This document shows positions 1-64,000 of a DNA stretch of 64,000 nucleotides, in pieces (positions within the stretch are counted from its first letter, which is position 1; every line of letters begins with the position of its first letter). The stretch comes from an uncultured virus (IMG/VR IMGVR_UViG_3300050821_001073) (lineage: Duplodnaviria > Heunggongvirae > Uroviricota > Caudoviricetes). Location of the stretch: the IMG/VR virus record IMGVR_UViG_3300050821_001073. The stretch is one strand, 5' to 3'. A program made the translations under genes and the position numbers. Below the pieces are notes generated by a model. It was not told where the DNA came from. It saw only the letters and a program-made list of their open reading frames with translations, and did no database searches.

Positions 1-149
1 TTGTCAGTGTCCAGTCATCAGAAGTCCACGATTCGTAGCTCGTTTGCGACTTCACACAGCAACTACTGTTTTATCTCGTTATCGAGTAAGTTCTGGCAGT
101 CATTCGGAGGTGGTTTATCGTAAGATCTGAGGATTTCATTGCTTCAGTA

Positions 150-524
150 TTGGCACTAACCGCATGGCGCTACACGAAGCCATATGGAGGCTATATGGCC
201 GGGTTTATGGTCATGTCCTGCATCTGTAATCGTGAGAAGGCTGGAATGGGCACGTTACTTGAGTGCCTTGAGCAGATGCCTAAGTTCAGTGCCACATTAG
301 AACAGCCAAATCAGAATGCCTTCCCTGAAACGTGGGACCCCTCTTTTGTAAGAATGCTCCAGGAAGCCCCCTCAATCCGTGACGGCACAGCATTGGATAT
401 GTCCAAGAATGGGCTGTACTTTTGTGACATCCAAGGCATAACTAACCCTTGGTTCCAGGAGAACGTAATGGACAAAAAGGTCATGCCTAGCGCCACTCTT
501 AATAGTCTTTACGTGTATAGATAA
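150..524 (+). CDS. hypothetical protein, weak resemblance to SleB/Hydrolase_2 cell-wall hydrolase N-terminus
   Basis: LALTAW...VM..I.NR pattern resembles Hydrolase_2, but the catalytic Glu is not evident; start uncertain. Confidence 0.3.
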   Translation: MALTAWRYTKPYGGYMAGFMVMSCICNREKAGMGTLLECLEQMPKFSATLEQPNQNAFPETWDPSFVRMLQEAPSIRDGTALDMSKNGLYFCDIQGITNPWFQENVMDKKVMPSATLNSLYVYR

Positions 525-567
525 TGTGTTATAATAGAAGAATAGGATAAACTTTTATGGCAATGAA

Positions 568-912
568 GTGTTACAAATAGGCTCAGTGTCTCCCGCCATG
601 ATGATAACAATATACGAAGAAGCCAAGTTATGGGTTTTCGTGTGTGGCTCAGCATGGTCTGTATTCAAGGCATTTTCTTGGATATTAAAGATCAGGACGC
701 AAGACTTCAAACAGGTCCACGCAAACCTTGCAGAAATCAAAGAAAGCGTACATAATCAGACAACTGCTCTTAGAACAGACATTGAGAAGCAGACTTACGC
801 AATCGTAAGTGAATTAAAAGAGTTACGGGCAGACCTTAGAGTTCTTCGGCCAATGGCTGTCGAGCCACGAATGAGATTAGCTAAGGCCGCAAGACAAAAA
901 GCCAAGAAATAG
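568..912 (+). CDS. hypothetical membrane-anchored coiled-coil protein
   Basis: hydrophobic segment LWVFVCGSAWSVFKAFSWIL followed by heptad-like region; true start may be downstream. Confidence 0.5.
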   Translation: MLQIGSVSPAMMITIYEEAKLWVFVCGSAWSVFKAFSWILKIRTQDFKQVHANLAEIKESVHNQTTALRTDIEKQTYAIVSELKELRADLRVLRPMAVEPRMRLAKAARQKAKK

Positions 913-929
913 TCAATGGATTTTGAGGA

Positions 930-1883
930 GTGCCAGTGATTAAAAAGCAAATCATCGAAGACATGAAGCGTGTTATGCAGGAACAAGGCCGGATCTCTAG
1001 AGCTATTTATCGAGAGCATGGTATGTACTCGGAACGTGCGTACCTTGCCCAATTCGGAAGTTGGTCCAGGCTGTTGAGAGCTTCAGGGCTGACGAACGCT
1101 CCTGCCGTAGTGGCTGCTGTATCTGAAGTTAAGATGCACTTGATGCTTGCTGACATTCACTACCCCGAGCACGATGCCGCTGCATTGAAGGCTATCGTGA
1201 CGTTTATTGAAGCGCATAAAGACCAGATCGCTAGTGTCACTCTGATGGGTGACGCACTGGATTGCGCGGATCTTTCGAGACATACCAAGGGTAAGCCTAG
1301 ACTTCGACTTGAAGGGGGCTACAAGAAGGCCCTGGACGGCTTTACACGTGACGTTCTGACTCCTATCGAACAGTCCGTTAAGCCTGGAACGTTACTGGAT
1401 TACATAGCTGGAAACCATGAAGATTGGGTTGAATCCGACCTGTTGGATGAGATGCCTGAATTGGACGGTATTGTGAATATCGCTACGGCGCTTGATCTAG
1501 CGGCTCGTGGGTGGACCTGGACACCTTGCGGTGGTCATATTGAACGTGCGGGCTTTGTGCTGCTTCACGGCGATCAAATAGGTTCTGGTATCAGCGTAGC
1601 AAAAAAATTAGTAGACAGTGTTAATGAGAACTGCGTCATGGGACACGTGCATAGGTTTACTGTGTACACCAAGACCGCACTGGTGACCGAGCGGAAGAAA
1701 CAGATTGGCGTGACTTTACCTTGCCTTTGTACCGTGGCACCTGGATATGCAAAGGGACAGCCCAATGCGTTCGTAGTAGGATTCGGATTACTTGAGGAAT
1801 TCGGACCTAAACTAGTCAATTTTTATGCACCAATAATTTTAGAAGGTAAATTCGCATTTGGAGGAAAAGTGTATGGCGCGTGA
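930..1883 (+). CDS. calcineurin-like metallophosphoesterase with N-terminal HNH-associated-repeat-like domain
   Basis: ADIH, GDALD, GNHE, HGD, GHVH motifs; N-terminal Y..HG.YS...Y...FGSW..LL..SGL; GAGGAG RBS. Confidence 0.85.
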   Translation: MPVIKKQIIEDMKRVMQEQGRISRAIYREHGMYSERAYLAQFGSWSRLLRASGLTNAPAVVAAVSEVKMHLMLADIHYPEHDAAALKAIVTFIEAHKDQIASVTLMGDALDCADLSRHTKGKPRLRLEGGYKKALDGFTRDVLTPIEQSVKPGTLLDYIAGNHEDWVESDLLDEMPELDGIVNIATALDLAARGWTWTPCGGHIERAGFVLLHGDQIGSGISVAKKLVDSVNENCVMGHVHRFTVYTKTALVTERKKQIGVTLPCLCTVAPGYAKGQPNAFVVGFGLLEEFGPKLVNFYAPIILEGKFAFGGKVYGA

Positions 1884-2036
1884 TGGTGGAATGTTCGAGG
1901 GTATTAGACAGGCATTGTGTCATTGTGGAACTGGAAGATGCACGCACGGAACGCTGATCGCAGCGGCTCCAGTAGTAACTATTGAGGACTTGCAGAATGA
2001 AATTGCGATCTTAAAAGCAATGTTGGCGGCGAGTAA

Positions 2037-2621
2037 ATGAAGGTAATCGGCCTTGGCCATCGCGCCCAAAACGGTAAAGATCAAATGTGTCAGATGCTTA
2101 TATCTGAATGTGGTAAGAAGTACCAGATTATGCGCTTTGCCTTCGCGGACGCGCTTAAGAGGGAAGTCAATGCTATGCTAGAGCGTGCTGGAGGCGTGGA
2201 TGCCTTCTTTGCACGTAAGGATCTACTGCCTTGGGTCGTCAGAGAAGAAAATCCTGATATGAAAGACCCGCTTTGCCCGCTAGGCAAGTTCCGTACGCTA
2301 CTCCAATACGTCGGGGTTCTGCGGCGTGAATCTGACCCTGACTATTGGGTCAACCAGACTATAAAAGACATCAATAAGCACCAACCCGACCTAGCTATTA
2401 TTACCGACATGAGGTTTCAAAATGAGGTAAAGATGGTTAAGCAACTAGGTGGGTACACGTGCCGTGTGCGACGTACCGGATACGTTTCCAATGTGCCCTT
2501 GCACATCTCCGAAACCTGCTTAGATAGCATGACGGATTGGGACTACCAGATAGATGCTGCCGACCTAGGCCAGCTAAAAGAACAAGCGTTAAGAGTATTC
2601 GACAATATCATAAAACTATAA
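2037..2621 (+). CDS. deoxynucleoside monophosphate kinase (T4 gp1-like)
   Basis: IGLGHRAQNGKD P-loop, FADALK, RTLLQ..G, DYWV, ITDMRF.NE, HISE motifs. Confidence 0.85.
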   Translation: MKVIGLGHRAQNGKDQMCQMLISECGKKYQIMRFAFADALKREVNAMLERAGGVDAFFARKDLLPWVVREENPDMKDPLCPLGKFRTLLQYVGVLRRESDPDYWVNQTIKDINKHQPDLAIITDMRFQNEVKMVKQLGGYTCRVRRTGYVSNVPLHISETCLDSMTDWDYQIDAADLGQLKEQALRVFDNIIKL

Positions 2622-2630
2622 GGAACAATC

Positions 2631-3224
2631 ATGCCTAAAGCCATTGCAACAGAAGCCGAAAAGGTAGCTCTTAACAAGTCCCGCGCTGCCGCTGCCTCAT
2701 CTATGCCTACCTCTACTCCTCAGGAAGTATCAGATCGCGCTAAGTTCGTCGCTCGTCAGGGTTCCGATGAAGCCGCTGCTGGTGGTAAGATGAAGTCAGA
2801 AGACGCTCAACACCTTTCAAATAACGCAGAGAACGTTCAGGCTCTCGGTTCCAGTGGATTGCCTGCTGTTAGCGGACCCCACACCTACAAAAAGGGCGGA
2901 AGAATCGCTGCTGATGGCGTGATTATGGCCCACAAAGACGAAGAAGTGCTGCCTAAGAAGGAAGCCGATGACTATCGTGCATTCCGTGGCAATGCTATGT
3001 CCGATGCTCTTGGAGCTTTGGGCGGCACTGTTGGCAAGACTATGGGTAGCAAAGAGCCTGTAGAGAAAAAGGAGCTTCACATTCGCAAAGGACAGTCCGG
3101 TGGATTTATTGTTAAGCACGTTTCTGCTGACAACATGAATGCTCCTGAAGAGCACGTGGCCGCTGATAAGGATGCCCTTCATAAACACATTGACGAGCAC
3201 ATGAATGAGGAAGACAATGGATAA
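2631..3224 (+). CDS. hypothetical protein; C-terminal domain paralogous to 54418..54738
   Basis: AAGGA RBS; KELHIRKGQSGGFIVKH...APEEH motif. Confidence 0.65.
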   Translation: MPKAIATEAEKVALNKSRAAAASSMPTSTPQEVSDRAKFVARQGSDEAAAGGKMKSEDAQHLSNNAENVQALGSSGLPAVSGPHTYKKGGRIAADGVIMAHKDEEVLPKKEADDYRAFRGNAMSDALGALGGTVGKTMGSKEPVEKKELHIRKGQSGGFIVKHVSADNMNAPEEHVAADKDALHKHIDEHMNEEDNG

Positions 3225-3381
3225 CAACTCCTGCTTAGAATGTGTAGAGTGTAAAGGCGCTATTTCCAAAGACACAGGGCGTTGCTCAAAGTGTGACGGC
3301 CATGATACGCGTGAAAAGATTGAGTATATGTCAGAACATGACACCCGTAGAAGTCGCCTAGATAACAAAGAATATGAAATC

Positions 3382-3549
3382 AATATGCCGCCTGCAAGTG
3401 GTAAGGTTCCGAAGAACCCCTTTGCTAGTATGGCCCAGGCGGGGTTTCTCCATGCTCACCCAGAGAAGGTTGGGGGAGCTAAGAAGCTCAAGGAGTGGGA
3501 TGCTGCCACTAATTTCAGTAAATTGCCCAAGAAAGTGAAAGGCAAATAA
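3382..3549 (+). CDS. small basic hypothetical protein
   Basis: MPPASGKVPKNPFAS..Q..FLHAHPEK part of ORF 3205..3549; start uncertain. Confidence 0.45.
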   Translation, partial: NMPPASGKVPKNPFASMAQAGFLHAHPEKVGGAKKLKEWDAATNFSKLPKKVKGK

Positions 3550-3553
3550 AACA

Positions 3554-4162
3554 ATGTTCAAACCCGCTCTCCTGCTGCTGGCTCTCCTTACGGGGAGCCT
3601 TTTTGCTTGTGCGCTAACTGCGGTACAAACGGCGCATCTAACGACCCACGGAACCACCTCCACAACCGTATTTGGTACGTTCGGATGTTCGGCTACAGCG
3701 ATAGGGCCACACGCCCTGTTGACAGCATCACATTGTGAAGCGCCTGTGAGCGTGATTACAGTAGATGACGTAGAGTACACGATAGTAGGAACACCTATGC
3801 GCGATGGGTTTGATCACACGATCTATATCCTATCAGGCGCTGAGTTCGCACATTATGCGAGTTTTAGTACAGAGGATATAGCAGTTGCAGATGATCTATT
3901 CATTTTCGGCAATCCAGCTAACCTAGAAGACATCTTTAGACGTGGCTATGTATGCGTTGTAAGCAAGTCAGGGTATCTAGTGGATATGAATGGGTTCTTC
4001 GGAGATAGTGGGGCAGCTTTGTTCAATACTAAAGGCCAAATCGTAGGAATTGTGAGTGCATTGACTCAGAAGGTACATGAGAACGCGACTATGAAACTCA
4101 TGATCGCTTATAAGTTAGCCTTCACAGCCGCACAGATTAAAACAGCATTGGAGAGCAAATGA
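3554..4162 (+). CDS. secreted trypsin-like serine protease
   Basis: signal peptide; LTASHC (His), D, GDSGAALF (Ser) motifs. Confidence 0.85.
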   Translation: MFKPALLLLALLTGSLFACALTAVQTAHLTTHGTTSTTVFGTFGCSATAIGPHALLTASHCEAPVSVITVDDVEYTIVGTPMRDGFDHTIYILSGAEFAHYASFSTEDIAVADDLFIFGNPANLEDIFRRGYVCVVSKSGYLVDMNGFFGDSGAALFNTKGQIVGIVSALTQKVHENATMKLMIAYKLAFTAAQIKTALESK

Positions 4163-4356
4163 TAGATATTCTATTGATTGGCGTGACCGTAGGCGTGACT
4201 GCTGGTCTGTTTATGGGAAAGCTCGAACAGCTTATATTCAAATATACCGCCACTGAGATGCAGAAGTTTGCTCGTCTGGAAAAGACGTTTAAGGCCGCTC
4301 AGAGCGCCTATACCAAATCCCTGCTGGCCAAGATTTACACCAAAGGATCTAAATGA
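4159..4356 (+). CDS. small membrane protein
   Basis: N-terminal TM; ATGA-coupled on both sides. Confidence 0.55.
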   Translation: MIDILLIGVTVGVTAGLFMGKLEQLIFKYTATEMQKFARLEKTFKAAQSAYTKSLLAKIYTKGSK

Positions 4357-4886
4357 ATTTTCTAAATATCATTAAAAAAGCAGCACCATTCCTAGGAACA
4401 GCCGTATCCTTGGCCGTCCCGGGACCGCTAGGAGCTATGGCATCCAGTCTATTGACGAAGGCACTTGGACTTCCTGCCGATGCAGCTCATGAAGACATTG
4501 CGACTGCAATTGTAGGTATGACACCTGAGCAAGCCGTTGCATTGAAGACTGCTGAAGAGACTTTTGCTATGCAGATGAAGCAAATAGACATTGCATCAAT
4601 CGAAGCGTTAGCTAAGATGTCCTTTGACGACCGCGCAGGTGCCAGGACCATGTATGAGAACGTCAAGGGTTACACGGAGCCTGTACTGGCTTACACAGCC
4701 GTTGGTGGGTTCTTGACAGTGGTAATCCTCATGATGACTTTGCAGAACATTCCCGCATCAGCACATGATGCTCTGATGATTCTCCTCGGTGCGCTAAGTG
4801 CAACATTTAAAGACGTTTATGGGTTCTTTTTCGGTTCGAGTGCTGGATCTGAAGCTAAGAATCAACTACTAGCGGACAAGAAATAA
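4353..4886 (+). CDS. holin-like membrane protein (3TM/GTA-holin-like)
   Basis: DRAGAR motif, two C-terminal TMs, YGFFFGSS.GS..K terminus. Confidence 0.6.
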   Translation: MNFLNIIKKAAPFLGTAVSLAVPGPLGAMASSLLTKALGLPADAAHEDIATAIVGMTPEQAVALKTAEETFAMQMKQIDIASIEALAKMSFDDRAGARTMYENVKGYTEPVLAYTAVGGFLTVVILMMTLQNIPASAHDALMILLGALSATFKDVYGFFFGSSAGSEAKNQLLADKK

Positions 4887-5110
4887 TGAACATATTCACA
4901 ATGTACCCTATCTGGACCTGCATACTTTGGTGGTCCATAATCGCGCTTGCTGTAGCCATAGAGATTCTAGGGTTGTTTCGCTGGCATGGAGCAATTCCTT
5001 TGACATGGGTCATCAGGGACACCCTTCCTACATGGCTCCGTTGGACCATTATGGGCTTCTTGTTATACCACTTTGGAGTGCTAACCAATTCCACTCAGCC
5101 ACTGAAATAG
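4886..5110 (+). CDS. small 2-TM membrane protein
   Basis: two hydrophobic helices; TAATG coupling. Confidence 0.6.
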   Translation: MNIFTMYPIWTCILWWSIIALAVAIEILGLFRWHGAIPLTWVIRDTLPTWLRWTIMGFLLYHFGVLTNSTQPLK

Positions 5111-5120
5111 AGAGGACACA

Positions 5121-5774
5121 ATGGACCCTTGTTTCTATATTGGCATTTATAAAGACCAACTATTGGCGCGTAAGGCTATCACTAGCGTGCGCACCTTCTA
5201 CCCTGAAGCGCCCATTATCAGCATATCAGATGGGATTGAAGACAAGACGTATGAGTCATTTTGCCTTGATCACTCAGTGAGGTATTGGCAGGGAGAGCGA
5301 CTGAAGCTGCCGCAGTTTGCTGGTCAGTGGACAGAGCGATGGTTCAAAACTTGTGCCGAGAACTCAGATTCAGATGTTTTCATCAAGATTGATCCTGATA
5401 CTAGATGTTTTAGAAGGGCCAGTCTTTTGGACACCGATGTGTTTGGAAGGGTCATAGGACTGCCTAATTATCAAGTGTTCGGTCCAGCTTTCGGCATTAA
5501 GAGAGCTGCCGCCGTTAGAATTGTAGATTCAGGTCTTTTACGGGACTTCGAATATACAGCAGGAAGGTTCACATACACGAGATTCTTGGGAAAATCGTTG
5601 CGTCAAAATGAAACCCAAGACCTACAAGCTGTGTCCTCTCAGGACAAAATATTAGGAGACATTATCCTTAAGTTAAAGCTTACTGTGGGAGTCTGGAAAG
5701 AAGTGTCATTAAGAAGCTACCCGATGCCCCCCGTTCTAGACCAAGATTTAGCGTTTGTACACCCAGTCGGTTAG
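5121..5774 (+). CDS. putative GT-A fold glycosyltransferase
   Basis: SVRTFYP...I.SDG and FIKIDPDT (DxD) motifs. Confidence 0.55.
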   Translation: MDPCFYIGIYKDQLLARKAITSVRTFYPEAPIISISDGIEDKTYESFCLDHSVRYWQGERLKLPQFAGQWTERWFKTCAENSDSDVFIKIDPDTRCFRRASLLDTDVFGRVIGLPNYQVFGPAFGIKRAAAVRIVDSGLLRDFEYTAGRFTYTRFLGKSLRQNETQDLQAVSSQDKILGDIILKLKLTVGVWKEVSLRSYPMPPVLDQDLAFVHPVG

Positions 5775-5783
5775 AAAGGGACA

Positions 5784-6359
5784 ATGCCTACTATATCTGT
5801 AACCCAAAATTACCAGGACTTGGCAGGAAATCCATTGTCTAATGGCTTCTTGTTAATAAGACTACTGTCCGATGCCCAAAGCCCCGCAGGCCAGATTTGT
5901 AGTAGCACTGTACAACGTTTCACCCTGGATAGCGGAGGGAATACTACAGGGCTCCACCTGTGGCCGAATGCGTCGTTGAACACAGGGTCTGGCACTAATC
6001 TGTATCATTTTAGTGCATTTACGAGTCTTGGACAACTTGTTTGGCAAGGCACAATGACCATAGCTTCATCGTTGGTACTGGTTTCCATAGCAGTAACTCC
6101 TGCTAATGACACCATAGACTTAGTAACTATCTTGCAATACATTGCAACAGGTACATATTCAGACTCTAGTACACAGGACTTAACTCTATTAGTTACATGG
6201 AGTGGCTCTAATTTGTCCGGCATAGCTACGCTCTCTTCAACAGGACTGCTAACTCCCGTGGACGGTAACGAAAGTGGTGGACCACTAGTAACTATCACGG
6301 CCACACTTGGAAGTATATCTGGATCTACTGGTTTAGTCATTGATGATGGAAGCAGTTAA
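5784..6359 (+). CDS. Ig-like (Big_2) domain virion protein
   Basis: LVSIAVTPA...LQYIATGTYSDSSTQDLT..VTWS, typical Big_2 repeat. Confidence 0.8.
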   Translation: MPTISVTQNYQDLAGNPLSNGFLLIRLLSDAQSPAGQICSSTVQRFTLDSGGNTTGLHLWPNASLNTGSGTNLYHFSAFTSLGQLVWQGTMTIASSLVLVSIAVTPANDTIDLVTILQYIATGTYSDSSTQDLTLLVTWSGSNLSGIATLSSTGLLTPVDGNESGGPLVTITATLGSISGSTGLVIDDGSS

Positions 6360-6365
6360 AAACGT

Positions 6366-6413
6366 AAAGACCCGTCCATAGTTGCCTAATCGGCCTCTGT
6401 GGGCGGGCTTTTT
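6366..6413. terminator. bidirectional intrinsic terminator between convergent arms
   Basis: AAAGACCCGTCCATAG...CTGTGGGCGGGCTTTTT hairpin. Confidence 0.7.
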
Positions 6414-6441
6414 GTCATTTGTGGCTAACATTTCTGACATG

Positions 6442-6558
6442 TCAATTTGGAATGTCAGATTCGGAGTCATCCTCCTTGATGAGCATCTTAATAAAAGGAC
6501 AGATATAAATCAGGGCCAATATGGCCCCGAATGCAATGATTAAGGTTGAGTTGTCCAT
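6442..6558 (-). CDS. 38-aa single-TM peptide directly after the endolysin (holin/antiholin candidate)
   Basis: hand translation MDNSTLIIAFGAILALIYICPFIKMLIKEDDSESDIPN. Confidence 0.45.
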   Translation of the reverse strand: MDNSTLIIAFGAILALIYICPFIKMLIKEDDSESDIPN

Positions 6559-7044
6559 TTAGGATGCTAAGCGGATGAGCCATCCTTTCAAGAATTTACT
6601 GTCACTTGGCGTCTTAGCAACAATCTTACGATACCGAGCCTCAGCCAGTCCCTTAAGGATCGCCAGGAGGGAGACAGCGTTCAGCATGTTGATCGTACGA
6701 ATGGTCACTGGACCAATCTTTCCGTCAACCTTGACCGTTAGGCCAGTGGAGCACACAGCTTCCTGGAGCATCTTACCAATCGTCTCGGTTCCGCAATTGA
6801 CCGCTAGGTCGAAGACCTTAGATGCCAACGCGTCATCGTTGATCTGTCCACAGTTCAGTGCATTCCAAAAGTCCCGTTCATAGATCTCTCCAGCGGTTTC
6901 CTTGGTCAGTGCCTTGATGTTTACATTAGGATAGGAACGCTTCGAGATGCCGAAGTTGGTTTCACCGCCGCTGTCCGAAGGGTCGTTCACATAACCACCT
7001 TCGTGGATCAAAGTCTTTGCAAGTGCTGTTTCAAAATTAGCCAT
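6559..7044 (-). CDS. glycoside hydrolase family 108 endolysin with PG-binding C-terminus
   Basis: HEGGYVNDP.D.GGETNFGIS, VDGKIGP.T, FLKGWL.R. Confidence 0.92.
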   Translation of the reverse strand: MANFETALAKTLIHEGGYVNDPSDSGGETNFGISKRSYPNVNIKALTKETAGEIYERDFWNALNCGQINDDALASKVFDLAVNCGTETIGKMLQEAVCSTGLTVKVDGKIGPVTIRTINMLNAVSLLAILKGLAEARYRKIVAKTPSDSKFLKGWLIRLAS

Positions 7045-7063
7045 TAGTTCTCCTTATGTTTAT

Positions 7064-7092
7064 AGAATACCTTATGGCGTCCTATTTGTCAA
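7064..7092 (-). promoter_or_regulatory. sigma70-type promoter of the endolysin
   Basis: TTGACA-N17-TATTCT. Confidence 0.7.
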
Positions 7093-7134
7093 TAGAAAAA
7101 GGGCCAGAGATATGAATCTCCAGCCCCTTAGTGG

Positions 7135-9495
7135 TTAGTTGACTACGAATGTACTGTCAGGACTGGTAGTGGTGTTACCTTTAGCGTCCGTTGACACGAT
7201 CCTAAAGTGATAAGTTCCAGGATATTCAACGAGATTCCAATTGGTATAGTAAGAAAGTGGTGTATTCCAACCATATGCTGTAGTTGGGCCAGATTCGATG
7301 TGATTGGTACACTGTACGCTGGTAGTCCAGGCTATATGGACGTTTGTAGTGTTACTGCCCAATGGCGTATTGGCTGTGGTTATGTTAGAGATCACTGGTC
7401 CGACTGGTGGCATGGTTATTTGCCAGACGTGAACACCGGCGTGGACAGATTCGTCGCCGCTGACGCAGTAGATGTTGCCGTCAGTATAGGCTGCGCAATC
7501 CATGTTGAAGTAATTACCTGCGTATCCTGCCGTAGCTCCACCAGGATTCGCGGCAGCTCCGAACTGGATGAGGAATTTGCCCGTATGATCGTAAAGCACG
7601 GTTTGGTTCGAGAAGTTTGCATATTGTCCATTGTAATTCCATCCGTAGACCCCGAGCGAAGGTATTGCAATTGCGTTGTTGCCGTTCAACCCTCCAAAAG
7701 CATTTGCCTGAGGGTAATCTCCTTTGCCGTCTGGCGTGGGCTGTGAAGCAACGGGAGCCGCAAGCCAAGAATAGGCCGATGCACCTGCTGGTGCAACTCC
7801 AAAGTGAAACCCAGTGTCTGTCGAGCCTGACTGCGCATCGAAGAAGATGAATTGACTTAGGATCGGATCAAATTGCAATCCATAGGTAGCGAACTGTATC
7901 CCTGGATCGTGAGTCTTAACTGCCGGAAGGGTTGTTGCTAGGGTTGATGTACCCCAGGTTGGAATACCAGAGATGCAGCCTTGGAATGGCAGTATCGATG
8001 CTGTCTGTACGCCATTTGCTGGACCTGCAAGCACGGTTAGATTACCGTTGTTGTCTGGTTGAAACCTTGCTGCTGGATTATTGCCGCCTGCGGGAATCAA
8101 GAACTTCGCGTCAGTGCCATCGGTCGAAAGATAAGCGACTGCCCAACGACCAACGCCTGCGCTTCCATTACCACCGTACACGAACGAGTATGCCCCTGGA
8201 GTGCATCCAGCTAGATCGCGAACGTATAGCATCTGCGAGTAAACGATATTTTGATACTGTCCAGCTTTACTACTGTACAGGTAATCGAATGCAGGACCGG
8301 ACGCCCAGTTATTCACGAGTGACCAACCAGTTCCTGGAGCTAATCCAGCGAAGTTATACTTCCATTCTAGGAAGTTATAGCCGAAGATCCGAGAAGGTGA
8401 TTGCGGGTCTATGGCCGCATGTTGATTGTCACCTACCATGGAAATCTGCTCCAAGTAGGTTCCATCGCCAGCGTAATGCAGGATGCGGACATTGCCACCA
8501 TCTCCGACCCAGAACGTTCCATCTGTCTGAGCAGCTAGGAAAGCCCGAGGAAAGGTAAAGGCGTTCCTAATCGCCGAAAGGAACATGAACTTATTAGGCG
8601 TAACGGCAGGACCGTTTGAACGGTAACCACCAGGAAGGCCCAGAGTAAGCACTTTTGTTCCTGTAGGAGTAAAGCCAAATACTTGTTGAGACATTCCACC
8701 ATCGGCCACTAGAATGTTACCATTCGGTAGTGTCGCAACTGATAGCGGTGCAGTTAATGAAAGAGTAACTCCAGCTACGGGAGCAGAAGGTAGTCCGGTA
8801 AACTGCTGGACCACGGTTCCTGTGACTACCCAAAGGTTACCAGTAGCATCAAATGCCGATTGTCCAGGGGCGTTGACCACAATTGTTCCAAGTAAGCTTC
8901 CAGTGACCTTATCAAATAATGAGATATTGTTGAGTCCAGCATGTGAAACGGCTAGTAAGTTACCATTGAGTTGGACCGCTATGCCAGTAGCCTTGTTAGT
9001 CTTCTGTGCGGTGGGAGTCCAGTCGATGACTCTCAGGTATGTACGATCCGTAGGTGTAGGATTGACTGTCAGACCATTGGTAAATCCGAGCTGCGTACAA
9101 TCGGTTCTGAAAGCTTCTACAAATGAATAAGGTGTAGCATTATTATCGTCTGTATCGCCGGTTTGTGCCATGTAGATTGTGTTGCCGTCAGTGGCTACGT
9201 GTTCAAAACGAGTCTGAAAGTCGGGAACGGTGCAAGGTGAAGGAGTTTGTGGTTGACTGATCAAGAATGCAGCAGATCCGGGTAAGCCTTCGTTGTAGCC
9301 ATATGTAACATAGCAAGCAGCAGATGAGCAAGACATCTCGTGGAAGTCAAAGCCCTTCCAGATGTGTCCTTGATTGGTAAACGAGCTAGAGCTGTTACCA
9401 ATGACTCCGAGCCATTGGGCAGTGGGGTTTGTTTGAGCAACCGTAAGTTGCACCATTAAAACTAGCAATGGTAACAAAAGCAACGATCTCTTCAT
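7135..9495 (-). CDS. large secreted beta-propeller (NHL-like) protein with C-terminal FN3-like domain
   Basis: signal peptide; repeated blades (GIAV..NG.LLAVS, DATGNLWV, PNGNILVADGG, DGTFWVGDGGN.RI); C-terminal YHFRIVSTDAKGN. Confidence 0.7.
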   Translation of the reverse strand: MKRSLLLLPLLVLMVQLTVAQTNPTAQWLGVIGNSSSSFTNQGHIWKGFDFHEMSCSSAACYVTYGYNEGLPGSAAFLISQPQTPSPCTVPDFQTRFEHVATDGNTIYMAQTGDTDDNNATPYSFVEAFRTDCTQLGFTNGLTVNPTPTDRTYLRVIDWTPTAQKTNKATGIAVQLNGNLLAVSHAGLNNISLFDKVTGSLLGTIVVNAPGQSAFDATGNLWVVTGTVVQQFTGLPSAPVAGVTLSLTAPLSVATLPNGNILVADGGMSQQVFGFTPTGTKVLTLGLPGGYRSNGPAVTPNKFMFLSAIRNAFTFPRAFLAAQTDGTFWVGDGGNVRILHYAGDGTYLEQISMVGDNQHAAIDPQSPSRIFGYNFLEWKYNFAGLAPGTGWSLVNNWASGPAFDYLYSSKAGQYQNIVYSQMLYVRDLAGCTPGAYSFVYGGNGSAGVGRWAVAYLSTDGTDAKFLIPAGGNNPAARFQPDNNGNLTVLAGPANGVQTASILPFQGCISGIPTWGTSTLATTLPAVKTHDPGIQFATYGLQFDPILSQFIFFDAQSGSTDTGFHFGVAPAGASAYSWLAAPVASQPTPDGKGDYPQANAFGGLNGNNAIAIPSLGVYGWNYNGQYANFSNQTVLYDHTGKFLIQFGAAANPGGATAGYAGNYFNMDCAAYTDGNIYCVSGDESVHAGVHVWQITMPPVGPVISNITTANTPLGSNTTNVHIAWTTSVQCTNHIESGPTTAYGWNTPLSYYTNWNLVEYPGTYHFRIVSTDAKGNTTTSPDSTFVVN

Positions 9496-9507
9496 TCTTT
9501 CTCTCCT

Positions 9508-11454
9508 TTAAATAGGGAACACCAAGACGTTTCCGTCACGTTCCACTGGTTTACTCAATTTGGTGAAGTTCTTTGCACGAGTGCAGATCTTTTTAATGCA
9601 ATTGGCGTGTGCACGCTGGAATTGCTGTGTTTCGGCCTGCCAAAAGAGCTTCTGTGGTTCCTTAGGCGTGACACTAGCCAAGCATATCCGGCAAGTGTCT
9701 ATGATGTTCACGAACATGCTTGTCATTAAGACTCCTTCTCTCCATTTATTGATTCTACACCAGCATTGTGTGCTGCGTCAAGCTCTCTCATGAAAGCATA
9801 CTTCTTTGAGTTATACTCAGTCAGGCTATCCATATGCCGTTGCAGCATTTCTATGCCCGAAGTAAGCAGGTCCGCTCGGTTCTTATCCAACTCACCGTGA
9901 ATGCCCTGTTCCTGCATGATTGCTAAACCGTCTTGCCACAGGTCCAACAGTTGTGAATAATGGCTCCAGCGCGTTCCCACGTCCTCTAAGGAGTGCCTTT
10001 CTATGGTCATGCTATCACGTCCACGGCTATGAATGTATAACTATATTCATTATTGCACGGATAGGAGGATAGGTAGTATTCATCCCACCAATGACGGCCT
10101 TCACGGAATACATATAAAGTGGCTTCGTAGTCTATTTCAGTTACAGTAGCAACTGAGTAATAGCTAACATTCTTGAGCCTTACTATGGACCCATCATTTT
10201 TTGTCAATTCAAGCGTCATTTAGCAGCCCCCGTCCAGGACTTGCTCCTGAGCGCGTTGATCGGAGTAATTGGTTTCGCAGTAAATCTCGATACTGGCAGG
10301 TCTAACTCCAATAGAATCACACCAGCGGCAATAATCATCATAAATCTCGGTAATAAGTTTCATTAGGACTCCTTAACCAACTTGATTGTGTGATACGACG
10401 TTCGTCGTTCGGGTGAGTTCGTTGTTGGCCAGGGGAAGAACCAAAGGGGAGCCAGTAGCGATAACGGGCATTTCAGGCATCGGCCACTTGACCTGAGCCA
10501 TATCGTTCCTAAACCAAAGTTTCTTAGTGGTATCCAAGGTGAATGAAATCTTGTTTTGTACGGTGACGATAGTAATCATTTAGACTCCTTTGTCCGGTAG
10601 ATAGGTAGAAATTCGGTGCCGAATCTGGTCTGGACTCGTTCCCAAGTGACAAAGACTTCAGGCGCTTGTTCGCCGTAAGTAGACATAAGGCCAGATTCTG
10701 ACTTCAGGTAATCCTTAGCAAAGGGGAAGGATAGTTGTTCAGGTTGATCGTCGAAGTTGCTCATAGTATGATTCCCATTCCTTTAGCGCGTATCCTGTCT
10801 TCATCGGTGAACATACTTTGGGCCTGTTCGTCAGTAAACGTATTATATACGGCAGTTTCAGTAGGTGTAGGCTGTTCTACGACTGCATATTTTTGGTCGA
10901 TTGCTGCGAGTTCTTTGCGCAGATCTTCTTGGATTTTCTGGGTTTCTACCCAGTTCTCTAAGACTTTTTGCGTTTCAGCCCAAACATTCGCAGGTAGGGT
11001 AATAGTAACGAGTTCTTCTTTGTTATCCATATTTAGATAGTATCCTTATCTTCCCCAGAAGTCAAGTCTATAGTGAAAGTAAGATCATAACGCTGCCCTA
11101 TAGCCAGCTTGCCACCGTAGCGTTGTCCAACAGGAAGGACATCCATGGAATTCACACCAATATCGAAGCGATTGCCGCTAATTTCTGTGACCTCGAAGAT
11201 GCCGAACTTTCCATTGCAGGATACTTGTTTAACTATTGCTTTCATTGTACAGCCTGCCTCATTCTTTCAATAAGTTCATCAACTGTCTTGCCTGTGGCTA
11301 CCCAGGTTGAGCCCGTCACTCGCACGTGATGGTACTCATAGCTAGAGCCTGCCCACACACCTATGTGTGCGTAAGAAAGTCCTAGTTCAGGCCAAAGCTT
11401 TCTCGCTGCCTTTGAGACATCTTCTATGAGACTTAAAACTTCAATTGCTGTCAT
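9508..11454 (-). other. run of ~9 small hypothetical genes (47-94 aa)
   Basis: tightly packed, often overlapping ORFs: 9508-9726, 9726-10010, 10007-10219, 10220-10363, 10373-10579, 10576-10764, 10761-11030, 11033-11245, 11242-11454. Confidence 0.6.
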
Positions 11455-12023
11455 TTAGACCTCTGTGCTTCTAGTTGGTAGTAGCGTTCAAGAAATTTCC
11501 GCTCAGCCTTGGCCGGTCCCCACGGTTTGATGACCTTCTTAAGTAGCTTAAAATCCCCTGCACCGATCAAGCGACGCTCACTCTTAGGCTTCAAGTCGCG
11601 CATCTCGGTCAAGACTACCCTATTATCCGCGATTTTCACGGAGATTGGCCAAGGGAACTTCAACCCAAACCGCTCCGCTACTACCTTTTCCGTGCGTGTC
11701 TCTGCCTTTTTGTACACTGGACCGATGCCTAATTGAATCTTCACAGGCCTAATCAAGTCCCCAAGTCCTAGGCCTTCAGCGGAATCGTGCATAAGTCCTT
11801 CTAGTTCGTCTCCTGGAGTCACATTATAGCTAACCAACACCGAATGTTGAGCGACCGAATAGAAACGAGAAACGTGGCCCCCGAAGCGGCACAGTTTACT
11901 AAGGGCTGCTGCGATGTCACGGATGTCTATATCACTGACCTTTGGCTTCAGAGGATTCATGAACTTCCCCGAGTAGAGCTGCATTTCGCAGCTCGTCGGA
12001 ACGCCGACCTTGTCATCATTCAT
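11451..12023 (-). CDS. HD-superfamily phosphohydrolase (YfdR/5'-deoxynucleotidase-like)
   Basis: DIA.ALS..CRFGGH...FYSVAQHS, LMHDSAE, KIAD. Confidence 0.9.
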   Translation of the reverse strand: MNDDKVGVPTSCEMQLYSGKFMNPLKPKVSDIDIRDIAAALSKLCRFGGHVSRFYSVAQHSVLVSYNVTPGDELEGLMHDSAEGLGLGDLIRPVKIQLGIGPVYKKAETRTEKVVAERFGLKFPWPISVKIADNRVVLTEMRDLKPKSERRLIGAGDFKLLKKVIKPWGPAKAERKFLERYYQLEAQRSK

Positions 12024-12024
12024 T

Positions 12025-12393
12025 TTATAGTCCTTGTGCAGTAACTTGTATGTCCCGTATCCAAGCCCTAAGAGACGCTGATTCTTCCTGTAATTGAAGG
12101 ATCTGAGCCTTCAAAGCTACAATTTCGGCATCCCGACCATCCGTAACCGTTACTTTGTTAGGCCAAATGGGGTTGATGACATTCCAATCGTACGTAGCGA
12201 AAGTCCCGGCAGTGGTTCTAGGCCATGCTGTGTTAGGATTTATTGCGTTGGTGACGTTCCCATCGGGGCAAACGCCTGCACGGGAGTCGAACTTAGCCGA
12301 ACCAGTTGGTCCGCTGGTGTAGGACTTTTGTCCAGTCTTAGGATCGGTGTGTCGCCCATCCCATTGACCGTTTTCGTTCATATAGATTTCCAT
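12025..12393 (-). CDS. hypothetical protein
   Basis: GGAG RBS; C-terminal coiled coil. Confidence 0.55.
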   Translation of the reverse strand: MEIYMNENGQWDGRHTDPKTGQKSYTSGPTGSAKFDSRAGVCPDGNVTNAINPNTAWPRTTAGTFATYDWNVINPIWPNKVTVTDGRDAEIVALKAQILQLQEESASLRAWIRDIQVTAQGL

Positions 12394-12498
12394 AGTTACT
12401 CCTTAATCGCTTCTATAATTCCTATAATTATCACACCAAGTAGCATCACCATGAATGGTGCCATAAATAACATTGAGGTTATCGTGTCCTTATCCATA

Positions 12499-13617
12499 CT
12501 ACTCCTTAACGTCTTCTACGGCCTTCTGAGCCGCTAATGCCTTCTGAACTTCTGCTTCAACTTCAGTATACAACGAACGGTCTGCTTTAATCAAGTCTTT
12601 TAGCTTATTCACGCCCTGAGAAAGCTGCTTGCCGTTCAGAAATAGCCAACTCCCCTTCTTTTCAATGGCTCCCAAAGACACTGCGTACTCGATGAAATCG
12701 CCTTCTACGTCCCATCCTACGTTGTAGATCAAGTCCACTTCAGTCGTTCGGAATGGCGGTCCTACTTTGTTCTTGACGGCCTTGATCTTAACTCTATGTC
12801 CAAGCTGGACACCGCCGCTCATGATCTTGCCTTCTTCGCCGCTCACTCGTCCGACTTCAAGCCTAACGCTGGCGTAGAATGACAGAGCCTTACCACCGCT
12901 GGTAACGACTGGTGAACCGTATCCGCCGATGTTCATACGGGTTTGGTTGATAAAGATAACAGTAACTGTGTTTATTGCACATATGCCACGGAGCTTCCGG
13001 CAGGCTTGAGACATCAAACGGGCTTGCAGACCCATATTGGCATCGCCAAAGTCGCCGCTAAGTTCCTTTTCAGGGACCAATGCGGCCACAGAGTCAACGA
13101 CAATTAGGGATACCGCACCAGAGCGGACAAGTGCTTCGACCGTCTCCAGGGCTTGCTCACCACCGTCAGGCTGACTCACCACGAGTTCATCGACATTAAC
13201 GCCAAACGTAGCCGCATAGGAGGGGTCCAAAGCGTGCTCTACGTCCACGAATGCCACGATATTGCCTAATCGCTGCTCTTCGGCTATGACCTTAAACGTC
13301 AAGCTGGTCTTTCCCGAACTGGGGGCTCCATATATTTCGATAATACGGCCTTTGGGCAGTCCACCACAGACCAACACGTTATGGTCCAGGGTGTAGATCC
13401 CTGTAGGCGTATTCGGTACGGGTTTACCTACACGGTCACCTAATCGAACCAGACTATTGTCACACTTGAACTCTTTGTTTAGGGACTTGCCCACTGCCGT
13501 GATAGCAGCCCACTTCTCTTTCGTAGTCATTCCCTTAGAAACAGATGTAGCCGGAACCTCAATGGTGTCCGGCTCTTCTGTAAGCTGTTTAAGGGCGTCT
13601 AATGCCTTATTAGCCAT
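12499..13617 (-). CDS. recA: RecA recombinase (phage-encoded)
   Basis: GLPKGRIIEIYGAPSSGKT, DVEHALD, VVDSVAALVP, GLQARLMSQA, FINQ.R, GGKAL.FYASVRL; start set at MANKAL after AAGGA. Confidence 0.95.
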   Translation of the reverse strand: MANKALDALKQLTEEPDTIEVPATSVSKGMTTKEKWAAITAVGKSLNKEFKCDNSLVRLGDRVGKPVPNTPTGIYTLDHNVLVCGGLPKGRIIEIYGAPSSGKTSLTFKVIAEEQRLGNIVAFVDVEHALDPSYAATFGVNVDELVVSQPDGGEQALETVEALVRSGAVSLIVVDSVAALVPEKELSGDFGDANMGLQARLMSQACRKLRGICAINTVTVIFINQTRMNIGGYGSPVVTSGGKALSFYASVRLEVGRVSGEEGKIMSGGVQLGHRVKIKAVKNKVGPPFRTTEVDLIYNVGWDVEGDFIEYAVSLGAIEKKGSWLFLNGKQLSQGVNKLKDLIKADRSLYTEVEAEVQKALAAQKAVEDVKE

Positions 13618-14185
13618 GTGTTGTCCTTTAGTTAATGTTCTTGGTGATGATATTATAAGCTGCCTTGACTGCAATCTTAATGCGCTCTGTCAGAGTCAGG
13701 TTGAAAATCGAGTAGTGAGCCTTCACGTACGAGTAATTGTACCGAAGTTCCCAGTTGTCATTGACATCAAAGTAATTTCCCATTAGCTAATGCTCCCATC
13801 TTCAAATGCTTCATCAAGTGTAATTGACTCTGCCGTTACTGGTGTTTCCTTTTCCACGTTGACCCTAACCAATTCGTGTGTGGCCCTGAACCGTTTGAAC
13901 TGTGTAAGCGTCTTCTTGCCCTTAACAGCTTCAATAATCTGCTCGCCGTTAGGTTCAAACATCACGTCATCTAAGGCGCGTGTGAACTCTGCGTGTGCAA
14001 AGAAAAACACGTTCCAGCAATCATCGCAATGGTTGTTAGGAATGTCACTCTTCTTCTGTGTGTGGCCCTGTGCGCAGCCGTAAGTCCCGTGCTGAATAGT
14101 AGTTTCGTTTGGCATTAATACCTCTTCCAATCTATTACGATCACAATAAGACTCACGACGATGGCAGTTATACCAAATATGACCA

Positions 14186-14464
14186 TTACCGACCACCCTT
14201 ATACGTGCTGTAACGCTCATCGCGGTACGAACGGCTAGGCTGTCCCTTGTACACTTGGTTGAGTTCGGTCTGGTTCAGTCTGGCACGTGCCAACCCGAAC
14301 TTCTGAAGGACCATGAAGTACTTGTCTTTGCCCATTTCGGTATCAGGCTCGATTTCCTGTCTTACTTGATTGCGAAGGCTACGTTCGAGCTCGTTGGCGC
14401 GTTGGTCATCATACTTGATGCATTCTGCTTCGTTAGCGAAACGTTCTTGGTAAGGTATTCCCAT
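14186..14464 (-). CDS. hypothetical protein
   Basis: ORF with AGGA RBS downstream of a TTGACA promoter. Confidence 0.55.
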   Translation of the reverse strand: MGIPYQERFANEAECIKYDDQRANELERSLRNQVRQEIEPDTEMGKDKYFMVLQKFGLARARLNQTELNQVYKGQPSRSYRDERYSTYKGGR

Positions 14465-14541
14465 GTATTATGTATCCTGCTTAAAGTCCGATGGACTGTT
14501 ATTTGCTTACTTGTTCAGTATCTCATACGGGGAGGGCCTTG

Positions 14542-14694
14542 TCAAGCGGAAACTGTGAAATTATCGCTGTAGCTGCTTACATACCAAACCGTACTGCTAT
14601 GGTGCCAACCGCAGGAGCGGCTCGTATGCTCCTCAAGTGAGTAGCTTTTCACATAAACAGAAGACCAGCTCCGTGGTTGCGCGATTAGAATCAC
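14542..14694 (-). CDS. Ser/aromatic-rich micro-peptide family member (50 aa)
   Basis: GTG start: MILIAQPRSWSSVYVKSYSLEEHTSRSCGWHHSSTVWYVSSYSDNFTVSA; GTGA-coupled. Confidence 0.65.
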   Translation of the reverse strand: MILIAQPRSWSSVYVKSYSLEEHTSRSCGWHHSSTVWYVSSYSDNFTVSA

Positions 14695-15137
14695 AGTCTT
14701 ATCGTCTGCCTCAGGCGTCCGTTCTTAGTTGTGCTGAAGTAGCAGCGTACTGGCCAGATCTGAAACGAGATGAAGTTCTCACCAACGGCCTGTATCTGTT
14801 CGTTCAGTTCCTTAGGCTCGAACGTCTCTTCAGTATCACCTAAGATGTAATGATGATACATTTTCTCATACAGCACCGGAGATACGCTTTTCTTGAAGAC
14901 GTACTCGATGTCCAAGAAGAACTCCAGAAGAGTAGGACGGACCTGTGAGCTGCATCCTGAACCGGCTCCCGTAACCCGACTGTTATCAACGACTTTGATA
15001 ACTGACTTAAGCTCCGTGCCGTGGTAAATGCCGACAGCGCCCTTTTCTTCGTCAGGATTAAGAATGCCCATGAAGGCATCTAGGTTCTTCTGCCGGTCGG
15101 TGTAGCCCTTATCTTCCGCGTAGATTATTCGTCCCAT
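14691..15137 (-). CDS. hypothetical protein
   Basis: GGAG RBS, 148 aa. Confidence 0.6.
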   Translation of the reverse strand: MGRIIYAEDKGYTDRQKNLDAFMGILNPDEEKGAVGIYHGTELKSVIKVVDNSRVTGAGSGCSSQVRPTLLEFFLDIEYVFKKSVSPVLYEKMYHHYILGDTEETFEPKELNEQIQAVGENFISFQIWPVRCYFSTTKNGRLRQTIRL

Positions 15138-15547
15138 GATGTCTCCTTCAAAATGTACTTAGGCATCAACTTCTTAATGTCCTTTACCTGCTTCTTATAG
15201 CTGTTTATACAGGCTTCACGGTCCTTCTTGATGCCATATGCCACCAGTTCCGCCATATCCCAAGCCTCTTCCTCACAATCCAGGACCAACTTAGCGTTCT
15301 TAGCCCGTGAATGCAGTTGTGTCGGGTCCAGGACCGCTCCTGGCAGAGACATCTCGGTAGCCACAACGTGTCCAAGCTCGTGCAATAGGCCTGTCAAGAG
15401 GTTCAGATTGCCATTCTCACCGACCTTTACCTGTTCTTTACAGATGAATATATCATAGCCGTTCTTCTTCATATTCACGCTGGACCCCTTCTCAGAAGCC
15501 CGCTTACTGGTGTCGATGGTCACGCGGATATTGAATTTTCGTATCAC
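15125..15547 (-). CDS. HExxH metallopeptidase-like protein
   Basis: LLHELGH ... CEEEAW (ImmA/IrrE-like spacing). Confidence 0.55.
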   Translation of the reverse strand: MIRKFNIRVTIDTSKRASEKGSSVNMKKNGYDIFICKEQVKVGENGNLNLLTGLLHELGHVVATEMSLPGAVLDPTQLHSRAKNAKLVLDCEEEAWDMAELVAYGIKKDREACINSYKKQVKDIKKLMPKYILKETSWDE

Positions 15548-15576
15548 AGTACCTCCTACTGCCTATTATACCAGTT

Positions 15577-15954
15577 TTACCCGCCATAGCGCATAACTTT
15601 TTTGTACATCGCTTTCCCTAATAAGCCGTACCGTTTCTCCCCCAGGACCGTAGTAGCAGGCGGCTCATCATGGAAAAGAGCTAAGGCTCGAAGTACTTCT
15701 GATAGGTTCTCCCTACAGGCGTTCTCTAAAATGCCGTAAGCCCGATTGATTCTCCAGTTAAGAATGCCACGTATCAGCCCTGTCTTATGGTTATGATCTG
15801 TGCCTTCAGCCTTACCACCTAATAGCAACTTGAACTGTGGGTGCCCCGCTTGGTACGCACGGATCTTGTCCCGTTCGGCCAATGTGATCCTATAGAGCTT
15901 CATCAGCCGATTATTCTTAGCCTTATCCTTAGTTGTCATCTTGGCTTTCTTCAT
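15577..15954 (-). CDS. recombination endonuclease VII-like protein
   Basis: YRITL...Q, DHNHKTG.IRG.L...N.A.G. Confidence 0.75.
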   Translation of the reverse strand: MKKAKMTTKDKAKNNRLMKLYRITLAERDKIRAYQAGHPQFKLLLGGKAEGTDHNHKTGLIRGILNWRINRAYGILENACRENLSEVLRALALFHDEPPATTVLGEKRYGLLGKAMYKKVMRYGG

Positions 15955-16481
15955 GATACAATCTCCAGTAGCTCCCCAAGATCCAGCATCCGATAGCGAC
16001 GTTTGCGGCCTATTATCTCATAGCCCCAGTTCCCAAAATGGCCATCGATATCCTTCTGTTTCAAGAATTCAGCTATCTCCTTCTCGTAAGTCTCTATCTC
16101 TTTGCAGCCTTCGTCTATCACTTCATACCGCTGCATTACAGTCACTCCGGTTTCAAAGTTATAGTAATGGATCTTAGGCAGAAACCGTCGAAGGCCGCTA
16201 TAATGATTGTCCGCGAGAATGGTGTGGTAGGCTAGGATCTCGTTCTTAGTGTGCTTGACACAATACTTCCAGTCCTTGCCACTTAGGATGTGGGAATCTC
16301 CATAGATGCAAGGAAACTTAACCACGATAGGCAGCTTGTCTACACTATAGGCTCTACGGAACGCACCTTCACCGACTAGCTTTAGCTCCGGTGCCCAGTC
16401 GCCTACGGAAGCTATATCATGCAGGTGTGCTACATGCTTCTCTTTCATGTGCCTAAGGAGCTGATTGAGTGTTAACTTCAT
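15951..16481 (-). CDS. protein-kinase-like fold protein
   Basis: GEGAFR.AY (Gly loop), VVKF (Lys), NE (helix C), DGHFGN (catalytic loop), DLG; start MKLTL is ATGA-coupled. Confidence 0.7.
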   Translation of the reverse strand: MKLTLNQLLRHMKEKHVAHLHDIASVGDWAPELKLVGEGAFRRAYSVDKLPIVVKFPCIYGDSHILSGKDWKYCVKHTKNEILAYHTILADNHYSGLRRFLPKIHYYNFETGVTVMQRYEVIDEGCKEIETYEKEIAEFLKQKDIDGHFGNWGYEIIGRKRRYRMLDLGELLEIVS

Positions 16482-16684
16482 AATGATGCTCCGCAATTTG
16501 AACCTGTCATAGTGCTTATACCAGAGACTCCCGATATAGAACAAGCCATTGTACTGCATCTACCTCTTAGCTGGTGTTCCCAGGGTGCCACGTAACCTCT
16601 ATATCTGCGATATTCAACTGTCTCATAAAAAGCCATAGGAGTTATCCAGTTTCTATCGAGTAAAGCGCCTATTCTGAAAATCAT
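16478..16684 (-). CDS. probable micro-peptide family member (68 aa)
   Basis: MIFRIG...CSISGVSGISTMTGSNCGASL; ATGA-coupled to both primase and kinase. Confidence 0.5.
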   Translation of the reverse strand: MIFRIGALLDRNWITPMAFYETVEYRRYRGYVAPWEHQLRGRCSTMACSISGVSGISTMTGSNCGASL

Positions 16685-18636
16685 ATCCCTATATCACTTT
16701 CCCTAGCTGGAGCCACATTCCTCTGCGGCTGTGATCCTGGCTCGAACTCGGACACCGTACTAGTCGCTCCGTCGAAGTACAGCTTAGTCTGCCCACCGCA
16801 ACTATACCTAGACAGCCCGACCGTCACTAGCATCTCGGGCTCGAATGCTGAGTGAGTCTCTATGGCTCCGATAGCTGAGAAATCCGCTGCTGACATCTTG
16901 CCCATCTTGTTCCTGTGTAGACTAATCATGCAGTCACAATCCTTAGCGATCTGTGAGCTACCGTCTACCGAGTCAGAGTTAGTTATCTGCCCGTCCTTGA
17001 TACGATGCGGCTGTAGGATGCGAATCATCTTGATATTAGCGTCCTTGGTGATGCCCGCCAACGTCTTACTGATCTGCGATAGGTGCATAGTCCGGTGTGC
17101 CATGTTTTTTAGTGTCTTATCGGCCAGTAGCTGCAAGTTATCCACTACGACCCACTTGACACCATAGCGCCTAATGACATCCCGGATCAATGTATACATG
17201 TCTTCGATGTCCTTGATCTGCGGATAACAGAACAACACCGAACCTTCACGACCCGCTACACGATTGCGGGTTATCACCGCTGCACGCTTTAGATCGTCAA
17301 GTAACTGTACGCCTTCTTCCGGTGTCTTAGGTATGAAGTCTGCCGTAGCTGAGCAATAGCATATCCATTTACGAGTGACCTTCATGACGGGCATCTCTAG
17401 GCAGATGAAGATACCATCTTCCTTGTAGAAGTTCGCCATGTGTTCCAGGAGATTCAACGCCATGACCGACTTACCGATCTTCTCAGACGCTAGGATATCA
17501 ATGACATCGCCATCATCGAAGCCCACTAGAGCATTCAGCTTGTTCCAGGGAGTGCTGTACTTGCTCTGCATTCCATCTAGTCCCTCGAAGCTTTCTTCCA
17601 ATTGGTCCAGAGCATCAAGACTATTACATACACCATCCACATCGAACAGTATAGCGTCCTGCTTAAGTTTATCCCACTTCTCAAGGTCACCTCCACCAGA
17701 CACAAACCATTCGTTCAGATCCTTGCCCGTCCGTACTTCACCTTGATCCGTAGTCACCGTGAAGTCAGGTAGCTTGATCTTCCAACAACGCTCCAACCCG
17801 ATACGCGCTGCCAATTCCTGTGCAGCCTTCTGCCCTACACGGTCCTTATCGTAGCAAATGTATATACGGTCAGGTGCCGCTGCGTCCAACGCTGTAAGCC
17901 ACATAGCTTTGCGGATATTGGCTCCAGGCACGCCCACGATGTTCTCTATGCCCTTGTCCAAGCAGGCAATGGTATTAGCTTCACCTTCACACAGGATTAG
18001 CTCCTTGAGTCCGTCACGGATGATCTCACCGTTGTATAGGGGAACTTCCCAACCTGTAGGACTGCTGAACGCCTTAGGAACCTTATTAGTCTCCAAAGGC
18101 ATGGTCGGCAACGTGCGCCAGTGCACAAAGATAGGGTTGCCTGTTACCAAATAAGGAAACAGGATAGCTCTGGTGTCCCCGCATTCACGGAAGTACCGCT
18201 TATCTAGTCCGAGTTTCTGCTTAACGATGATCTCATGACTGAAGCCACGAGCATTCATCAGGTAGTCCATGGCATCTTCATCTTCTAACAATGCTTCGTG
18301 ACACGCGTCTACATCCGGCAAAGCCTCTTGTTTCTTAGACTTACCACCTTCTGAGATAACACTATTGCCGCTATAGCTGCCATTGTGAGTGCCTACAGGA
18401 GTGTCCCCTTGATCTGTCATTAGTGAACGAAGATTGCCCGACTTGCCACATTTGTGACAAATCCAGAGCCCATCTTTGTTGGAACTATCTGCGATCAAAT
18501 AGAAGTGCTGGAACGGACTTCCGCCCACACCGCAGAAAGGGCAATTCTCCAGGACGATCCTATCGTCACCAGCGTCTTGGAACTTCCAACTCTTGGACTT
18601 AACGTATTGTACCGCAAGGCTGCTAGGACTTGGCAT
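16681..18636 (-). CDS. DNA primase-helicase (T7 gp4/Twinkle-like)
   Basis: Zn finger CPFC...CHKC; TOPRIM CEGE, YDKD..G, KDLNE; SF4 helicase GKS, LEMP, VVVDNLQ. Confidence 0.92.
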   Translation of the reverse strand: MPSPSSLAVQYVKSKSWKFQDAGDDRIVLENCPFCGVGGSPFQHFYLIADSSNKDGLWICHKCGKSGNLRSLMTDQGDTPVGTHNGSYSGNSVISEGGKSKKQEALPDVDACHEALLEDEDAMDYLMNARGFSHEIIVKQKLGLDKRYFRECGDTRAILFPYLVTGNPIFVHWRTLPTMPLETNKVPKAFSSPTGWEVPLYNGEIIRDGLKELILCEGEANTIACLDKGIENIVGVPGANIRKAMWLTALDAAAPDRIYICYDKDRVGQKAAQELAARIGLERCWKIKLPDFTVTTDQGEVRTGKDLNEWFVSGGGDLEKWDKLKQDAILFDVDGVCNSLDALDQLEESFEGLDGMQSKYSTPWNKLNALVGFDDGDVIDILASEKIGKSVMALNLLEHMANFYKEDGIFICLEMPVMKVTRKWICYCSATADFIPKTPEEGVQLLDDLKRAAVITRNRVAGREGSVLFCYPQIKDIEDMYTLIRDVIRRYGVKWVVVDNLQLLADKTLKNMAHRTMHLSQISKTLAGITKDANIKMIRILQPHRIKDGQITNSDSVDGSSQIAKDCDCMISLHRNKMGKMSAADFSAIGAIETHSAFEPEMLVTVGLSRYSCGGQTKLYFDGATSTVSEFEPGSQPQRNVAPARESDIGI

Positions 18637-18765
18637 TTACTCTCCTATGACTTTAGTAATTCCACAACGGACACATTGAGTTTCATAGATATTGAGCCTA
18701 AGTGATCTAAAGCCGTTAAAAGCAAGTTTATGAAATCCAAAGAAACACATCAATTTACGCGCCAT
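18637..18765 (-). CDS. DUF1660-like small Zn-binding phage protein (42 aa)
   Basis: hand translation MARKLMCFFGFHK...CVRCGITKVIGE. Confidence 0.55.
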   Translation of the reverse strand: MARKLMCFFGFHKLAFNGFRSLRLNIYETQCVRCGITKVIGE

Positions 18766-19073
18766 TAGTTAATTCCCCTCTTATCTGAATCCATGAACAA
18801 AAGCACAGCCTCTCTAGTGAGATTAAGGACACGAAGCGTAACTTGCTTCTTATCTTGAAGATCCTTGACAGCCGCAGCCAGTTCAGCGTCATATTTCTCT
18901 TCTATGGCCAATCCTAGTTCAATAAGTTGAATGACTTCTTTATCACGTTCGTCCACGATCAGCGTGCCATAATCGCCTTGTCCAGAAATGCTAGGAGATT
19001 TCCTTATGGCGTCTTTGTATATGATGGCGGAATCCTTCAGTGTGCGTACTTGCTTTTCTGTAAGTTGAATCAT
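18765..19073 (-). CDS. hypothetical protein
   Basis: AAGGAG RBS; TTGACT promoter upstream. Confidence 0.6.
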   Translation of the reverse strand: MIQLTEKQVRTLKDSAIIYKDAIRKSPSISGQGDYGTLIVDERDKEVIQLIELGLAIEEKYDAELAAAVKDLQDKKQVTLRVLNLTREAVLLFMDSDKRGIN

Positions 19074-19121
19074 GTATCTCCTTATTTATCTATCATATCG
19101 CGTTTAGAGTGTTAAGTCAAC

Positions 19122-19268
19122 CTATTTGTACCTGTTCCAGATCCATGCGTTGTAAGTGTGCAACACGCCTCGTCTATTAGACGACTTAGAGCTAAAGGAA
19201 TCGTTTGCACTTGAGAAATAACAGATTCCAGACAGACTTCGGTAAGGGTGCCAAGGTACGAATATCAT
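19122..19268 (-). CDS. micro-peptide family, PWH subtype (48 aa)
   Basis: MIFVPWHPYRSLSGICYFSSANDSFSSKSSNRRGVLHTYNAWIWNRYK. Confidence 0.7.
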   Translation of the reverse strand: MIFVPWHPYRSLSGICYFSSANDSFSSKSSNRRGVLHTYNAWIWNRYK

Positions 19269-19432
19269 AAATATCCCCTCCAGCCTCTATATAACCACAA
19301 TTCCGGTCTTCGACCGGCTGTCAATGAAGCAAAGCATTCATACGATTCGGAATTATAGCATAAAAACCCACCAACGCTAAGTTTACCGCTAGCTGATGCT
19401 CCAAATTTGCTGAATAGAGGTATGAATATCAT
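19265..19432 (-). CDS. micro-peptide family member (55 aa)
   Basis: MIFIPLFSKFGASASGKLSVGGFLCYNSESYECFASLTAGRRPELWLYRGWRGYL; AAGGAG RBS. Confidence 0.7.
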   Translation of the reverse strand: MIFIPLFSKFGASASGKLSVGGFLCYNSESYECFASLTAGRRPELWLYRGWRGYL

Positions 19433-19462
19433 GATTTCTCCTTGCTCTTGAGTCAACCTATT

Positions 19463-19591
19463 TTAGTTCCAGAGCCACGATATGAAGGATTGGTTCATGC
19501 CCCGTGGCCGAGAGTATGTCTGAGTAGAGCTAGATGAGACGTAGCTACCTCTGTACATGGATCGGCGAAGATGCCAAGGTGTAAGTATCAT
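19463..19591 (-). CDS. micro-peptide family, PWH subtype (42 aa)
   Basis: MILTPWHLRRSMYRGSYVSSSSTQTYSRPRGMNQSFISWLWN. Confidence 0.7.
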   Translation of the reverse strand: MILTPWHLRRSMYRGSYVSSSSTQTYSRPRGMNQSFISWLWN

Positions 19592-19743
19592 ACTTGCTTC
19601 CAGTACCAGGGTAGGCTTGAGTTAATCGATCCTGGTATCCATGATGATCTTGAGTAATGGACAACAGAAATAGAGCAGTAGCAGTAGTCCCAACCCATCA
19701 TACCACTATAGCTTCGTTTTATGTGCCATGGTGCGAAGATCAT
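19588..19743 (-). CDS. micro-peptide family, PWH subtype (51 aa)
   Basis: MIFAPWHIKRSYSGMMGWDYCYCSISVVHYSRSSWIPGSINSSLPWYWKQV; ATGA-coupled to helicase. Confidence 0.7.
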   Translation of the reverse strand: MIFAPWHIKRSYSGMMGWDYCYCSISVVHYSRSSWIPGSINSSLPWYWKQV

Positions 19744-21428
19744 TTTTCCTTTCCTGCCAGAGCCGCACCGATTAGCTGCGATGCCCTGCCTTTCGTCATA
19801 TCTGCCGGAATCTGCCTGCCCTTAAATAACCGCTTCAGCATTTTCATCTGACCTTCTGTGACCGTATCTTGGTGCCAAGTAGCCTTCTGCTTAACTAATT
19901 TTACCACACTCGGGCACTTTCCAATCAGTAAATCATCGGCAGCGTGAAATGCTTCTTCCAACGTATCACGTACGCCAGCGTATTTCTGCCCTGCAATTAT
20001 GGCGGTCATCTCCCATTTATCCATGGCGTTCTGCTGGATGCGTAGTGACTCTTTGTTAGGGAGTATAATGATAAACCCACCTGCCGCTGCCCGATGCCAA
20101 GACATCTCACTGTTGTTCTGGACCTCCGTAGGTAGCTTGATGTCGAATAGGTTCACACTCTCTACATAAGCCTTTACGTTGTCGATGTCTTCTAACCCGG
20201 ACAGGTCCAGATGCGGATATTCTTTTTGAGCGGCTTCTATAGTCTGTAATGAGCCGACCAGAGACTTGCCCTTCAGATCCATCTTGGCGTTCAGACCCAA
20301 GAGTGTCGGCAGGGTCACAAGACTGTGCCGTGATGAATTGTCCACTAGGTCTATGAGCAAGCAATCCCTTTTAAGGGGGTCTACGCCATTGGCGATAGCT
20401 TCTAGAAGGTTGCCTGTGCCTTCTTGCAGGCGAGTACTCCTGCCAAGACACTGACTGAAGTAGATGCTACTTTTGCTAGGGCGTGCCATTAGGATACAGC
20501 CTATGGTCCATAGGTCAAAGCCTGTGGTTAGTATGCTGTCATTCGTAATAACCCTTATCTCACCTGTCTTTAAGCGGGTTATCTTGTCTTCTCTGTCTGA
20601 ATCGTCGCCCCAAACAGCTTCTGCTTGTATCCCCACAGCACTAAATGCTTGTGCTAAGTCCTTAGCGTGCTGAATGCCCGCTGTAAAAGCAATTGTCTGA
20701 CGGCCTTCTGCATTATTCATCCATGCCTTGACTGCAAGCTGGTTCCGTTCCGGAGTGTTCACTGTGTCGCGTAGTTGGCCTGCATCAAAATCGCCAGCTA
20801 CCGTCTTAACCCCGTCCAAGCTGGTGCGGGTGTTGACTTTAAGTCCTCGCACGTCTACAAGCCAACCATCCGTGATAGCATCCCGAAGTCCGTAGGTATA
20901 CACAATCCTCTGGTATAACTCTGCCAGAGCCTTACCATCACCCCTGGAAGGCGTGGCCGTGACACCTAGAAGCAGTTTCTTACTGTCTTCAGCCAGGAAT
21001 CCGCCATGTTCAAAGATACTTTTGAAGCTACTGGCAGCACTAAGATGGGCTTCATCCTGGTACAGCTTGGTAATCCGCTCCCAGTTGAACCGATCTCTAC
21101 GGGAAGACCCTGCACGGCCAAGTGTAGCAACCGATGCCACTATGACATCAGCGTTCGCGTCAGCTACACGTGAGCCCATATCGACATCGATTTTAAGAGT
21201 AGGATTATAAACTTGGAGACGGTGCGCAGCCTGTTCGATGAGTTCTAATCTATGCGCCAAGAACAAGGATTGTCCTGGCAAGCGGTCCTTCAGTGTTCCG
21301 ACTAAAGAAGCTACGATATTGGTCTTGCCCGTACCCGTGGCGAGTACTAGAAGCTGGCGACTAATTCCTGAGTCAAGACCTTTAATGACGGCCTTTACTG
21401 CGGATTCCTGATAAGGTCTTAGGTTCAT
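19740..21428 (-). CDS. superfamily 2 DExH helicase (IRC3/ResIII-like)
   Basis: LRPYQ, ATGTGKT, DEAH, TATP, LTTGFD, QCLGRSTR. Confidence 0.92.
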   Translation of the reverse strand: MNLRPYQESAVKAVIKGLDSGISRQLLVLATGTGKTNIVASLVGTLKDRLPGQSLFLAHRLELIEQAAHRLQVYNPTLKIDVDMGSRVADANADVIVASVATLGRAGSSRRDRFNWERITKLYQDEAHLSAASSFKSIFEHGGFLAEDSKKLLLGVTATPSRGDGKALAELYQRIVYTYGLRDAITDGWLVDVRGLKVNTRTSLDGVKTVAGDFDAGQLRDTVNTPERNQLAVKAWMNNAEGRQTIAFTAGIQHAKDLAQAFSAVGIQAEAVWGDDSDREDKITRLKTGEIRVITNDSILTTGFDLWTIGCILMARPSKSSIYFSQCLGRSTRLQEGTGNLLEAIANGVDPLKRDCLLIDLVDNSSRHSLVTLPTLLGLNAKMDLKGKSLVGSLQTIEAAQKEYPHLDLSGLEDIDNVKAYVESVNLFDIKLPTEVQNNSEMSWHRAAAGGFIIILPNKESLRIQQNAMDKWEMTAIIAGQKYAGVRDTLEEAFHAADDLLIGKCPSVVKLVKQKATWHQDTVTEGQMKMLKRLFKGRQIPADMTKGRASQLIGAALAGKEK

Positions 21429-21434
21429 ATAAAG

Positions 21435-21463
21435 ATTATATCAAAAAGAAAAGGCCCCGTCAA
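21435..21463 (-). promoter_or_regulatory. sigma70 promoter, leaderless transcript of helicase
   Basis: TTGACG...TATAAT then 6 nt to ATG; -35 lies inside an AAGGCCC/GGGCCTT hairpin. Confidence 0.65.
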
Positions 21464-21477
21464 GGGCCTTTATAACA

Positions 21478-22017
21478 CTACCTTTTACTCACGTCATAAC
21501 CCAAGCGGTATAGAACAACATTCTCCATTTCGTACATAGAATCACCTATCCCAGTTGGAGCACCATCGATCTGACCTACCGAGGAGCACGCGGTAACGAT
21601 CTTTTCTGGACTATCCGTTACAACGGCATATCCATGAACGGGGTTTCCGTTTAGCCAGATTGTATTAGACGGTATTGAATCGTCCGGATGCTTGATAACC
21701 CATTGTGGGTTGCCAGTAATCCTAGCAATCTCCGACCAAGGAACGTCTTGTTCGCACGTAACAATGACACCATTCGGCGTTTCGTTCAGTGCTCTAGGAT
21801 CTTGGATCAAACCAGTACTATTCGCAGGGTCCAGGTCCACTCCGTTGTGGATCATGTTGATTGCGACTGTCCATTGATAACGTAGGTTAGCGTCTGAGGC
21901 GATGCCCTGTGATTGGTTCTGGATCGTAGAGGGGTCCCCAACGAACTTGCCGCCAGAGCCGCAAGCCGCCATTCCGAGAGTCATAGAGCCGATGAAAATT
22001 GCAGTTAATTTGTTCAT
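21478..22017 (-). CDS. putative lipoprotein
   Basis: MNKLTAIFIGSMTLGMAAC lipobox-like signal; leaderless start after TTGACA..TATGCT. Confidence 0.65.
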   Translation of the reverse strand: MNKLTAIFIGSMTLGMAACGSGGKFVGDPSTIQNQSQGIASDANLRYQWTVAINMIHNGVDLDPANSTGLIQDPRALNETPNGVIVTCEQDVPWSEIARITGNPQWVIKHPDDSIPSNTIWLNGNPVHGYAVVTDSPEKIVTACSSVGQIDGAPTGIGDSMYEMENVVLYRLGYDVSKR

Positions 22018-22054
22018 AAAGAGAGCATAGCACCATGGGGAGGGCCTTGTCAAG

Positions 22055-23080
22055 CTATTTCAACCACGTCAACCAAGAGTTCAGACCTTTGCTCGATACG
22101 TAGTTTAGCAGAATAGCGTTCAGGTTCCGAATGAACCCTCCCATCAAAGGGCTAACCGCTCTGTTCAACTTAGCAACGATATCAGTTGTGCTCGTGGGAG
22201 ACGCCTGGATAAGCGAACTCGTCCAGAAGACCTCAGGAGACACTACGATAGGCAACCCAGTTGCAACCATGTCCGCAGCAACGATGTTAAACGTCTCACT
22301 GAATGACACTTGCATTCCAATGTCCATTGTTGTCAATGTCTTAAGGAAAGTCTCGTGATTGGTCCAAGGATGCTGAATCAGTTGGTGTGGGGAGCCTTTG
22401 AACAACGCTATGAGATTCTTCAGGACGTTATCGCCACCTTCGATTCTCGTGGAGTTAATATGGAAGTTGAGCCGCAGGTTGCGCTGTTCAGCGAATTCCT
22501 GAGCCGCAACGGCCTGGATTAGCTGGTTCTTCAGCGGTCTAAGTGCTCCGAAGCAAGCTATGTTAACCGTAGTTCCAGGTGCGAAGCCACGACCAGAGCC
22601 TTTGACGGGGGTATATACGTTCGGGAGCAGAACGGTATTCGGTTCACGGTACGCCTTGAACAGCACGATATTGATGTCCTGGAGTGCCGTGGTAGAGTTG
22701 CTAGATACCTGAACGTTCTGGAACTCTGCGTAGCCCTTAATCCAATCCATAGCGATGCCTTCGGTAGCTAGGAACGGGATTTCAGAGTGCAAACGCACAG
22801 TCCATTTGACATTCGGGTGCAACTTAGTCAAAATGCTGAACTTACTAGGCACGACCCACAGGGCTTCGATGACCACATGAGTAGGCTTATGTAGCGTAAC
22901 GAGTTTGTCGATGCAGTTATTATCGATGGCAAAGACCACTTCAGAGGCGATGCCTTTATAGATTAGAGCGTTGCTGACCAGCGTAGCGGATTGGAATAAA
23001 CCGCTAGAGGGATACGCACTGTACGAGTAAGAACCGTAAGCTGCGTCGTTTTCTTTGAGGATAAAGAGGACTTTTGCCAT
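22055..23080 (-). CDS. GT-B (family 4-like) glycosyltransferase
   Basis: FGALRPLKN, SFSETFNIVAAD...G.P.V motifs; start set at MAKVLF. Confidence 0.8.
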   Translation of the reverse strand: MAKVLFILKENDAAYGSYSYSAYPSSGLFQSATLVSNALIYKGIASEVVFAIDNNCIDKLVTLHKPTHVVIEALWVVPSKFSILTKLHPNVKWTVRLHSEIPFLATEGIAMDWIKGYAEFQNVQVSSNSTTALQDINIVLFKAYREPNTVLLPNVYTPVKGSGRGFAPGTTVNIACFGALRPLKNQLIQAVAAQEFAEQRNLRLNFHINSTRIEGGDNVLKNLIALFKGSPHQLIQHPWTNHETFLKTLTTMDIGMQVSFSETFNIVAADMVATGLPIVVSPEVFWTSSLIQASPTSTTDIVAKLNRAVSPLMGGFIRNLNAILLNYVSSKGLNSWLTWLK

Positions 23081-23084
23081 TATT

Positions 23085-23339
23085 TTAGAATCCTTGCCTA
23101 ATTGCGTCTTGCTCGTACAAACCCATTGGATCTCCGACACCTGGAGAATGTATGGCGTAAACTTTACCAGTAGTAAACGCATTTCCATCTATGCGCGCTT
23201 CACCTGTGGTTACGATAGGAGCTGGAACGCCTACCTGAACTCGTCCAATTACTTTGCCACATCTGCCTTTGACTTCCCCTGCAAATACGATTTCTTCAAC
23301 GTAAAACTGGGCCAACTGTGATGCAGGTACAAATGACAT
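23085..23339 (-). CDS. hypothetical protein
   Basis: AAGGAG RBS before MSFVPAS. Confidence 0.55.
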   Translation of the reverse strand: MSFVPASQLAQFYVEEIVFAGEVKGRCGKVIGRVQVGVPAPIVTTGEARIDGNAFTTGKVYAIHSPGVGDPMGLYEQDAIRQGF

Positions 23340-23347
23340 ATTTCTCC

Positions 23348-23494
23348 TTATTTCCAGAGCCATGGGAGCATTGTGTTGACTCCATTGCTCATACTAGAGG
23401 ATAAAGACCTCCAACTATTGCTACTCGAATAGAATCTCTCAGTATAGACCCCGCCACTATTGCTTCTGAATATGTGCCAAGGGCAAAAGATCAC
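23348..23494 (-). CDS. micro-peptide family, PWH subtype (48 aa)
   Basis: GTG start: MIFCPWHIFRSNSGGVYTERFYSSSNSWRSLSSSMSNGVNTMLPWLWK; GTGA-coupled to HNH gene. Confidence 0.7.
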   Translation of the reverse strand: MIFCPWHIFRSNSGGVYTERFYSSSNSWRSLSSSMSNGVNTMLPWLWK

Positions 23495-23751
23495 GACGGT
23501 TTCCATCCTTTTATACGGTTGAACTTTGCCAGACCGTTTGCGCCTTCGCTGCCTACTTGTAGCGTTAGGTGCCCCGAATGAAGTCCGGAATGGCAGCACC
23601 CGCACAGGCTGATGAGGTTTTCCAAGGTGTCTGGACCGCCTTGGCTCTTGTAAATGATGTGATGCGGCTGCACTCCCCTATACCCGCAGTGCCTACATTT
23701 AAAAGCATCCCGCAGGAACACAGCCGATCTAGTTTTAGCGTCTAGGGCCAT
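23491..23751 (-). CDS. HNH endonuclease
   Basis: RD..KCRHCG...HHI..KSQGG....NL..LC..CH. Confidence 0.9.
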   Translation of the reverse strand: MALDAKTRSAVFLRDAFKCRHCGYRGVQPHHIIYKSQGGPDTLENLISLCGCCHSGLHSGHLTLQVGSEGANGLAKFNRIKGWKPS

Positions 23752-23835
23752 AATAGCCCGATAACGATGTAACAAGCTACAATGAACAATTCGGCTATGG
23801 CAACGACATAAAGTGCCGTAACTACTCTACTCATT

Positions 23836-24126
23836 TTAGAACTCGTCCTGTTCGTCTCCATGAACACCGCAACAAGCACAATCGCCGAAGCCAGAATCTT
23901 CCAATTCGGACTCAAAACTAACGATCACTTCTCCGTCCAGATCCACAGGCAGGCCCAGATGTGCAGGAACGCCAGCGTTAACCAGAAGACCAGTTTCGCT
24001 AAGCGTAGCCACTAGGAAACCTTCGCCGTAGCTATCAGTCGCCAGAATGTGCATTTCATTATTTACTTCAACTAAGCTGAAGGAAACAGTGGGTTCAATT
24101 TCAGTGCCATGTACGATAAATTTCAT
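23836..24126 (-). CDS. acidic hypothetical protein
   Basis: GAGGAG RBS. Confidence 0.6.
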   Translation of the reverse strand: MKFIVHGTEIEPTVSFSLVEVNNEMHILATDSYGEGFLVATLSETGLLVNAGVPAHLGLPVDLDGEVIVSFESELEDSGFGDCACCGVHGDEQDEF

Positions 24127-24150
24127 GTGTAAATCTCCTCAACTTCAATA

Positions 24151-24831
24151 CTACAGCAACTCGTCTGGACTCGCAAGACAATTCGCAGACATTGCTTCCA
24201 GTGCCTGACCGTTTGAAGGGTCAATAGCGTTTCCCTCTTCATCTCGCCCCACACTGCCAATCTGCCTCTTCATTTTCTCTAAAGCAGGCTGTACAGTTTG
24301 CTCGTTTACGATCTTCTTGATATAGAATGGAACGAAGATCAGCTCGTTTTCCCCATCCAGGCCCTTCAGGGTTTTGACTAACTGCTTAATCTGCTCCAGG
24401 GACATTTCATGTGCTGTCTCAACAAAAGTACGAATGAAATCACCCATAGGCTTCTCTTCTTTAGTCTCTGGGTGAACGTATATGTCTTCAGGGGTTAAGC
24501 TAGTGATTTCACGGAGCTTAGCGATACCGACTGGCTCGTATTGCTCACGCGGAATGCCGACTATGCTCATGACTTCCGCCATGCGTACCACATACTGGGC
24601 CTTGCGTGGCTTTATCTCCAGAGTTGATGTGTACTCTTTGAAGGTTGCATGGCCCAAAGAGGCATAGTATTGGTTTGATTTTACTTCAAAAAGATGCTCA
24701 GCAAGGTCAAACGTTGAGTGGGCCATATTGGCTATCAACGATTCAACGGCCTTAAGGGCAGCAGCCGCTCTGCCAGATTGCGCTTCCCCAACAATCACTA
24801 CATTGGGAAAGAGAGGCATTTGGGTATCCAT
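24151..24831 (-). CDS. hypothetical protein
   Basis: 226 aa, GGAG RBS; Y..LG..TF.EY helical motif. Confidence 0.65.
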   Translation of the reverse strand: MDTQMPLFPNVVIVGEAQSGRAAAALKAVESLIANMAHSTFDLAEHLFEVKSNQYYASLGHATFKEYTSTLEIKPRKAQYVVRMAEVMSIVGIPREQYEPVGIAKLREITSLTPEDIYVHPETKEEKPMGDFIRTFVETAHEMSLEQIKQLVKTLKGLDGENELIFVPFYIKKIVNEQTVQPALEKMKRQIGSVGRDEEGNAIDPSNGQALEAMSANCLASPDELL

Positions 24832-24839
24832 TAAATCTC

Positions 24840-25655
24840 CTAGATTTCAATCGTATCGTTGATAACCGCATCGATTTCGGCCTGCTGCGCTGCAACGTTC
24901 TTGGCTTCAACCTGTGCTTCTGTACCGTTGTCACGGTTCTTGAACTGTTGGAACAACGCGCCAAACTTAACCTGTTCTTCAGGGGTCACGAGCTTGAACC
25001 CATCGATCTTCAGATTGAAGTTCTGCTTGTTGACGGTGTCTCTAACAGACGAAAGATCAAAGCCAATGTCATAGATATTGGGCTTCTTGCCTTCTGCCTT
25101 GAGCTTCATGAACAATCGTGCAATATTCTCCATGGCCGCTTCAAACGCCTTTTTGCTCTTACGAGTGGCGTAGAAGTACATCGGCATCTGGTACTGGGTG
25201 TCGATCAACAGAACCTTGAGCGTGATTTCGGCTCCAGGAATATCTGACTTGTTCTTGCCATTGTCACGCCACTTCGACCAGTTAGCGTTCAAATCAGGGT
25301 TCTTAGGGCACGCACTGCAAGCCATCGCTTGAGGATTGCGGGCATTGTTGTTAGGCTGAACCATGTCGTTCGAGAAGCACATAAGATTCTCAGAACGCTT
25401 AATCATGTCGCCAACGCCTTCGTAGTAATTGCAGCGTTCTGAAGGAGTTGCGATAAGGACCACACGCATTTTGTCGTATTGTTCGCCGGTTTCGTTAATG
25501 CGCAGCTTGCCGGGAATGGCTCCATCGGCCTGGGTCATGGGTTGATTGAGTGTAATGGTAACAGGCTTAAGACGGAACATCTTCGATGAGAAGTCCAGTC
25601 CGTCGCCAGCTTCTTGGATTGCTGTGGTGCCGATATTTACGAGTTCATTGGCCAT
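24840..25655 (-). CDS. putative ssDNA-binding/annealing protein
   Basis: sits beside an exonuclease; C.S.D...P....C..CP motif; acidic tail. Confidence 0.5.
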   Translation of the reverse strand: MANELVNIGTTAIQEAGDGLDFSSKMFRLKPVTITLNQPMTQADGAIPGKLRINETGEQYDKMRVVLIATPSERCNYYEGVGDMIKRSENLMCFSNDMVQPNNNARNPQAMACSACPKNPDLNANWSKWRDNGKNKSDIPGAEITLKVLLIDTQYQMPMYFYATRKSKKAFEAAMENIARLFMKLKAEGKKPNIYDIGFDLSSVRDTVNKQNFNLKIDGFKLVTPEEQVKFGALFQQFKNRDNGTEAQVEAKNVAAQQAEIDAVINDTIEI

Positions 25656-25663
25656 AGTGCTCC

Positions 25664-25935
25664 TTATTCGTTTACGTAACTTGCGGTGATAACACCAGTT
25701 TTAATACCTTTGGCTGCTTTGCCGATCAGTTTAGCAGTGACATTTGCGGGTGAGCTAACCCATGAAGTTTCGTATTTCGCTCCCCAGTCAGTGTTGTCAT
25801 CACTAGGATGCGTAGCTCTTGCCGCTTCTTCCGATTCCGCGACAACTACGGCATTTTGGTAATAGTTATAGTGCGCTGGAGCGTTAGCTTCGATAAAGTA
25901 AATATTGAGTTCCGTAAGTTCATCTGCCCATGCTT
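25664..25935 (-). CDS. hypothetical protein
   Basis: VVVAESEE.AR..HP...W pattern; start approximate. Confidence 0.5.
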
Positions 25936-25998
25936 CAAACATTGTGTGATCTCCTATTACTTAGATCATAAACGTATTCGATACGGTTGTCAAGCTTA

Positions 25999-26154
25999 TT
26001 ATGTGTCCTCTCCACATATACTAGAAGCATAGGCTCCTGCCCAACTCCGATTCCAGCCAGTATGATGGCTGCTCCGTGTAAGCTCCCACCTGCCGTAGTA
26101 TCTCCACATTGCCGCAGAGTGAGCGTCAAAAGCTGCTGTTTGAAACAGTATCAT
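25999..26154 (-). CDS. micro-peptide family member (51 aa)
   Basis: MILFQTAAFDAHSAAMWRYYGRWELTRSSHHTGWNRSWAGAYASSICGEDT. Confidence 0.7.
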   Translation of the reverse strand: MILFQTAAFDAHSAAMWRYYGRWELTRSSHHTGWNRSWAGAYASSICGEDT

Positions 26155-26155
26155 A

Positions 26156-27232
26156 TTAGATCTCGATATGCAATGCTTCGTACTTCGCTTTGCAAGCGGC
26201 ACACCCGTGGCCATCTGGCCCACAGATTGGGCGACGAATTCCTTTGTAGTCGCGAAATTTAAGGCATTCCTTATTCAGTCGGACCAACCGCTCTGCTGAC
26301 TTAATCGCCTGCCGTGCCGCCGAATCCTTCTCACGTTTATCCTTAAGGGTCTTCTTCAGACTTCGCATGATCCTGGAGAGCTTCAGGCATTCGTGGAAAC
26401 CTTCCCAATCCCGCTCAAAGTGCTCAGCGGTAACATGCCAAGGTTCGACTTCGCCATCTTCTTTGCCTAACCGTATGATCCAACGGTCTTCAATGACCTG
26501 TCCTGTTTCCTCTTGCAGTGCCTGCTGGTAGGCCGCTGTCTGCAACAGATATTCGGTCTGGAGGTTGTTACTGGACTTCCAGTCTATGATGCTCAGGCGG
26601 TCCTTAAATGGCGTCGGGCAACAGTCTAGGTTCTCACAGCTATCCACCGTAGCAAGTCCGTCCATCGTACCTGCGAACCCGTATTTACGGCTGAATACCT
26701 TGCGTTCTGTACTGATCCATCGGACGTTGTGACGGTCCATCCAGCTTAGTGCCGCATTGCAGCAGTTCTTGGCTCGATCTTCGGTTGGTAAAGGACTGTT
26801 TGCCTCTTCTTGTAGCTCTGCATTGATGAAGTCTTCAATCCAGTTGTGCGCCGCATGGCCTACGTGCGCCGCATCTTCTAGCCGCTCACGATGGGCGCTT
26901 TTCGCGGCCATGGCTATCTTCTCGAATTCCACCCTGGACAAGTCCACCCACGGCTCACCGTCTTCGGTTGTATACGTCGGTATGGTCCTAAGCAGCTTTT
27001 CTACTGTCATCTTAGCCGCCCAAGGAATCAACATTTCACTTTTATCGACAATATGGCAGATACTCGTTACACCATCTTGGCTCTTCTGTACGCCGTTTTC
27101 CAGAAGGTAATAGAAGTGTTTGGAATCATTATAGTACAACGTGACTTCACCATTGTAGAAGCTATAGGCGCGATCTGGAAGACTACCTTTGCCGCCACTG
27201 AATTTGTTTAAGAAACCGTCGATGTCACTCAT
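26156..27232 (-). CDS. PD-(D/E)XK exonuclease (Cas4/lambda-exo-like)
   Basis: GVTSI, G.AAH..IE, TE, AGTMD, IDWKS, Q.AAY. Confidence 0.85.
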   Translation of the reverse strand: MSDIDGFLNKFSGGKGSLPDRAYSFYNGEVTLYYNDSKHFYYLLENGVQKSQDGVTSICHIVDKSEMLIPWAAKMTVEKLLRTIPTYTTEDGEPWVDLSRVEFEKIAMAAKSAHRERLEDAAHVGHAAHNWIEDFINAELQEEANSPLPTEDRAKNCCNAALSWMDRHNVRWISTERKVFSRKYGFAGTMDGLATVDSCENLDCCPTPFKDRLSIIDWKSSNNLQTEYLLQTAAYQQALQEETGQVIEDRWIIRLGKEDGEVEPWHVTAEHFERDWEGFHECLKLSRIMRSLKKTLKDKREKDSAARQAIKSAERLVRLNKECLKFRDYKGIRRPICGPDGHGCAACKAKYEALHIEI

Positions 27233-27417
27233 TACTTCCGCTCCAGTCCACAACTCTGACAATAAACTCCACCATCAGTCCAATCGTCCTTACAGCAACA
27301 AATAGTAGGAGCGGTCCTCTGCAACCGTTCAATGTCCAGCTTCAGTCCTTCTATCTCGAACTTCATAGCATCTACTTTACTGACTAATTCCATAAGTAAG
27401 TTAGGATGTAGGATCAT
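27232..27417 (-). CDS. small coiled-coil/Zn-finger hypothetical protein
   Basis: CCC...CQSCG; coupled on both sides. Confidence 0.55.
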   Translation of the reverse strand: MILHPNLLMELVSKVDAMKFEIEGLKLDIERLQRTAPTICCCKDDWTDGGVYCQSCGLERK

Positions 27418-27707
27418 TTCTTTCCCTTTAGTTCCTTCAAAACCGCCAATGCGGTAGACTGCTTCTTGGCCCCTGGGATTCTAGTTTTAAGCGACACCAG
27501 GAACTTCTTCAACTCAAACTTCAAACCTGTTTCATTGATCGGCCAAACACCGTCACCTGGACCTGTGGCCTTATCGTAGTCTGATCCGTTCATGCGCCAA
27601 TCCCGCATCGAATACGGCGAGAATAAAGCATAGTACTTAGGAGTTACCTTTGTAACCACCACTAGGTTCTGACCATCCGGCACGGCTTGAATTCCGTAGG
27701 TACTCAT
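27414..27707 (-). CDS. hypothetical protein
   Basis: start re-assigned to MSTYG because the upstream part is occupied by a micro-peptide ORF in another frame. Confidence 0.55.
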   Translation of the reverse strand: MSTYGIQAVPDGQNLVVVTKVTPKYYALFSPYSMRDWRMNGSDYDKATGPGDGVWPINETGLKFELKKFLVSLKTRIPGAKKQSTALAVLKELKGKK

Positions 27708-27711
27708 TAAT

Positions 27712-27888
27712 CTAACTTCCATAATAACTCCTGTAAGCATGGCTACTGATGCTAATGTCCCAACCACTATGATGGCTAACATTTCCTATCAAAGTTTCGA
27801 CACAGCAGTTTTTACGTGTATAGAAGAACATAACAAGTCCTTGTGTGTTGACGCCTTTGTAGCGCGTTCTCATTGGTACAAATATCAT
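27712..27888 (-). CDS. micro-peptide family member (58 aa)
   Basis: MIFVPMRTRYKGVNTQGLVMFFYTRKNCCVETLIGNVSHHSGWDISISSHAYRSYYGS; AGGAG RBS and TTGACA-N17-TATAAT promoter upstream. Confidence 0.65.
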   Translation of the reverse strand: MIFVPMRTRYKGVNTQGLVMFFYTRKNCCVETLIGNVSHHSGWDISISSHAYRSYYGS

Positions 27889-27930
27889 CGTTTGCTCCTA
27901 CATCCATTATAGCCGTATCCGGTCCGCTTG

Positions 27931-28086
27931 TCAAAACCTATCACTCACAGATGCCCAAACCAAACTGCTCTTGGAAGGCAAGAAGATGACACTATCACCA
28001 GAGAAACTTCTGTAATAGTACTTACATTGACTGCTCCAGTTAGCAGAACTAAACGACCCGTATACTTGAACTGTCTTCAGGATCAT
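27931..28086 (-). CDS. micro-peptide family member (51 aa)
   Basis: MILKTVQVYGSFSSANWSSQCKYYYRSFSGDSVIFLPSKSSLVWASVSDRF. Confidence 0.7.
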   Translation of the reverse strand: MILKTVQVYGSFSSANWSSQCKYYYRSFSGDSVIFLPSKSSLVWASVSDRF

Positions 28087-28094
28087 AGTTACCT

Positions 28095-28274
28095 TTAAAA
28101 GTAATCAGACATAGAGTTCCTATGCTGCCCGACTCCGGATGTAGATACTGCGCACATACCTACTCTAGATAAATTCAGCCAGTCGCTACGATGGTCACCT
28201 ACACTCTTACTTGACCATGAAGCAGCAAACCCGCATAGTGAACCTGATGAATTGTATACTATCCGCAATATCAT
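28095..28274 (-). CDS. micro-peptide family member (59 aa)
   Basis: MILRIVYNSSGSLCGFAASWSSKSVGDHRSDWLNLSRVGMCAVSTSGVGQHRNSMSDYF. Confidence 0.7.
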   Translation of the reverse strand: MILRIVYNSSGSLCGFAASWSSKSVGDHRSDWLNLSRVGMCAVSTSGVGQHRNSMSDYF

Positions 28275-28281
28275 ACGCCAC

Positions 28282-28443
28282 CTACCAATCCGAGCTGAAT
28301 GAACCGGCTCTGAAATGCGAAATTGAACAATAGAATTCATTAGAGCGTGACCAACGTCGTCGCTGGTGACAACTATATATCGGTTCGCTTCTTAGAAGTC
28401 CCCAACTCCATGATCCTTTACCAGAATTTATATTAAGGATCAT
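28282..28443 (-). CDS. micro-peptide family member (53 aa)
   Basis: MILNINSGKGSWSWGLLRSEPIYSCHQRRRWSRSNEFYCSISHFRAGSFSSDW. Confidence 0.7.
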   Translation of the reverse strand: MILNINSGKGSWSWGLLRSEPIYSCHQRRRWSRSNEFYCSISHFRAGSFSSDW

Positions 28444-28641
28444 TTACCAAGCTCCTGACCAAGACGTTTGACAGAAATACTTAGCGCCAGTGAGTCGGTC
28501 TATGTGCGTTCCTGTGTGCGAGCACATATATCCAGCACACCTTGAGGCACCCGCAACCTGGACCTTCCAGGGCACCGCGCTTGTAAAGAATTGTCCGCTA
28601 GATGCCGACGCAGCAGGAGTAAGAAACGTCCTAAGAATCAT
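28444..28641 (-). CDS. micro-peptide family member (65 aa)
   Basis: MILRTFLTPAASASSGQFFTSAV...SRCAGYMCSHTG...YFCQTSWSGAW. Confidence 0.7.
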   Translation of the reverse strand: MILRTFLTPAASASSGQFFTSAVPWKVQVAGASRCAGYMCSHTGTHIDRLTGAKYFCQTSWSGAW

Positions 28642-29797
28642 TTCCTATCCTCAATACATCCCCAACTGGAGGAGTTTCGATGCTGTGCAAACCTAGAATC
28701 GCCCATAGTATCGGGCAATCGCTAGTTTGCGGAAACGTGCCTAATCCATCTGTAAGGTATACGATACCATCCAGAAGCAGTTCGTTGCACTTCTCTACTG
28801 CTGGCCGAAAGTCAGTTCCGCCCCCGCCATGTAGTGTCTGCGGGATGTCTTCCCCAGGTTCCACCACTTGATGGACGTCTGCATCTGCGACGATTAGCGT
28901 TACTTCCATGCCCGCGATGTCAATAATACTCTTCAATTCGGCCAGGAACGTTCCGATCATCGTTCCATCCACGGAGCCCGAAGTGTCGATTACGACTCCG
29001 ATATTGGCCTTAGGCTGACGCTTCCATCCTGGAAGGCCAGGGTATCTACGGCTAATACGATTCCAAGTGTGTTCGTCATCTCGGACCTTGGCCGAACAAA
29101 ACTGTGCCAGAACTTCGCGCCAATTGACAGTTGGTGCCATAGCCGCTTCGACAAACCTATCCATGCTCTTAGGCTGACATCCACGGCACTTGGATATGAT
29201 GTCTTTCCAGTTCTGCTCTGTCAACCCGCTCTTGTCCTGCCTGCCACCTGAACGGTCGATAGGGTTATTGCCTTCACCGTCGCCATCTTCGCCTTCGGTG
29301 CCAGGGTCACGAACGTCATTAGCCAGATGTCCGTACTTCTTGCGCATCTTCTTTTCTTTCTTACAGACATCGGCGTAGAGTTCTTCTACGGTCTTATTTT
29401 CCATATCCGGCGCAATACTCCACTCGGGAAGGTAGATACCATCCTGAAATAGAATAGAGTTAACGGACATGTCACAAGCAATGTTCCAAAGCTCAGCGTC
29501 CTTGCCTACACCACGCGGGCAGTGTAACAAGGCACAATGCAGTACTTCATGAGCCAAGATAGCCATAGCCAAATCGGTGGTTAACGCTTCAGTGAACGGT
29601 TCGTAGTAGAACAAGTGCGTTCCGTCTACGGCCATCGTGTGAATAGGACGTTCCCGCTGTTCGTTGTGCTTGTCATCCTTGGGTATAGCGACCAACCGCA
29701 GATGTAGCAACAACGTGGCGAACCAAGGCATACGGAGCATCATTTGGGCCTTCGCTACTTCGATCTTTTGTGCCGCTGCGTTCATGGGCGCATTCAT
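28631..29797 (-). CDS. DUF2201-type metallopeptidase-like + VWA domain protein
   Basis: TMAVDG, LAHEVLH (HExxH), WNIACD..VN; DTSGS MIDAS, GGGGTDF, YLTDG. Confidence 0.9.
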   Translation of the reverse strand: MNAPMNAAAQKIEVAKAQMMLRMPWFATLLLHLRLVAIPKDDKHNEQRERPIHTMAVDGTHLFYYEPFTEALTTDLAMAILAHEVLHCALLHCPRGVGKDAELWNIACDMSVNSILFQDGIYLPEWSIAPDMENKTVEELYADVCKKEKKMRKKYGHLANDVRDPGTEGEDGDGEGNNPIDRSGGRQDKSGLTEQNWKDIISKCRGCQPKSMDRFVEAAMAPTVNWREVLAQFCSAKVRDDEHTWNRISRRYPGLPGWKRQPKANIGVVIDTSGSVDGTMIGTFLAELKSIIDIAGMEVTLIVADADVHQVVEPGEDIPQTLHGGGGTDFRPAVEKCNELLLDGIVYLTDGLGTFPQTSDCPILWAILGLHSIETPPVGDVLRIGNDS

Positions 29798-29925
29798 GGT
29801 TTATACCTCAAATACATTCGCGTAAAGTTGTCAGTATACTTCTCTAAAATAGCAACGTACCCATACAACTTCCCCTTCCAACTTAGTTGTGAGCGGTCTA
29901 ATAAGTGATAAAGTTTATCAATCAT
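29794..29925 (-). CDS. 43-aa peptide sharing both termini with its upstream neighbour
   Basis: MIDKLYHLLDRSQLSWKGKLYGYVAILEKYTDNFTRMYLRYKP. Confidence 0.55.
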   Translation of the reverse strand: MIDKLYHLLDRSQLSWKGKLYGYVAILEKYTDNFTRMYLRYKP

Positions 29926-30203
29926 GGTTTATACCTCAAGTTGCCGATTCGATGCAGTTTTCGTTCAAACTTATGAAATGTTCCTAGTATAAGTTCGACA
30001 AAGGGTTTATAACGGTTTCGTGGTATATAGACATCTTTGCGTCCATATCGGTCTTTCCTAATAATCAATAACTTGTCCAACCGAGATGCAGCACCCACCT
30101 GGACGTTAGAATGGGCTTTAGCTAACCGCCTATGGAACTTCATTTCTAAGTTGACTACTCCATGAGAAATATACAGAGCGAATTCTAACAATTTATCAAT
30201 CAT
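29922..30203 (-). CDS. basic hypothetical protein (MIDKL...LRYKP)
   Basis: ATGA-coupled on both sides. Confidence 0.55.
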   Translation of the reverse strand: MIDKLLEFALYISHGVVNLEMKFHRRLAKAHSNVQVGAASRLDKLLIIRKDRYGRKDVYIPRNRYKPFVELILGTFHKFERKLHRIGNLRYKP

Positions 30204-30622
30204 TTTCCACTCCTAGTATTCACGTCCACAATAGCTTCGCCTAGCGTACTGAATACGTCTACCTTCTGCATCGGTGCTGTTACCAGAACCTGCCGCACGG
30301 TGTATTCTACTTCGGCATCAACGACTTCTGGCGTGTCTTCCGTAATGAAATAGCTACCACCCGGACCAACGTATATGTCGGGCAAGACTCTCGTATTGAC
30401 ACAACATCCCCGTATCGAATCCATCCAGTAGCATTCAGGTGCCGTGAAGACCTTCTGCAAGATCACGTCATGCACAAGGCTTTTGGCGCTACGGCCTGAC
30501 AGATCCGAATTCTCTTGAATAGCCTGCATTGCGCCTGCACTGGTGCCACCACGTGAGCCCATAACCTCAGCAGCCAACTCCATCAAACCTTCTATTTCTT
30601 TTTGATCCATAAGATTCTCCAT
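30200..30622 (-). CDS. hypothetical protein, leaderless
   Basis: TTGACA-N17-CATAAT then 6 nt to ATG. Confidence 0.65.
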   Translation of the reverse strand: MENLMDQKEIEGLMELAAEVMGSRGGTSAGAMQAIQENSDLSGRSAKSLVHDVILQKVFTAPECYWMDSIRGCCVNTRVLPDIYVGPGGSYFITEDTPEVVDAEVEYTVRQVLVTAPMQKVDVFSTLGEAIVDVNTRSGK

Positions 30623-30665
30623 CTACAAATTATGACACAAGGGGGAGTCCGTGTCAATCCTAGTT

Positions 30666-31649
30666 TTAGCTCGCGAACAGTGCCTTATGTGATTTGATCC
30701 ATTTGCGGATCTCAGGGCACTTTGCAACATCCAGTTTCTCGCGGATGTCTCGGATGTACAGCAAAGCGAATTCGCTAGGCATGCGTGCCATGAAGACCAT
30801 CAAGCTCTCTTGGGTCTGACGGCTATACTGACTGAGGTTCGTGGTAAGGGCGTAACGTGTAGCAGGATCTACTGGGACTTCGGCGGTATCTTGATTATCG
30901 ATTATATGCTGTATTGATGGCAAGGCTCGTGACAGGGCCAAATACGCCGCAAACTCTGTCGATGGGCCTTCCCCAATCGTTCCTTCGAGCATCGATCTTT
31001 CGATGTTAGCTGACACTTTCAGACCTAGGATGTAGTTACAAGACTCCCATGACCTAGGCGAAGCGAATGCACCGTCTACCGGAATGACAGCTTGTGACAG
31101 AAGGTCAGGACGGAACCGAAGGAAACCGATAATATCAGCGGATATTCCCTTTTCCATAGCCCAGTTTTCCCATCCCTTAACGTCTGGTTCGACCTGAATA
31201 ATAGTCATACGGTTGCGCAAAGGCGCTCCGATAGCCTGATAGACCGATTTGTCACGGGCATTGTTGCCTGTAAGAACAACTTGCCATCCATCGCCAAGAC
31301 CCATATCTGAGCCCTTTTCCTGCCAAACGATGTGGTGAGCGGCTACCTGAACGTCCTTGGGTGCGCTGGTGAGTTCATCCAACAGGAGAACGCCACGTCC
31401 CTCTTTAGGCAACGGACTAGCCCAAACGGTGCGGCCATTCTGGACGGTGGGAATGCCGCGAAGATCAACGGCTTCGCAGGTAGGCAGAGCCAGATTCAGG
31501 ATCTCACGATCATTGACCTTAGCGGCATGAGCCACAGCCGAAGTCTTTCCAGCGCCTGGAGGACCGAGTAGGATGACAGTGTGTTTTTCGTCGCGTGCGA
31601 AGATCTGCGTAAGCATCTCCACGGTGTCAGATATGTTCAAAGTGTGCAT
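30666..31649 (-). CDS. MoxR-like AAA+ ATPase (usual partner of DUF2201/VWA proteins)
   Basis: GPPGAGKT, DLRGIP, LLLDEL, TGN, L.NR, SPRSW. Confidence 0.9.
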   Translation of the reverse strand: MHTLNISDTVEMLTQIFARDEKHTVILLGPPGAGKTSAVAHAAKVNDREILNLALPTCEAVDLRGIPTVQNGRTVWASPLPKEGRGVLLLDELTSAPKDVQVAAHHIVWQEKGSDMGLGDGWQVVLTGNNARDKSVYQAIGAPLRNRMTIIQVEPDVKGWENWAMEKGISADIIGFLRFRPDLLSQAVIPVDGAFASPRSWESCNYILGLKVSANIERSMLEGTIGEGPSTEFAAYLALSRALPSIQHIIDNQDTAEVPVDPATRYALTTNLSQYSRQTQESLMVFMARMPSEFALLYIRDIREKLDVAKCPEIRKWIKSHKALFAS

Positions 31650-32055
31650 GTTAGAACCTCTCCACATAAGTTACATTGCTATTTAAATCAATAACATCAT
31701 ACGATGAACCGCTGGTGCAATAATAGTTAAGCTCCAGTTTAAGTATCCCGTTCTGTTTATACGTGTGATGGCTCTCTACATTAACACAAGTCACGACTTT
31801 ACCGTTCTTGTAGGTTATCTCGTAAGTCATTTTGTTACTCCTAGTTTGAGTTAGTATATCCATAGATGCAATGCCTGGATTGCATCTAAAGACTTACTAA
31901 GCAATGGTTAGATTGCTGTTAGTGAATGCTTTTCGTTAAATGCTTTTAACGCATCCATTTGTGCGTCATAGAACACTTGCCGACCGGCTACTTCTATCAG
32001 CGACAATAAGTGCTCCACTAGTTTTTGGTAGGTTTCGTAAGTGCTCATAAATCTC

Positions 32056-32427
32056 CTATTTCTTCTTAGCCTTGGGCATCGGGTTATTCCATGGAATGAT
32101 GTCCGTAACGCAATGCGTGTTGACCAGATAACCGTCTGGCATAGGCTCCCAGTTGTGGACTTCGGCCTTACCGAAAAGGACCGTAGTGAATTCGCCGGAA
32201 TCCTTAACGAAGATCCCCTTGTCGAGCTTGACCCAAGTGTCTTGGCTACCAAGTCCGGCAGGATAGATGCCGACAACTTGTCCAATAGCGTGATAGGTGA
32301 CGGTGCGTATAAATACGTACGAACCGATCTTAACGATACCTGCGATACCGAGCAATGCAGAATCCGTTTCCGGATCGATGGGGTTAGTGGTTTCAGTATT
32401 ATCCGAGTTCAATGGAATTTTTGCCAT
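32056..32427 (-). CDS. conserved phage protein (IRTVTYH...DSG.F...EP family, DUF6948-like); candidate partner of the Ser-rich peptides
   Basis: IGSYVFIRTVTYHAIG...VKDSGEF...L......WEPMP...VN...V.D..PW...P; AGGAG RBS; family assignment from memory. Confidence 0.65.
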   Translation of the reverse strand: MAKIPLNSDNTETTNPIDPETDSALLGIAGIVKIGSYVFIRTVTYHAIGQVVGIYPAGLGSQDTWVKLDKGIFVKDSGEFTTVLFGKAEVHNWEPMPDGYLVNTHCVTDIIPWNNPMPKAKKK

Positions 32428-32586
32428 ATGTTTGTTTCTCCTATTTAGAATATTAGCACCTGATGGACGCTATTTCAATATTACTTCTGTCCTATTTCTA
32501 ATTACTAGTTTTTACGATCTGTTGCCAGTTTACTTATTTGTGCTCGGTTTGTCAAGTCCTAAAGTTTCAAAGTCACCGTAAAGTTA

Positions 32587-32855
32587 GTACCATCTGAGCT
32601 TCGCCGAAACACTTTAGAATCAGTACCATCCAGCGCCGCCCCAAAACAGTACCACCTGCCGATTGCCGAAACTTCCACGATTTGGTGCTCACCCGATCTG
32701 GGGCGGATTTTGGATCCTAGGTACTCCCGTACTCGTAACTAAGGCAAAAACCTTAGGTACAGTACAAAAGTACTTATATTAGAAAACTCTCATTAGAACT
32801 TTCTCATTAAAATTCTTTAATAGTACTTCCGTACTCAAAGTGAGTACAATCGTAC
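32587..32855. repeat. GTAC-rich non-coding repeat cluster (origin/terminus candidate)
   Basis: 12 GTAC tetramers in ~270 bp flanking an AT-rich core. Confidence 0.6.
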
Positions 32856-35800
32856 TCAAATTGAGAACAGGACAAACCTCCGTCCTGTCCGTTACAGGAC
32901 TTTTGTGTAAATTAAAATTTTATCATCTGACTTTTTTCCTGGCCGCGAATTTTTACTATCTGGCTTTTTGTCCAGAGTAAATTTTACCAAAGGCACTTTT
33001 GTCGGGAGAATCCTGGAATATCTGACTCCAAAGCGTTCGCCGTACGGTTCGACCTATAGTCTTCAGTGATAGCGGCGTGCTCAGCATCGATCCATGTCTG
33101 CTTTTGCGCTGGTGTAAGGAACGGCCATGCGTCACGTGTCCCTGTGTTCATCTAGTGCCTTTCGTTGGTTGCGTGTAGCTGGTGTAGACTGCCCTTATGA
33201 GCGAGTCCAGTTCGTTCAACAGCCCCGCACTAGTCGCAGCTTGTATAAAGCCTTGCATGACGTTCCTTGCCCCGTTGCGAGTGCCTGTATAGCGTCCGGC
33301 GCAATAACTCCACGTGGCGACTGCTAGGACGGCCAATAGTTCGTATTGCGTTCTGTCCATTTGAACCTCCAAGTAGAGACACGAATACGCCAGCGCACTG
33401 CGGCTAGCATAGTCATGCCCCGAATTTGAGAATCAAAGAAGTTAATTGGTTATTGTCCAACCTGCCTTATTGAGTCGCCACACTTGCGCGGGGTACTCGG
33501 ATAGGTCTATGGCCTTGCTCATCTTTGAGATGGCCTTGATGACGGACTTAAGAGTCCGATGGGCTCGCTCATAGGACGGAAAACCAATTGTGCATGAACC
33601 TGCAAAGACTAGGTAGAATTTCATATAAAAACCTCTGAGGACGCATCGTGTACGCGTCCTCTGTTATACCGTTTCGGTTTGCATTTCAGACACGATCAAT
33701 AACACCGCGTCTTGTTGATTTTCGACTTTTATAGCGCGGGCCAACTTGCGAACTGTGCCAACTGCATCGGCTCGTGCTAGAATCTCTATCGTGAGTGACT
33801 TCTCTTGTTGGTTTTTGTAGTACCCTGTACTGAACTGAACCGTGAAGCTATCGAACTTATCTTGCACCAGTGCCTCAATAGCTTCGCGGTTCACGTCTTC
33901 GGTATAGATCTTGTACAGTCTCATGGTTTCGTCCGATAGAACTTAATGATGAACAAACCGACACTTGCCGTTGTCCATCCGTTAGTGTGAAGCTTCTCAG
34001 CTTCTTTGAGTCCCTTTAGAGTGCTGGTATCTACGCTTTTGTACTCAATTTTCGCCATTAGAATGTCGCCACACCAAACTCATTAGCGAGTGCAAGGGCT
34101 TCGCTTAGAGTCAGTTGTCCGGATGAGTATCCATGGCGGATAAGCTTGAGAGGTGAAGTGCTGGACAACAGGAGCGTACCGTTGTCAGAGAATGCATCGA
34201 AGTAAGCAAAGTCGTTCTCACGTATAACCATTGTCGTTTCCTTTGGCCTTTGGCCGGTTTGATTGGTTTACTGTTGCGAGTGTAGCTCACTCGGAATGAG
34301 TTGTCAAGCCTTATTTTCCAGTATCCATCCAAGACTTAATACCGGAATAAGTGTATTTGATGCCAAGTCGCTTACACGTGGCCTTGAATGCTGGACTATC
34401 TTTGTTGTAAGAACCTTTCACATAAGCAGCCGTCATGCGATTTACTACAATTGGAACGTCTAAAGTGTTTGTCCAAGCATATCGATCCGGATACTTGGTC
34501 ACTGCAAGGGCCAACTCCTCAGCGTACACTTGCCAGAATTTATCGAACCTATCCATTCGCTCGGCAGCTAACCTTGCTTCACTATTGGGTGCGCCGACTG
34601 CTATAGATCCATGTTCAAGATGATTCATTGTCTCAACTCCTGTTCAGAGTAGTCACTCTGCTCAGACGGATTGGAGGTTATCCGCCTTGACCGATTGACT
34701 AGCCATTCTTCTCGACTGGTGTCCCCTTAGCTGCAAGCTTCTTATTGCGCCGTGCCGTTGTGTTTATTCCAAAGTCTTTAAGAGACTCTCCGCGTTTCAA
34801 CTTGGGCAGTGTGCTGAATGTGCCCGCTAAAGTATCGATACTGCTAGGTCCTACGTATTCAGGTTCCTGTCTGTTATTTCGTGCCATGTTAGTTCATCCT
34901 CTCTGGATTGGTTTCTTCGGTTGCGATTATTGCCCAATAGGTCATTGGGCGGAAGTTATCGTCGTTCCTGAACTGTGCCTTAAGTGTTTCAAGGCTAATG
35001 TCTCTGATGTCTTTCAGTAGTCTGTCGAGCCCTTGGTTGTTCATTGTCTTATTCTCCCTTGTTAAGAGTAGTATCGGCAGTTCGCCGCAAGACTTTAGCG
35101 TAATTCTTCTGGCACAATCGGCCATTTCATTCTGACTTCATCACGTTCGTTTGTACCTACTATCACCATGCGCAACTCGGAGTTGATGTAGCCGGATTCA
35201 ATGCCGTACCAGCGTGAGCCCGCTCCCGTGATAAGTTCTAGAGCAACCATATCACTCTTAATGCAACTCTTGTGCGCATTAGCCGGATGAATCTTACTTC
35301 CAATCACTTCTAATCTAAATGCTCCCAAGTTATTGTGAATAAGTACTGTAGTTGGTACGTAACGCGGATTCATGTCCATTTTGTCCTTTTTCCTCTGGTA
35401 TGAGACTAGCTCATATGGTTTGTTAGGTCAAGTTACTTTAGTGACTCCAAGGGCTGTGAATCCAGACTCCCTTAGACTCTTTACCGCAACGGAAACAAGC
35501 TGTCCAGATACGGCCATTACTGTGAACTTTCATCCGGTTGCCATGGCGACAGAAGGTGCGCCGTACGAGATTCAAAAAGCTATTGACTAGGTTCACTTGG
35601 TACGCTCCTGATTCACTAATGCCTGATCTTCAAGGCGCAACTGGTATTCATCATCTGCGTTTAGCTCATCCTGCTCAGCGTCTAACGCTTCCCATAGACG
35701 TATCGTAGTGTCCATGCGTTCTTCGGCAGTTGCTTTCTTTGCCCGCTCAGCAAGTACGGCGCGTGATTCAGGTATGATATACATTATTTACTCCCGTTCA

Positions 35801-35997
35801 CGTTAAGGAACTTTGCGTATCGGTACGCTTCCAAGCAAGACAGTTGTCCTTGCATAATCTGACTAGTGGTGGTATCCCATACTTCATAACCATTCTTGCC
35901 AAACCGGACTTCATAGATATTGTCAGTCTTCATTGTGTCACCTCTTTTGAACTGGAATGAGCATAGCACTCCAGTTCTACGTTGTCAAGAGAATTCT

Positions 35998-36378
35998 TTA
36001 GCCAGCGAGTCCCCAATATGTTACCCCGTCGAATTCGATGCTGGTGTAATCGTATTGCAACTCCCGTGCCGCTTTTTCCCAATCGATACAGTTGTTAGGC
36101 CAACCGGCTTTAGCATCGACCGCTCCAATATCATCGGCGAAGTCCATGGCGTATTGCTCAAAGTAGCTCTCACGCACCAGTACTACGCCGTCATTCCACT
36201 CTGAGAAGTTCTGTTGTCCGTCATCACAGAAGTTGCTTAGATCGGCGAACTCATCGGCATCTGTCCAGTCTTCTAACTCTTCTCGTGTAAGATCTTCACG
36301 TTCTGAGGTTAGGTCGGCCAAGCGTTCAATAACGCCACGTGAATCAAGTATGTCGGCAGTGTTGTCTACGGTTCTCAT
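35998..36378 (-). CDS. ArdA-like acidic antirestriction/DNA-mimic protein
   Basis: very D/E-rich; C-terminal IDWEKAARELQYDY resembles ArdA IDYE..ARDL. Confidence 0.55.
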   Translation of the reverse strand: MRTVDNTADILDSRGVIERLADLTSEREDLTREELEDWTDADEFADLSNFCDDGQQNFSEWNDGVVLVRESYFEQYAMDFADDIGAVDAKAGWPNNCIDWEKAARELQYDYTSIEFDGVTYWGLAG

Positions 36379-37287
36379 GTTACTCTCCTGATATGATGTC
36401 TATGCTAGTGATTGTAAAGGGACCTTCTGTACCTGCTACTACGTCGCCGACCGAAAGCAATATCGCCTCAATTGGGTTGCCGTGTACGCGATACGTGTCC
36501 AGCGGATGAGCTACATCGGTGTAGCCTGTATCCAGCGTTATCCATAGTCGATCCGTATGATCGGTTGTCCGGGTTACCTTTGGCCTATTGGTTGGCATCT
36601 AATTTACCACGTCGAAACAATCGGTACAGATATCGCCAATTTCAAATGGCCGATTAACGCCATCTATGAACTGTATGCCTGTCGCTTCAAACCGTTCGCC
36701 GCTCACCGTAGTGCCGCACAGTTCGCAGTAGCAACGTGAGAAACCAATAGTTTCGCCAGTGTGGATAGATGATAGGTCATTCTCATACATGAATTCGTCT
36801 ATACGCTCTATGCGCCGGTCGAACGCAGATTGATGGTAGTTATTCAGTGATTTAGTTAGTTTCACTTGGTTACCTCTGCTTTGCCCACTTTGTTACCGTT
36901 TTTGTCTACTAATGTCCAAAAGTTGTAATTCAGTTCCTGTCCATAGACTTTATCGGCCAGTTCTCTGAGGATACGAGCTACTTCTGTACCTGTTGAAAGT
37001 TCTGAGAATGCTGCGTTGTCGGTGTTGATCTTAATGGTAATCATGTTAGCTCACGTCCTTGCAGTTCTGTCTGTCCGTGCCGGTCAGCGTGTTATGACTA
37101 TTGCCACAGGTATACTGGCCGGTTGCGTAATTGGCGCGATTAGACGCATCAGTGAACATCTCCGCTCCGATGATGACATCATACGGGAGCCCGTCTAGCT
37201 CGGGTATCTCATAGACTCCAGTTGTTTCGTCAGCGGGCACTAGGTTAAATTCGTTTGTCATTGTCGTATCCTCTTGCCATTCTATAT

Positions 37288-37325
37288 AGCAACCTGCTAG
37301 CCAAACGTGTCTCTGTTGATTCTAA
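37288..37325 (-). promoter_or_regulatory. sigma54-type promoter with upstream TTAGAATCAA box
   Basis: TTAGAATCAA-N13-GG-CTAGCAGGTT-GC. Confidence 0.75.
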
Positions 37326-37723
37326 AAGAGTTACTTGACTCGCTTAGTGACCTTCTTTGTCAACTTGCCATTATTTGTTGACAAATTCTGTCCGAACTTG
37401 AATCCAGAGAATACAAAGTGTTCCTGTTCCTCGTACACCGTCTTGCAATAGGTTTCCATAGACGCCGGACGGATGCCGATTGGCACGAGACGGGCACAGT
37501 ATTGCGAGTAAATGGTTTCTAGCTTAATCATTTCGTGTACACCGTTTTTTCCAATAAGCAGTATCGAGTTGAGATTTTTCCAATAAATAAGTAAGACGTT
37601 CCTGCGAGTCTTTAACTTTGGACAGTTCGGCACGTAGGCAGTAAATCTCTTGCTTGTATGCCGATACTGCGTCTTCAGTGTGCGGCGCAACGTATTGGTA
37701 CGTTCCTGTCTCTACGTTCCTAC

Positions 37724-38404
37724 TCATCGGGCACCTCCAATGTGGTTACCTTGAAATAGGAATTCATCTGTTTCGTCATTTTCCGTTACTTTCTCCCAAA
37801 CGGAGAATGCCATGTCGAACTGTCCACTATCGTCGATCTTGAACAACAGACGTTCCTTGCCAAGTGCCTGGAGCGCCTTAAGGATTGTCTGAGGATCGTC
37901 GTTCTGTCCTGGATGCCATCCGGACTCGAAACCGTCCTTAATCAACTGGTAGCCAAACTTAGCTGGATCGATGCTGCGAATGTTGAGTGCCGTGCTCCCG
38001 TTGTCTTCTAAACCCTCTAAGTACTCATCTTCTTGGCCGTCCAAGCATTCGAGACAGACCAATTCGCATTCGTTCATTAGCACGTAACTTGGGGACCAAC
38101 CGTACGAGTCTGGTGACGTACGGAAAGCGTTGTCACAACCATTACACTGACTCCATTCGTCATTCCACTCTATGGCGTATCCGTACGCTTCCAAGACCCT
38201 ATCGACGTTCTTACCGAACTTGTTCCAATCGGCGAAGATAATGTCCTTAGTCGGTTGATCGTAACCTTTTTCGGCGTACGCTGGTGCAAAGCGAATGTCT
38301 TCTAAAGCAGACTCTGCTTTTTCGGCTATCGTGCCCCATTTGTCATTCTCAGAGCAGTGAGGCGCGCGGCACATTGATTTACGAATGATGTATTCAGGTG
38401 TCAT
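37724..38404 (-). CDS. acidic hypothetical protein with CxxC pairs
   Basis: 226 aa; CNGC, CLEC, FESGWHPGQNDDP. Confidence 0.7.
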   Translation of the reverse strand: MTPEYIIRKSMCRAPHCSENDKWGTIAEKAESALEDIRFAPAYAEKGYDQPTKDIIFADWNKFGKNVDRVLEAYGYAIEWNDEWSQCNGCDNAFRTSPDSYGWSPSYVLMNECELVCLECLDGQEDEYLEGLEDNGSTALNIRSIDPAKFGYQLIKDGFESGWHPGQNDDPQTILKALQALGKERLLFKIDDSGQFDMAFSVWEKVTENDETDEFLFQGNHIGGAR

Positions 38405-38558
38405 ATTGTTAAATCCTCTAATCTTTGGTTGTCTAGTCTTGCCAGTGTTGTTAAGCTATCCTGTTTAAAGTAGTTTGTCAAGACCAAAATGCGGTTCACT
38501 ATGGCTTGAAGTTCAGAGAGCGACGTATCCGGTACGCTCCCTAGCAAGGTTATACGAG

Positions 38559-39107
38559 TCATCTCGCCATCTCAACTAACGAACCGTCTGCAACTAGATA
38601 CACAGGATAAGGCGCTTGCCCGTCCTCGAAGTATTCATGACCTAGCGCGTAAGTCTTAGGGCCCGACTCGCAAGAGTTGTTCAAATTGCCCGCTCCTGGT
38701 GCGCACGGAGAACAAAACTGAGCATGAGTGTAATAGGGTGAAGCTAATACCCATATTTCAGAGGATTCAGCGGATTGATACAAACTGTAATCTTTGTCTG
38801 CGCATGAGAAACTGTGTGCCTCTTGCTCTCCCATGTCATCATACCCGAACGTCCATTCACAATTTTCGCAACAGAAGTCTTGTTTACCGTCGAACCAATC
38901 GGACTCTGTTATCTCTTCTGGTGCATCCTCAGAGCTAGTAGCTTCATTACCACATTTCGGGCAGCACGGAGCGCCATAATCAGCTTCAAAGTCATCAAAA
39001 TACCACTCGTTAAGATGACTCGTACCGATTATCCCAAAGTGAATTCCTGTCTTTGGATCGTAGTTAGATCGGCCTAGGCTATAATCTATTCCTGCGTAGT
39101 CTGTCAT
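38559..39107 (-). CDS. acidic Cys-rich hypothetical protein
   Basis: CPKC, CENC, FCSPCAPGAG; GAGG RBS. Confidence 0.7.
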   Translation of the reverse strand: MTDYAGIDYSLGRSNYDPKTGIHFGIIGTSHLNEWYFDDFEADYGAPCCPKCGNEATSSEDAPEEITESDWFDGKQDFCCENCEWTFGYDDMGEQEAHSFSCADKDYSLYQSAESSEIWVLASPYYTHAQFCSPCAPGAGNLNNSCESGPKTYALGHEYFEDGQAPYPVYLVADGSLVEMAR

Positions 39108-39427
39108 GTCGTTTGTCCTCTTTTTAGGTTATCGGCAGTTCGCCGTGAAAGTTTAATCTGAAAATGAAACTGTATTAGGTCTATGCGAGTCCGCCCAAAC
39201 TTGGGCTGCTTCCGCTGTTGTCCATGGTGGTTGCATCGCGCCATATTCATTAGTGTTAGGATTAAACACGGTAAAACCACGTTGCACTATCTCCCAGCCA
39301 TCTCCGATTGGCGCGCAACCATGTGAACTAGCTGTCCAAATCTTTGCAGGGTGGGCCCAAACCATGTAAGGAACTACCTGATATTTCATTGTCTTTGTCC
39401 TTTAGCGCAGGTGCGCACATTGTCTAT

Positions 39428-39465
39428 TGCAACTCTCTCGCCAAACTATTCTCTATTGATTCTAA
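39428..39465 (-). promoter_or_regulatory. sigma54-type promoter with upstream TTAGAATCAA box
   Basis: TTAGAATCAA-N13-GG-CGAGAGAGTT-GC. Confidence 0.75.
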
Positions 39466-39538
39466 ATGACTTAACTCTCCGCATCGATGCCGCAAAAGTG
39501 CCAATTGACGTAAAATGATGACACTTTACGGCAAAGTA

Positions 39539-39571
39539 AAAGGGACACGGCGCAACCGTGTCCCTTATTTG
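39539..39571. terminator. intrinsic terminator
   Basis: AAGGGACACGG-CGCAA-CCGTGTCCCTT hairpin with A/T tails. Confidence 0.75.
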
Positions 39572-39807
39572 TTCTCATTGTTCCCCTATTACCTGTGCCG
39601 ATTGTAGCACGTCATGCGCTTGCCTCATAATCTCCGTTTGCAAGGCCCGGGTTGCATCGTCTAACGAGATATAAGACTTACTCTCCCATGTTACCCAAAA
39701 AGCACGGTACGTGCCGTCCTTGTTCCTTATTACCGTGCCGACCGTAGTGGCGCTAGCGAACTTCACCAGCACGATATTCGTATTATCTCCTCTGAGCATC
39801 TTTACGC

Positions 39808-40533
39808 TCATTGTGCTGCCTGTACACGGGACTCTAAGAGTACCGGGCCAACCGTTACTACTATGCCAGCTTTACTCTCTTTCTTTGCTACCTTATCCGC
39901 TAGTGATAGAATCTTTGCCACTTCGCCGATGATGGTCTGTAAAGCCATTACCTGTTGTTCTTTGCCTTCTATGGCCTTTACTGCCTTTAGTGTCGCCTTA
40001 ATCGCTAGTGAGCGAAGCAACGTTGCCTTATCCGGTTTCACCTGTCCCTGTTGTATCCTCTGTCGTCTGCGTTCTGCTTCGACTTCTATAAGCCAATCCC
40101 TTGCACTGTCCCTATTCGACTCTTTGGGCGGAGGACCGACTCGCTCAACTGCATCCGTGTACTTCCCGTACGGAGCGTTCTTTGTCCCGTGTATCGCCAT
40201 GCCCGCGCCGGTTGCCAGTGCTAACACCAGTTCAGGTAACTTCTCTTTAGCACTCTCGAATGCCTCTATCATGCGTCGTGCTGTGCTCGCGCTGATCCCA
40301 GGTAGCCGACCTAAGAAACCTTCCCATAGTCCATATGGACGGAGCGTATCACGTGCTGTCTTGAGTGCTTGGCCTAGCTTTAAACCGCTTCGACCGCACT
40401 CCTGTTGCGCATCCAATACGTCTTTGTAAAGGCTTTCGACCTGTTTCTTAAGATCTTTGGGCAAGCTTTCCAGTTTGATAACCTCTTGCCCGGTGGACTC
40501 ATCTACAGTGATAAATTCCTTTTGCATTACCAT
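39808..40533 (-). CDS. DUF3102-like helical protein
   Basis: LGQALKTARD.L..YG.W..FL.....S.STA.R.I pattern. Confidence 0.6.
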   Translation of the reverse strand: MVMQKEFITVDESTGQEVIKLESLPKDLKKQVESLYKDVLDAQQECGRSGLKLGQALKTARDTLRPYGLWEGFLGRLPGISASTARRMIEAFESAKEKLPELVLALATGAGMAIHGTKNAPYGKYTDAVERVGPPPKESNRDSARDWLIEVEAERRRQRIQQGQVKPDKATLLRSLAIKATLKAVKAIEGKEQQVMALQTIIGEVAKILSLADKVAKKESKAGIVVTVGPVLLESRVQAAQ

Positions 40534-40871
40534 TAAGCGGCTCTCCTTAGGTTAGGTTGTGAATTGCTCTTTGTCTTGCTCAACTCTCTGGCGACTGCTA
40601 GGGGCACTAGAACCTCAGTGAGAGTAACAGGTTGTCCGAGTCCACCTGATACTCTGTCCTTAACTAACAACCAATGTGGTACGGCGTCCTCCGTCACCTC
40701 TATATACCCTGTGCTCAAATACCTAATCTTGCCCTGCGAGTCTGTAAATCCTACGATTACAACTGTCCGAGTGTTGAACGCATAGAGAAAGTTAGGATTC
40801 AAATTCCGAGTTGAGAAGTCCGCCCCGTGCCGTTTGGTTGCCTGTTGCTTTAGTGCATTGTAACGCGTCAT
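40533..40871 (-). CDS. hypothetical protein
   Basis: first gene after the sigma54-type promoter at 40928-40965; AAGGA RBS. Confidence 0.6.
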   Translation of the reverse strand: MTRYNALKQQATKRHGADFSTRNLNPNFLYAFNTRTVVIVGFTDSQGKIRYLSTGYIEVTEDAVPHWLLVKDRVSGGLGQPVTLTEVLVPLAVARELSKTKSNSQPNLRRAA

Positions 40872-40927
40872 GTCCTTATTCCCACCTATTTACTTGATTT
40901 AGTTACATTAGTAACGTTATGAGCTAG

Positions 40928-40965
40928 AGCAACCTGCATGCCAAACTCTCATTCGTTGATTCTAA
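40928..40965 (-). promoter_or_regulatory. sigma54-type promoter with upstream TTAGAATCAA box
   Basis: TTAGAATCAA-N13-GG-CATGCAGGTT-GC. Confidence 0.8.
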
Positions 40966-41072
40966 TGGGTTTACTGACTCACGTTTACGTGCCCCACCTG
41001 CTAGTGACAAAAAAGGATAACATAAACTGTCAATGTTGTCAAATAATGTCATAGAGTTAGTGACTATTCCCT

Positions 41073-41110
41073 TTAGAATCAACAGAGGACACTTTGGTAT
41101 GAGAGTTGCA
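41073..41110 (+). promoter_or_regulatory. sigma54-type promoter with upstream TTAGAATCAA box
   Basis: TTAGAATCAA-N13-GG-TATGAGAGTT-GC. Confidence 0.75.
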
Positions 41111-41614
41111 GGCATATCTGATATGTTGCATGACATACTGTATGACAATGTAACTGGCACGTGGCGCGTAATCGCCATAAACCCTGACACCAACAAACGG
41201 TTAGAATGGGACTTCCAAACTGAACAACAGGCACTCGCGTTTCTGCGCGAGCTACACAAATGGGTACAAAGAGACTCAACAGGGCAAGAGATGAGAGAAG
41301 ATGGCAATTAGCTCTCCAATTGTCATTAGTATAGCACAGTTCTAAACCCCTGTCAATAGGGTAAACACCTTAGTACATAAGTACTCAAAGGACCTAATGA
41401 AACTAACAGAAGCTCAGAGACACTTGGTATTTCGTGCATTCGCTCACTTGCTCAGGGCGGATAAGTCGCTCACTCTAGAAGAGAAGCTACAGCTAATGGA
41501 TATAGTGTCTAAGTTCTTCGACATTGACTTAGACCCTGAACCAACTGACGAAAAATGATAACAAATAATGACAGAATGACCTAAAAGCGTATACGGTGCA
41601 CCGGATGAAGCCCT

Positions 41615-41652
41615 TTAGAATCAACGGTGCACCGTTTGGTTACACAGTTGCT
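41615..41652 (+). promoter_or_regulatory. sigma54-type promoter with upstream TTAGAATCAA box
   Basis: TTAGAATCAA-N13-GG-TTACACAGTT-GC. Confidence 0.75.
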
Positions 41653-41794
41653 ATTACAATAGGCGAGAGGTAACAATCAAATGATATTCATAGTTGCACT
41701 GATGTTCATAGCAATAGCTTTCATTAGCTTTGCAATAGTGACCGACACCTTCAACCGTTAACCAACCGGCGCATCGCGCCAAAGGAAACATGAC

Positions 41795-42061
41795 ATGAGA
41801 ATCCCAAAGATCAATGACGGCACACTGACAGAAGTTCTAACATGCGCCGGACTCGTAACAGGCAAATGGCGTGCAAGCGATGATCCAACACACGTGATTC
41901 TGAACGATGCGTACTACACTAACGATGCTAAGGCGACCGACGTAGCATTCATTGACATCACACAGGTCATTCGCATTAAACCAGTAACAGGAGTCAAGGG
42001 CATTCCGGTGTTCAGTGACGCAGATAAGATACAGGCTCATGGACTCGGAATTATTCTCTAA
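41795..42061 (+). CDS. hypothetical protein with F(S/T)D.D.I.A.G.GIIL tail
   Basis: AAGGA RBS; tail shared with 10761..11030. Confidence 0.65.
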   Translation: MRIPKINDGTLTEVLTCAGLVTGKWRASDDPTHVILNDAYYTNDAKATDVAFIDITQVIRIKPVTGVKGIPVFSDADKIQAHGLGIIL

Positions 42062-43006
42062 AGTCTGGCTTGCGACTGCCGATAACAAACTTAACAGGAG
42101 ATTAAAACAATGATTCTAGCATTAGTAATCGGATTTTTCGTATACAGCGTTTTTGTCGGAATCGCCGCTGTACTCGGAGTGTCACTATGATCAAGCGACT
42201 ATTCAACTCATTCAAGACACCCGATGTGTTGCCGGAAACGGCTCGTATTCAAGAGCTACTGGCACTAGGTTACACCGATGGTACACCGTTGCTATCCCGA
42301 TACCTCAAAACGATTGGCATGCACACACTCGGGGTTCTAGCTCAGAGCAAGGACATCATGGTATCACGGGCAGCTAACGTCGCCATTGTGGCGCGACTGA
42401 CAGGGAGAGAATTATGACACTGAAATTGCGCAGTGAATCGCATCCAGATTACGCGTTGGTACGAGTTTGGACATATCTATGGTTCGCCTATAAAGACAAC
42501 GGCTCTGTGCCCAAAGACGTGAGCGATGCTATCTCACTGATACAGGAAAGAATGACCCCATGACCCTTGCTCAACTCATTAGCTTAGCAGAGCAACGACA
42601 GAAGACAGACGCCTATGATGTGGGCGAAGCCATGGACGGTTGGTACATGGTACGCGTTGTCCGAGTGGCTCGTAAGAAGACTTGGACTAACTCGGTCCTC
42701 TTCTACATCAACGGTCGGCAGGTTAAGCGCCATGAGCTATCAGCGGCCATGGAACAAGACAAGCCTGTATCATTGACATGGCCATGAAGCGAGTAACCTA
42801 TACGCTGACAGAGTCATCCAGTCTCAGCATGGACTATGCCCGTTTGCTCACGTTCTACTGTCAGGAGTGCAACGTCGCAACTCATGCTAATCACCTGGAC
42901 GTGCCCCGAGTGCTGTTATGTCTTAGCTGTCAGAAGAATGACACAAAAGGATAACAATTTGTGCCGGATTGACACGAATACGCATCGTGTACGCTGGCTA
43001 AATGGT

Positions 43007-43044
43007 TTAGAATGAATGAATCGGCCTTTGGCTAGTGAGTTGCA
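43007..43044 (+). promoter_or_regulatory. sigma54-type promoter with upstream TTAGAATGAA box
   Basis: TTAGAATGAA-N13-GG-CTAGTGAGTT-GC. Confidence 0.75.
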
Positions 43045-44576
43045 ATATAGTATGGTGTAAGACAGGAGAATAAGACAATGATTGATCCAAGAGGCATCTT
43101 ACGCAACGTAGTTACAATCACCGAAACACCTAGTGCAACGCTGATCCTAATGGAATGCGGCCACACAGGATCGTTTGCACAGCACTTCCATTACGATGCT
43201 AAAGACCAGAGAAGATGCGTTCAGTGCTTGCCGAACTATGAAGAGATGCTGAAGACCAGACAGTAGCCGAATGTACTGTTAAGTTCGGCCAATAGCTGCC
43301 GATAATACATTCAACAAGGGAGAATAAGACAATGAAGAATATCAAGGTATTAGCGGCAGTTAACTTAGATGCACTAGAAGATGGTCAGATAGAAGTTGAA
43401 TCCAGTTTCGATACCATCGCGGAAGCAAAGAAGAGAGCTAAGTACTACCTAACCACCGAATACCAGAACGTTTGCGAAGCAGCTACCCGCTTAACCTATT
43501 CGCAGGTTGTTGTCAACGACATAGTTATGTATGATTACGTCAAGCCCTAACAAGATTAGAGTTCGAGTGAGCATGATGTGAGTGAATGACCCTGGCCTTG
43601 AGTAAGCCAGGGTTTCTTACGTGGCCGGACTCTCCTGCGTACCGCGTACGCTGACGTAAATCGGCCATATGTACTCTGGCAATTGGTATAGGAAAGAGAT
43701 AGGATAACAACAGTAAGAGGAGAGAAGGACATGAGCAAAGAACAGTTAGAGAACGAACTGGCAAGACTTAGAGAAGCAGTGTTAGACCTGCTAGACGTGA
43801 TTGACAACAAACCGGGTGATGACCTAGGCCAGTCTGCTATGGCACTCGCTCTAATCCAACTAAGGGAGCTAACCACGTAAGCATACCTAATTGCCTCCAA
43901 CCGGGCCAATAGCATCGCAACGCTTCGGACCTTAGTACAAAAATACTATTGACACGGACCTAGTTTTAGGATCTAGTTTTATCCTATCTCGCAGTCAAGA
44001 GGACATAAGTCTAAGGCAAGCCAAGGGCCAAACGATGGCAACGAACGTGCTACACACAGCAACTCAAGGGCCAAAGCACGGCCATAAACGTGCTAGGGTC
44101 CCCTTTTCGAATCCGAGGGGTGCCGGGGGGAGTCTCGGTGCATCTTTGTCGGAGGGTGGTGAGGCCGGGCGGAAAACATTAGATGCATTTAGGTACCATA
44201 TTACTATGTAGTGACTATACCCCTATAGAACCAATAAGATACGTATCAGTACGTAAACCCCACCTGCAAGATAAATCTATACGTTTATCTGACATGTCAA
44301 TTTGGAATGTCAAATCTGGCAGGATCTCGTCCCTTCTATTGGGTCCCCTATGACCTACATACGCGAGGGTATACGTATGTAAAATTTATACTATTGTGAG
44401 GGGTCTTGTACAGTTTAGGCGGATGTACATGTGGCATGAACGTAGGCAATTAATGAACAAGGCAGTTCTTTGGAAGGGATTTGTGTCTTCTGGAGGGTTC
44501 TTATAGGTAGGGCTATAGGAATATATGAAGTATCATAGGCAGGGTTTATAGTGGAGCTTGGTGACGGTACAGGGAG

Positions 44577-44729
44577 TTAGTACTTGGTACTAAAGCCAAG
44601 ACTGATAAGTGAGCGAGAAGACCGGCTACCTTCCCAGTAAGGACTACCTTCACTGAAGCACATCCCACTCGATAGCCCACAAAAGTTCTGACGGATGAAA
44701 TGATGTGTGAACCTATTTATTAGAATCAT
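44577..44729 (-). CDS. micro-peptide family member (50 aa)
   Basis: MILINRFTHHFIRQNFCGLSSGMCFSEGSPYWEGSRSSRSLISLGFSTKY; AAGGAG RBS. Confidence 0.75.
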   Translation of the reverse strand: MILINRFTHHFIRQNFCGLSSGMCFSEGSPYWEGSRSSRSLISLGFSTKY

Positions 44730-44758
44730 TAGAACTCCTTACAAGCCCTTACCTTTCT

Positions 44759-44917
44759 TTACCATCTATTAATATCTTGGTAGCTACGGTAATACCTAGA
44801 ACTGAACGCTACATGCATACCGGCGCATGCGCTTGTACACTCTGAGTCAATCCTTGAACTTAAAAATGTACTTGACGAAGAGGCAAGGAATCTGGAAAAC
44901 ATATTCATTAGAATCAT
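44759..44917 (-). CDS. micro-peptide family member (52 aa)
   Basis: MILMNMFSRFLASSSSTFLSSRIDSECTSACAGMHVAFSSRYYRSYQDINRW; GAGGAG RBS. Confidence 0.75.
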   Translation of the reverse strand: MILMNMFSRFLASSSSTFLSSRIDSECTSACAGMHVAFSSRYYRSYQDINRW

Positions 44918-44934
44918 TAGAGATCTCCTCAGCC

Positions 44935-45087
44935 TTAGTATCTGGTAAAGCCACGACTAACTATGCATCCGTCACTCCAAGATGTACTATAAATATGGGA
45001 AAGGTCACTTGCGGTCCATTCGCTAGATCTACTGAATTCCATATAATCCTGGCAGAGCCATCGAACGTACTGGTTTATTAGAATCAT
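44935..45087 (-). CDS. micro-peptide family member (50 aa)
   Basis: MILINQYVRWLCQDYMEFSRSSEWTASDLSHIYSTSWSDGCIVSRGFTRY; GGAGG RBS. Confidence 0.75.
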   Translation of the reverse strand: MILINQYVRWLCQDYMEFSRSSEWTASDLSHIYSTSWSDGCIVSRGFTRY

Positions 45088-45097
45088 AGTGCCTCCA

Positions 45098-45256
45098 TTA
45101 GAAACTCAGCCAGTTCGTACTTGTGTATAGACCTGCTGAAAAGCTAGCCATCCCGGTGGCATTGCGAAATCCTGCGGATTTACTCAAACCAGTAATATAG
45201 TACTTATAGGTTCTAGACTGCATGACAAAGTTAATCGTTATCGGAATCAGGTTCAT
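45098..45256 (-). CDS. micro-peptide family member (52 aa)
   Basis: MNLIPITINFVMQSRTYKYYITGLSKSAGFRNATGMASFSAGLYTSTNWLSF; AGGAG RBS. Confidence 0.7.
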   Translation of the reverse strand: MNLIPITINFVMQSRTYKYYITGLSKSAGFRNATGMASFSAGLYTSTNWLSF

Positions 45257-45269
45257 ATATAGTTAGCTC

Positions 45270-45455
45270 CTACTTAACAAACCCACGGCTGCTGAACATA
45301 TAGTTACTGGTGCTGTACATACCCACTTGCCAACCAAGACCTATGTAACTTCTATGATAATACCCACTGCAACTAAGATAGCAAGCCGGACCGCTAGCGT
45401 GTTCTCCACAAACGCTCACCGTGCCATAAGGACATTGTCTTCTAGTTAGAATCAT
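45270..45455 (-). CDS. micro-peptide family, CPYG subtype (61 aa)
   Basis: MILTRRQCPYG...YSTSNYMFSSRGFVK; TAATG-coupled. Confidence 0.75.
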   Translation of the reverse strand: MILTRRQCPYGTVSVCGEHASGPACYLSCSGYYHRSYIGLGWQVGMYSTSNYMFSSRGFVK

Positions 45456-45640
45456 TAGAACGTCCTTATAACGAATCCCACACTGCCCGAGAAGTCACTA
45501 CTATGACTAAACCATCCGCCGCTAAACCCGGCGTTACTCTTACGATTGCCACAGGAGTTACTCCTCCACCAGCCTTTTCCGCGTGAGTCGGTTGCGTGAC
45601 TATACTGCCCATAGGGGCACGGTGTCCATGACAGAATCAT
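45455..45640 (-). CDS. micro-peptide family, CPYG subtype (61 aa)
   Basis: MILSWTPCPYG...WFSHSSDFSGSVGFVIRTF; TGATG-coupled. Confidence 0.75.
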   Translation of the reverse strand: MILSWTPCPYGQYSHATDSRGKGWWRSNSCGNRKSNAGFSGGWFSHSSDFSGSVGFVIRTF

Positions 45641-45813
45641 CAAAAGCCTTCTTTGCCACTATTGCTCCTGAAATGGCCCAGTGTCCAACTGTTCTCGAAG
45701 CCACTACTAGCACCATTTAGATAGCCTAAATGTCGGCTAGTTAAGTCAAAATAATACTCCCAGGAGTCACGTGGTACTAGCCAATAAAATGAGCTGTATC
45801 TTAATAGTATCAC
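45640..45813 (-). CDS. micro-peptide family member (57 aa)
   Basis: GTG start: MILLRYSSFYWLVPRDSWEYYFDLTSRHLGYLNGASSGFENSWTLGHFRSNSGKEGF. Confidence 0.7.
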   Translation of the reverse strand: MILLRYSSFYWLVPRDSWEYYFDLTSRHLGYLNGASSGFENSWTLGHFRSNSGKEGF

Positions 45814-45986
45814 TTGACATCTCCTGAAATGCTAGAGTACATATTACTGCTTCTGCTCGCCGCCCAATCTACGTTCTTACTGAATATAAGGGTCGATGAC
45901 CAGCTTGACCGACAGGGACTGTAGGAATACAGACTCATGGCACTTCGGCTCCATCTACGGAAGTTCTGGAAGCGCATGACTATCAC
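45810..45986 (-). CDS. micro-peptide family member (58 aa)
   Basis: GTG start: MIVMRFQNFRRWSRSAMSLYSYSPCRSSWSSTLIFSKNVDWAASRSSNMYSSISGDVK. Confidence 0.7.
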   Translation of the reverse strand: MIVMRFQNFRRWSRSAMSLYSYSPCRSSWSSTLIFSKNVDWAASRSSNMYSSISGDVK

Positions 45987-46135
45987 ACGACACCACTCAT
46001 ACTCTCGCGGTAGTTGGAACTTCTGCTCATAATATGCTGGTGGCTGAAACTAAAGGCATATCCGCCATCTCCAGTAAGACTACAGACCTTAAAGCAACTC
46101 TTACTTGGCCATGCCGCAAATGTATATAGTATCAT
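45983..46135 (-). CDS. micro-peptide family member (50 aa)
   Basis: MILYTFAAWPSKSCFKVCSLTGDGGYAFSFSHQHIMSRSSNYRESMSGVV. Confidence 0.7.
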   Translation of the reverse strand: MILYTFAAWPSKSCFKVCSLTGDGGYAFSFSHQHIMSRSSNYRESMSGVV

Positions 46136-46145
46136 ATTTACTCTC

Positions 46146-46316
46146 TTACTCTCTACCGCAGTAACTCAGCCATTGATCTCCGTTATAGCCAGCGGTTTGG
46201 TACTGACTCATACTGCTCCATGCAAAGCTACTATAAGAATGTCTACATGACCGTCCCGTGTAATCCTCGCCGCAACTACTCGGATAATCGTGCCTCATCC
46301 AGTTCTTTAGTATCAT
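46146..46316 (-). CDS. micro-peptide family member (56 aa)
   Basis: MILKNWMRHDYPSSCGEDYTGRSCRHSYSSFAWSSMSQYQTAGYNGDQWLSYCGRE; GGAGG RBS. Confidence 0.75.
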   Translation of the reverse strand: MILKNWMRHDYPSSCGEDYTGRSCRHSYSSFAWSSMSQYQTAGYNGDQWLSYCGRE

Positions 46317-46444
46317 AGTCCTCCGCAATAGCTTAGTGGCCATGTGTTGCTGTAGCTCTTATTGAACGTACTATAGCTCAGCGCATAGCCATTGGAAAAG
46401 CAGTAAATGTAACTATCTCTGCGCATTTGGATGCTTAGGATCAT
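46313..46444 (-). CDS. micro-peptide family member (43 aa)
   Basis: MILSIQMRRDSYIYCFSNGYALSYSTFNKSYSNTWPLSYCGGL. Confidence 0.75.
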   Translation of the reverse strand: MILSIQMRRDSYIYCFSNGYALSYSTFNKSYSNTWPLSYCGGL

Positions 46445-46533
46445 AGACCTCACAACTATCTCCAATTCCGGCGAATCATCAGATACGTACCGTATACGCC
46501 GTTTTAGAGGCGTCCAGGAATTTAGACCTGGGA

Positions 46534-46680
46534 TTATCGGTGCCCACTACTGTAACTAAACAGATTGGGATAGTTCACAGATTTATAACTTCCACAAGTG
46601 CTCCATCTTGTCCAATTGCTAAGACCCCATCTAATATTTGGATCACGAATCCACATCCGAAAAGGAGCTACTAGTATCAT
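46534..46680 (-). CDS. micro-peptide family member (48 aa)
   Basis: MILVAPFRMWIRDPNIRWGLSNWTRWSTCGSYKSVNYPNLFSYSSGHR. Confidence 0.75.
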   Translation of the reverse strand: MILVAPFRMWIRDPNIRWGLSNWTRWSTCGSYKSVNYPNLFSYSSGHR

Positions 46681-46853
46681 CTTCCACCGCATTCGCTAAA
46701 GTAATAGGCCGTATGACAGACCGATCTTGCGAAACGACCGCTGTCATGAGAGTCTCTAATATAACTAGTAAACTCTGAATTAGTGCGACTCCACATAAAC
46801 CATGACGGTCTGCGATCAATGTACCACTGTCGGTATGGGATGTTTAAGATCAT
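46677..46853 (-). CDS. micro-peptide family member (58 aa)
   Basis: MILNIPYRQWYIDRRPSWFMWSRTNSEFTSYIRDSHDSGRFARSVCHTAYYFSECGGR. Confidence 0.75.
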   Translation of the reverse strand: MILNIPYRQWYIDRRPSWFMWSRTNSEFTSYIRDSHDSGRFARSVCHTAYYFSECGGR

Positions 46854-46999
46854 CTTCCACTACTCTTACTAAAAAATTCAGTACTACAAGAGCGGGAATA
46901 CATAATACTGCTAGTAAACTGATGGCTACTACGGCTCATCCAATCACCCATTAACTCCATAGATGCCCAATAGTATCGATATGCAGCGGTTAGGATCAC
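46850..46999 (-). CDS. micro-peptide family member (49 aa)
   Basis: GTG start: MILTAAYRYYWASMELMGDWMSRSSHQFTSSIMYSRSCSTEFFSKSSGR. Confidence 0.75.
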   Translation of the reverse strand: MILTAAYRYYWASMELMGDWMSRSSHQFTSSIMYSRSCSTEFFSKSSGR

Positions 47000-47157
47000 A
47001 GGTATCTGACCAGTGTGCAGCATGCCACAATAAGCAACGCAAATCCTATTATACCGTAAACAATCAAGGCCGCAGGCACAGCCGTAGAGACATCAATCGC
47101 GTCCCATCCGAGTACCAATAGTGTTAGCGCCAAACCCGACAATGCAAATAGAAACAT
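46996..47157 (-). CDS. 53-aa 2-TM membrane protein heading the peptide array operon
   Basis: MFLFALSGLALTLLVLGWDAIDVSTAVPAALIVYGIIGFALLIVACCTLVRYL; GAGGAG RBS. Confidence 0.7.
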   Translation of the reverse strand: MFLFALSGLALTLLVLGWDAIDVSTAVPAALIVYGIIGFALLIVACCTLVRYL

Positions 47158-47179
47158 AGTTATCTCCTCAACTATCTAT

Positions 47180-47208
47180 AGATTACCAGATCACAGGCCG
47201 ATTGTCAA
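47180..47208 (-). promoter_or_regulatory. sigma70 promoter driving the main peptide array
   Basis: TTGACA-N17-TAATCT with extended -10 TG. Confidence 0.7.
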
Positions 47209-47214
47209 GCGGAA

Positions 47215-47340
47215 TCACCAGGGGGCACTATAACGTACACCAAAAGATTTTGACATAGGAAAATCTCCGCACCAGCTTTTAACAAGTCTTGGGTAAGAAC
47301 TTCCCAGATCCCATATACGAAAGGCAGTCACTAGATTCAT
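47215..47340 (-). CDS. micro-peptide family member (41 aa)
   Basis: MNLVTAFRIWDLGSSYPRLVKSWCGDFPMSKSFGVRYSAPW; GGAGG RBS, TAATG coupling. Confidence 0.7.
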   Translation of the reverse strand: MNLVTAFRIWDLGSSYPRLVKSWCGDFPMSKSFGVRYSAPW

Positions 47341-47498
47341 TACCAACCTCCACAAGTCGAGAACGCAAAATAGGAACGAGAATACTTCTCATGAGTGCTG
47401 TCACCCCTTCCATTAGAGCATGACCCGAAACTGCACAGCTCCCCGCTCGTGGAGTATTTGAGCAACCTCGCCCTAGTCCAGAAAAATGCTACTATCAT
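47340..47498 (-). CDS. micro-peptide family member (52 aa)
   Basis: MIVAFFWTRARLLKYSTSGELCSFGSCSNGRGDSTHEKYSRSYFAFSTCGGW; ATGA-coupled to DNA polymerase. Confidence 0.75.
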   Translation of the reverse strand: MIVAFFWTRARLLKYSTSGELCSFGSCSNGRGDSTHEKYSRSYFAFSTCGGW

Positions 47499-50020
47499 TT
47501 GCTCCAAACTTTCGATACGTTGTACTCTGAAGTCATCTCTACTCGCTTCATCTTAACAGCAGCGGCTCTCTTAAAGCAATCCTGAATATGCTTTGCAACT
47601 TCTTCCGCGTATTGCGTAGGAACGTGGATCACTAGTTCATCATGTATCATGCTCCTAAACTGTGCCTTATACTTAGGTAACACATGGAAAAGAAACGGTT
47701 TACCATCTTTATCGAATCCTGAACCTACGGCTATCTTGATAATTGAGACGTTACCCGATTGAATCTCATGATTCTTACCCTGGCGCTCAATGCTTCCTAG
47801 AAGTCCTCGGTATTCCTTCTGGATCTGACCATCCGAAGGCTGTACCTTTAGCAGTTCTATCTTCTCGTCCTTCTTTGGCTTCCTTTCGTTCTCTTCTATG
47901 AACTTACTAATGGCCGATTCCTGAACAGCTTCCGTCGCATACTTCTTGGCTGTCTCCCAGTTCGGATTAGGAAAGATCCTACGGCGTCCGAAGAAGTCTC
48001 TGGCTTCTTTCTTGATCTTCGCACGCTTGCCTGCGTCTTCTAGGTAGTTCCAGATGTTAGGAAATGCCCTGCGGTGCCTCTCCATGATGTCTTTACACTC
48101 GTTTACAGTCTTACCCGTATCCACGGCCAGCTTATTGGGACCGCCACCGTTCACTAACAGGAAGGTACAGGACTTGGTGCCGTTGCGTAGGTCTTCATGC
48201 TGCGGACAACCCTTGCCGCACTTGCCTTTCTTGATTTCACCATTAGGCTGTAGTGCGTAGTACCCGCAGGCGTCCGTGGCCAACATAGGCCATTCTTGGG
48301 CGTATAGAATAGCAGTTGAGATAGAGTGTAGATCCTCATTCCTTTGGAACGCTTCTATCCAGGTTTTGTCATTAGCCAATTCTGCCAGGATGCGAAGTTC
48401 AGCGCCTGACATGTCACACGTAATCAATACGTAATCCTCTGCCTTAGTCTGACAAAGTTGCCTGCAAGTCAAACATCTCGGACCTTCGTTCATAACCGTG
48501 TCAAAAGTCGTCTCAGATTCACAGCATATGGAAATCTGTATATCAGGATTCGGACCATCCGCTTCAAAACACTCCCGAATCTCTTTACCCTTGGGAATGT
48601 TCTGAGCATTCGGCTTGCTGCTGCTCGTTCGGCCTGTTTCGGCTTCGTACTGATTGAATTCACTGTGGAGTCTACCGTCGCCTGGGTGCAGGAAACCTTC
48701 TTCCTTCTTCGGTCCAGTCATCCAGGTAGTAGCCCACGTCATGCCATAGGTGTCCACTTCCTTATTAATCGAACGGAAGTCTCGTAACAACTTGATAACA
48801 GGGATCTTAGCGAAATCTGCCAAGGAGTCATCGTTCGTGTCTTTCAGCTTGCTCAGTCCTGACATTTGTTTCAATGCGGTCAACAACTGATCCGTAGATG
48901 AATAGTTAATTAGTGCCTGACCTTCACATGTCGGCAGTAGCTTACGTAAGAATGTCAGTCGCTTGCTAATAACCGATTGAATCCCTTTTATGTTCTCTTT
49001 CTCTTCCTTACGGGCTGTCTCTAGCATGTCTAATGCTTTACGTAACAAGGCTTTACGTTCAGGATCTTGTTGTCTACGTACCTCGCCCTTTAACTTAACC
49101 TCATTAGCTGGAACAATCATAAGCGCCTTCCACTGCGCATGAAGTTCATCGGATTGTTCCTTAGTTACAATGTCTTTCGTTTTATCTCCCACAATTGGAA
49201 TGAAATATTTGTCCATTGCGGCGATCACTTCTACCAATTCTGCTTTCTTAGCATCCGTTCTGGCAGTCCACTTGGCAACGTTAAGGTTCTGGCCATGAAC
49301 GTGCATATCCACGAACGCTCCGATAGCATCATTTTCCAACTGGATGACTTCTAACAGTCCGTCCTTCTGCGCTAGGCGCAATTGTGCAGTGCGTATGGCA
49401 AAAGGTAGGCGCGTATCCAACGCTGCGTACTGTATCTGTTCAGGAGTCAATGGCGTGTGAAGATCGAACGATGTCTGGAGTTCCTTATCGATCTGGACCT
49501 CGAAGTACCTCTGCATAAGCGTTTCCATGGAGAACTCTGAGTACTTCTTTAGACTTATCTCTCCTGCGCGTATGCAGCGTTCTGCTAACATACCATCGTA
49601 CAGTCCGTAGATCCTTCTGCCGAAGTTCCAGTACATGTGAGTAGCTTCAAATGAGAGGTTGATTCCTAGCTTAATGTGTTGATTAGAAAGGAGTACCGAG
49701 TCACAAGTTTCCAGCACCAGCTTGAGTCCCTGTGTCATGTTTTTCCCATAATGACCCTGACTGTTAGCTAATACTTCCCCGTTACCATCCACGAACGCAA
49801 GTAAGTCCACGACATACTGCTCATCCTTGTTTCCGAATTGAAGGGTACGCACTCCGCGCCAGTAGAAGTCGTTGGTTACATTCGTTTCAATATCGAAGCC
49901 CACGTCCGTAACTCGGTCAAGAAAACTTGCCATCTGACCAAGACTCTTCCCATCCACAACCAGTGTTACATTGTTTGGTGGGTTCAATATTAGCTGTTTA
50001 AACTCTTGGCCTTCAATCAT
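47495..50020 (-). CDS. polA: family A DNA polymerase with 3'-5' exonuclease
   Basis: FDIET, YAALD, TGRTSS..PNAQNIP, DMSGAELR (motif A), R...K...F (motif B), IHDE (motif C). Confidence 0.95.
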   Translation of the reverse strand: MIEGQEFKQLILNPPNNVTLVVDGKSLGQMASFLDRVTDVGFDIETNVTNDFYWRGVRTLQFGNKDEQYVVDLLAFVDGNGEVLANSQGHYGKNMTQGLKLVLETCDSVLLSNQHIKLGINLSFEATHMYWNFGRRIYGLYDGMLAERCIRAGEISLKKYSEFSMETLMQRYFEVQIDKELQTSFDLHTPLTPEQIQYAALDTRLPFAIRTAQLRLAQKDGLLEVIQLENDAIGAFVDMHVHGQNLNVAKWTARTDAKKAELVEVIAAMDKYFIPIVGDKTKDIVTKEQSDELHAQWKALMIVPANEVKLKGEVRRQQDPERKALLRKALDMLETARKEEKENIKGIQSVISKRLTFLRKLLPTCEGQALINYSSTDQLLTALKQMSGLSKLKDTNDDSLADFAKIPVIKLLRDFRSINKEVDTYGMTWATTWMTGPKKEEGFLHPGDGRLHSEFNQYEAETGRTSSSKPNAQNIPKGKEIRECFEADGPNPDIQISICCESETTFDTVMNEGPRCLTCRQLCQTKAEDYVLITCDMSGAELRILAELANDKTWIEAFQRNEDLHSISTAILYAQEWPMLATDACGYYALQPNGEIKKGKCGKGCPQHEDLRNGTKSCTFLLVNGGGPNKLAVDTGKTVNECKDIMERHRRAFPNIWNYLEDAGKRAKIKKEARDFFGRRRIFPNPNWETAKKYATEAVQESAISKFIEENERKPKKDEKIELLKVQPSDGQIQKEYRGLLGSIERQGKNHEIQSGNVSIIKIAVGSGFDKDGKPFLFHVLPKYKAQFRSMIHDELVIHVPTQYAEEVAKHIQDCFKRAAAVKMKRVEMTSEYNVSKVWSK

Positions 50021-50167
50021 TTACCAACCTCCACAAGCACTATAATAGTTTGAATCACTCTTACTAAAAAACCAATAACTAGTATAGCAACTTCGGTAAT
50101 AGCCTCTATTATGGGAGTTGCAAGGTGTTGATGGCATTCTTCGTATCTGTCTTGTAGTAAGGTTCAT
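50021..50167 (-). CDS. micro-peptide family member (48 aa), leaderless, first cistron of the pol operon
   Basis: MNLTTRQIRRMPSTPCNSHNRGYYRSCYTSYWFFSKSDSNYYSACGGW; TTGACA-N17-TAGGCT 6 nt upstream of ATG. Confidence 0.75.
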   Translation of the reverse strand: MNLTTRQIRRMPSTPCNSHNRGYYRSCYTSYWFFSKSDSNYYSACGGW

Positions 50168-50229
50168 ATGCAGAGCCTATCTCATCATATACTGTGTGTC
50201 AAGTATAATACTAACATTAGAACATTAGA

Positions 50230-51026
50230 GTCTGTAAAGAACCGTCAGGGCAATAGGGTACCGTTTCTCTCTGGATATACAGTCTCTCAGTGGTTGCCCT
50301 TTTCTTAGGTCTTATCCCCTGCTCTGTATTCAGATCGACACACCATGTACTTATTGCACGATGATGGTAGAAGCGGTAATGCCTTATCGTTAGATTGTAA
50401 ACTAGCCTATAGATCTGTTATGTCCTAGGCCGATTTACGTGGATTTCAACGTCCCAGTACAAGTTTAGCTAAGCAGTGTGTGTTCCAAAGCTTTTGCACG
50501 CTACGAGATGTTTCTTGGAGTTCAACTCCGCACCAAACGGGTAACACTTGTCTGGCTCTCTATTGCGATTGTGTAACTTATACCACTGGCCCCGGCTTTC
50601 ACGCGGCCATCGCTTGCTGAAGGCGTCTCTTTTGGATCGGTTCCCACGGATTCTAATTATCCGCTCTTACTACAGTCACGCTACTAGGTTCCCGGCTTTT
50701 ACACCGTTCCAGTTTGAGTTTCCGATTTATTCTTTTTCCAGCACTTTTGAAGAAGCCCGAAGGCTCGTTCAACCCGTGTGGCGGAACTGTGTTCAGTTGG
50801 TTGCACAAGCATTACCCGTATGCAGCAACTGCTTTTGGTTTGGAGACATGACCACCTAAGGTCAACGTACTCAGTACGTGTAAAGGGTTCGCTCTCCAGC
50901 GTGTGATGACTTGTCTTAGTCAGTATTTATCCCGACCCAAGCCTTAAAGCCCTTGTACATTTAGCCCTTTCGGGCTCCCCTGTATTACTGGATCTGACCA
51001 GCTACAGAGGCTTTTTCTTGACTACA
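50230..51026 (-). ncRNA. candidate large structured non-coding RNA (~750-800 nt)
   Basis: own TTGACA-N17-TATTCT promoter (51032-51060); no credible ORF; GAAA and UUCG tetraloop hairpins; 5'/3' long-range complementarity. Confidence 0.6.
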
Positions 51027-51083
51027 CTTCTAGAATAACATGAGTTTTTGTGAATGTCAAGTGTTTTCTGAAAATAATTTATC

Positions 51084-51112
51084 TTGACAGACCTTATTAA
51101 CTTTGTTAATAT
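51084..51112 (+). promoter_or_regulatory. sigma70 promoter of the plus-strand peptide array
   Basis: TTGACA-N17-TAATAT, 6 nt before ATG. Confidence 0.7.
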
Positions 51113-51118
51113 AAGGAT

Positions 51119-51262
51119 ATGGTCATATCAGTAATAGGAATTAGTCGCAGTTCTCTATGGAAAAGATCCGTAAATGAAGGATGGTACTGTAGCCAAAGTA
51201 CCTATTATGCAGGGTCAGCTTGCGGTAGAGCCCATTACAAAAGTTTCTGTGGAGGGCTGTGA
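51119..51262 (+). CDS. micro-peptide family member (47 aa)
   Basis: MVISVIGISRSSLWKRSVNEGWYCSQSTYYAGSACGRAHYKSFCGGL. Confidence 0.75.
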   Translation: MVISVIGISRSSLWKRSVNEGWYCSQSTYYAGSACGRAHYKSFCGGL

Positions 51263-51346
51263 TGGTCATTCTTCAGCCTTCAACTTACGTCGGGCTGTGT
51301 GTCAGTGTCCCATAACTGCAATTCCAGTCGATGTGGGAGGCTATGA
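51262..51346 (+). pseudogene. frameshifted, shortened micro-peptide unit
   Basis: starts MVIL but stops after 17 aa; the family-type end ...SHNCNSSRCGRL lies in another frame. Confidence 0.55.
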
Positions 51347-51492
51347 TGGTTCTAATGGCTCGCATTTGGAAGACATTACAGTATAACCCCTATAGACCTT
51401 CCAGGCCGTTTAGTTCATGGTCAGAAGGTTGGGTTAGCAGCGCAAGTTCGACGTATAGGCAGGCCGACTTCAGTAACTGTGGAGGTTGGTAA
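51343..51492 (+). CDS. micro-peptide family member (49 aa)
   Basis: MMVLMARIWKTLQYNPYRPSRPFSSWSEGWVSSASSTYRQADFSNCGGW. Confidence 0.75.
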   Translation: MMVLMARIWKTLQYNPYRPSRPFSSWSEGWVSSASSTYRQADFSNCGGW

Positions 51493-51659
51493 TGGTCCTG
51501 GCGAGAACCAACCCATACGCTGATTCCTATAGCGACCGTTATATAGGCTCGTTTTCGGGCAACGGCAGCAGCGGACACGGAACCATGGCGAGTTATATTC
51601 AAGGTTGGAGAATATCATATAGTCATAGTGAGAATTTAAGCTTCTCTTCAATGATTTAA
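51492..51659 (+). CDS. micro-peptide family member (55 aa)
   Basis: MVLARTNPYADSYSDRYIGSFSGNGSSGHGTMASYIQGWRISYSHSENLSFSSMI. Confidence 0.7.
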   Translation: MVLARTNPYADSYSDRYIGSFSGNGSSGHGTMASYIQGWRISYSHSENLSFSSMI

Positions 51660-51922
51660 TCTCTTTAGAATCAATTAGTTAGAAGTTATTTAGGCCTAAT
51701 AGACAAAAGTTCGTAGTACAATATAAGTATAGAGGAAATAAAGACGTAGGGCCTTATAAGAATACCAAGGGTGCTCCCTGCGACTACCAAACGCGATACT
51801 GGTCTACTTATATTGCGAGGTAGGCTAATACTCCTCAGCTACAAACCTCAACTGTAGCCCTTAGCTGAAATGCCGCTGGCTCCTTCCACAGTCAGCGGCT
51901 CCTCTTTAAATTAGGAGTAATT

Positions 51923-52276
51923 ATGCGCGCAGGCAATACAGCGAATAGTCTTAGACCGAGACAAGTAGGCAATAGTATGGGACCGGATCAAGTTGAGGAA
52001 GGCGTATCAGGTACGCAACGAGTCGCCGAAGAAGTGGCTCAAATAGATTTAAGCATTCCACCGAGCATCGGAGAATGGGCTGATCCGGATGTTGCAGTCG
52101 CTCCGGTTGAAGAGCTGATCGCAGAGACTACTACAGAGAAACTTCCCGCAGAAGTTGAGCCTACGGAGCCCTTCATATGGGATCTTTACCACATAGTTAG
52201 GGAATTGTCAGACAGAGTAGCGAGTCTGGAAGCTCGTATAGAAATGCATAACATTCGCTCATCCCACAAGATTTGA
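51923..52276 (+). CDS. acidic hypothetical protein
   Basis: AGGAG RBS; C-terminal coiled coil. Confidence 0.65.
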   Translation: MRAGNTANSLRPRQVGNSMGPDQVEEGVSGTQRVAEEVAQIDLSIPPSIGEWADPDVAVAPVEELIAETTTEKLPAEVEPTEPFIWDLYHIVRELSDRVASLEARIEMHNIRSSHKI

Positions 52277-52433
52277 GCCACAAGTTGGGGCGCAACAGGC
52301 AGTTCGCCCACAGCCGTATTCTAACGGCAAACCGAGGATAGGTGGTCGAACCCTTAAAACGGGTCCCACCTACCACTCACAAAATTGGGACTGAAACACT
52401 AGTCCACAGCCGTTTTACGGCAACCAAACGAAG

Positions 52434-52468
52434 ATGGCGTATCCTTAATTGGGTGCGTCATTTTTTAT
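52434..52468 (+). terminator. intrinsic terminator
   Basis: ATGGCGTATCC-TTAATT-GGGTGCGTCAT + T-run. Confidence 0.7.
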
Positions 52469-52493
52469 TTGTCTAGTAAAGCGGAAGGGTGCC

Positions 52494-52910
52494 ATGCTAG
52501 AGATAATCGTTCAGATAAAAAGGAATCAATTAAACTACTTCAGATCCAAGGCTAGGAACACGGACCTAGAGATAGAGGCATTGCTAATCGGATCAGTAGT
52601 TGGTGGAACGGTTACAGTAAATAGTATGGAGTACACCAAAAGTTATGCGGAGCAGACCACGGCGTCTGTGCAATGGCACGATGAAGAATACCAAAGAGTG
52701 AAGGACAAGGCTGAACGATTAGGTTTGGACATTGTAGGTGACATCCACTCACATCCTAATTGGGATGCTGCACCGTCACCATCGGATTACAAGGCGCTGC
52801 TGGCTATCGGTCATAGTATATTGGGCATCTGTAGTACCAATGACCGCAAGACCAGAGTGCGCTTCTGGGTAGCTAATTCTTGTCTTTGTACCAGCATCGT
52901 TTACGTATAG
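52494..52910 (+). CDS. JAB/MPN (Mov34) metalloprotease domain protein
   Basis: E...LIG ... VGDIHSHP....PSPSD JAMM motif. Confidence 0.85.
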   Translation: MLEIIVQIKRNQLNYFRSKARNTDLEIEALLIGSVVGGTVTVNSMEYTKSYAEQTTASVQWHDEEYQRVKDKAERLGLDIVGDIHSHPNWDAAPSPSDYKALLAIGHSILGICSTNDRKTRVRFWVANSCLCTSIVYV

Positions 52911-52918
52911 GAGCGACT

Positions 52919-53206
52919 TTGAGAAAAGACGTAAAACATAGTCGCAACTTGAACCGGATGGCGAATGAACCCGGACTTTTGCCTAGGCATAGGTTACTCT
53001 GCGAAATGTTGCTCCTAGCTTTAGACCATCAGGATTCACCTCTTGGAGAGCGATACCTACGACTCACAGAGAAGGTTTTCAGCGGGAAAGCTAATGGAAA
53101 AGAACCAAACATGTACGCCTTATTGGAAGATGATGAAGAGACGGTTGAGGACACTTCCAGTGTTCTTAAGTCCGTATTTGAGTCGGTAGATATTAAGGAA
53201 CAATAA
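52919..53206 (+). CDS. hypothetical protein
   Basis: AGGAG RBS before TTG start. Confidence 0.5.
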   Translation: MRKDVKHSRNLNRMANEPGLLPRHRLLCEMLLLALDHQDSPLGERYLRLTEKVFSGKANGKEPNMYALLEDDEETVEDTSSVLKSVFESVDIKEQ

Positions 53207-53210
53207 ATAA

Positions 53211-53912
53211 ATGGCACTTGATTTTTCTAAAGTATTAACAAATCCATCCCCTATAATTCCTAATCCATGGAAATGGCTCGCACCTAAAAATGCCGGGGAT
53301 ACTGGCGGTCCTAACTCTCTCCCAGATGGTTTGCACGGTACTTGCCCTACACTTAGGGATAACGCTCCTGCTGAAACGATTATAGCGTTTGCTCCGGTAG
53401 TTAGAGCGGCAGGACAGCCTTATAATACGCTGTTCATCGAACAAGCGGTTACTGGTACTCCAGTGACGTTCATGAGCCAAGGTACAAATTGGACATTTGT
53501 GACGCAATCAGCGATAGATGATCTAGTGGCAGTTGAAACTGATTTACAGTTTACGCTAAATGGCACAGTGTTTGATGCAGGAATTCAGTGGCTGCTACAT
53601 AGTCAGCAAGTCCGTGTATTTGATTATAGTTTAGGAGCATGGCAACCTGGAGTTTCAGTCGGTTTTACGCCAACCACGTCTCCTTCATATGTCTCATATG
53701 AATTTATGACAGAAATTGCGTTGACTTCGACACATCTTACCTATACTGCAATATGGATTGCGGGAGTACGGCACACGCTAGGCTACACCACTATCGGGGT
53801 TCCTAATGTGTATCCTGGAGCTACGGCACTTAATATTGGCCTTCAACTTGATGGAGATAACACCGGCAGAACAGCTTCCGTAGTCGCGGAGACGGCCTGC
53901 GTGGTTCGCTAA
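53211..53912 (+). CDS. beta-rich hypothetical protein (possible virion/lectin-like)
   Basis: 233 aa, T/V/G/P-rich. Confidence 0.6.
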   Translation: MALDFSKVLTNPSPIIPNPWKWLAPKNAGDTGGPNSLPDGLHGTCPTLRDNAPAETIIAFAPVVRAAGQPYNTLFIEQAVTGTPVTFMSQGTNWTFVTQSAIDDLVAVETDLQFTLNGTVFDAGIQWLLHSQQVRVFDYSLGAWQPGVSVGFTPTTSPSYVSYEFMTEIALTSTHLTYTAIWIAGVRHTLGYTTIGVPNVYPGATALNIGLQLDGDNTGRTASVVAETACVVR

Positions 53913-53921
53913 AAAGGACAA

Positions 53922-54407
53922 ATGGCAACAGAGATAATCAACCGGCTATACATCGGCGACGATGAAGATTACGATAAGCGTAAAGACAAACCGGGTTGGT
54001 CATTCTGCCGTGCGTGTAGGGATTGTGAGGGCGGTCATAGAGATGTAGTAGGCTACACTGGCCGCTCAGCACCCAAGGATAAGGATTACTTCTACGCACG
54101 CCCCACTGAGAACCATATGGCATTGAATCTCATAGATGCAGATGAGCCACACTACATTAGAGATGAAGTGATTGATCCTGCACTGAAGTTCATCCAGGAA
54201 CGTTTGGATGCTGGTGACCGAGTTCTGGTAGCCTGCAATAGAGGTATAAGCCGCTCACCAAGTATAGTACTACTATACCTTAGACACATTAAAGACCTGC
54301 CAATGGGTTCTCATCATGGGATCGCACAGTTCAAGAAACTGTATCCTAAGTATAACCCGAATACAGGCATGCTCCACTACGTTAAAAGCAATTACTCTCG
54401 TATGTAA
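53922..54407 (+). CDS. dual-specificity protein phosphatase
   Basis: RLYIG, VLVACNRGISRS (CX5R). Confidence 0.9.
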   Translation: MATEIINRLYIGDDEDYDKRKDKPGWSFCRACRDCEGGHRDVVGYTGRSAPKDKDYFYARPTENHMALNLIDADEPHYIRDEVIDPALKFIQERLDAGDRVLVACNRGISRSPSIVLLYLRHIKDLPMGSHHGIAQFKKLYPKYNPNTGMLHYVKSNYSRM

Positions 54408-54417
54408 AGGAAAAGAC

Positions 54418-54738
54418 ATGGATCATAAATCAGCAATGGACAGTATGGGTGGAGCACACCACGAAGAAAAGCCCAAGAAAGAAATCAAGCACATCGAAGT
54501 GAAAAAGGGCAAGTCCGGTGGGCACATTATCACGCACCATCACACGCACCCCTCGCATGCTCCAGAAGAGCACGCCACGGGATCAGATGATCAGATGATG
54601 GACCATATGACCGAACATATGACCACTCCTGGACCTAGCGAACAAGCCGCAGATGCCGGACAGACCGGAATGCCAGCAGCCGCTGGAGCCCCCGCAGCAG
54701 CAGCACCGGCAGGAGCAGCGCCCGCAGGAGGAATGTAA
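54418..54738 (+). CDS. His-rich hypothetical protein, paralog of the 2631..3224 C-terminus
   Basis: AAGGA RBS before MDHKS; HIEVKKGKSGGHIITH...APEEH. Confidence 0.65.
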   Translation: MDHKSAMDSMGGAHHEEKPKKEIKHIEVKKGKSGGHIITHHHTHPSHAPEEHATGSDDQMMDHMTEHMTTPGPSEQAADAGQTGMPAAAGAPAAAAPAGAAPAGGM

Positions 54739-54956
54739 TGGCTAAAGCAAAGAATCCAGGACTTTACCGTGCAATTCACAAGCTGAAGCACGGGGGCCTT
54801 CACGACGCTTTAAATATTCCTCGGGATCAGAAGATTCCCGAATCCAAGATCGCCGCAGCTAAGAACAGCAAGAATTCACATATTTCCAAGATGGCAAACT
54901 TTGCCTCAGTGATGTCAGGCTTCAAGCATAGCGGTCCTAAGTCGAAAAAGAAATAG
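54738..54956 (+). CDS. small basic hypothetical protein
   Basis: GGLH..L.IP.D.KIP..K...A; GGAGG RBS. Confidence 0.65.
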   Translation: MAKAKNPGLYRAIHKLKHGGLHDALNIPRDQKIPESKIAAAKNSKNSHISKMANFASVMSGFKHSGPKSKKK

Positions 54957-55360
54957 TTTTAGAGTTTGTGGGCAGTGCGCATGCTTTTCCTTCCAGTTTG
55001 GCATGCTGTAGCTTGTAACGCCCAGTGCGAGCGGAGAGTCCGAATGGCTGATGGCCATATAGACCCGCATTACAGCAGCCCACAACGTGCCCAAGAGTCG
55101 AGTCGCCAACGCGGTTCCTCTTGGGCAGATATTCGTGTTGGAGGAGATTAAAAAAGATGTGCTATATACCTTTCACAGGGTTTGGAGGTGACCAACCTTA
55201 CAACCCATATGTCCCAAACTGGCCCTATAATCCGCCATATTTGAGTTGGCCAATAACTGTAGTTGACCAACGAGATAGCCGAATTGCTGAACTAGAAAAG
55301 CAAGTATCAGAACTAAAAGAGTTTGTACAGAAGTTTAAAGACATAGTGAAATAGGGAATC

Positions 55361-57382
55361 ATGACAGTTGACCAGTTGAAAATCACGTATCAGGAATGCC
55401 TGACCAATCCTAACTATCAATACAAGGATCTGGATGAAACCGAGAGATTCAAGCTGGCAGTCAAGTCCTTCCAACGGTTGACCCCAGAACAGCAAAAGGA
55501 AGTCCAACAGTCTTGGGCAAAGGCCCTTGGAGTTAAGGCTCTTACTGAAGAAGACATCAAGGACGCCCTGCGTTACCGCTTTCTGGCCCAGACCAACCTA
55601 TACTTCCTATGTAAACTCTTAGTTAAGTATAACGAAACGACCCTAAAGACTCATGAGGACATCTGTAACAGATTTTTCATCAGCAAAGACCCGACAGTGA
55701 GCTTCCGAACCTTCGCCGATGCCTACCAAGGGCAGAAGGAAGGGCTCCTAATGACCCCGCGTGGTGGCTTTAAGTCATCCCTAGACATCGCAGACTGCGT
55801 TCAATGGGTTATCTGCTTCCCTGAAATCACTGTACTAATCATGACGGCCACACTGAAATTGGCGTCGATGTTCATCGGAGAGCTTAAAGAGCACTTCAAG
55901 ATGGTGGAATCTCGTGTTAAAACCGAGAAGGGCAAGAAGAAATACGAAATAAAGTCATTCAGGAATGAAGCAACTGGCCAATGGATGCCTTCTTTATTCC
56001 AATCATTGTTCGTAGAGCACTGCATTATGCCTGATGATGGCCTTTCGACTGAATTCCAGACCAATGCCTGCGCTCCAATCGACAAAGAGCCAACAGCTAT
56101 GGCCGCGAGTATCGAACAGACCCTTGCAGGACTTCACTACGGCATTTTAAAGCTGGATGACGTTGTTTCCAACGAGAACAGTAATACAGCGACCCGTATG
56201 GAAGAAGTCAATAAGCAGGTCAGTATAAGTAAAGGTATGTTACATCCATATGGGTTCATTGATTACATTGGAACATGGTATGATGATGCTGACTTATATG
56301 GGCAGATGCTTAAGTATGATGATGATCTCGTTAAAGAAGAGAATACTCAGAATTTGCAAATAGGTTCTATCGCATCAGGACGATTCAATAGCACCGCGAG
56401 TATGCGCATTTATGTGCGCGCCTGTTGGTGGCTGACTGAAGCGGCCAATAAGGCAGGTAAAGTCGAAGCGGAATGCAAAGAAGAAGATTATGAACTTTGG
56501 TTCCCTGAACGACTGCCTTTCAAGAAGTTAAAGAAGATACAAAAGAGCGATAAACACTTCGCCATCAAGTATCTGAATAATCCCCGTTTGATCCATCAGG
56601 TGAAGTTCCCACGAGAACTGCTGGTACGTCGAACTGTGGATCACCAACAGTTGCCGCAACAAGGCAATATAGTGATGGTCGTAGATGTGGCTTATTCTTT
56701 GAAGAGTTGGGCAGATTACACCGTCATTATGGTTGGTTTGATCCATGCAGGCCGCTTTTATGTCATTGATATGAACCGTGGGCGCTTCAATGAATACCAA
56801 ATGCCTGTCATGATCGCCAATATGGCCATGAAGTGGAAACCAAAGCGCATTGCCATGGAAGACTCAGTAGGAGTTAAATGGATGGGCAAGGAAACCCGCA
56901 GAGAGTTGGATAAACTCCGCATCCTGATTCCGATTGAATATATAGGATTGGGCAAAGGCAGTGCAGCCAGCAGTAAACAGGTTAAGGCTCAGCCAGTCCT
57001 ACGGCTTCTTGGAGATGAACGTCTGTTCTTCTCAAAGGGCTGTGCAGATCTGGAAGTCATCTACGAAGAACTCGAAAGGTTCGGCCAAGGCACAGCAGCC
57101 CATGATGACATTGTCTCGGGCGTCTCTCTAATGGTCCAGCACTTCGGTCCCTATGCTGACATGGAAACCAGACAACAGAAGCCAATGGATATCAGGGAAG
57201 ACCAAGAAGCAGCCGCAGCCAAGGATAACTATAATAGAATCTATGGTATGGGCAAATATTTTATGCACGATGCAAACAATAGCAACATGGCCCATGATGA
57301 CCATCCTTCGACTCAGTTTGAAGCCATGAAAGGCACTACCGAAGTGGTTCATGATGTGGACCCGCTCGCCGATCTCTTTTAG
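55361..57382 (+). CDS. terL: terminase large subunit
   Basis: PRGGFKSS (Walker A), G.HY...LDD (Walker B), IGT.Y, VDVAYS, ADYT, HDD nuclease motifs. Confidence 0.9.
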   Translation: MTVDQLKITYQECLTNPNYQYKDLDETERFKLAVKSFQRLTPEQQKEVQQSWAKALGVKALTEEDIKDALRYRFLAQTNLYFLCKLLVKYNETTLKTHEDICNRFFISKDPTVSFRTFADAYQGQKEGLLMTPRGGFKSSLDIADCVQWVICFPEITVLIMTATLKLASMFIGELKEHFKMVESRVKTEKGKKKYEIKSFRNEATGQWMPSLFQSLFVEHCIMPDDGLSTEFQTNACAPIDKEPTAMAASIEQTLAGLHYGILKLDDVVSNENSNTATRMEEVNKQVSISKGMLHPYGFIDYIGTWYDDADLYGQMLKYDDDLVKEENTQNLQIGSIASGRFNSTASMRIYVRACWWLTEAANKAGKVEAECKEEDYELWFPERLPFKKLKKIQKSDKHFAIKYLNNPRLIHQVKFPRELLVRRTVDHQQLPQQGNIVMVVDVAYSLKSWADYTVIMVGLIHAGRFYVIDMNRGRFNEYQMPVMIANMAMKWKPKRIAMEDSVGVKWMGKETRRELDKLRILIPIEYIGLGKGSAASSKQVKAQPVLRLLGDERLFFSKGCADLEVIYEELERFGQGTAAHDDIVSGVSLMVQHFGPYADMETRQQKPMDIREDQEAAAAKDNYNRIYGMGKYFMHDANNSNMAHDDHPSTQFEAMKGTTEVVHDVDPLADLF

Positions 57383-57399
57383 AATCAAAGGAATAGAAT

Positions 57400-57744
57400 A
57401 TGTCAATTGCTTTCCGTACCTACCAAAATCTATCTAGAGCGAGTTCCGCAACTTACGAAAATAGCCATATAGCCAAGGCTTCTGGTGGGACGTTCTTTAG
57501 AGTAGAAGGATATAATTCCAAGGCAAGTGCCCAATTTATCCAAGTGTTTGACTCCGCAACGGTTCCTGCCGATACGAGCGTGCCGCTTTACACCTTTACC
57601 GCCGCTGCCACTTCCAACTTTTCATTGGATCTGCACACATTCGGAGATACTTTCGGAGCAGGTATTGTGGTTTGTAATAGTTCAACTGGTCCCACCAAGA
57701 CGATTGGCTCAGCCGATTGTTTTTTCACCATAAAATTTATTTAG
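57400..57744 (+). CDS. hypothetical beta-sandwich (virion) protein
   Basis: S/T/A/F-rich, FIQVFDSATVP. Confidence 0.6.
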   Translation: MSIAFRTYQNLSRASSATYENSHIAKASGGTFFRVEGYNSKASAQFIQVFDSATVPADTSVPLYTFTAAATSNFSLDLHTFGDTFGAGIVVCNSSTGPTKTIGSADCFFTIKFI

Positions 57745-57767
57745 TATATATTTAGGAGAATCCCTCA

Positions 57768-57950
57768 ATGATGAATGATAGAACTCGCGTTAAAAAGATG
57801 CCTGCATTCCCGAAGACCGAAGCCGTGTCCACCGATGGAATGAAGAAGATGCCCGCGTATCCCAAGACCGCTGCTGTTTCGACCGGCCTGGAAATTCACA
57901 AGATGCCCGCGTGGCCTGCACCGCCTACGGCTCCTGCAAAAAAGATGTAG
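57768..57950 (+). CDS. small protein with three KMPA(F/Y/W)P repeats
   Basis: AGGAG RBS; AAGATGCC repeats; terminator follows at ~57966-57990. Confidence 0.65.
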   Translation: MMNDRTRVKKMPAFPKTEAVSTDGMKKMPAYPKTAAVSTGLEIHKMPAWPAPPTAPAKKM

Positions 57951-58097
57951 TATAATAGTAGTATAGGGGGACCAATCGGTCCTCCTTTTCTATTTGTTGC
58001 AAAGTGTTGATACTTATATATAAGTATTGATGAAACGCAACAAAAAGCATTACGTATTCAGTACGTAAAACGTGCATTTGTGCTATAATTAAGGTTT

Positions 58098-58742
58098 ATG
58101 TTCATATATCTCATCACAAACCGAGTTAATGGGAAGGTTTACGTCGGTCAACACGCCGGTACGAACCTGAAGCGATACCTACGCGCTGATTACACGCGCT
58201 CTTTGAAGTCTAAGACCAACACTCGTAAACCCCATCTTTACAATGCTTTGCGTAAATATGGAGAATCGGCCTTTGTAATTGAGCCGTTGATTCAATTGGA
58301 TTTACAGGATAAGAGCCTCACGAAGTTATTAACCGACCGCCTTGAGACATATTTCATAAAAGTCATGAACTCTCAAGATAAGGCGCTTGGTTATAACGTT
58401 GCAGCAGGCGGTGGAGGGTCTTTCGGGTACACGAGAGAGTTTACTCCTGAATGGCGTGCCAAACTCGCAGAAGCGGGAAGAGGTAGAAAGCATTCCGAAG
58501 AAACAAAAGCCAAGATGAGCAAAGCGGGCACCGGAATCCCTAAGACCAAAGAGCACCGAGAGAAATTAAGCATCGCAAAACTGGGCAAAAAGATGGGTAC
58601 ACGTACTCCCGAGCAGAGAGTGAACATGTCACGGGCACATAAAGGACACGAAGTATCTCCCGAAACTAGGGAAAAGATTCGGCAGGCTAATCTGGCCTTC
58701 CAAGAAAGAAAACGTAAAATGAAATTGGAGGGTACTGCATGA
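58098..58742 (+). CDS. free-standing GIY-YIG homing endonuclease with NUMOD3 repeats
   Basis: FIYLITN.VNGKVYVGQ, GYN...GG, HSEETKAKMS repeats. Confidence 0.92.
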   Translation: MFIYLITNRVNGKVYVGQHAGTNLKRYLRADYTRSLKSKTNTRKPHLYNALRKYGESAFVIEPLIQLDLQDKSLTKLLTDRLETYFIKVMNSQDKALGYNVAAGGGGSFGYTREFTPEWRAKLAEAGRGRKHSEETKAKMSKAGTGIPKTKEHREKLSIAKLGKKMGTRTPEQRVNMSRAHKGHEVSPETREKIRQANLAFQERKRKMKLEGTA

Positions 58743-61052
58743 ACCCATTAGAATCCGACGGCAACGCCGGACGCAACCTTACTGAACAAGACTACGGTAA
58801 GGAAGGGGAAATCAAAACTCTTAGTGGTGACCTTGCTCTGGTGGTGGGTTCGGCTGCAAAGGCCGAGGCATACATTTCTCAGAAATCTTGGGCATTATTG
58901 TGGAGAGACGCGGATTTTAGACAAGATGGTCCGCTTTAAATTCACTCTGATAACTTGAACGCTGAAACGCCAACAAGGGGCAAGTGCTTTCGCACAGCCT
59001 GAGAGACTAAGCGAGTGAAAACCCAATACAGGGTTATGCGATAGTCCGATCTTATGGGAATTACAACCATAAGAGTCAACTAGAAATAGTTTGACCTGCT
59101 AACTAGCAGTAACATGAATGCTTCTATTCCAATCGCCGCGACCACTTTCGACATATGAGAATACTTACGTCCTCGAACCCAATGTGCAACGGTTCACCGT
59201 CGCTAAGATTTGCAACTCTGTGGTTCCTCAGTTGTACAAGGGTTTATTTTACGAAGATCCGCCGTTGGCATTGCGTCCACGTCCCGGAACTTCCCAGAAC
59301 ACGACCGAAGCTAAAACGGCGTTGTTCGCGTATCTCCTGGATGCCTGCAACTTCAAGCGTGAAGTCAAGTGGGGCATGGAGAACAAAGCATTATTTGGCA
59401 CTGCTATCTATAAGTGGGGCATAGAGTACGTTGAAGTCGAACGTAAGAAACGAAAGGCAGCTAAGGCTGTTCTGAAGTCTGGTCCAGTTGGACAGCAGGA
59501 CTCAGAAACGATTATCACTGATGATGCTCCAGATATCGAAAGAACCGTAACAATGGTTCCTAGGCCATTCTTTGAGCACAGACCGTTGGATAAGGTCCTT
59601 GTGGACCCCAAGGTCGAAGTAGGAGATATCCGCAAGGCTGACTTTGTGGTGGATATCCGCTATATGGATTACTACCAGATGCTTGACCTTCAAAAGTCCA
59701 GCGTAGATGAAGATGGTGTGACTATCGAGGGATGGGATTGGCCCGCTGACTTACAAAGTCTCTGGATGCCAAATAGCACTCTTGGTGTCGCACCATTGCT
59801 CGCATCCACTCAAGCCACTTATACAGAAGGTGTTGTACTTCACTCAGAGCAAGTAAGTATCACAGTAAGTCCTGATTTGCTACTTAACAAGGTAGAGGTT
59901 ATGGAGTACTGGGATAAAAAGCGTAAGATTCTGGTACTTGACCGTAAAAAAGTTCTCTTCACAGGGGATAATCCGTTCAAGAAGATACCATTCCTTAGCT
60001 CAAACTGGTGGAATCGCCCTAAGGCATTCTACGGCATGGGTCTGGGCCTTATCGTAGGTCAGAACCAACGTGTTGACCAAGGAACGATCAATGCTATCCT
60101 GAAGATTCTTAGTTTTGGTGTAAATCCAGTGTATCTGCGTAGCAGAGATGCCAATTCACCAACACAAATGATCCGAACCGGCCTAGGTAAGATGCTGACA
60201 GTCGATGGAGATATCACTAAGGCATATAAACTCATGGAAACTCCACGAGTTCCGCCTGAGGTTTGGCAAGCACTTCAAGAGAACCAACAGGCAACGGAAA
60301 GCTCTTCAGGAGCCGACCAAATGCTGGTTCAAGGGTCCACAGCCGGTCCACGCAGCAGCATGGGACGGACAGCAGGTGGTGCAGCTACCCTCGCGGGCGC
60401 TTCAGCCACACGCTTAGATGGCCCTTTGGATAACTTCATTGAACAGGTATTTGAACCTTTCCTTTATATCCTTGATGAACTCGTATTTGAATACATAGCG
60501 GACAAGGAAATCGTTGAAATACTAGGTGAAGAAGTTGGTAAGGAATTAATTAAGAACCTAGATATGCAGGATTTCTGGGATTCTAGAGATGAGTTTGAAG
60601 TATTAGCTGGTGCAAGTCTCGCTGCAAAGAAGACGATGGCACAGTCGCTCACGTTGATTACTCAAATCTTTGAGAACCCACAGATTCAGGAAAGTCTGGC
60701 GGAAAACCAACAAGAGTATATTGACTACAAGGCAATTCTGAGCATGTGGATGCAGTCTTCGGAATGGAAGAATCAACAGGATATTATCAAACCGATGACT
60801 CCTGAGATGATCCAGCGAAAGCAAGCAGCTTCACAGCAGGCTATGCAGCAATCTAAGGGTGCAGTCGCCCAACAGTCTCAGGATCAGAAGTTCCAACAGA
60901 AGTCACAACTAGAAGATCAGCAGAATGACAACCGTATTAAGCGCGATTTAGTCAGGCAAGCAGCCGGTGCCAATGCTAAATCAGAGGCTCTAACGGGATC
61001 TCCTAGTGAGACTCAAGGATTGGGCTCCCAAGGTGAGGGTACAGTTGTCTAA
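58739..61052 (+). CDS. portal protein, spliced: join(58739..58915,59121..61052), 702 aa
   Basis: position after TerL; FGTA..K.G, FYGMG.G; exons join in frame (...WRDAD|LLFQSP...). Confidence 0.8.
58916..59120 (+). ncRNA. group I intron in portal gene (205 nt, ORF-less)
   Basis: P1 GCGGAU/GGUCCGC with U.G; R GAGAGACTA; S GCGATAGTCC; terminal G; splicing restores the ORF. Confidence 0.9.
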
Positions 61053-61133
61053 GTCGATGATATAATATAGTTATGGGGATGGTTGGCGGGAACATCTAAA
61101 ACACCCGCCCGATATTCTTTTGAGGAGAATTAA

Positions 61134-61469
61134 GTGGAAGAACATATAACTAATGGTGATCGGACTAGCCTACTTTCAATGCTTAGATCTGATGGATTTC
61201 GAGTACTACAAAAGATTATGAAAGCTAAGTGTGATGCTTACATCACTGTCCTTCTGAATGCCAATCCGGCAAATGATGAAGAAGTTCTTGCAGCCCACCG
61301 GATGGCTAAGGCTGCTGCACAGTTTTACGAATCCGTCACCAACCAGATCAATGAAGAAATAATGATGTTCAATGCAGACAATATATATCAAAAACCCCAG
61401 GATGTAACAGAGGGTTTACTAGACATTGATAACAGTATGCAACAACAGTTTGAAGAGGAGCAATTCTAA
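61134..61469 (+). CDS. hypothetical protein (portal-adjacent)
   Basis: GAGGAG RBS, GTG start. Confidence 0.65.
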   Translation: MEEHITNGDRTSLLSMLRSDGFRVLQKIMKAKCDAYITVLLNANPANDEEVLAAHRMAKAAAQFYESVTNQINEEIMMFNADNIYQKPQDVTEGLLDIDNSMQQQFEEEQF

Positions 61470-62473
61470 TGTCAGAAATCAATGAGCCTATTGAGTCCGT
61501 TGAAGTCGAACCTATTGAAGTCGTGGAAGCTCCAGTAGAAATCGCCCCTGCCCCTGTGGCAGTTCCCGAGCCATCTTTTGAGTATCGTTATACTCCCCAA
61601 GATGAGCACGGAAGAAAGCTTGGCAGTGAGCAAGTATTCAAAGGCCGTAATGCTGAAGAAGTTCTTGCTAAGGTTGCCGAAGCTAATAAACATTTGATTC
61701 AGCTTAACCGGAATCTGACGAAGAAGATCCGCTTAGGTCAGATGGACCCTGCCGAAGAGATGCCAGAGAATGCACGCCGCTTTGCTGAACAGCCGACATT
61801 CAGCAGCCAGGAATTGACCGCTGATGAGCGTGTTGAACTCTCGCGTGACCTTCTGGACCCAGAAAGATTCGATGCCGCTACGAACAGATTGTTCGAGGCG
61901 AAATTGGGCATGAAGCCTGAAGTACTCCGTACTACCTTGCAAGAAATGCAAGAGACGAATCAAAGACTGACAGTCAAGACTGAAGCCGACGCCTTTGTCG
62001 CCAACAATCCTGGCTATTACCCATGTAGAGAAAACCTTGAAACCATTGTCAACTGGATCTTGAAACAAAAGTTGGCCATGGTAAGAGAAAACATCCAGTA
62101 CGCATACGATACGCTAAAAGCAGCCGGATTGCTGCTTGAAGCACCAATGATACGTGAGGCTGTGGCCCCGGTTCAAGCCCCTATTGAGCCCGTGACACAA
62201 ACGCCGGAAATTGTCCCGGCACAGGAAGAAGTCAGTCGGATTACTGAACCGAAACCTGCGAATCGCCGTCCTGCCGCAATCGCATCTGGCTTGTCAAACA
62301 AGTCCGCCGCAAGCGTGGGCACACCACCCAAGAGCGGTTATACGTTGGAAGAAATCAATCGAATGTCTTCCGCCCAATTGCTCCATGCCTCAAAGACCGT
62401 AAAGGGTTTTGATGCCATGATCGACCGATTGGAGAAAGAGGCATTTGAGAAGCGCCAAGCAAACCGCCAATAA
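61469..62473 (+). CDS. putative capsid scaffolding protein
   Basis: acidic helical protein between portal and MCP. Confidence 0.65.
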   Translation: MSEINEPIESVEVEPIEVVEAPVEIAPAPVAVPEPSFEYRYTPQDEHGRKLGSEQVFKGRNAEEVLAKVAEANKHLIQLNRNLTKKIRLGQMDPAEEMPENARRFAEQPTFSSQELTADERVELSRDLLDPERFDAATNRLFEAKLGMKPEVLRTTLQEMQETNQRLTVKTEADAFVANNPGYYPCRENLETIVNWILKQKLAMVRENIQYAYDTLKAAGLLLEAPMIREAVAPVQAPIEPVTQTPEIVPAQEEVSRITEPKPANRRPAAIASGLSNKSAASVGTPPKSGYTLEEINRMSSAQLLHASKTVKGFDAMIDRLEKEAFEKRQANRQ

Positions 62474-62507
62474 CGGTCTTGTTTTGCGTTAAGGGAACCA
62501 TTTCACA

Positions 62508-63616
62508 ATGGCTTATACTCCTGCTGCAAACACTACCAACACCCTCCCGCAATCGACCGTTTTTACTGGCGGTCTTTAAATCTTTTCTAATTGACTTCAA
62601 CGCTGAAATGCCAAGAAGGGCGAAGCCGAAAGGCACGCTGAGAGACTAAGCGAAAAGACACTTTTATGAGGAGTGATACGATAGTCCGAACATGTCAGAA
62701 TAGTTCCATAATGACATGAAATTGACAGAAATGCTCAATTCCGGCATAGACATGCTGAGTAACAACTTGCAAGTACTACGACGCGAAATTCCGTGAGAAT
62801 TTGAAAGCTCAGACTCCTTTCGTGGCTTGTTCAGAGCGTTTGAACCTGCCCGTCCAGTCTGGTAACCAATATGAAATGTTCATGTACGTTCCGTTCGCTG
62901 CCAACACGACTCAGGTCACCGAAGGCACCGTTGGAACGAGCATCACTGCTAACGTCCTGAACACGACTGCCACCATCGGCGAATACGCCGACTTCGCTAA
63001 CTTCTCTTCTTTGGCTCTCGCTACCGCGATTGACAACACCGTTGAGAACGTTGCCAAGGAAATGGCGTATCGTTTGGGCGAGTCGTTGTCCGCTGTGGTT
63101 CGCGCCACGGTTGACGGCGCTCCTTCGATTGATAGCTCGGTTCTCGTGAAACTGCCTGCGACTTCGTTGACGGCTTTCACGACCCTGTCCCTGTCCGCGA
63201 TTCGTAATGCGGTTCAGAGCTTGGCTGGCCGTGCAGTTCGTCCGTATGATGAAGCTACCAAGCTGTTCGGTGGCGTGATTCACCCGTTTGCCGTTGGTGA
63301 CGTTCTTGCTGACAACAGCAACAACAGCCCCATCGACATCGCGAAGCACACCTCCATTGGTCTGGCCAAGATGGAAGATCTTATCTCTACCGACCTGACT
63401 GAAATGATCGAATTCCCGTCTTCTGGCGTGGCGTTCTTCCAATCGCAGCTCGTCACCACGACTCCTAACTTCCAATCCGTGACCGGATTGACCGCTCTTC
63501 GCACCTATATCTTCGGGCGCGACGGCGTTTACAGCATCAAGCTTGGCGCACAGGGCGATACCGCTTATGGCGACGGCGAATGGCAGAACATAAAACCGTC
63601 CATAGTACAAAACGCT
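62508..63616 (+). CDS. major capsid protein (N4-gp56-like), spliced: join(62508..62560,62770..63616,...) continuing beyond window
   Basis: MAYTPAANTTNTLPQST|VKYYDAKFRENLKAQ..., EGT, EYADF, GVIHP...D; strongly biased codon usage. Confidence 0.85.
62561..62769 (+). ncRNA. group I intron 1 in MCP gene (209 nt, ORF-less)
   Basis: P1 GACCGU/GCGGUC; GAGAGACTAAGCG; ACGATAGTCC; terminal G; frame restored. Confidence 0.9.
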
Positions 63617-64000
63617 AGAAACTTCGGTGTGGCGTCTGTAGGCTTAAATCTACAGTAAAAAATAAAGCAACTCTAATTGACTTGGAAGCTGAAATGCTAA
63701 CAGGGGGCAAGCTAACGCAGCCTGAACGACTAAACGAGTTGCATCCTTATAGGATATGTGATAGTCTAAACTTATGGAAAAAAGCACTTATATTGATGAA
63801 ACAGGAAACCGCTACGGAAGATTGATCGTGATCTCCAAAGCTGAAACTCTTAAAAAAGGAAACAAAACACTCGCGCAATGGAATTGCATTTGTGACTGCG
63901 GACAAGAACGCATCGCATTGGGTCATGTATTGCGGTCGGGTAAACTGCTTAGCTGTGGTTGTTTGAAGCGGGAACGTGCCGTGGAGAATTGCCAAAAAGG
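63617..64000 (+). ncRNA. group I intron 2 in MCP gene (partial), ORF-containing
   Basis: P1 ACGCU/GGCGU; GAACGACTA; GTGATAGTCT. Confidence 0.85.
63774..64000 (+). CDS. intron-encoded HNH/AP2-type homing endonuclease (5' part)
   Basis: MEKSTYIDETGNRYGRLIV...WNCICDCG...LRSG...SCGC. Confidence 0.8.
   Translation, partial: MEKSTYIDETGNRYGRLIVISKAETLKKGNKTLAQWNCICDCGQERIALGHVLRSGKLLSCGCLKRERAVENCQK

Follow-up and report, generated by a model that had tools for sequence, protein, structure and literature searches.

The 64-kb stretch of DNA analysed here (64,000 nucleotides of an uncultured soil phage of the Caudoviricetes; hereafter the window) carries 33 intact micro-ORFs of 41-68 amino acids in nine loci, which look like a real, uncharacterised family of early phage micro-proteins. 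The favored reading, with a probability of roughly 0.55, is that these units encode lineage-specific, disordered early micro-proteins that are selected for composition and are gained and lost by recombination at conserved junctions. The inventory is based on ORF listings, start and end contexts and a re-check of refined starts; re-listing recovered the set of the original prediction, including one broken unit, and reproduced its tally of starts (MIL in 19 units, MIF in 6, MIV in 2, MNL in 3, MVL in 2 and MVI in 1; the "MMVL" reported earlier is an MVL unit read from one methionine further upstream). As had also been stated, all units (33/33) lie on the locally coding strand; their summed length of 5,304 nt amounts to 8.3% of the window. 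The units and adjoining features are as follows (strand in parentheses):

14542-14694 (-): micro-ORF, 50 aa, GTG start, MIL
16478-16684 (-): micro-ORF, 68 aa, MIF; set between primase-helicase and kinase-like genes with ATGA overlaps at both ends, its start overlapping the primase-helicase stop and its stop the kinase-like gene start
19122-19268 (-): micro-ORF, 48 aa, MIF, PWH subfamily
19265-19432 (-): micro-ORF, 55 aa, MIF, distant member of the PWH subfamily
19463-19591 (-): micro-ORF, 42 aa, MIL, PWH subfamily
19588-19743 (-): micro-ORF, 51 aa, MIF, PWH subfamily; helicase gene directly downstream
23348-23494 (-): micro-ORF, 48 aa, GTG start, MIF, PWH subfamily; adjoins HNH gene
25999-26154 (-): micro-ORF, 51 aa, MIL; exonuclease gene directly before
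27712-27888 (-): micro-ORF, 58 aa, MIF
27931-28086 (-): micro-ORF, 51 aa, MIL
28095-28274 (-): micro-ORF, 59 aa, MIL
28282-28443 (-): micro-ORF, 53 aa, MIL
28444-28641 (-): micro-ORF, 65 aa, MIL; overlaps DUF2201 gene start
44577-44729 (-): micro-ORF, 50 aa, MIL; closes the main array; a called gene in a public collection
44759-44917 (-): micro-ORF, 52 aa, MIL
44935-45087 (-): micro-ORF, 50 aa, MIL
45098-45256 (-): micro-ORF, 52 aa, MNL
45270-45455 (-): micro-ORF, 61 aa, MIL
45455-45640 (-): micro-ORF, 61 aa, MIL
45640-45813 (-): micro-ORF, 57 aa, GTG start, MIL
45810-45986 (-): micro-ORF, 58 aa, GTG start, MIV
45983-46135 (-): micro-ORF, 50 aa, MIL
46146-46316 (-): micro-ORF, 56 aa, MIL
46313-46444 (-): micro-ORF, 43 aa, MIL; 26-nt junction repeats (family D1) on both sides
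about 46456-46479 (-): truncated unit, ATG ATT CGC ... TAG, 7 codons, as read from the sequence
46534-46680 (-): micro-ORF, 48 aa, MIL
46677-46853 (-): micro-ORF, 58 aa, MIL
46850-46999 (-): micro-ORF, 49 aa, GTG start, MIL; GTGA overlap with the membrane-protein ORF stop
46996-47157 (-): small, ordinary membrane-protein ORF, 53 aa, inside the array; a positional anchor, not a unit
47215-47340 (-): micro-ORF, 41 aa, MNL
47340-47498 (-): micro-ORF, 52 aa, MIV; ATGA overlap with PolA stop
50021-50167 (-): micro-ORF, 48 aa, MNL; PolA Shine-Dalgarno sequence within its final codons
51032-51112: divergent sigma-70-like promoter pair, by consensus match only
51119-51262 (+): micro-ORF, 47 aa, MVI; start 7 nt past a promoter-like -10 box
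51346-51492 (+): micro-ORF, 48 aa, MVL (53 aa if the first ATG, at 51331, is used)
51492-51659 (+): micro-ORF, 55 aa, MVL

Both the open frames and the M-I-[LF] starts exceed chance expectation, as the original prediction required. When 30 units (1,590 codons) were read in all six frames, the unit frame contained no stop and each of the other frames contained 78-150; these include stops of all three kinds, so that no single stop reassignment opens the other five frames, and since all other frames are closed the units overlap no live gene. Across the main array (44546-46995), 88% of the coding strand is taken up by 16 ORFs of 40 aa or longer; in 1,000 second-order Markov shuffles, coverage averaged 34% and peaked at 69%, and none reached the observed coverage. 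At the other loci, the observed value was reached by 1, 0, and 13 of 1,000 shuffles. Of 32 units, 23 begin with M-I-[LF], whereas a single one of 68 ordinary genes does so (Fisher p = 2e-14); throughout the window, only 50 of 3,995 ATG or GTG triplets are followed by ATH-YTN. Selection at the level of translation or of the protein is suggested by unit frames that stay open across a divergence at which PolA has a dS of about 2. The earlier claim of protein-level selection is supported, at the translation or protein level, by the open frames, by the composition and by one subfamily in which pN lies below pS, but not by the M-I start, which coincides with a nucleotide-level overlap.

This overlap is the stop/start context [AG]TGA, found in 30 of the 33 units, with a TAATG overlap in two more; a strict Shine-Dalgarno 4-mer (GGAG, GAGG or AGGA) precedes 19 of the 33. 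These counts refine the statement that nearly all units have a ribosome-binding site, an overlap or a promoter. As expected of translationally coupled cistrons, units overlap their neighbours by stop and start or adjoin them closely, and the next gene's Shine-Dalgarno sequence is placed in the final codons of the unit. The C-terminal "C-G-G-x" (C-G-G-W), previously regarded as a peptide motif, corresponds to an in-frame reading of TGTGGAGGTTGGTAA, which is the Shine-Dalgarno sequence of the following gene, and the "constant leader" shrinks to three residues that coincide with the [AG]TGA overlap. The "constant" M-I and C-G-G-W ends are thus largely nucleotide-level signals. Stretches of similar DNA shared by units do not exceed 18 nt and lie mostly at unit ends (5 of 8 pairs). 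An integron-type cassette array was considered and rejected, since the junctions between 44400 and 47600 have no attC-like inverted repeats (a single 14-nt palindrome was found) and no integrase was detected among the ORFs searched against PHROGs (51) and Pfam (35).

Between these ends, the units share one composition, as originally described. Serine (18.8%), tyrosine (7.3%) and tryptophan (4.8%) exceed the expectation from the units' own base composition 2.0-, 1.8- and 2.5-fold, respectively, while leucine, valine, glutamate and lysine remain at about 0.5-0.6 times expectation; base composition does not account for these values. The S-x-S motif occurs 85 times against 57.5 expected (z = 4.4), and net charge is about +3, reaching at least +2 in 27 of 32 units. 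As a caveat, off-frame ORFs within real genes attain similar composition scores. Conservation of at least 90% among 32 units is reached only by the initial methionine and one serine column. The description of the bodies as mutually unalignable captures their hypervariability, but overlooks a weak shared layout and a five-member subfamily that aligns at 30-46% identity. Its pattern, MIF.PWH..RS...W[LI]W, gives the PWH subfamily its name; blastp matches (E = 8e-9 and 7e-8) link members without detectable DNA similarity, and conserved serine columns in the core members are written in both AGY and TCN codons. In six pairs among the four core members, pN is 0.44-0.49 and pS 0.62-0.83; purifying selection is evident in this subfamily only.

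The unit family was seen in only two related genomes, that of the window phage and that of L007, the only close relative found (PolA amino acid identity 78%, dS 2.05). Both have two units between pol and the membrane-protein ORF, which L007 has kept; upstream of pol, L007 has four units and the window one. All L007 units have open frames, are rich in Ser, Trp and Gly, and terminate in GG[WY]; their DNA is not alignable with that of the window's units, and only two of six start with M-I. For positional counterparts in the two genomes, the comparison of substitution rates that was informative for the PWH subfamily yields pN 0.46-0.56 with saturated pS and unreliable alignments. A contig from another soil run skips positions 46318-46446 (joint 46317>46447), a stretch equal to exactly one unit and bounded by the D1 repeats. 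The prediction that units are hypervariable and differ in copy number is borne out by L007 and by this contig. Divergence among units within one genome equals that between genomes; therefore the units are old. In Tunturi_3, the equivalents of the primase-helicase and kinase-like genes abut directly, with no unit between them; the window's kinase-like protein is a homologue of the Tunturi_3 protein annotated as a kinase (E = 1e-10).

Database searches placed the units in no known family. Pfam and PHROGs contain no homologue, a word-indexed search of 5.8 billion clusters returned none, and a profile search of 1.84 billion representatives produced a single match, to a spurious repeat protein. AlphaFold2 predicted neither a fold nor secondary structure (pLDDT 51.8), and the "recognition" value of a protein language model fell within the range of shuffled sequences. 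A codon model of coding phase placed 4 of 32 units best in the coding phase, compared to 20 of 20 ordinary small ORFs, with a near-uniform score of -6.09 bits per codon. Synonymous codon usage correlates with that of phage genes at r = 0.20 and with the +2 off-frame reading of these genes at r = 0.49; the periodicity of their bases bears a weak resemblance to a coding frame shifted by +1, and k-mers of intergenic type (TAGT, TATA, TTTT) are over-represented. Public gene callers had called 3 of 10 looked-up units.

These non-genic statistics (codon model, synonymous usage and k-mers) are what would be expected if the units were translated but their peptides irrelevant, that is, if junction-bounded cassettes spread by SD/ATGA recombination and the peptides were by-products or a proto-gene "nursery"; units would then persist only if translatable, because an untranslated insert breaks coupling or causes polarity on essential downstream genes. 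This alternative is unlikely, but with an appreciable chance of being right: it agrees with the absence of a fold and of homologues in the searches above, with constant ends that are translation signals, with gain and loss of whole units at junction repeats, and with bulk sequence that is near neutral between positional counterparts. However, selection for translatability alone predicts no composition bias, and the bias is kept in both genomes despite randomised sequences; the PWH subfamily is constrained at the amino acid level, including switches between serine codon families; and a fixed-capsid phage would be expected to drop 5.3 kb of useless DNA rather than keep units that are old. The atypical codon usage and shifted periodicity might also indicate non-coding RNA or DNA elements with incidental frames, or true genes in another frame or code. 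Two units with folding z of -3 or below, and a few alternative-frame ORFs of more ordinary composition, point in the same direction, but this explanation is highly improbable: mean folding z is -0.33 for 32 units compared to +0.04 for 19 gene controls, ARAGORN found no tRNA or tmRNA and Rfam no match, so that these searches and the folding energies relative to shuffles gave no indication of structured RNA in the units. The alternative-frame ORFs have no family matches, every other frame is interrupted by its 78-150 stops of all three kinds, and 33 of the 34 units combine an open frame with start signals, as do those of L007.

The abundance of serine and tyrosine raises another alternative, in which the peptides would be substrates or decoys of a modifying enzyme, through phosphorylation by the kinase-like protein and its reversal by the dual-specificity phosphatase, GT4-like glycosylation, or RiPP-like maturation. 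The window does encode the kinase homologue, directly downstream of one unit, and Pfam searches of the 35 larger ORFs identified a DSPc phosphatase, a JAB domain protein and a weak GT4-conflict match. Nevertheless, this alternative is improbable: the leader is conserved over three residues only, no rSAM, YcaO, lanthipeptide-type or peptidase-transporter family was found (51 ORFs against PHROGs, 35 against Pfam; ORFs below about 100 aa scanned in part), and Tunturi_3 keeps both kinase and phosphatase with no unit-like ORFs in its gaps; therefore these enzymes do not need the units. The recognition leader or follower of RiPPs typically extends well over 10 residues, and a RiPP precursor set was rejected on account of the three-residue N-terminal motif and the lack of a maturation enzyme among the scanned ORFs. 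Diversity-generating retroelement targets, which would come with a reverse transcriptase and a template-repeat/variable-repeat pair, were rejected likewise, since inter-unit DNA matches do not exceed 18 nt and the same ORF scans (51 PHROGs, 35 Pfam) revealed no reverse transcriptase, modifying enzyme or other diversifying machinery. The idea of a "diversifying effector library" is only partly supported, in its hypervariability and variable copy number, but not in its constant leader or in a dedicated diversifier among the scanned ORFs; the suggested effector, decoy and self-assembly functions are putative.

Under the favored reading of composition-selected micro-proteins, the 33 units would be real, translated micro-genes of one lineage-specific, fast-evolving family, situated within the early and replication operons of the phage and coding for basic, probably disordered peptides of roughly 50 aa, rich in Ser, Tyr, Trp, Gly and Arg. 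Each would be translationally coupled to its neighbours by [AG]TGA or TAATG overlaps and carry the next cistron's Shine-Dalgarno sequence in its last codons. Selection would maintain the open frame and the amino acid composition, not the bulk sequence, and in one subfamily also Trp-containing motifs at the N- and C-termini. Whole units would be gained or lost by recombination between conserved junctions of about 15-26 nt (Shine-Dalgarno sequence, spacer, ATGATHCTA), thereby giving rise to tandem arrays and to copy-number differences between relatives. The peptides would be made early in infection; sigma-70 consensus matches lie directly upstream of the 50-52 kb units. They are probably host-directed through low-specificity, composition-driven binding, with nucleic acids and host sensor or defence proteins among the conceivable targets. 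A more specific version, in which a recombination-shuffled, composition-selected repertoire of disordered peptides of about 50 aa, rich in Ser, aromatic residues and Arg, is made at infection onset and acts jointly as multivalent binders or decoys, with unit turnover at the SD/ATGA junction as the diversifier, is rather doubtful; such peptides might form condensates, coat nucleic acids, or sequester a host kinase or a defence sensor.

Early "host-takeover" gene clusters of lytic phages (the SPO1 host-takeover module and the early small-ORF regions of T4, for instance) likewise consist of many short, co-oriented cistrons that are densely packed, have ribosome-binding sites of their own and lie close to replication genes and early promoters; these, too, are fast-evolving, lineage-specific ORFans. 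In contrast to them, the units have a single peculiar composition (Ser, Tyr, Trp, Arg, Gly) and their junction sequences in common, lack normal codon statistics, and resemble a single family that has grown to 33 members. Small size, fast divergence, tandem arrangement, and content and copy number that vary between close relatives recall anti-CRISPR-type anti-defence loci and "gene accordion" expansions, yet the units have no homology to known anti-defence proteins in Pfam or PHROGs, no associated HTH regulator was seen, and the peptides are basic instead of acidic mimics and lack a predicted fold. De novo or overprinted viral proteins show a similarly odd composition, absence of homologues, predicted lack of structure, and a codon periodicity like the off-frame reading of ordinary genes; unlike these, the units overlap no live gene and form a multi-copy family, not a single new gene. 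Finally, selection of composition instead of sequence, lack of a stable fold, and aromatics spaced by Ser and Gly with Arg present are shared with LARKS and prion-like domains of eukaryotic phase-separating proteins, whereas the units are stand-alone, about 50 aa long, Trp- and Cys-containing and Gln/Asn-poor.

If the units are functional, the phage gives about 8% of the 64-kb stretch to 33 tiny proteins in which composition and readability are conserved and sequence is free to vary, which would be a natural and tractable example of microproteins selected at the level of composition. Their family would expand and contract by recombination at RBS/start junctions with operon translation unbroken, a simple route that leaves the operon readable, and in phages whose relatives are those of soil Acidobacteriota the units would become candidates for a further group of early factors directed at the host. 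Most units escape standard gene finders, to judge by the 3 of 10 on record as called genes, and homology tools are blind to them. Should the peptides instead be by-products of spacers or proto-genes, the locus would be a natural example of new ORFs kept open within operons.

The promoter-like pair at 51032-51112, identified by consensus matches, consists of TTGACA-17-TATTCT on the minus strand and TTGACA-17-TAATAT on the plus strand. The plus site would drive the three rightward units, and the minus site a leftward RNA candidate, a unit and the pol operon. This candidate non-coding RNA, at 50360-51025 (-), spans about 650 nt and is conserved and structured.

All 33 intact ORFs of 41-68 amino acids (the units) that the original prediction had placed in nine loci were recovered in ORF listings, from their start and end contexts and on re-check; every one lies on the local coding strand, their summed length is 5,304 nt, and their starts divide as tallied before into MIL (19), MIF (6), MIV (2), MNL (3) and MV[LI] (3). 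The one broken unit was also found, truncated to seven codons at about 46456-46479. The unit frame contains no stop in 1,590 codons (30 units), against 78-150 stops in each of the other five frames; within the main array (44546-46995), ORFs of at least 40 amino acids cover 88% of the coding strand, compared to 34% on average, and never more than 69%, in 1,000 second-order Markov shuffles. Starts of the form M-I-[LF] are enriched (present in 23 of 32 units but in a single one of 68 ordinary genes, p = 2e-14; background 50 of 3,995 ATG/GTG). As to the proposed constant M-I leader, 30 of the 33 units start with [AG]TGA, which places a TGA in the +1 frame of the start codon, and a TAATG overlap is present in another two, so that much of "M-I" represents a stop/start overlap signal. 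The C-terminal C-G-G-W did not survive as a peptide motif; it is the in-frame translation of TGTGGAGGTTGGTAA, which serves the following cistron as Shine-Dalgarno sequence and spacer. The units are probably translated.

In a 32-sequence alignment the units share a loose layout only, in which MIL is followed by an aromatic/Arg-rich dozen residues, often with Trp, then by a Ser-rich body with a near-invariant "RS", and finally by [YF]-x-S-x-[CS]-G-G-[WRL]; DNA identity between units is found mostly at the junctions (eight matching pairs, 14-18 nt long). The unit bodies had been described as mutually unalignable, which does not hold for a subfamily of five (units 19122, 19265, 19463, 19588 and 23348; the PWH subfamily) with the motif MIF.PWH..RS...W[LI]W, which aligns at 30-46% identity with blastp E-values of 8e-9 and 7e-8, and with no detectable DNA similarity. 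Protein-level selection, originally suggested for the whole library, could be demonstrated for this subfamily only: its four core members are constrained at the amino acid level (pN 0.44-0.49 versus pS 0.62-0.83), and their conserved Ser columns use both AGY and TCN codons. The PWH subfamily provides the clearest sign of selection acting on the peptide.

The phage DNA carries a minus-strand replication module (UvsX-like recombinase, endonuclease VII, primase-helicase, helicase, exonuclease and family-A DNA polymerase) and, on the plus strand from about 55 kb, packaging and head genes; tRNA and tmRNA genes were not found in the window, and no Rfam family reached its gathering score. Among named phages, the closest are Tunturi_3 and Tunturi_4 of Tunturiibacter (PolA identities of 43% and 39% by tblastn); hosts of related phages include Tunturiibacter and other Acidobacteriota. 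Window positions 43800-60020 recur unchanged in a 42,680-nt IMG/VR and metagenome contig, which is therefore not independent of the window. Two features served to anchor the comparison with relatives:
47495-50020, minus strand: family-A DNA polymerase (PolA)
46996-47157, minus strand: two-helix-like membrane ORF of 53 amino acids inside the array, conserved in the metagenome contig L007 (30% amino acid identity)

Among the 80 loci returned by a PolA-alignment scan of metagenome contigs, L007 (4,698 nt) is the only close relative; its PolA shares 78% amino acid and 74% nucleotide identity with that of the window (dS 2.05, dN 0.17). As in the window, two unit-like ORFs lie between pol and the conserved small membrane ORF; upstream of pol, L007 has four unit-like ORFs and the window one, consistent with the variable copy number that had been anticipated among relatives. 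None of the six L007 ORFs is interrupted; Ser, Trp, Gly and Cys are very abundant in all of them, and each ends in GG[WY] or CW. Their DNA cannot be aligned with that of the window units, and only two of the six have an M-I start. Since an unconstrained frame of 50 codons usually gains stops at dS ~2, frame and composition are maintained while the sequence is not, and the free accumulation of stops and frameshifts that would have spoken against the original prediction was not observed in L007. Co-oriented sets of unit-like ORFs were not seen outside L007 in the whole genome of Tunturi_3 or in 79 PolA loci (candidates inspected in 17, pol gene maps in 7), 23 helicase loci and 35 primase loci, in a screen that used the composition profile of this phage and would miss a differently composed family.

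A second soil sequencing run (X2) contains fragments near-identical to the window (100% over 46200-46378 and 49900-50098), together with fragments of a more distant relative whose PolA pieces are about 85% identical. One X2 contig skips 46318-46446, with three letters between (depth 3.5, 51 nt from the joint); the skipped segment corresponds exactly to unit 46313-46444, flanked by 26-nt junction repeats of family D1. This joint would fit gain or loss of a whole unit by recombination between junctions, but, coming from one low-depth contig, it is a hint only. Further X2 joints in unit regions connect 45974 to 46043 and 51553 to 51705.

The units are biased towards Ser (18.8%), Tyr (7.3%), Trp (4.8%) and Arg (7.6%), while Lys, Glu, Asp, Leu, Val and Ala are scarce. 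Relative to the expectation from their own base composition, Trp (2.5x), Ser (2.0x) and Tyr (1.8x) are enriched and Leu and Val (0.52x each), Glu (0.56x) and Lys (0.61x) depleted; S-x-S is enriched (z = 4.4), and net charge averages +2.9, with at least +2 in 27 of 32 units. Several properties speak against an ordinary gene family: when scored with a codon model derived from 31 long genes, phase 0 comes out best in only 4 of 32 units, compared with 20 of 20 ordinary small ORFs; synonymous codon usage correlates with that of phage genes at r = 0.20 and with the +2 off-frame reading of those genes at r = 0.49; TAG-containing and T-rich k-mers are enriched; and off-frame ORFs inside real genes can reach comparable composition scores. 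These properties would suit junction cassettes or proto-genes that are translated but whose peptides are irrelevant, an explanation that appears unlikely beside the amino acid constraint in the PWH subfamily; non-coding elements, which would also be free of gene-like codon usage, are barely credible beside the open frames retained in a second genome. A functional micro-protein family selected for composition is the favored reading, at somewhat better than even odds (roughly 0.55); its peptides would presumably act on the host.

Four proteins encoded in the window are of possible relevance to Ser/Tyr-rich peptides:
15951-16481, minus strand: kinase-like protein, homologous to Tunturi_3 gp59 "kinase" (E = 1e-10)
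53922-54407, plus strand: dual-specificity phosphatase (DSP) domain
52449-52910, plus strand: prokaryotic JAB domain protein
22055-23188, minus strand: protein with a weak "GT4 in conflict systems" glycosyltransferase match

The kinase-like, DSP and GT4-like proteins would be candidate enzymes if the units were modification substrates; yet Tunturi_3 has a kinase and a phosphatase without units, and this explanation is very unlikely. Unit 16478-16684, with ATGA overlaps at both ends, lies between the primase-helicase and the kinase-like gene, whose equivalents in Tunturi_3 abut directly with no unit between them.

Homology searches of protein databases find no homologues of the units, and of ten looked up exactly, only three have ever been called as genes, each a singleton. 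Pfam and PHROGs yielded three chance-level matches only (E = 0.038 to 0.052), and a 32-unit profile recovered 110 word-sharing database candidates, none with E <= 0.01. The sole match to a PWH profile among 1.84 billion representatives, a 731-aa repeat protein with nine weak stretches, was judged spurious. The ESM Atlas gave no lead (top feature score 0.89, low recognition), and AlphaFold2 on the PWH alignment produced no secondary structure and no confident model (pLDDT 51.8). Other identities were rejected: the units are not structured RNAs (mean folding z of -0.33 versus +0.04 for gene controls, with two units at z <= -3; 25 mononucleotide shuffles per unit) or tandem DNA repeats; another frame or stop reassignment fails because each of the other frames is rich in all three stop codons, and an integron-like array because the junctions lack inverted repeats. 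Alternative-frame ORFs of the units had no PHROG match below E = 0.08, and no reverse transcriptase, RiPP maturation enzyme or integrase occurred among the larger ORFs scanned. No such arrays are described in the titles and opening abstract lines of the literature on Tunturiibacter phages, tandem phage small ORFs and de novo genes; the supplements of the Tunturi phage paper (PMC11924767) might list small ORFs.

Upstream of pol, two further features are predicted:
50360-51025, minus strand: candidate structured non-coding RNA of ~650 nt, with conservation reaching to about 50258
51032-51112: back-to-back sigma-70-like promoters with TG-extended -10 boxes, by consensus match

The putative large structured RNA follows a TTGACA-17-TATTCT promoter-like site and is located between these promoters, which are divergent, and the unit preceding pol. 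Its identity with L007 is 83% (92-96% in its core), against 74% for the adjacent PolA gene (dS about 2), and its mismatches have no codon (3-) periodicity. GNRA and UUCG hairpins are present, the MFE z-score is -3.69, and, in a comparison of two sequences only, 15 of the 176 predicted pairs carry changes on both sides that preserve pairing, while no pair is disrupted. The candidate had no Rfam match even at E <= 1, and nhmmer against the fetched relative loci, self copies left out, found it only in L007. Between the end of the rightward promoter and the ATG of unit 51119 there are 7 nt, and a transcript from this promoter might therefore lack a leader; it would end at a terminator-like hairpin at 51872-51899 (plus strand) after ~780 nt and contain three units. 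Upstream of the membrane ORF (47180-47208), a TTGACA box and a TGnTAATCT-type -10 box are kept in the window and L007. The units may be expressed early; the promoter-like sites are consensus matches only. Clusters of small early ORFans and copy-number "accordions" are already known; a 33-member family united by composition and translation-signal junctions is an unusual variant of such clusters.

Elsewhere in the window, a small HNH endonuclease gene (23491-23775, minus strand) adjoins unit 23348-23494, and a GIY-YIG-type homing endonuclease gene (58098-58742, plus strand) lies between the terminase and portal genes. The replication region also pairs a DUF2201 protein that has metallopeptidase-like and VWA-like domains (28631-29797) with an ATPase of the AAA_5 (MoxR-like) type (30666-31667), both on the minus strand.

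Follow-up and report, generated by a model that had tools for sequence, protein, structure and literature searches.

The window, that is the whole stretch of 64,000 nucleotides that was analysed, is part of a ~92-kb phage contig which encodes a family A DNA polymerase, a primase-helicase, RecA and an SU10-type portal. Among isolates, Tunturiibacter phage Tunturi_3 is the nearest (portal 65% and PolA 43% identical); Tunturi 3 is a cultured Acidobacteriota phage (PMC11924767). An acidobacterial host range would fit, since the MoxR gene of the window is also carried by six Acidobacteriota MAG loci.

The gene under study encodes a protein of 123 aa, starts with ATG 10 nt behind an AGGAG, and contains the motifs YVFIRTVTYHAIG, DSGEF, EPMP and VNTHCVTDIIPW (Table 1). 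A preliminary description of this DNA had read the product as a beta-rich protein with such motifs, which is borne out by the list of open reading frames and by a structural model with seven strands. Two close homologs are 70% (E 8e-52) and 68% (E 2.8e-46) identical, the former (P0002) being encoded on a 65.7-kb contig. As the N-terminus MAKIPLN is common to all three proteins, the gene is real and its start is correct. According to a family profile search it is single-copy in the window and in the 22.5 kb past its right end. The 123-aa protein matches no Pfam family at E ≤ 10, hence neither LSM nor Hfq nor DUF6948; PHROGs gave nothing useful (one row at E 0.26), and tblastn against 50,697 phage records gave no match.

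Upstream of the gene lies a non-coding regulatory gap with a promoter-like site. The sequence GTAC-N4-GTAC occurs five times in the whole window as compared to 0.7 expected occurrences, and four of the five sites are inside this gap. The gene had been called the first of the replication arm. It is indeed the first gene after the gap, but genes on the same strand run on upstream to ~41.3 kb. The observation that no Ser-rich peptide gene is adjacent holds, as the ORF on the 3′ side encodes a helical protein of 46 aa that is not Ser-rich and the 5′ side is non-coding for ~530 nt. The 46-aa ORF sits where canonical loci of the family (see below) have the repeat peptide gene; it is missing from L005, the sole other locus of the close subfamily, where an 84-nt gap is followed by the AAA gene. 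In the window the gene order 3′ of the barrel gene continues with a 70-aa ORF, a MoxR-like AAA+ gene, two small ORFs and a gene for a DUF2201 metallopeptidase/VWA protein, which places an HExxH metallopeptidase domain within the same gene block. The MoxR gene adjoins the Sm-like gene in L005 too and is one gene (VWA) apart from it in a more distant locus, L096.

Table 1. Position of the barrel gene, its neighbours and the MIL micro-genes in the window
Feature	Position	Strand	Remarks
Cluster D, 3 micro-genes	51119..51659	+	MV[IL] heads, tails ending CGGL or CGGW
Cluster A, 15 tandem MIL ORFs, 43-61 aa	44577..47498	-	first has ATGA overlap with PolA stop
Non-coding regulatory gap 5′ of barrel gene	32428..32955	-	promoter-like site and four GTAC-N4-GTAC
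GTAC-N4-GTAC sites in gap	32721, 32762, 32823, 32844
Sigma70-like putative promoter in gap	32555-32527		10/12 consensus matches
123-aa predicted Sm-like barrel protein, divergent member of the unnamed phage 'RTVTYH...ADSGRF' family	32056..32427	-	ORF, homologs, predicted fold
46-aa ORF	31908..32048	-	AGGAG ahead of ATG at 32048
MoxR-like AAA+ ATPase	30666..31667	-	Pfam AAA_5
DUF2201 protein, putative metallopeptidase and VWA-like domains	28631..29797	-	Pfam DUF2201_N 4e-31, DUF2201 7.6e-17
Cluster B, 5 MIL ORFs, 51-65 aa	27712..28641	-	first overlaps VWA gene end by 11 nt and ends SWSGAW
Perfect sigma70 consensus in cluster B	27934-27906		ahead of last ORF
Single MIL micro-gene	25999..26154	-	behind PD-(D/E)XK nuclease gene
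Single MIL-type micro-gene, VIFCPWHIFRS...LPWLWK	23348..23494	-	behind HNH gene, GTGA overlap
Cluster C, 4 MIL ORFs	19122..19743	-	three heads MI[FL]xPWHxxRS; first has ATGA overlap with helicase stop
Single MIL-type micro-gene	16478..16684	-	behind primase-helicase gene, ATGA overlap
Single MIL-type micro-gene, VILIAQPRSWSS...	14542..14694	-	GTG start, behind 148-aa gene, GTGA overlap

A phage protein family with a predicted Sm/LSm-type fold

How far does the family of this protein extend? A HMMER search with a profile of the three close sequences over 1.84 billion representatives yielded 142 cluster representatives at E ≤ 1e-3 (query included) and three at ≤ 1e-10; the best of the 141 other representatives reached 2.8e-11, and the common core corresponds to query residues 30-120. 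Membership is significant over this ~90-residue core, the family profile, which itself includes the window ORF, recognizing that ORF at 3.4e-32. The family is undescribed and known almost only from metagenomic phage contigs. The alignment of 144 sequences has the consensus FIRTVTxHxxGxV...AxWVADSGRF...EVEP...IVDxxPWxHxLP, and the columns conserved to at least 90% are, numbered on the 123-aa protein, G35, R41, T44, G49, L68, G88, E94, D109, W113 and P118. The 123-aa protein apparently agrees with the consensus at most of these positions (R41, T44, G49, L68, E94, D109, W113, P118) and an Ala at G88. It also departs from the motif W[VI]AD[ST]GRF, reading FVKDSGEF and thus lacking the canonical Arg; the change of GRF to GEF is found in the two close homologs as well, and GEF also occurs in P0099 and P0136. 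Searches of the 144 members gave no match to PF22253 (DUF6948) at E ≤ 0.01, no other meaningful Pfam match and 0 matches in PHROGs, and the family profile found nothing among the PDB sequences at E ≤ 1. Some members (P0004, P0011, P0017) are tandem two-domain proteins, a form that would suit an oligomeric ring. Proteins in which barrel and tail are fused were considered for P0025, P0103 and P0120 and rejected, their N-terminal extensions being other reading frames of the upstream repeat.

An AlphaFold2 model computed on the 144 sequences contains two short helices and seven strands with a mean pLDDT of 82.6 and was used in place of a model from only 3 sequences (pLDDT 32.7). Foldseek against the PDB placed Sm/LSm proteins in the top rows (probability 0.87-1.00, best E 1.4e-2). 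The preliminary description had guessed at an Sm/SH3-like fold and proposed a Foldseek search, and the best structural matches are almost all Sm/LSm proteins; the model thus predicts an Sm/LSm-type fold for the family. The likeness to yeast SmF (1n9r), archaeal SmAP1 (1i8f/1loj), LSm1-7 subunits and Hfq lies in a helix at the N-terminus and, after it, a five-stranded sheet that is strongly bent. The differences are that sequence similarity is absent (no Pfam LSM or Hfq match, no match to a PDB sequence), that the family motifs RTVTYH, ADSGRF, EVEP and D..PW.H.LP presumably differ from the Sm1 and Sm2 motifs, and that the barrel family is encoded by phages and has a separate gene for a micro-protein as its partner.

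The suggestion that the protein is DUF6948-like is correct with regard to architecture and fold and not with regard to membership. DUF6948 loci (PF22253) likewise have a small Sm-like gene that is overlapped at its end by a repeat micro-ORF, and a weak structural likeness is seen in BFVD (ranks 7, 11 and 12, E 1.5e-2 to 3.1e-2) and in an atlas structure row with TM 0.61/0.55, among the weaker neighbours only. In addition to the missing Pfam match, hhalign with a true DUF6948 protein gave a probability of 0.2, by which the assignment was rejected, and PF22253 never matched the RTVTYH gene across 45 phage records. The partner repeats differ as well, being Gly-alternating and acidic in DUF6948 loci and Ser-alternating and basic in the RTVTYH family. 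Both modules occur together in L093, which has an RTVTYH gene with its own S-x ORF and, ~650 nt behind, a true DUF6948 gene beside a 96-aa (GYGDG)n ORF; a GYGDG-type pair had been mentioned in the preliminary description.

Repeat micro-genes of relatives and MIL micro-genes of this phage

The preliminary description had further stated that barrel genes of this type sit next to a short ORF with a hydrophobic leader and SRSWSGS-type repeats, and the gene neighbourhoods agree with it. The first sample of 84 loci was composed of 80 IMG/VR loci (the best 80 of 189 relatives, canonical sub-alignment) and four metagenome loci, and a Ser-alternating micro-ORF stands beside the barrel gene in 79 of them. 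In 58 loci it starts within -20 to +60 nt of the barrel stop, in 24 of these 58 at an offset of -3 (ATGA overlap); in four it is clear by eye (L009 with a split gene, L015 of degenerate type, L025 and L057 truncated where their contigs end), in 16 it lies directly upstream, and in L026 it follows 600 nt downstream behind an inserted HNH gene. One further micro-ORF is doubtful (L068), three loci are without one (L041, L042, L074), and one could not be evaluated (L035). A second subgroup of 80 loci was retrieved with a back-translated W[VI]ADTGRF DNA pattern from more than 121 matching stretches; the barrel gene is present in all 80, and a low-complexity S/G-rich ORF lies on the same strand within 700 nt in 69, two of the 11 others having less than 100 nt of flank. 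Since both samples were selected via conserved barrel motifs, they cover canonical members only, not the family at large. G001 and L004 duplicate parts of the phage of the window exactly and were of no use for comparison. The junctions show that in canonical members the barrel gene is usually translationally coupled to the micro-gene.

The head of the canonical micro-protein is hydrophobic and ~9-14 residues long; in its tail Ser occupies every other position, with Arg, Trp or Gly in between. Serine codons in the 58 repeat ORFs are of both types (TCN 1141, AGY 371), which indicates that it is the peptide that is conserved. The alternating codon is almost always NGG (TGG 458; AGG or CGG for 573 of 608 Arg; GGG for 451 of 496 Gly), a nucleotide constraint for which selection on amino acids alone does not account. 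The heads have a median length of 14 residues as called, with MI- as the commonest start (23 of 81), and the overlap of the start with a TGA stop explains why many begin with MI or MN. In L007 seven copies have the common head MNKLIINYCGR with synonymous differences. No constant third gene accompanies the pair: the 106 neighbouring ORFs at canonical loci include methylases, ERF, PD-(D/E)XK nucleases, YopX and HNH proteins and, in one locus, one radical-SAM match, and none is MoxR or VWA. Throughout 45 whole records of canonical phages the repeat DNA is confined to one strand and, among the matches listed, forms one cluster or, in G036, lies in two places 1.2 kb apart. A canonical member was found in one of the 50,697 deposited phage genome records, and a literature search for a module of Sm-like barrel and repeat micro-protein found no paper.

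Instead of a single adjacent partner gene, the phage of the window has scattered micro-genes, called MIL micro-genes here. The preliminary description counted 33 such peptides with leader and Ser-rich tail. The scattered set is real, its number having to be corrected to 31 convincing genes of 42-68 aa, located behind seven replication-arm genes except for three on the plus strand; an automatic filter reported 32 in the window, of which ~4 are spurious. The same filter found none in the 22.5 kb of structural arm past the right end of the window, so that the count covers all but ~5.6 kb of the 92,131-nt contig. Together the MIL genes take up ~5.7 kb or ~6% of the 92-kb genome. Most of them start with ATGAT, overlapping or abutting the preceding stop, with RBS-like sites and ATGA or TAATG junctions. 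Paralogs keep their head residues through synonymous codons (I by ATC/ATA, P by CCA/CCT, H by CAC/CAT, R by CGA/AGA, S by AGC/TCC/AGT), and two copies encode a CPYG motif differently, as TGC CCC TAT GGG and as TGT CCT TAT GGC; from this codon usage the MIL ORFs appear to be translated genes. A look-up of runs for expression listed one DNA run, possibly of the source sample, and no RNA run. The arrays were also considered as known RNA genes and rejected, as they contain no tRNA genes and no Rfam family.

Relative to the long genes of the phage, the MIL proteins contain more W (3.0x), S (3.0x), Y (2.3x), C (2.2x) and R (1.65x) and less E, K and D (0.34-0.42x), and the codon positions are unusual as well (A1 0.34, T1 0.30, G2 0.33, long genes having G1 0.35). 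The spacing S-x-S occurs 76 times versus 53.3 ± 6.0 in shuffled sequences, and none of 2000 shuffles reached 76. Serines at spacing 4 are depleted (30 versus 51), and hexamer repeats in the window do not exceed chance (4 matches versus 3.06 expected); the MIL proteins are therefore not canonical repeat proteins. Serine makes up 18% of their residues versus roughly half of the canonical tails. What they share with the canonical partners is the residue palette, the hydrophobic MI- head and the logic of coupling. A profile of 25 MIL peptides found no relative elsewhere and only itself among 27 candidates, so that the kinship is drawn solely from composition and short head motifs; one MIL peptide searched in a protein atlas gave nothing above 0.86.

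One barrel protein and many candidate partners

Is the barrel protein connected to the MIL micro-genes? A bridge is provided by L096, which was recovered via an alignment of the MoxR protein. Its AAA and VWA proteins are 49% and 40% identical to those of the window, the VWA protein, counterpart of the DUF2201 protein, being encoded directly before the Sm-like gene, so that the order is AAA, VWA, family member and repeat micro-ORFs. The family member is recognized by the profile at E 1.4e-12 and is 27% identical to the 123-aa protein (E 2e-7). The micro-ORFs have the heads MLPGLM, MTLPGWMTAQS and MRLPWWMFGRS with (x-A-S)n tails, and a second array of 5-6 micro-ORFs lies upstream of the AAA gene. 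Hence a state in which one barrel gene goes with at least ten micro-ORFs in two arrays exists in a relative of the window's gene block. In the window itself, the five MIL ORFs of cluster B come directly after the VWA gene. The cluster C heads MI[FL]xPWHxxRS resemble MRLPWWMFGRS of L096, and two cluster B heads, MILRTF and MILKTV, are similar to the canonical head MNAAIL[RK]TGF of the second subgroup; these motifs being short, the likeness is tentative. Moreover, Tunturi_3, the one genome available for this comparison, has neither a family member (profile search) nor MIL arrays. Queries with PolA alone or with the L096 barrel protein alone returned their own records only, and a locus search with alignment A1 found nothing in viral_contigs or genome_contigs.

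The preliminary description had proposed that one reader serves many peptides. That a single barrel protein uses many alternative micro-protein tails is partly supported by these data and plausible, at somewhat less than an even chance. Composition, heads, the synteny bridge in L096 and the joint absence from Tunturi_3 are consistent with it. What the analysis shows is the predicted fold, the near-obligate pairing in relatives, the conservation of both peptide classes at the level of translation and the gene orders. Most likely the barrel protein would have the five micro-proteins of cluster B, behind the VWA gene, as its minimal set of partners, and perhaps the whole MIL set.

In this reading the barrel protein would probably form a ring, as other Sm proteins do, and dock the head of a micro-protein, by which the barrel would acquire a detachable, basic, aromatic and disordered tail. 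During the early or replication phase this complex would work on nucleic acid, and most likely on RNA. Such a complex would resemble known proteins, since eukaryotic SmB, SmD1, SmD3 and LSm4 have Arg-Gly tails and Hfq has a disordered C-terminal domain. Common to them would be an Sm barrel with a low-complexity, Arg-rich disordered tail, and the difference would be that the tail is a separate polypeptide joined via a hydrophobic head, with up to ~31 alternative tails in the window and no fused form seen. In this lineage the barrel gene may have lost its adjacent partner and come to precede the block of MoxR AAA+ and VWA-metallopeptidase genes, and the partner class may have diversified into ~31 MIL micro-genes, which follow the VWA gene, PolA, two helicases, a nuclease, an HNH gene and the 148-aa gene and would be translated by coupling to them. 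A more elaborate version appears doubtful on the whole: a single Sm-fold adaptor would dock the short heads of ~31 hypervariable micro-proteins coupled to replication and repair enzymes, their Ser/Trp/Tyr/Arg 'sticker-spacer' tails would organize RNA or replication proteins, for example as condensate or scaffold, and the MoxR/VWA-metallopeptidase would load or trim the heads.

Alternatively, the barrel protein may have lost its peptide partner in this lineage and act without the MIL proteins, either alone as small RNA-binding protein or adaptor or as accessory of MoxR and VWA, and the MIL proteins would be an unrelated family that evolves independently. This is the main alternative but still rather unlikely. 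Several observations speak for it and against a link: neither the window nor L005 has an adjacent micro-ORF, yet MoxR is kept beside the gene in both; the MoxR-VWA block adjoins the barrel gene in L096 as well; KDSGEF replaces the canonical ADSGRF; the MIL tails are not strict repeats and differ from the canonical ones; and canonical phages hold the peptide gene in cis, on one strand and clustered in the records listed, which makes the scattered arrangement of the window atypical. On the other hand, L096 keeps repeat micro-ORFs right behind its MoxR-linked barrel gene in addition to the upstream array, and the MIL proteins resemble the canonical partners in composition, Ser spacing and heads. 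Furthermore, the association with the MoxR AAA+/VWA chaperone pair, which is found directly 3′ of the barrel gene in the window and L005 and 5′ of it in L096, is lineage-specific, since MoxR or VWA accounts for 0 of the 106 canonical neighbours and within 6 kb of the MoxR-VWA blocks of all six Acidobacteriota MAG loci there is neither a barrel gene nor an array. The two modules are therefore not interdependent.

Sm-fold proteins typically bind RNA, and the non-Ser codon of the canonical repeats is nearly always NGG, so the partner could be the repeat RNA (or DNA), a (UCN-NGG)n transcript beside its own gene, and not the peptide. This seems improbable, as switching between TCN and AGY (1141 and 371) alters the RNA and leaves the peptide as it is, in all cases the Ser frame begins at a start codon that is coupled to the barrel gene, the heads are kept with synonymous changes, and the other frames vary by locus (GL, GA, GR, VE). 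Under this explanation the barrel protein of the window would bind other RNAs and be unconnected with the MIL genes, since the window is without such hexamer repeats. Very improbable is a RiPP-like system in which the micro-ORFs are precursors with leader and core, the barrel is the leader-recognition element and an enzyme, perhaps the DUF2201 metallopeptidase, matures the product. Conserved heads, hypervariable tails, many paralogs with similar heads and the HExxH domain in the gene block would fit it. However, the predicted fold is Sm-like and not the winged helix of known RiPP leader-recognition elements, the canonical neighbours include no recurrent modifying enzyme, the radical-SAM match being solitary, and lack MoxR and VWA genes, and the tails are low-complexity repeats instead of Cys/Ser/Thr cores flanked by cleavage motifs. 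Just as little is to be expected of the notion that the MIL ORFs are chance frames in spacer DNA, or are translated just to couple neighbouring genes, in which case there would be no library to read. Their odd composition and codon-position pattern and the lack of homologs elsewhere (profile; atlas ≤ 0.86) could be taken in this sense, but conserved head residues differ between paralogs only synonymously, the ORFs are uniform in length (42-68 aa) with RBS-like sites and overlapping start/stop junctions, and they are confined to the replication/early region with 0 in the structural arm of 22.5 kb.

The pairing of an Sm-like barrel with a repeat micro-protein is thus widespread in uncultured phages, with 189 relatives in IMG/VR and more than 121 stretches in two pattern scans, and nearly absent from deposited phage genomes (1 of 50,697 records). 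The window adds an unusual state of this module, in which the barrel gene stands apart from its partner, next to MoxR-VWA, and partner-like genes are multiplied to ~31. Kinship to cultured Acidobacteriota phages (Tunturi 3; PMC11924767) may eventually provide a test host. If one barrel protein does read many micro-proteins, this would be a new viral way to diversify an RNA- or protein-organizing factor.

Codon usage of the Ser-alternating repeats and variant modules

The Ser-alternating repeat ORFs that usually neighbor the Sm-like gene in related phages follow a narrow codon pattern. In 58 such ORFs (loci L010-L089) the non-Ser codon is nearly always NGG, with 485 AGG, 88 CGG and 458 TGG codons and GGG accounting for 451 of the 496 Gly codons, and TCC is almost missing among the Ser codons of the repeats (5/1512). 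NGG is the sole codon family that yields Arg, Gly or Trp with whichever first base and never a stop.

In one phage (L093) two parallel modules stand in tandem, an RTVTYH-type Sm-like gene with its S-x repeat ORF being followed by a 195-aa gene and then by a DUF6948 (PF22253) gene overlapped by a 96-aa (GYGDG)n ORF. The repeat micro-proteins of the GC-rich phage contig L096 represent a period-3 variant, composed of the head MRLPWWMFGRS, an (x-Ala-Ser)n tail and the end SGDQ, with CAATGA at the junctions; the contig breaks off within the final micro-ORF copy. Moreover, the family members P0004, P0011 and P0017 contain the Sm-like domain tandemly duplicated within a single polypeptide of about 210 aa.

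MIL micro-ORFs and their surroundings

No MIL-type ORFs, that is, short ORFs like the Ser/Trp/Tyr/Arg/Cys-rich ones of the window, were found by the ORF filter in three unannotated gaps of the deposited genome of Tunturi_3, the nearest isolate phage. Within the window, one MIL micro-ORF carries in its 3'-terminal part a full sigma70 consensus (TTGACA-17-TATAAT, 12/12 match), which is closely followed by the ATG of the next micro-ORF at 27888. In addition, a terminator-like hairpin is located downstream of the MoxR-like AAA gene, and the window encodes three homing-endonuclease-type genes, the HNH gene among them also being followed by a MIL-type micro-ORF.

Positions of features in the window and in related phages
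Feature	Sequence	Position	Remarks
Unannotated gaps	Tunturi_3 (L001/L002)	78676-80337, 86142-86898, 87707-88419
Tandem modules	L093	245-2057
Two micro-ORF arrays	L096	4816-5850, 8428-8962	either side of MoxR, VWA, Sm-like gene block
HNH-repeat protein gene	window	930-1883
HNH gene	window	23491-23775
GIY-YIG gene with NUMOD3	window	58098-58742
sigma70 consensus	window	27906-27934	minus strand
Terminator-like hairpin	window	30656-30633	between AAA gene and next ORF
AGTACCAYC	window	32586-32672	three occurrences
GTAC-N4-GTAC, four sites	window	32721-32855	upstream of Sm-like gene's promoter region
GTAC-N4-GTAC, fifth site	window	41373-41384	within divergent early intergenic region
26-codon ORFs	window	41681-41761, 42110-42190	plus strand; RBS-like sites

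Early region and GTAC-N4-GTAC sites

The rightward early region opens with two ORFs of 26 codons each, whose products are membrane-like peptides made up entirely of hydrophobic sequence (starting MIFIVALMFIAIAF and MILALVIGFFVYSV, respectively). The motif AGTACCAYC occurs near the Sm-like gene. GTAC-N4-GTAC sites number five in the window, four of them in a cluster, versus 0.7 expected. At least five sites were seen in 0/100 shuffles, and the sites probably serve as operators for a phage regulator.

Follow-up and report, generated by a model that had tools for sequence, protein, structure and literature searches.

A lineage-specific array of 16 apparently translated micro-genes follows the DNA polymerase gene of a soil phage

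Directly after its family-A DNA polymerase gene, this phage carries 16 very short open reading frames that are best explained, with fair probability, as a lineage-specific array of translated micro-genes from a family of about 30, in which the head, the frame and the composition of each member are selected and the core is roughly neutral. The array is on the minus strand of the window (the whole 64,000-nucleotide stretch analysed, IMG/VR record IMGVR_UViG_3300050821_001073), and its units fill exactly positions 44577–47498. The first-pass annotation had described 16 family ORFs running head-to-tail downstream of the polymerase, and all of them are confirmed at that place; the lengths of about 125–190 nt that it gave agree with the 126–186 nt (41–61 codons) measured with refined starts. 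Only a 53-codon gene for a two-helix membrane protein and an 89-nt spacer interrupt the row. On one strand, 92.1% of the array is taken up by ORFs of at least 40 codons; in 300 shuffles this cover averages 44.5% and never goes above 67.9%, and the tiling thus exceeds chance.

The polymerase (841 aa, 47495–50020, minus strand, identified in the ORF list by the Pfam DNA_pol_A and 3'-5' exonuclease families) ends in a stop codon that overlaps the start of the first unit in an ATGA. This unit, u01 (47340–47498, 52 aa, MIVAFF...), is followed on the same strand by u02 (47215–47340, 41 aa, MNLVTA...), the membrane gene, u03 (46850–46999, 49 aa, with a GTG start that overlaps the membrane-gene stop), u04 (46677–46853, 58 aa) and u05 (46534–46680, 48 aa). 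Beyond the spacer lie u06 (46313–46444, 43 aa), u07 (46146–46316, 56 aa), u08 (45983–46135, 50 aa), u09 (45810–45986, 58 aa, GTG start), u10 (45640–45813, 57 aa, GTG start), u11 (45455–45640, 61 aa), u12 (45270–45455, 61 aa), u13 (45098–45256, 52 aa), u14 (44935–45087, 50 aa), u15 (44759–44917, 52 aa) and the final unit, u16 (44577–44729, 50 aa). Just four of the 16 are called genes in the protein collection, namely u02 (P0122 in the public assembly), u12 (P0123), u13 (P0124) and u16 (P0121). The array-bearing assemblies (the window, the IMG/VR record and run X1) probably represent one sample, and independent support comes only from low-depth contigs of X2, a run from a second soil study, and from a 4.7-kb contig of a relative, L062.

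The elements that are not units are also on the minus strand. A promoter-like block (TTGACA, 17 nt, TGGTAATCT; 47180–47208), read from the sequence before the membrane gene, is not among the sites listed by a consensus promoter scan and is also kept in L062. The membrane protein (46996–47157, 53 aa) has a strong ribosome-binding site and a homologue in L062; its weak match to DUF2970 (E = 0.0028) is below the cut-off. The untranslated spacer (46445–46533) had been described as a 90-nt hairpin. Its length is about right, but the hairpin is weak: the spacer contains a pair of small stem-loops, both with loops of the UCUAAA type, and folds no better than its shuffles (z = −0.26). X2 carries 12 additional bases here. 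Directly after u16 comes a C-rich, G-poor untranslated stretch (44401–44576; 32–33 C and 10–13 G per 100 nt), which, we infer, is shaped like a Rho-loading site.

The junctions between units are stereotyped, and every junction sequence quoted in the first-pass annotation is present at unit boundaries: GGAAGATGAT[AC] at u03/u04 and u04/u05, GGAGGACTATGATA at u06/u07, GGAGGTTGGTAATG at u01/u02, and CTAATGATTCTA at u11/u12, u14/u15 and u15/u16. DNA repeats in the array region, 12–27 nt long, occur at junctions only. Unit starts overlap or abut the preceding stop in the forms ATGA, GTGA, TGATG and TAATG. Pairing of −5 kcal/mol or stronger with the general bacterial anti-Shine-Dalgarno sequence is found at 12 of 17 starts, at 65% of 34 long ORFs and at 14% of 500 random sites; the ribosome-binding sites of the units are as good as those of the long genes of the phage. 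A unit would be a self-contained translation cassette with a stereotyped start, a variable core and an RBS-bearing tail. The start, ATG/GTG-ATH-YTN (Met-Ile-Leu/Phe/Val), would overlap or adjoin the preceding stop, the tail would contain the Shine-Dalgarno sequence that serves the following unit, and the C-terminal ..CGGW or ..CGGR would be GGAGG read as protein. Because starts overlap and tails carry Shine-Dalgarno sequences, ribosomes would be passed from unit to unit.

Several signatures suggest that the units look like truly translated micro-genes. Of 30 members, 27 have Ile as the second residue (ATA in 12, ATT in 8, ATC in 7), and all 30 have Leu, Phe or Val as the third, via nine different codons; the head is conserved at the protein level with synonymous codons. 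The heads of u03 and of r03, a unit of L062, are identical at 6 of 10 residues, three of them by synonymous codons, and at none of the next seven. In a nucleotide-level alignment of four members of a subfamily described below, all gaps are multiples of three, none of the 813 aligned columns is out of phase, and conservation is lowest at the third codon position. The L062 units stay open at a nucleotide identity that is at random level. Ser makes up 18.4% of the units, Trp, Tyr, Cys, Phe and Arg are enriched, and this composition is codon-phased, with G at 36% of second codon positions compared to 17% in long genes.

It is very improbable that the region is instead non-coding (an RNA-gene repeat array or regulatory DNA with chance ORFs) or a single long gene in an alternative code. 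The codon usage of the units does differ from that of the long genes (in-frame log-odds of about −0.2 per codon in 16 of 16 units, versus +0.29), the ORF frame is the best of six in eight units while an antisense frame scores higher in the other eight, and the confinement of DNA-level repeats to the junctions would also suit such a reading. Against it stand the tiling, the ribosome-binding sites, the synonymous head codons and the in-frame indels, all of which favour translation. A tRNA gene array and a structured-RNA array were rejected, since no tRNA was detected and no Rfam family reached its gathering score, and RNA genes with a fold stability of the units not above that of shuffles (mean z of 0.01 sense and −0.31 antisense). 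Reading TGA, TAG or TAA as sense yields an array-strand ORF of at most 124 aa, which speaks against one long recoded gene. A diversity-generating retroelement target was likewise rejected, as the 58 long ORFs contain no reverse-transcriptase domain and the region lacks a long pair of repeats.

The array peptides (41–61 residues) are net positive in 13 of 16 cases. Two AlphaFold2 models have mean pLDDTs of 56 and 52 and contain no secondary structure, a weak indication, and the peptides are probably disordered. No domain or confident fold was found for the units and no homologues in the searched public protein sets, so any function proposed for them is read from composition. A row of many small peptides that are rich in Cys, Ser and aromatic residues and share an N-terminus could recall RiPP or bacteriocin-like precursors with many variable cores. 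This is hardly likely, since radical-SAM, YcaO, lanthipeptide, cyclase and export genes are absent from the 58 long ORFs (Pfam), the common N-terminus spans 3–11 residues as opposed to a leader of about 20 or more, Cys residues number 0–4 per unit with no conserved pattern, and the units are located within replication operons.

Likeness between units is faint. Adjacent units had been said to be more alike than distant ones, and this is weakly so (mean pairwise z of 0.72 for 29 pairs at most two apart versus 0.39 for 91 pairs), but only two of the four neighbour pairs named stand out (u11/u12, z = 3.6; u03/u04, z = 3.4), and distant pairs are equally prominent (u09/u14, z = 4.8; u07/u12, z = 4.1). 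Paralogy among the array cores is barely detectable, with z above 2 in 13% of 120 pairs. When the first five residues are cut, 14 of the 16 array units, taken alone, do not outscore shuffled versions of themselves. A leave-one-out comparison over 34 members gives a weak positional signal across the family (mean z of 1.11, above 0 in 27 of 34 and above 2 in 8 of 34), and 90% or more of the members have Ser at one alignment column. The proposed origin by duplication and subsequent divergence is plausible and, by these pair and leave-one-out scores, weakly shown.

The scope of the first-pass annotation was too narrow, as the family is spread over the early/replication region beyond this cluster. 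About 14 further candidate members, all on the minus strand, lie outside the array, mostly directly behind replication genes, and all but one of the matches by head plus composition in the minus-strand gene block share the strand of the genes. One member (50021–50167, 48 aa, ending ..ACGGW) directly precedes the polymerase, and its tail, TGTGGAGGTTGGTAA, carries the ribosome-binding site of the polymerase. Five candidates follow a DUF2201 peptidase/VWA gene (27712–28641: 28444–28641, 28282–28443, 28095–28274, 27931–28086 and 27712–27888), and four members follow an SNF2-type helicase (19122–19743: 19588–19743, 19463–19591, 19265–19432 and 19122–19268). Three of these four, together with a member behind an HNH endonuclease gene (23348–23494), make up a well-aligned subfamily, MIF.PWH..RS...W.W, with 11 invariant columns. 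The remaining candidates are found behind a PD-(D/E)XK nuclease gene (25999–26154, with a strong promoter-like site at 25965–25993 directly after it), overlapping the primase-helicase stop (16478–16684, 68 aa, weaker in composition) and at 14542–14694 (50 aa, GTG start). Units abut the next promoter at three sites. Family members would fill the early/replication transcription units at their 3' ends and, in one case, in the 5' leader.

Comparison among relatives reveals turnover of whole units. One X2 contig joins position 46317 to 46447 and is missing exactly u06, the breakpoints being the bases just upstream of the u07 and u06 start codons; at u05 the likeness of the X2 relative falls below 80%. 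In L062, whose polymerase is 78% identical, the architecture and the composition of the array are kept (Ser 18.6, Gly 13.3, Tyr 9.7 and Trp 7.1%), but the units cannot be aligned with those of the window (nucleotide identity of 32–42%, the random level, versus 72–78% in the polymerase). L062 has three units before the polymerase where the window has one, between flanks that are 83–85% identical, and the best cross-phage matches are non-syntenic (r02 with u01; r01 with u09/u07). The loss of u06, the difference in copy number and the non-syntenic matches bear out the cassette shuffling suggested in the first-pass annotation, in the form of whole-unit gain and loss at junctions, which would occur via recombination between alike junctions. 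Among nine relatives that are 91–100% complete (polymerase identity 41–45%), none matches the family profile, which gave 18 matches in the phage's own record, a circular positive control as these members had trained it. The genes after the polymerase in 21 relatives are of ordinary size. On the genomes compared, the family is specific to one soil-phage lineage.

The divergence of the cores had been called rapid, but a rate above neutral is not supported. Only 42.5% of fourfold-degenerate sites are identical between the polymerases of the window and L062, and unalignable cores therefore fit a roughly neutral rate. Such divergence is compatible with zero constraint on core sequence. In an unlikely alternative, the units would be filler that is translated, or selfish relay cassettes. 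Their peptides would be idle, and the cassettes would persist because each supplies a start of its own together with the RBS of the following gene; a cassette that fits between a stop and the next start leaves coupling intact and no naked RNA, and spreads by junction recombination. Heads that overlap upstream stops and tails that form the RBS of the next gene, the polymerase included, agree with this, as do the near-neutral drift of the cores, the copy-number differences among close relatives, the dispersal over many slots in a single lineage and the C-rich, G-poor tract that begins directly past the final unit. However, filler should decay to a composition set by base content, whereas paralogues and L062 retain a strong codon-phased bias even though divergence is saturated; downstream of the main array there is no gene to which ribosomes could be relayed; 30 members occupy 7.6% of the window, a costly load for a phage; and the PWH subfamily keeps its invariant columns.

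Also improbable, and more so than filler, is that the units are a divergent branch of a gene class that combines an Sm-like protein with Ser-X repeat micro-proteins. The units are coupled, back-to-back, mostly cationic and Ser/Trp-rich, with a short conserved head and a variable Ser-rich tail, and some abut the next promoter as noted above. Ser-x-Ser occurs 37 times versus 25.9 expected (z of 2.6 at lag 2 and 3.2 at lag 6), a weak period-2 tendency, but Ser does not strictly occupy every second residue, and low-complexity likeness is no proof of homology. No Sm-like/DUF6948 gene was found with Pfam in 84 small ORFs (E ≤ 0.1) or 58 long ORFs (E ≤ 0.001) of the window, and PF22253 had no match when the 42.7-kb record G001 was searched in six frames; some 28 kb of the phage lie outside the window.

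In the explanation that we favour, selection would retain head, composition and an open frame, and the sequence of the core would drift near the neutral rate. The peptides, made alongside the replication enzymes, may act by bulk properties with no need for a particular fold or sequence, possibly by sticking with low specificity to nucleic acid or to proteins of the host or the phage.

The array can be compared to three known systems. The 'hyperplastic regions' of T4-type phages hold small, lineage-restricted (ORFan) early genes between the core genes of large phages. Similar to these, the units are short genes amid conserved replication genes, belong to one lineage and turn over fast: the array lies between core genes and 0 of 9 relatives hold the family. 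Expression together with the early or middle genes, as in plastic-region ORFans, would be a further common trait. In a term search, the text of a review of phage small proteins (PMC11323111) showed no mention of tandem arrangement, arrays, paralogues, disorder, serine or low complexity. Unlike plastic-region ORFans, the family comprises about 30 paralogues that share a fixed head and a tail containing an RBS, 16 of them in tandem in one slot, and it is the Ser/aromatic composition that is conserved instead of sequence.

The silent vls cassettes of Borrelia, which serve antigenic variation, are also arranged head-to-tail with conserved ends and variable middles. In both, some 15 consecutive units have divergent cores between junctions that are short and conserved, and recombination guided by the junctions would be common to the two. 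The vls cassettes have no starts, and a single expression site receives their copies, whereas each unit here has a start, a stop and an RBS, with no evident expression site or recombinase. Low-complexity disordered regions rich in aromatic residues, Ser, Gly and Arg are found in eukaryotic RNA-binding proteins and FG-nucleoporins. Those regions are long domains of large proteins, unlike the units, which are free phage peptides of a few dozen residues; in composition only, the two may be alike, with aromatic 'stickers' set among Ser/Gly spacers, a scarcity of acidic and aliphatic residues, and disorder as the predicted state.

Directly behind the gene of the family-A DNA polymerase (47495–50020, minus strand), the phage carries 16 ORFs of 41–61 codons, which run head to tail on the minus strand from 47498 (unit u01) to 44577 (unit u16). 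The first-pass annotation had described this cluster, and every junction sequence that it quoted is found in the array. ORFs of at least 40 codons cover 92.1% of the one strand, versus a mean of 44.5% and a maximum of 67.9% in shuffles (n = 300), and repeats at the DNA level are confined to the junctions, where they measure 12–27 nt. The genome that includes the window is ~92 kb long. Its nearest named phages, judged by the polymerase, are the Tunturiibacter phages Tunturi_3 (43% identity) and Tunturi_4 (39%). The polymerase itself has a Cys-rich insert at residues about 499–608 (CC..C..C...C, later C..C...C..H), in which C585, C601, C605 and H608 are invariant across 18 relatives and which looks like a putative zinc-binding module typical of its clade.

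The array is interrupted twice: by a gene of 53 codons for a two-helix membrane protein (46996–47157, minus), which has a strong ribosome-binding site (RBS) and a promoter-like block upstream, and by an untranslated spacer of 89 nt (46445–46533, minus). Two small adjoining stem-loops, whose loops resemble each other (UCUAAAUU and UCUAAAAC), are found in the spacer (46475–46525, minus), and a relative in contigs of sequencing run X2 has 12 additional bases there, at 46479–46482. There is no gene downstream of the main array on its 3' side, for which reason attenuator leader peptides were rejected as an explanation. Immediately past u16 (44401–44600, minus), the sense strand is C-rich and G-poor (32–33 C and 10–13 G per 100 nt), and this tract looks like a Rho-loading site, at which the leftward operon might end by Rho-dependent termination. 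A scan of 43500–50600 for consensus promoters and terminators gave counts not above those of shuffles (9 vs 12.3 and 4 vs 4.9). Further on, two assemblies break near 43800–43830, with the IMG/VR record ending at 43800 and two contigs of sequencing run X1 at 43804 and 43826, and the pieces 43296–43336 and 44288–44312 are found again elsewhere in a 49-kb X1 contig. The break could mark an end of the genome or a repeat.

The units are joined in a stereotyped manner. Start codons overlap or adjoin the preceding stop (ATGA, GTGA, TGATG, TAATG), and the C-terminal endings ..CGGW, ..CGGR and ..CGGL arise from translation of the next start's Shine-Dalgarno sequence. Each unit would thereby act as a relay cassette, with its start on the preceding stop and its tail supplying the RBS of the next start. 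An anti-Shine-Dalgarno match of −5 kcal/mol or lower precedes 12 of 17 starts, as compared with 65% of long ORFs (n = 34) and 14% of random sites, the sequence used being the general bacterial one. An identical TGTGGAGGTTGGTAA lies upstream of both u02 and the polymerase.

Several independent signatures in the nucleotide sequence favour translation of the units. Across 30 members of the family, which extends beyond the array, residue 2 is Ile in 27 (through ATA, ATT and ATC), and residue 3 is always Leu, Phe or Val, for which nine codons are used. When four members of the best-conserved subfamily are aligned as nucleotides, all gaps are multiples of three, none of the 813 aligned columns is out of phase, and codon position 3 is the least conserved. 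Base composition is strongly phased, with G at 36% of second codon positions in the units versus 17% in long genes. On the other side of the ledger, codon usage is unlike that of the phage's long genes (log-odds per codon of about −0.2 in the units versus +0.29), and the ORF frame scores highest of the six in eight of the 16 units, being outscored by an antisense frame in the remaining eight. Enrichment of off-frame stops is modest (7.4 per 100 codons in the +1 frame versus 5.5 ± 0.6 after codon shuffling). Gene callers and databases mostly miss the units, four of the 16 being recovered as called genes. None of the sequencing runs listed as containing the stretch is an RNA run.

A single long ORF or RNA, the alternative that the first-pass annotation had set against its own reading, does not explain the region. 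Reading TGA as Trp, TAG as Gln or TAA as Gln yields no long ORF in any case, and one long gene in another genetic code was rejected. An array of RNA genes fails likewise: neither tRNA or tmRNA genes nor Rfam families at the gathering score were found, and the RNAs of the units show no more structure than shuffled sequences (mean z of 0.01). A programmed frameshift joining the units to the polymerase was rejected because the inspected array sequence contains no slippery site. Phage lambda has two-codon minigenes of the bar type; the likeness of the units to these is limited to the ATG-ATA start, and this candidate was also dropped.

The array peptides have a pronounced and unusual composition. 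Ser makes up 18.4% of residues, encoded by AGY in 104 of 154 codons; five other residues (Trp, Tyr, Cys, Phe and Arg) show a 1.6- to 2.8-fold enrichment; seven (Lys, Glu, Asp, Gln, Ala, Val and Leu) are under-represented; and 13 of the 16 peptides carry a net positive charge. Serines do not strictly alternate. None of the 16 units matches a Pfam family, no PHROGs family is matched (lowest E-value of 0.052), and two AlphaFold2 models are of low confidence (mean pLDDTs of 56 and 52) and have no secondary structure. When the first five residues are dropped and the 16 units alone are used, only one of them outscores every shuffled version of itself in a leave-one-out profile test. With 34 members, the mean z is 1.11 (above 0 in 27 and above 2 in eight), and the positional signal is weak but real. 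In a single alignment column, 90% or more of the members have Ser.

A search of the window by head motif and composition found ~14 additional candidate members, nine with a composition score of at least 0.3 and five weaker. All share the minus strand with the genes of those regions, and most lie directly 3' of a large gene: one behind the primase-helicase (16478–16684), four behind an SNF2-type helicase (19122–19743), one behind an HNH endonuclease (23348–23494), one behind a PD-(D/E)XK nuclease (25999–26154) and five behind a DUF2201 peptidase/VWA gene (27712–28641). Another follows the promoter region upstream of the polymerase (50021–50167). The 30 members add up to 4,845 nt (7.6% of the window). 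Near-consensus sigma-70-type promoters (TTGACW, 17 nt, TATGAT/TATAAT) number three versus 0.29 expected by chance. These promoter-like sites (19092–19120, 25965–25993 and 27906–27934, minus) each lie at or just past the end of a micro-ORF, and in the third the −35 box overlaps the unit's stop codon. Thus, the family occupies the tails of transcription units. Two plus-strand micro-ORFs (51119–51262 and 51486–51659) have a family-like composition, one of them terminating in ..FCGGL, so the family may have one or two members near 51.1–51.7 kb, that is, in the rightward transcription unit as well. Elsewhere, the minus-strand intervals 33664–33924 and 35998–36378 have weak matches that miss the Pfam cut-offs, to S-adenosylmethionine lyase (E of 5.6e-4) and the ArdA antirestriction protein (E of 2.2e-3), and are possible anti-restriction genes of the early region.

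Homologues were sought widely. The array has no blastn match in 50,697 phage records, and a profile of the 16 units matched four of 5.8 billion protein clusters, all of them the phage's own proteins. The sole match of the best-aligned-subfamily profile among 1.84 billion representatives, a perfect tandem-repeat protein, was judged spurious. The ESM Atlas gave a top score of 0.89 with low recognition and no lead. The family profile has no match in nine relatives that are 91–100% complete; its 18 matches in the phage's own record are a circular control, as those members trained the profile. In 57 IMG/VR loci with polymerases 33–46% identical, such ORFs are absent within 8 kb of the polymerase, which in 21 of these loci is followed by ordinary-sized genes. 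No Sm-like gene was found beside the array, either among small ORFs of the window or in a six-frame search of the IMG/VR record.

Among closer relatives, one polymerase, 77% identical, is encoded on a 65.7-kb contig. Another, 78% identical, lies on the 4.7-kb contig L062, where its stop is followed by two micro-ORFs (54 and 59 codons), then by the promoter-like block, which is conserved, then by a membrane-gene homologue and lastly by the beginning of a unit with a u03-like head. The L062 units share the family composition (Ser 18.6, Gly 13.3, Tyr 9.7 and Trp 7.1%). Their nucleotide identity to those of the window is 32–42%, which is the random level, versus 72–78% for the polymerase. The features that the units retain are their head, an open frame, a tail that bears the RBS, and their composition. 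At 83–85% identity between the two phages, the divergent promoter region with the plus-strand gene 50548–50859 (50258–51009 versus L062 13–822) is more conserved than the polymerase (74%).

The first-pass annotation had proposed local duplication with rapid divergence of the unit middles, or shuffling of cassettes at the junctions. A faster-than-neutral rate is not shown: fourfold-degenerate polymerase sites are themselves only 42.5% identical between the window and L062, so the cores may simply drift at a neutral rate. Gain and loss of whole units at junctions did hold up. Upstream of the polymerase, L062 has three units and the window one, within flanks that are 83–85% identical. X2, from a second soil study, has contigs that contain pieces of this phage as well as of a relative about 86% alike, and the polymerase differences listed for them are mostly spaced by multiples of three bases. 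One X2 contig, in a data set of low depth (2–4x) consisting of contigs rather than reads, fuses 46317 to 46447, with three different letters at the joint. Both breakpoints are the bases immediately upstream of the u07 and u06 start codons, and the contig therefore passes from the spacer directly to u07, without u06. In u05, X2 divergence exceeds the 80%-likeness limit. The IMG/VR record, identical to the window over 14,221 bases, and X1 probably derive from the window's own sample and hence give no independent support.

Taken with a possible neutral drift of the cores, these data bring up the main rival, namely that the units are translated filler or selfish cassettes. We regard it as unlikely; the chief reason to think that the peptides matter in their own right is that the codon-phased Ser/aromatic/Arg bias persists through saturated divergence. 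The units probably belong to a family of translated micro-genes that is specific to one lineage, turns over fast and has its largest cluster here; its members would be relay cassettes, under selection on head, frame and composition. As probably disordered, sticky, cationic aromatic/Ser peptides produced alongside replication enzymes, the products of such a family could provide low-specificity binding to nucleic acids or proteins. A more speculative and rather doubtful proposal is that ~30 disordered Ser/aromatic/Arg-rich micro-proteins, to which about 8% of the early region would be given over, form a self-renewing repertoire that is selected by composition and acts collectively. They could do so by surrounding the replication enzymes, whose genes precede the units, with a sticky matrix or condensate that binds RNA or DNA, or as a library of hypervariable binders directed at host defences. 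If so, they would represent an undescribed class of phage genes in which composition and cassette number, not sequence, are the unit of selection.

Retention of head, frame and composition amid sequence drift, as in the preferred micro-gene family, would offer a clear example from nature of peptides selected for their bulk properties. The cassette design, with the start on the previous stop and a tail carrying the next RBS, would let small genes multiply within operons while leaving these unbroken. Should the peptides turn out to be nucleic-acid binders, to build condensates or to counter host defences, they would be a new class of phage effectors. Full-text literature searches found no description of arrays of this kind, and six relevant terms are all absent from a review of phage small proteins (PMC11323111). 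Tiny unannotated genes abound in phage genomes, and the known kind to which the units belong is that of small, lineage-restricted phage early genes, from which they stand out by their copy number, their cassette design and a conservation that extends to composition only.
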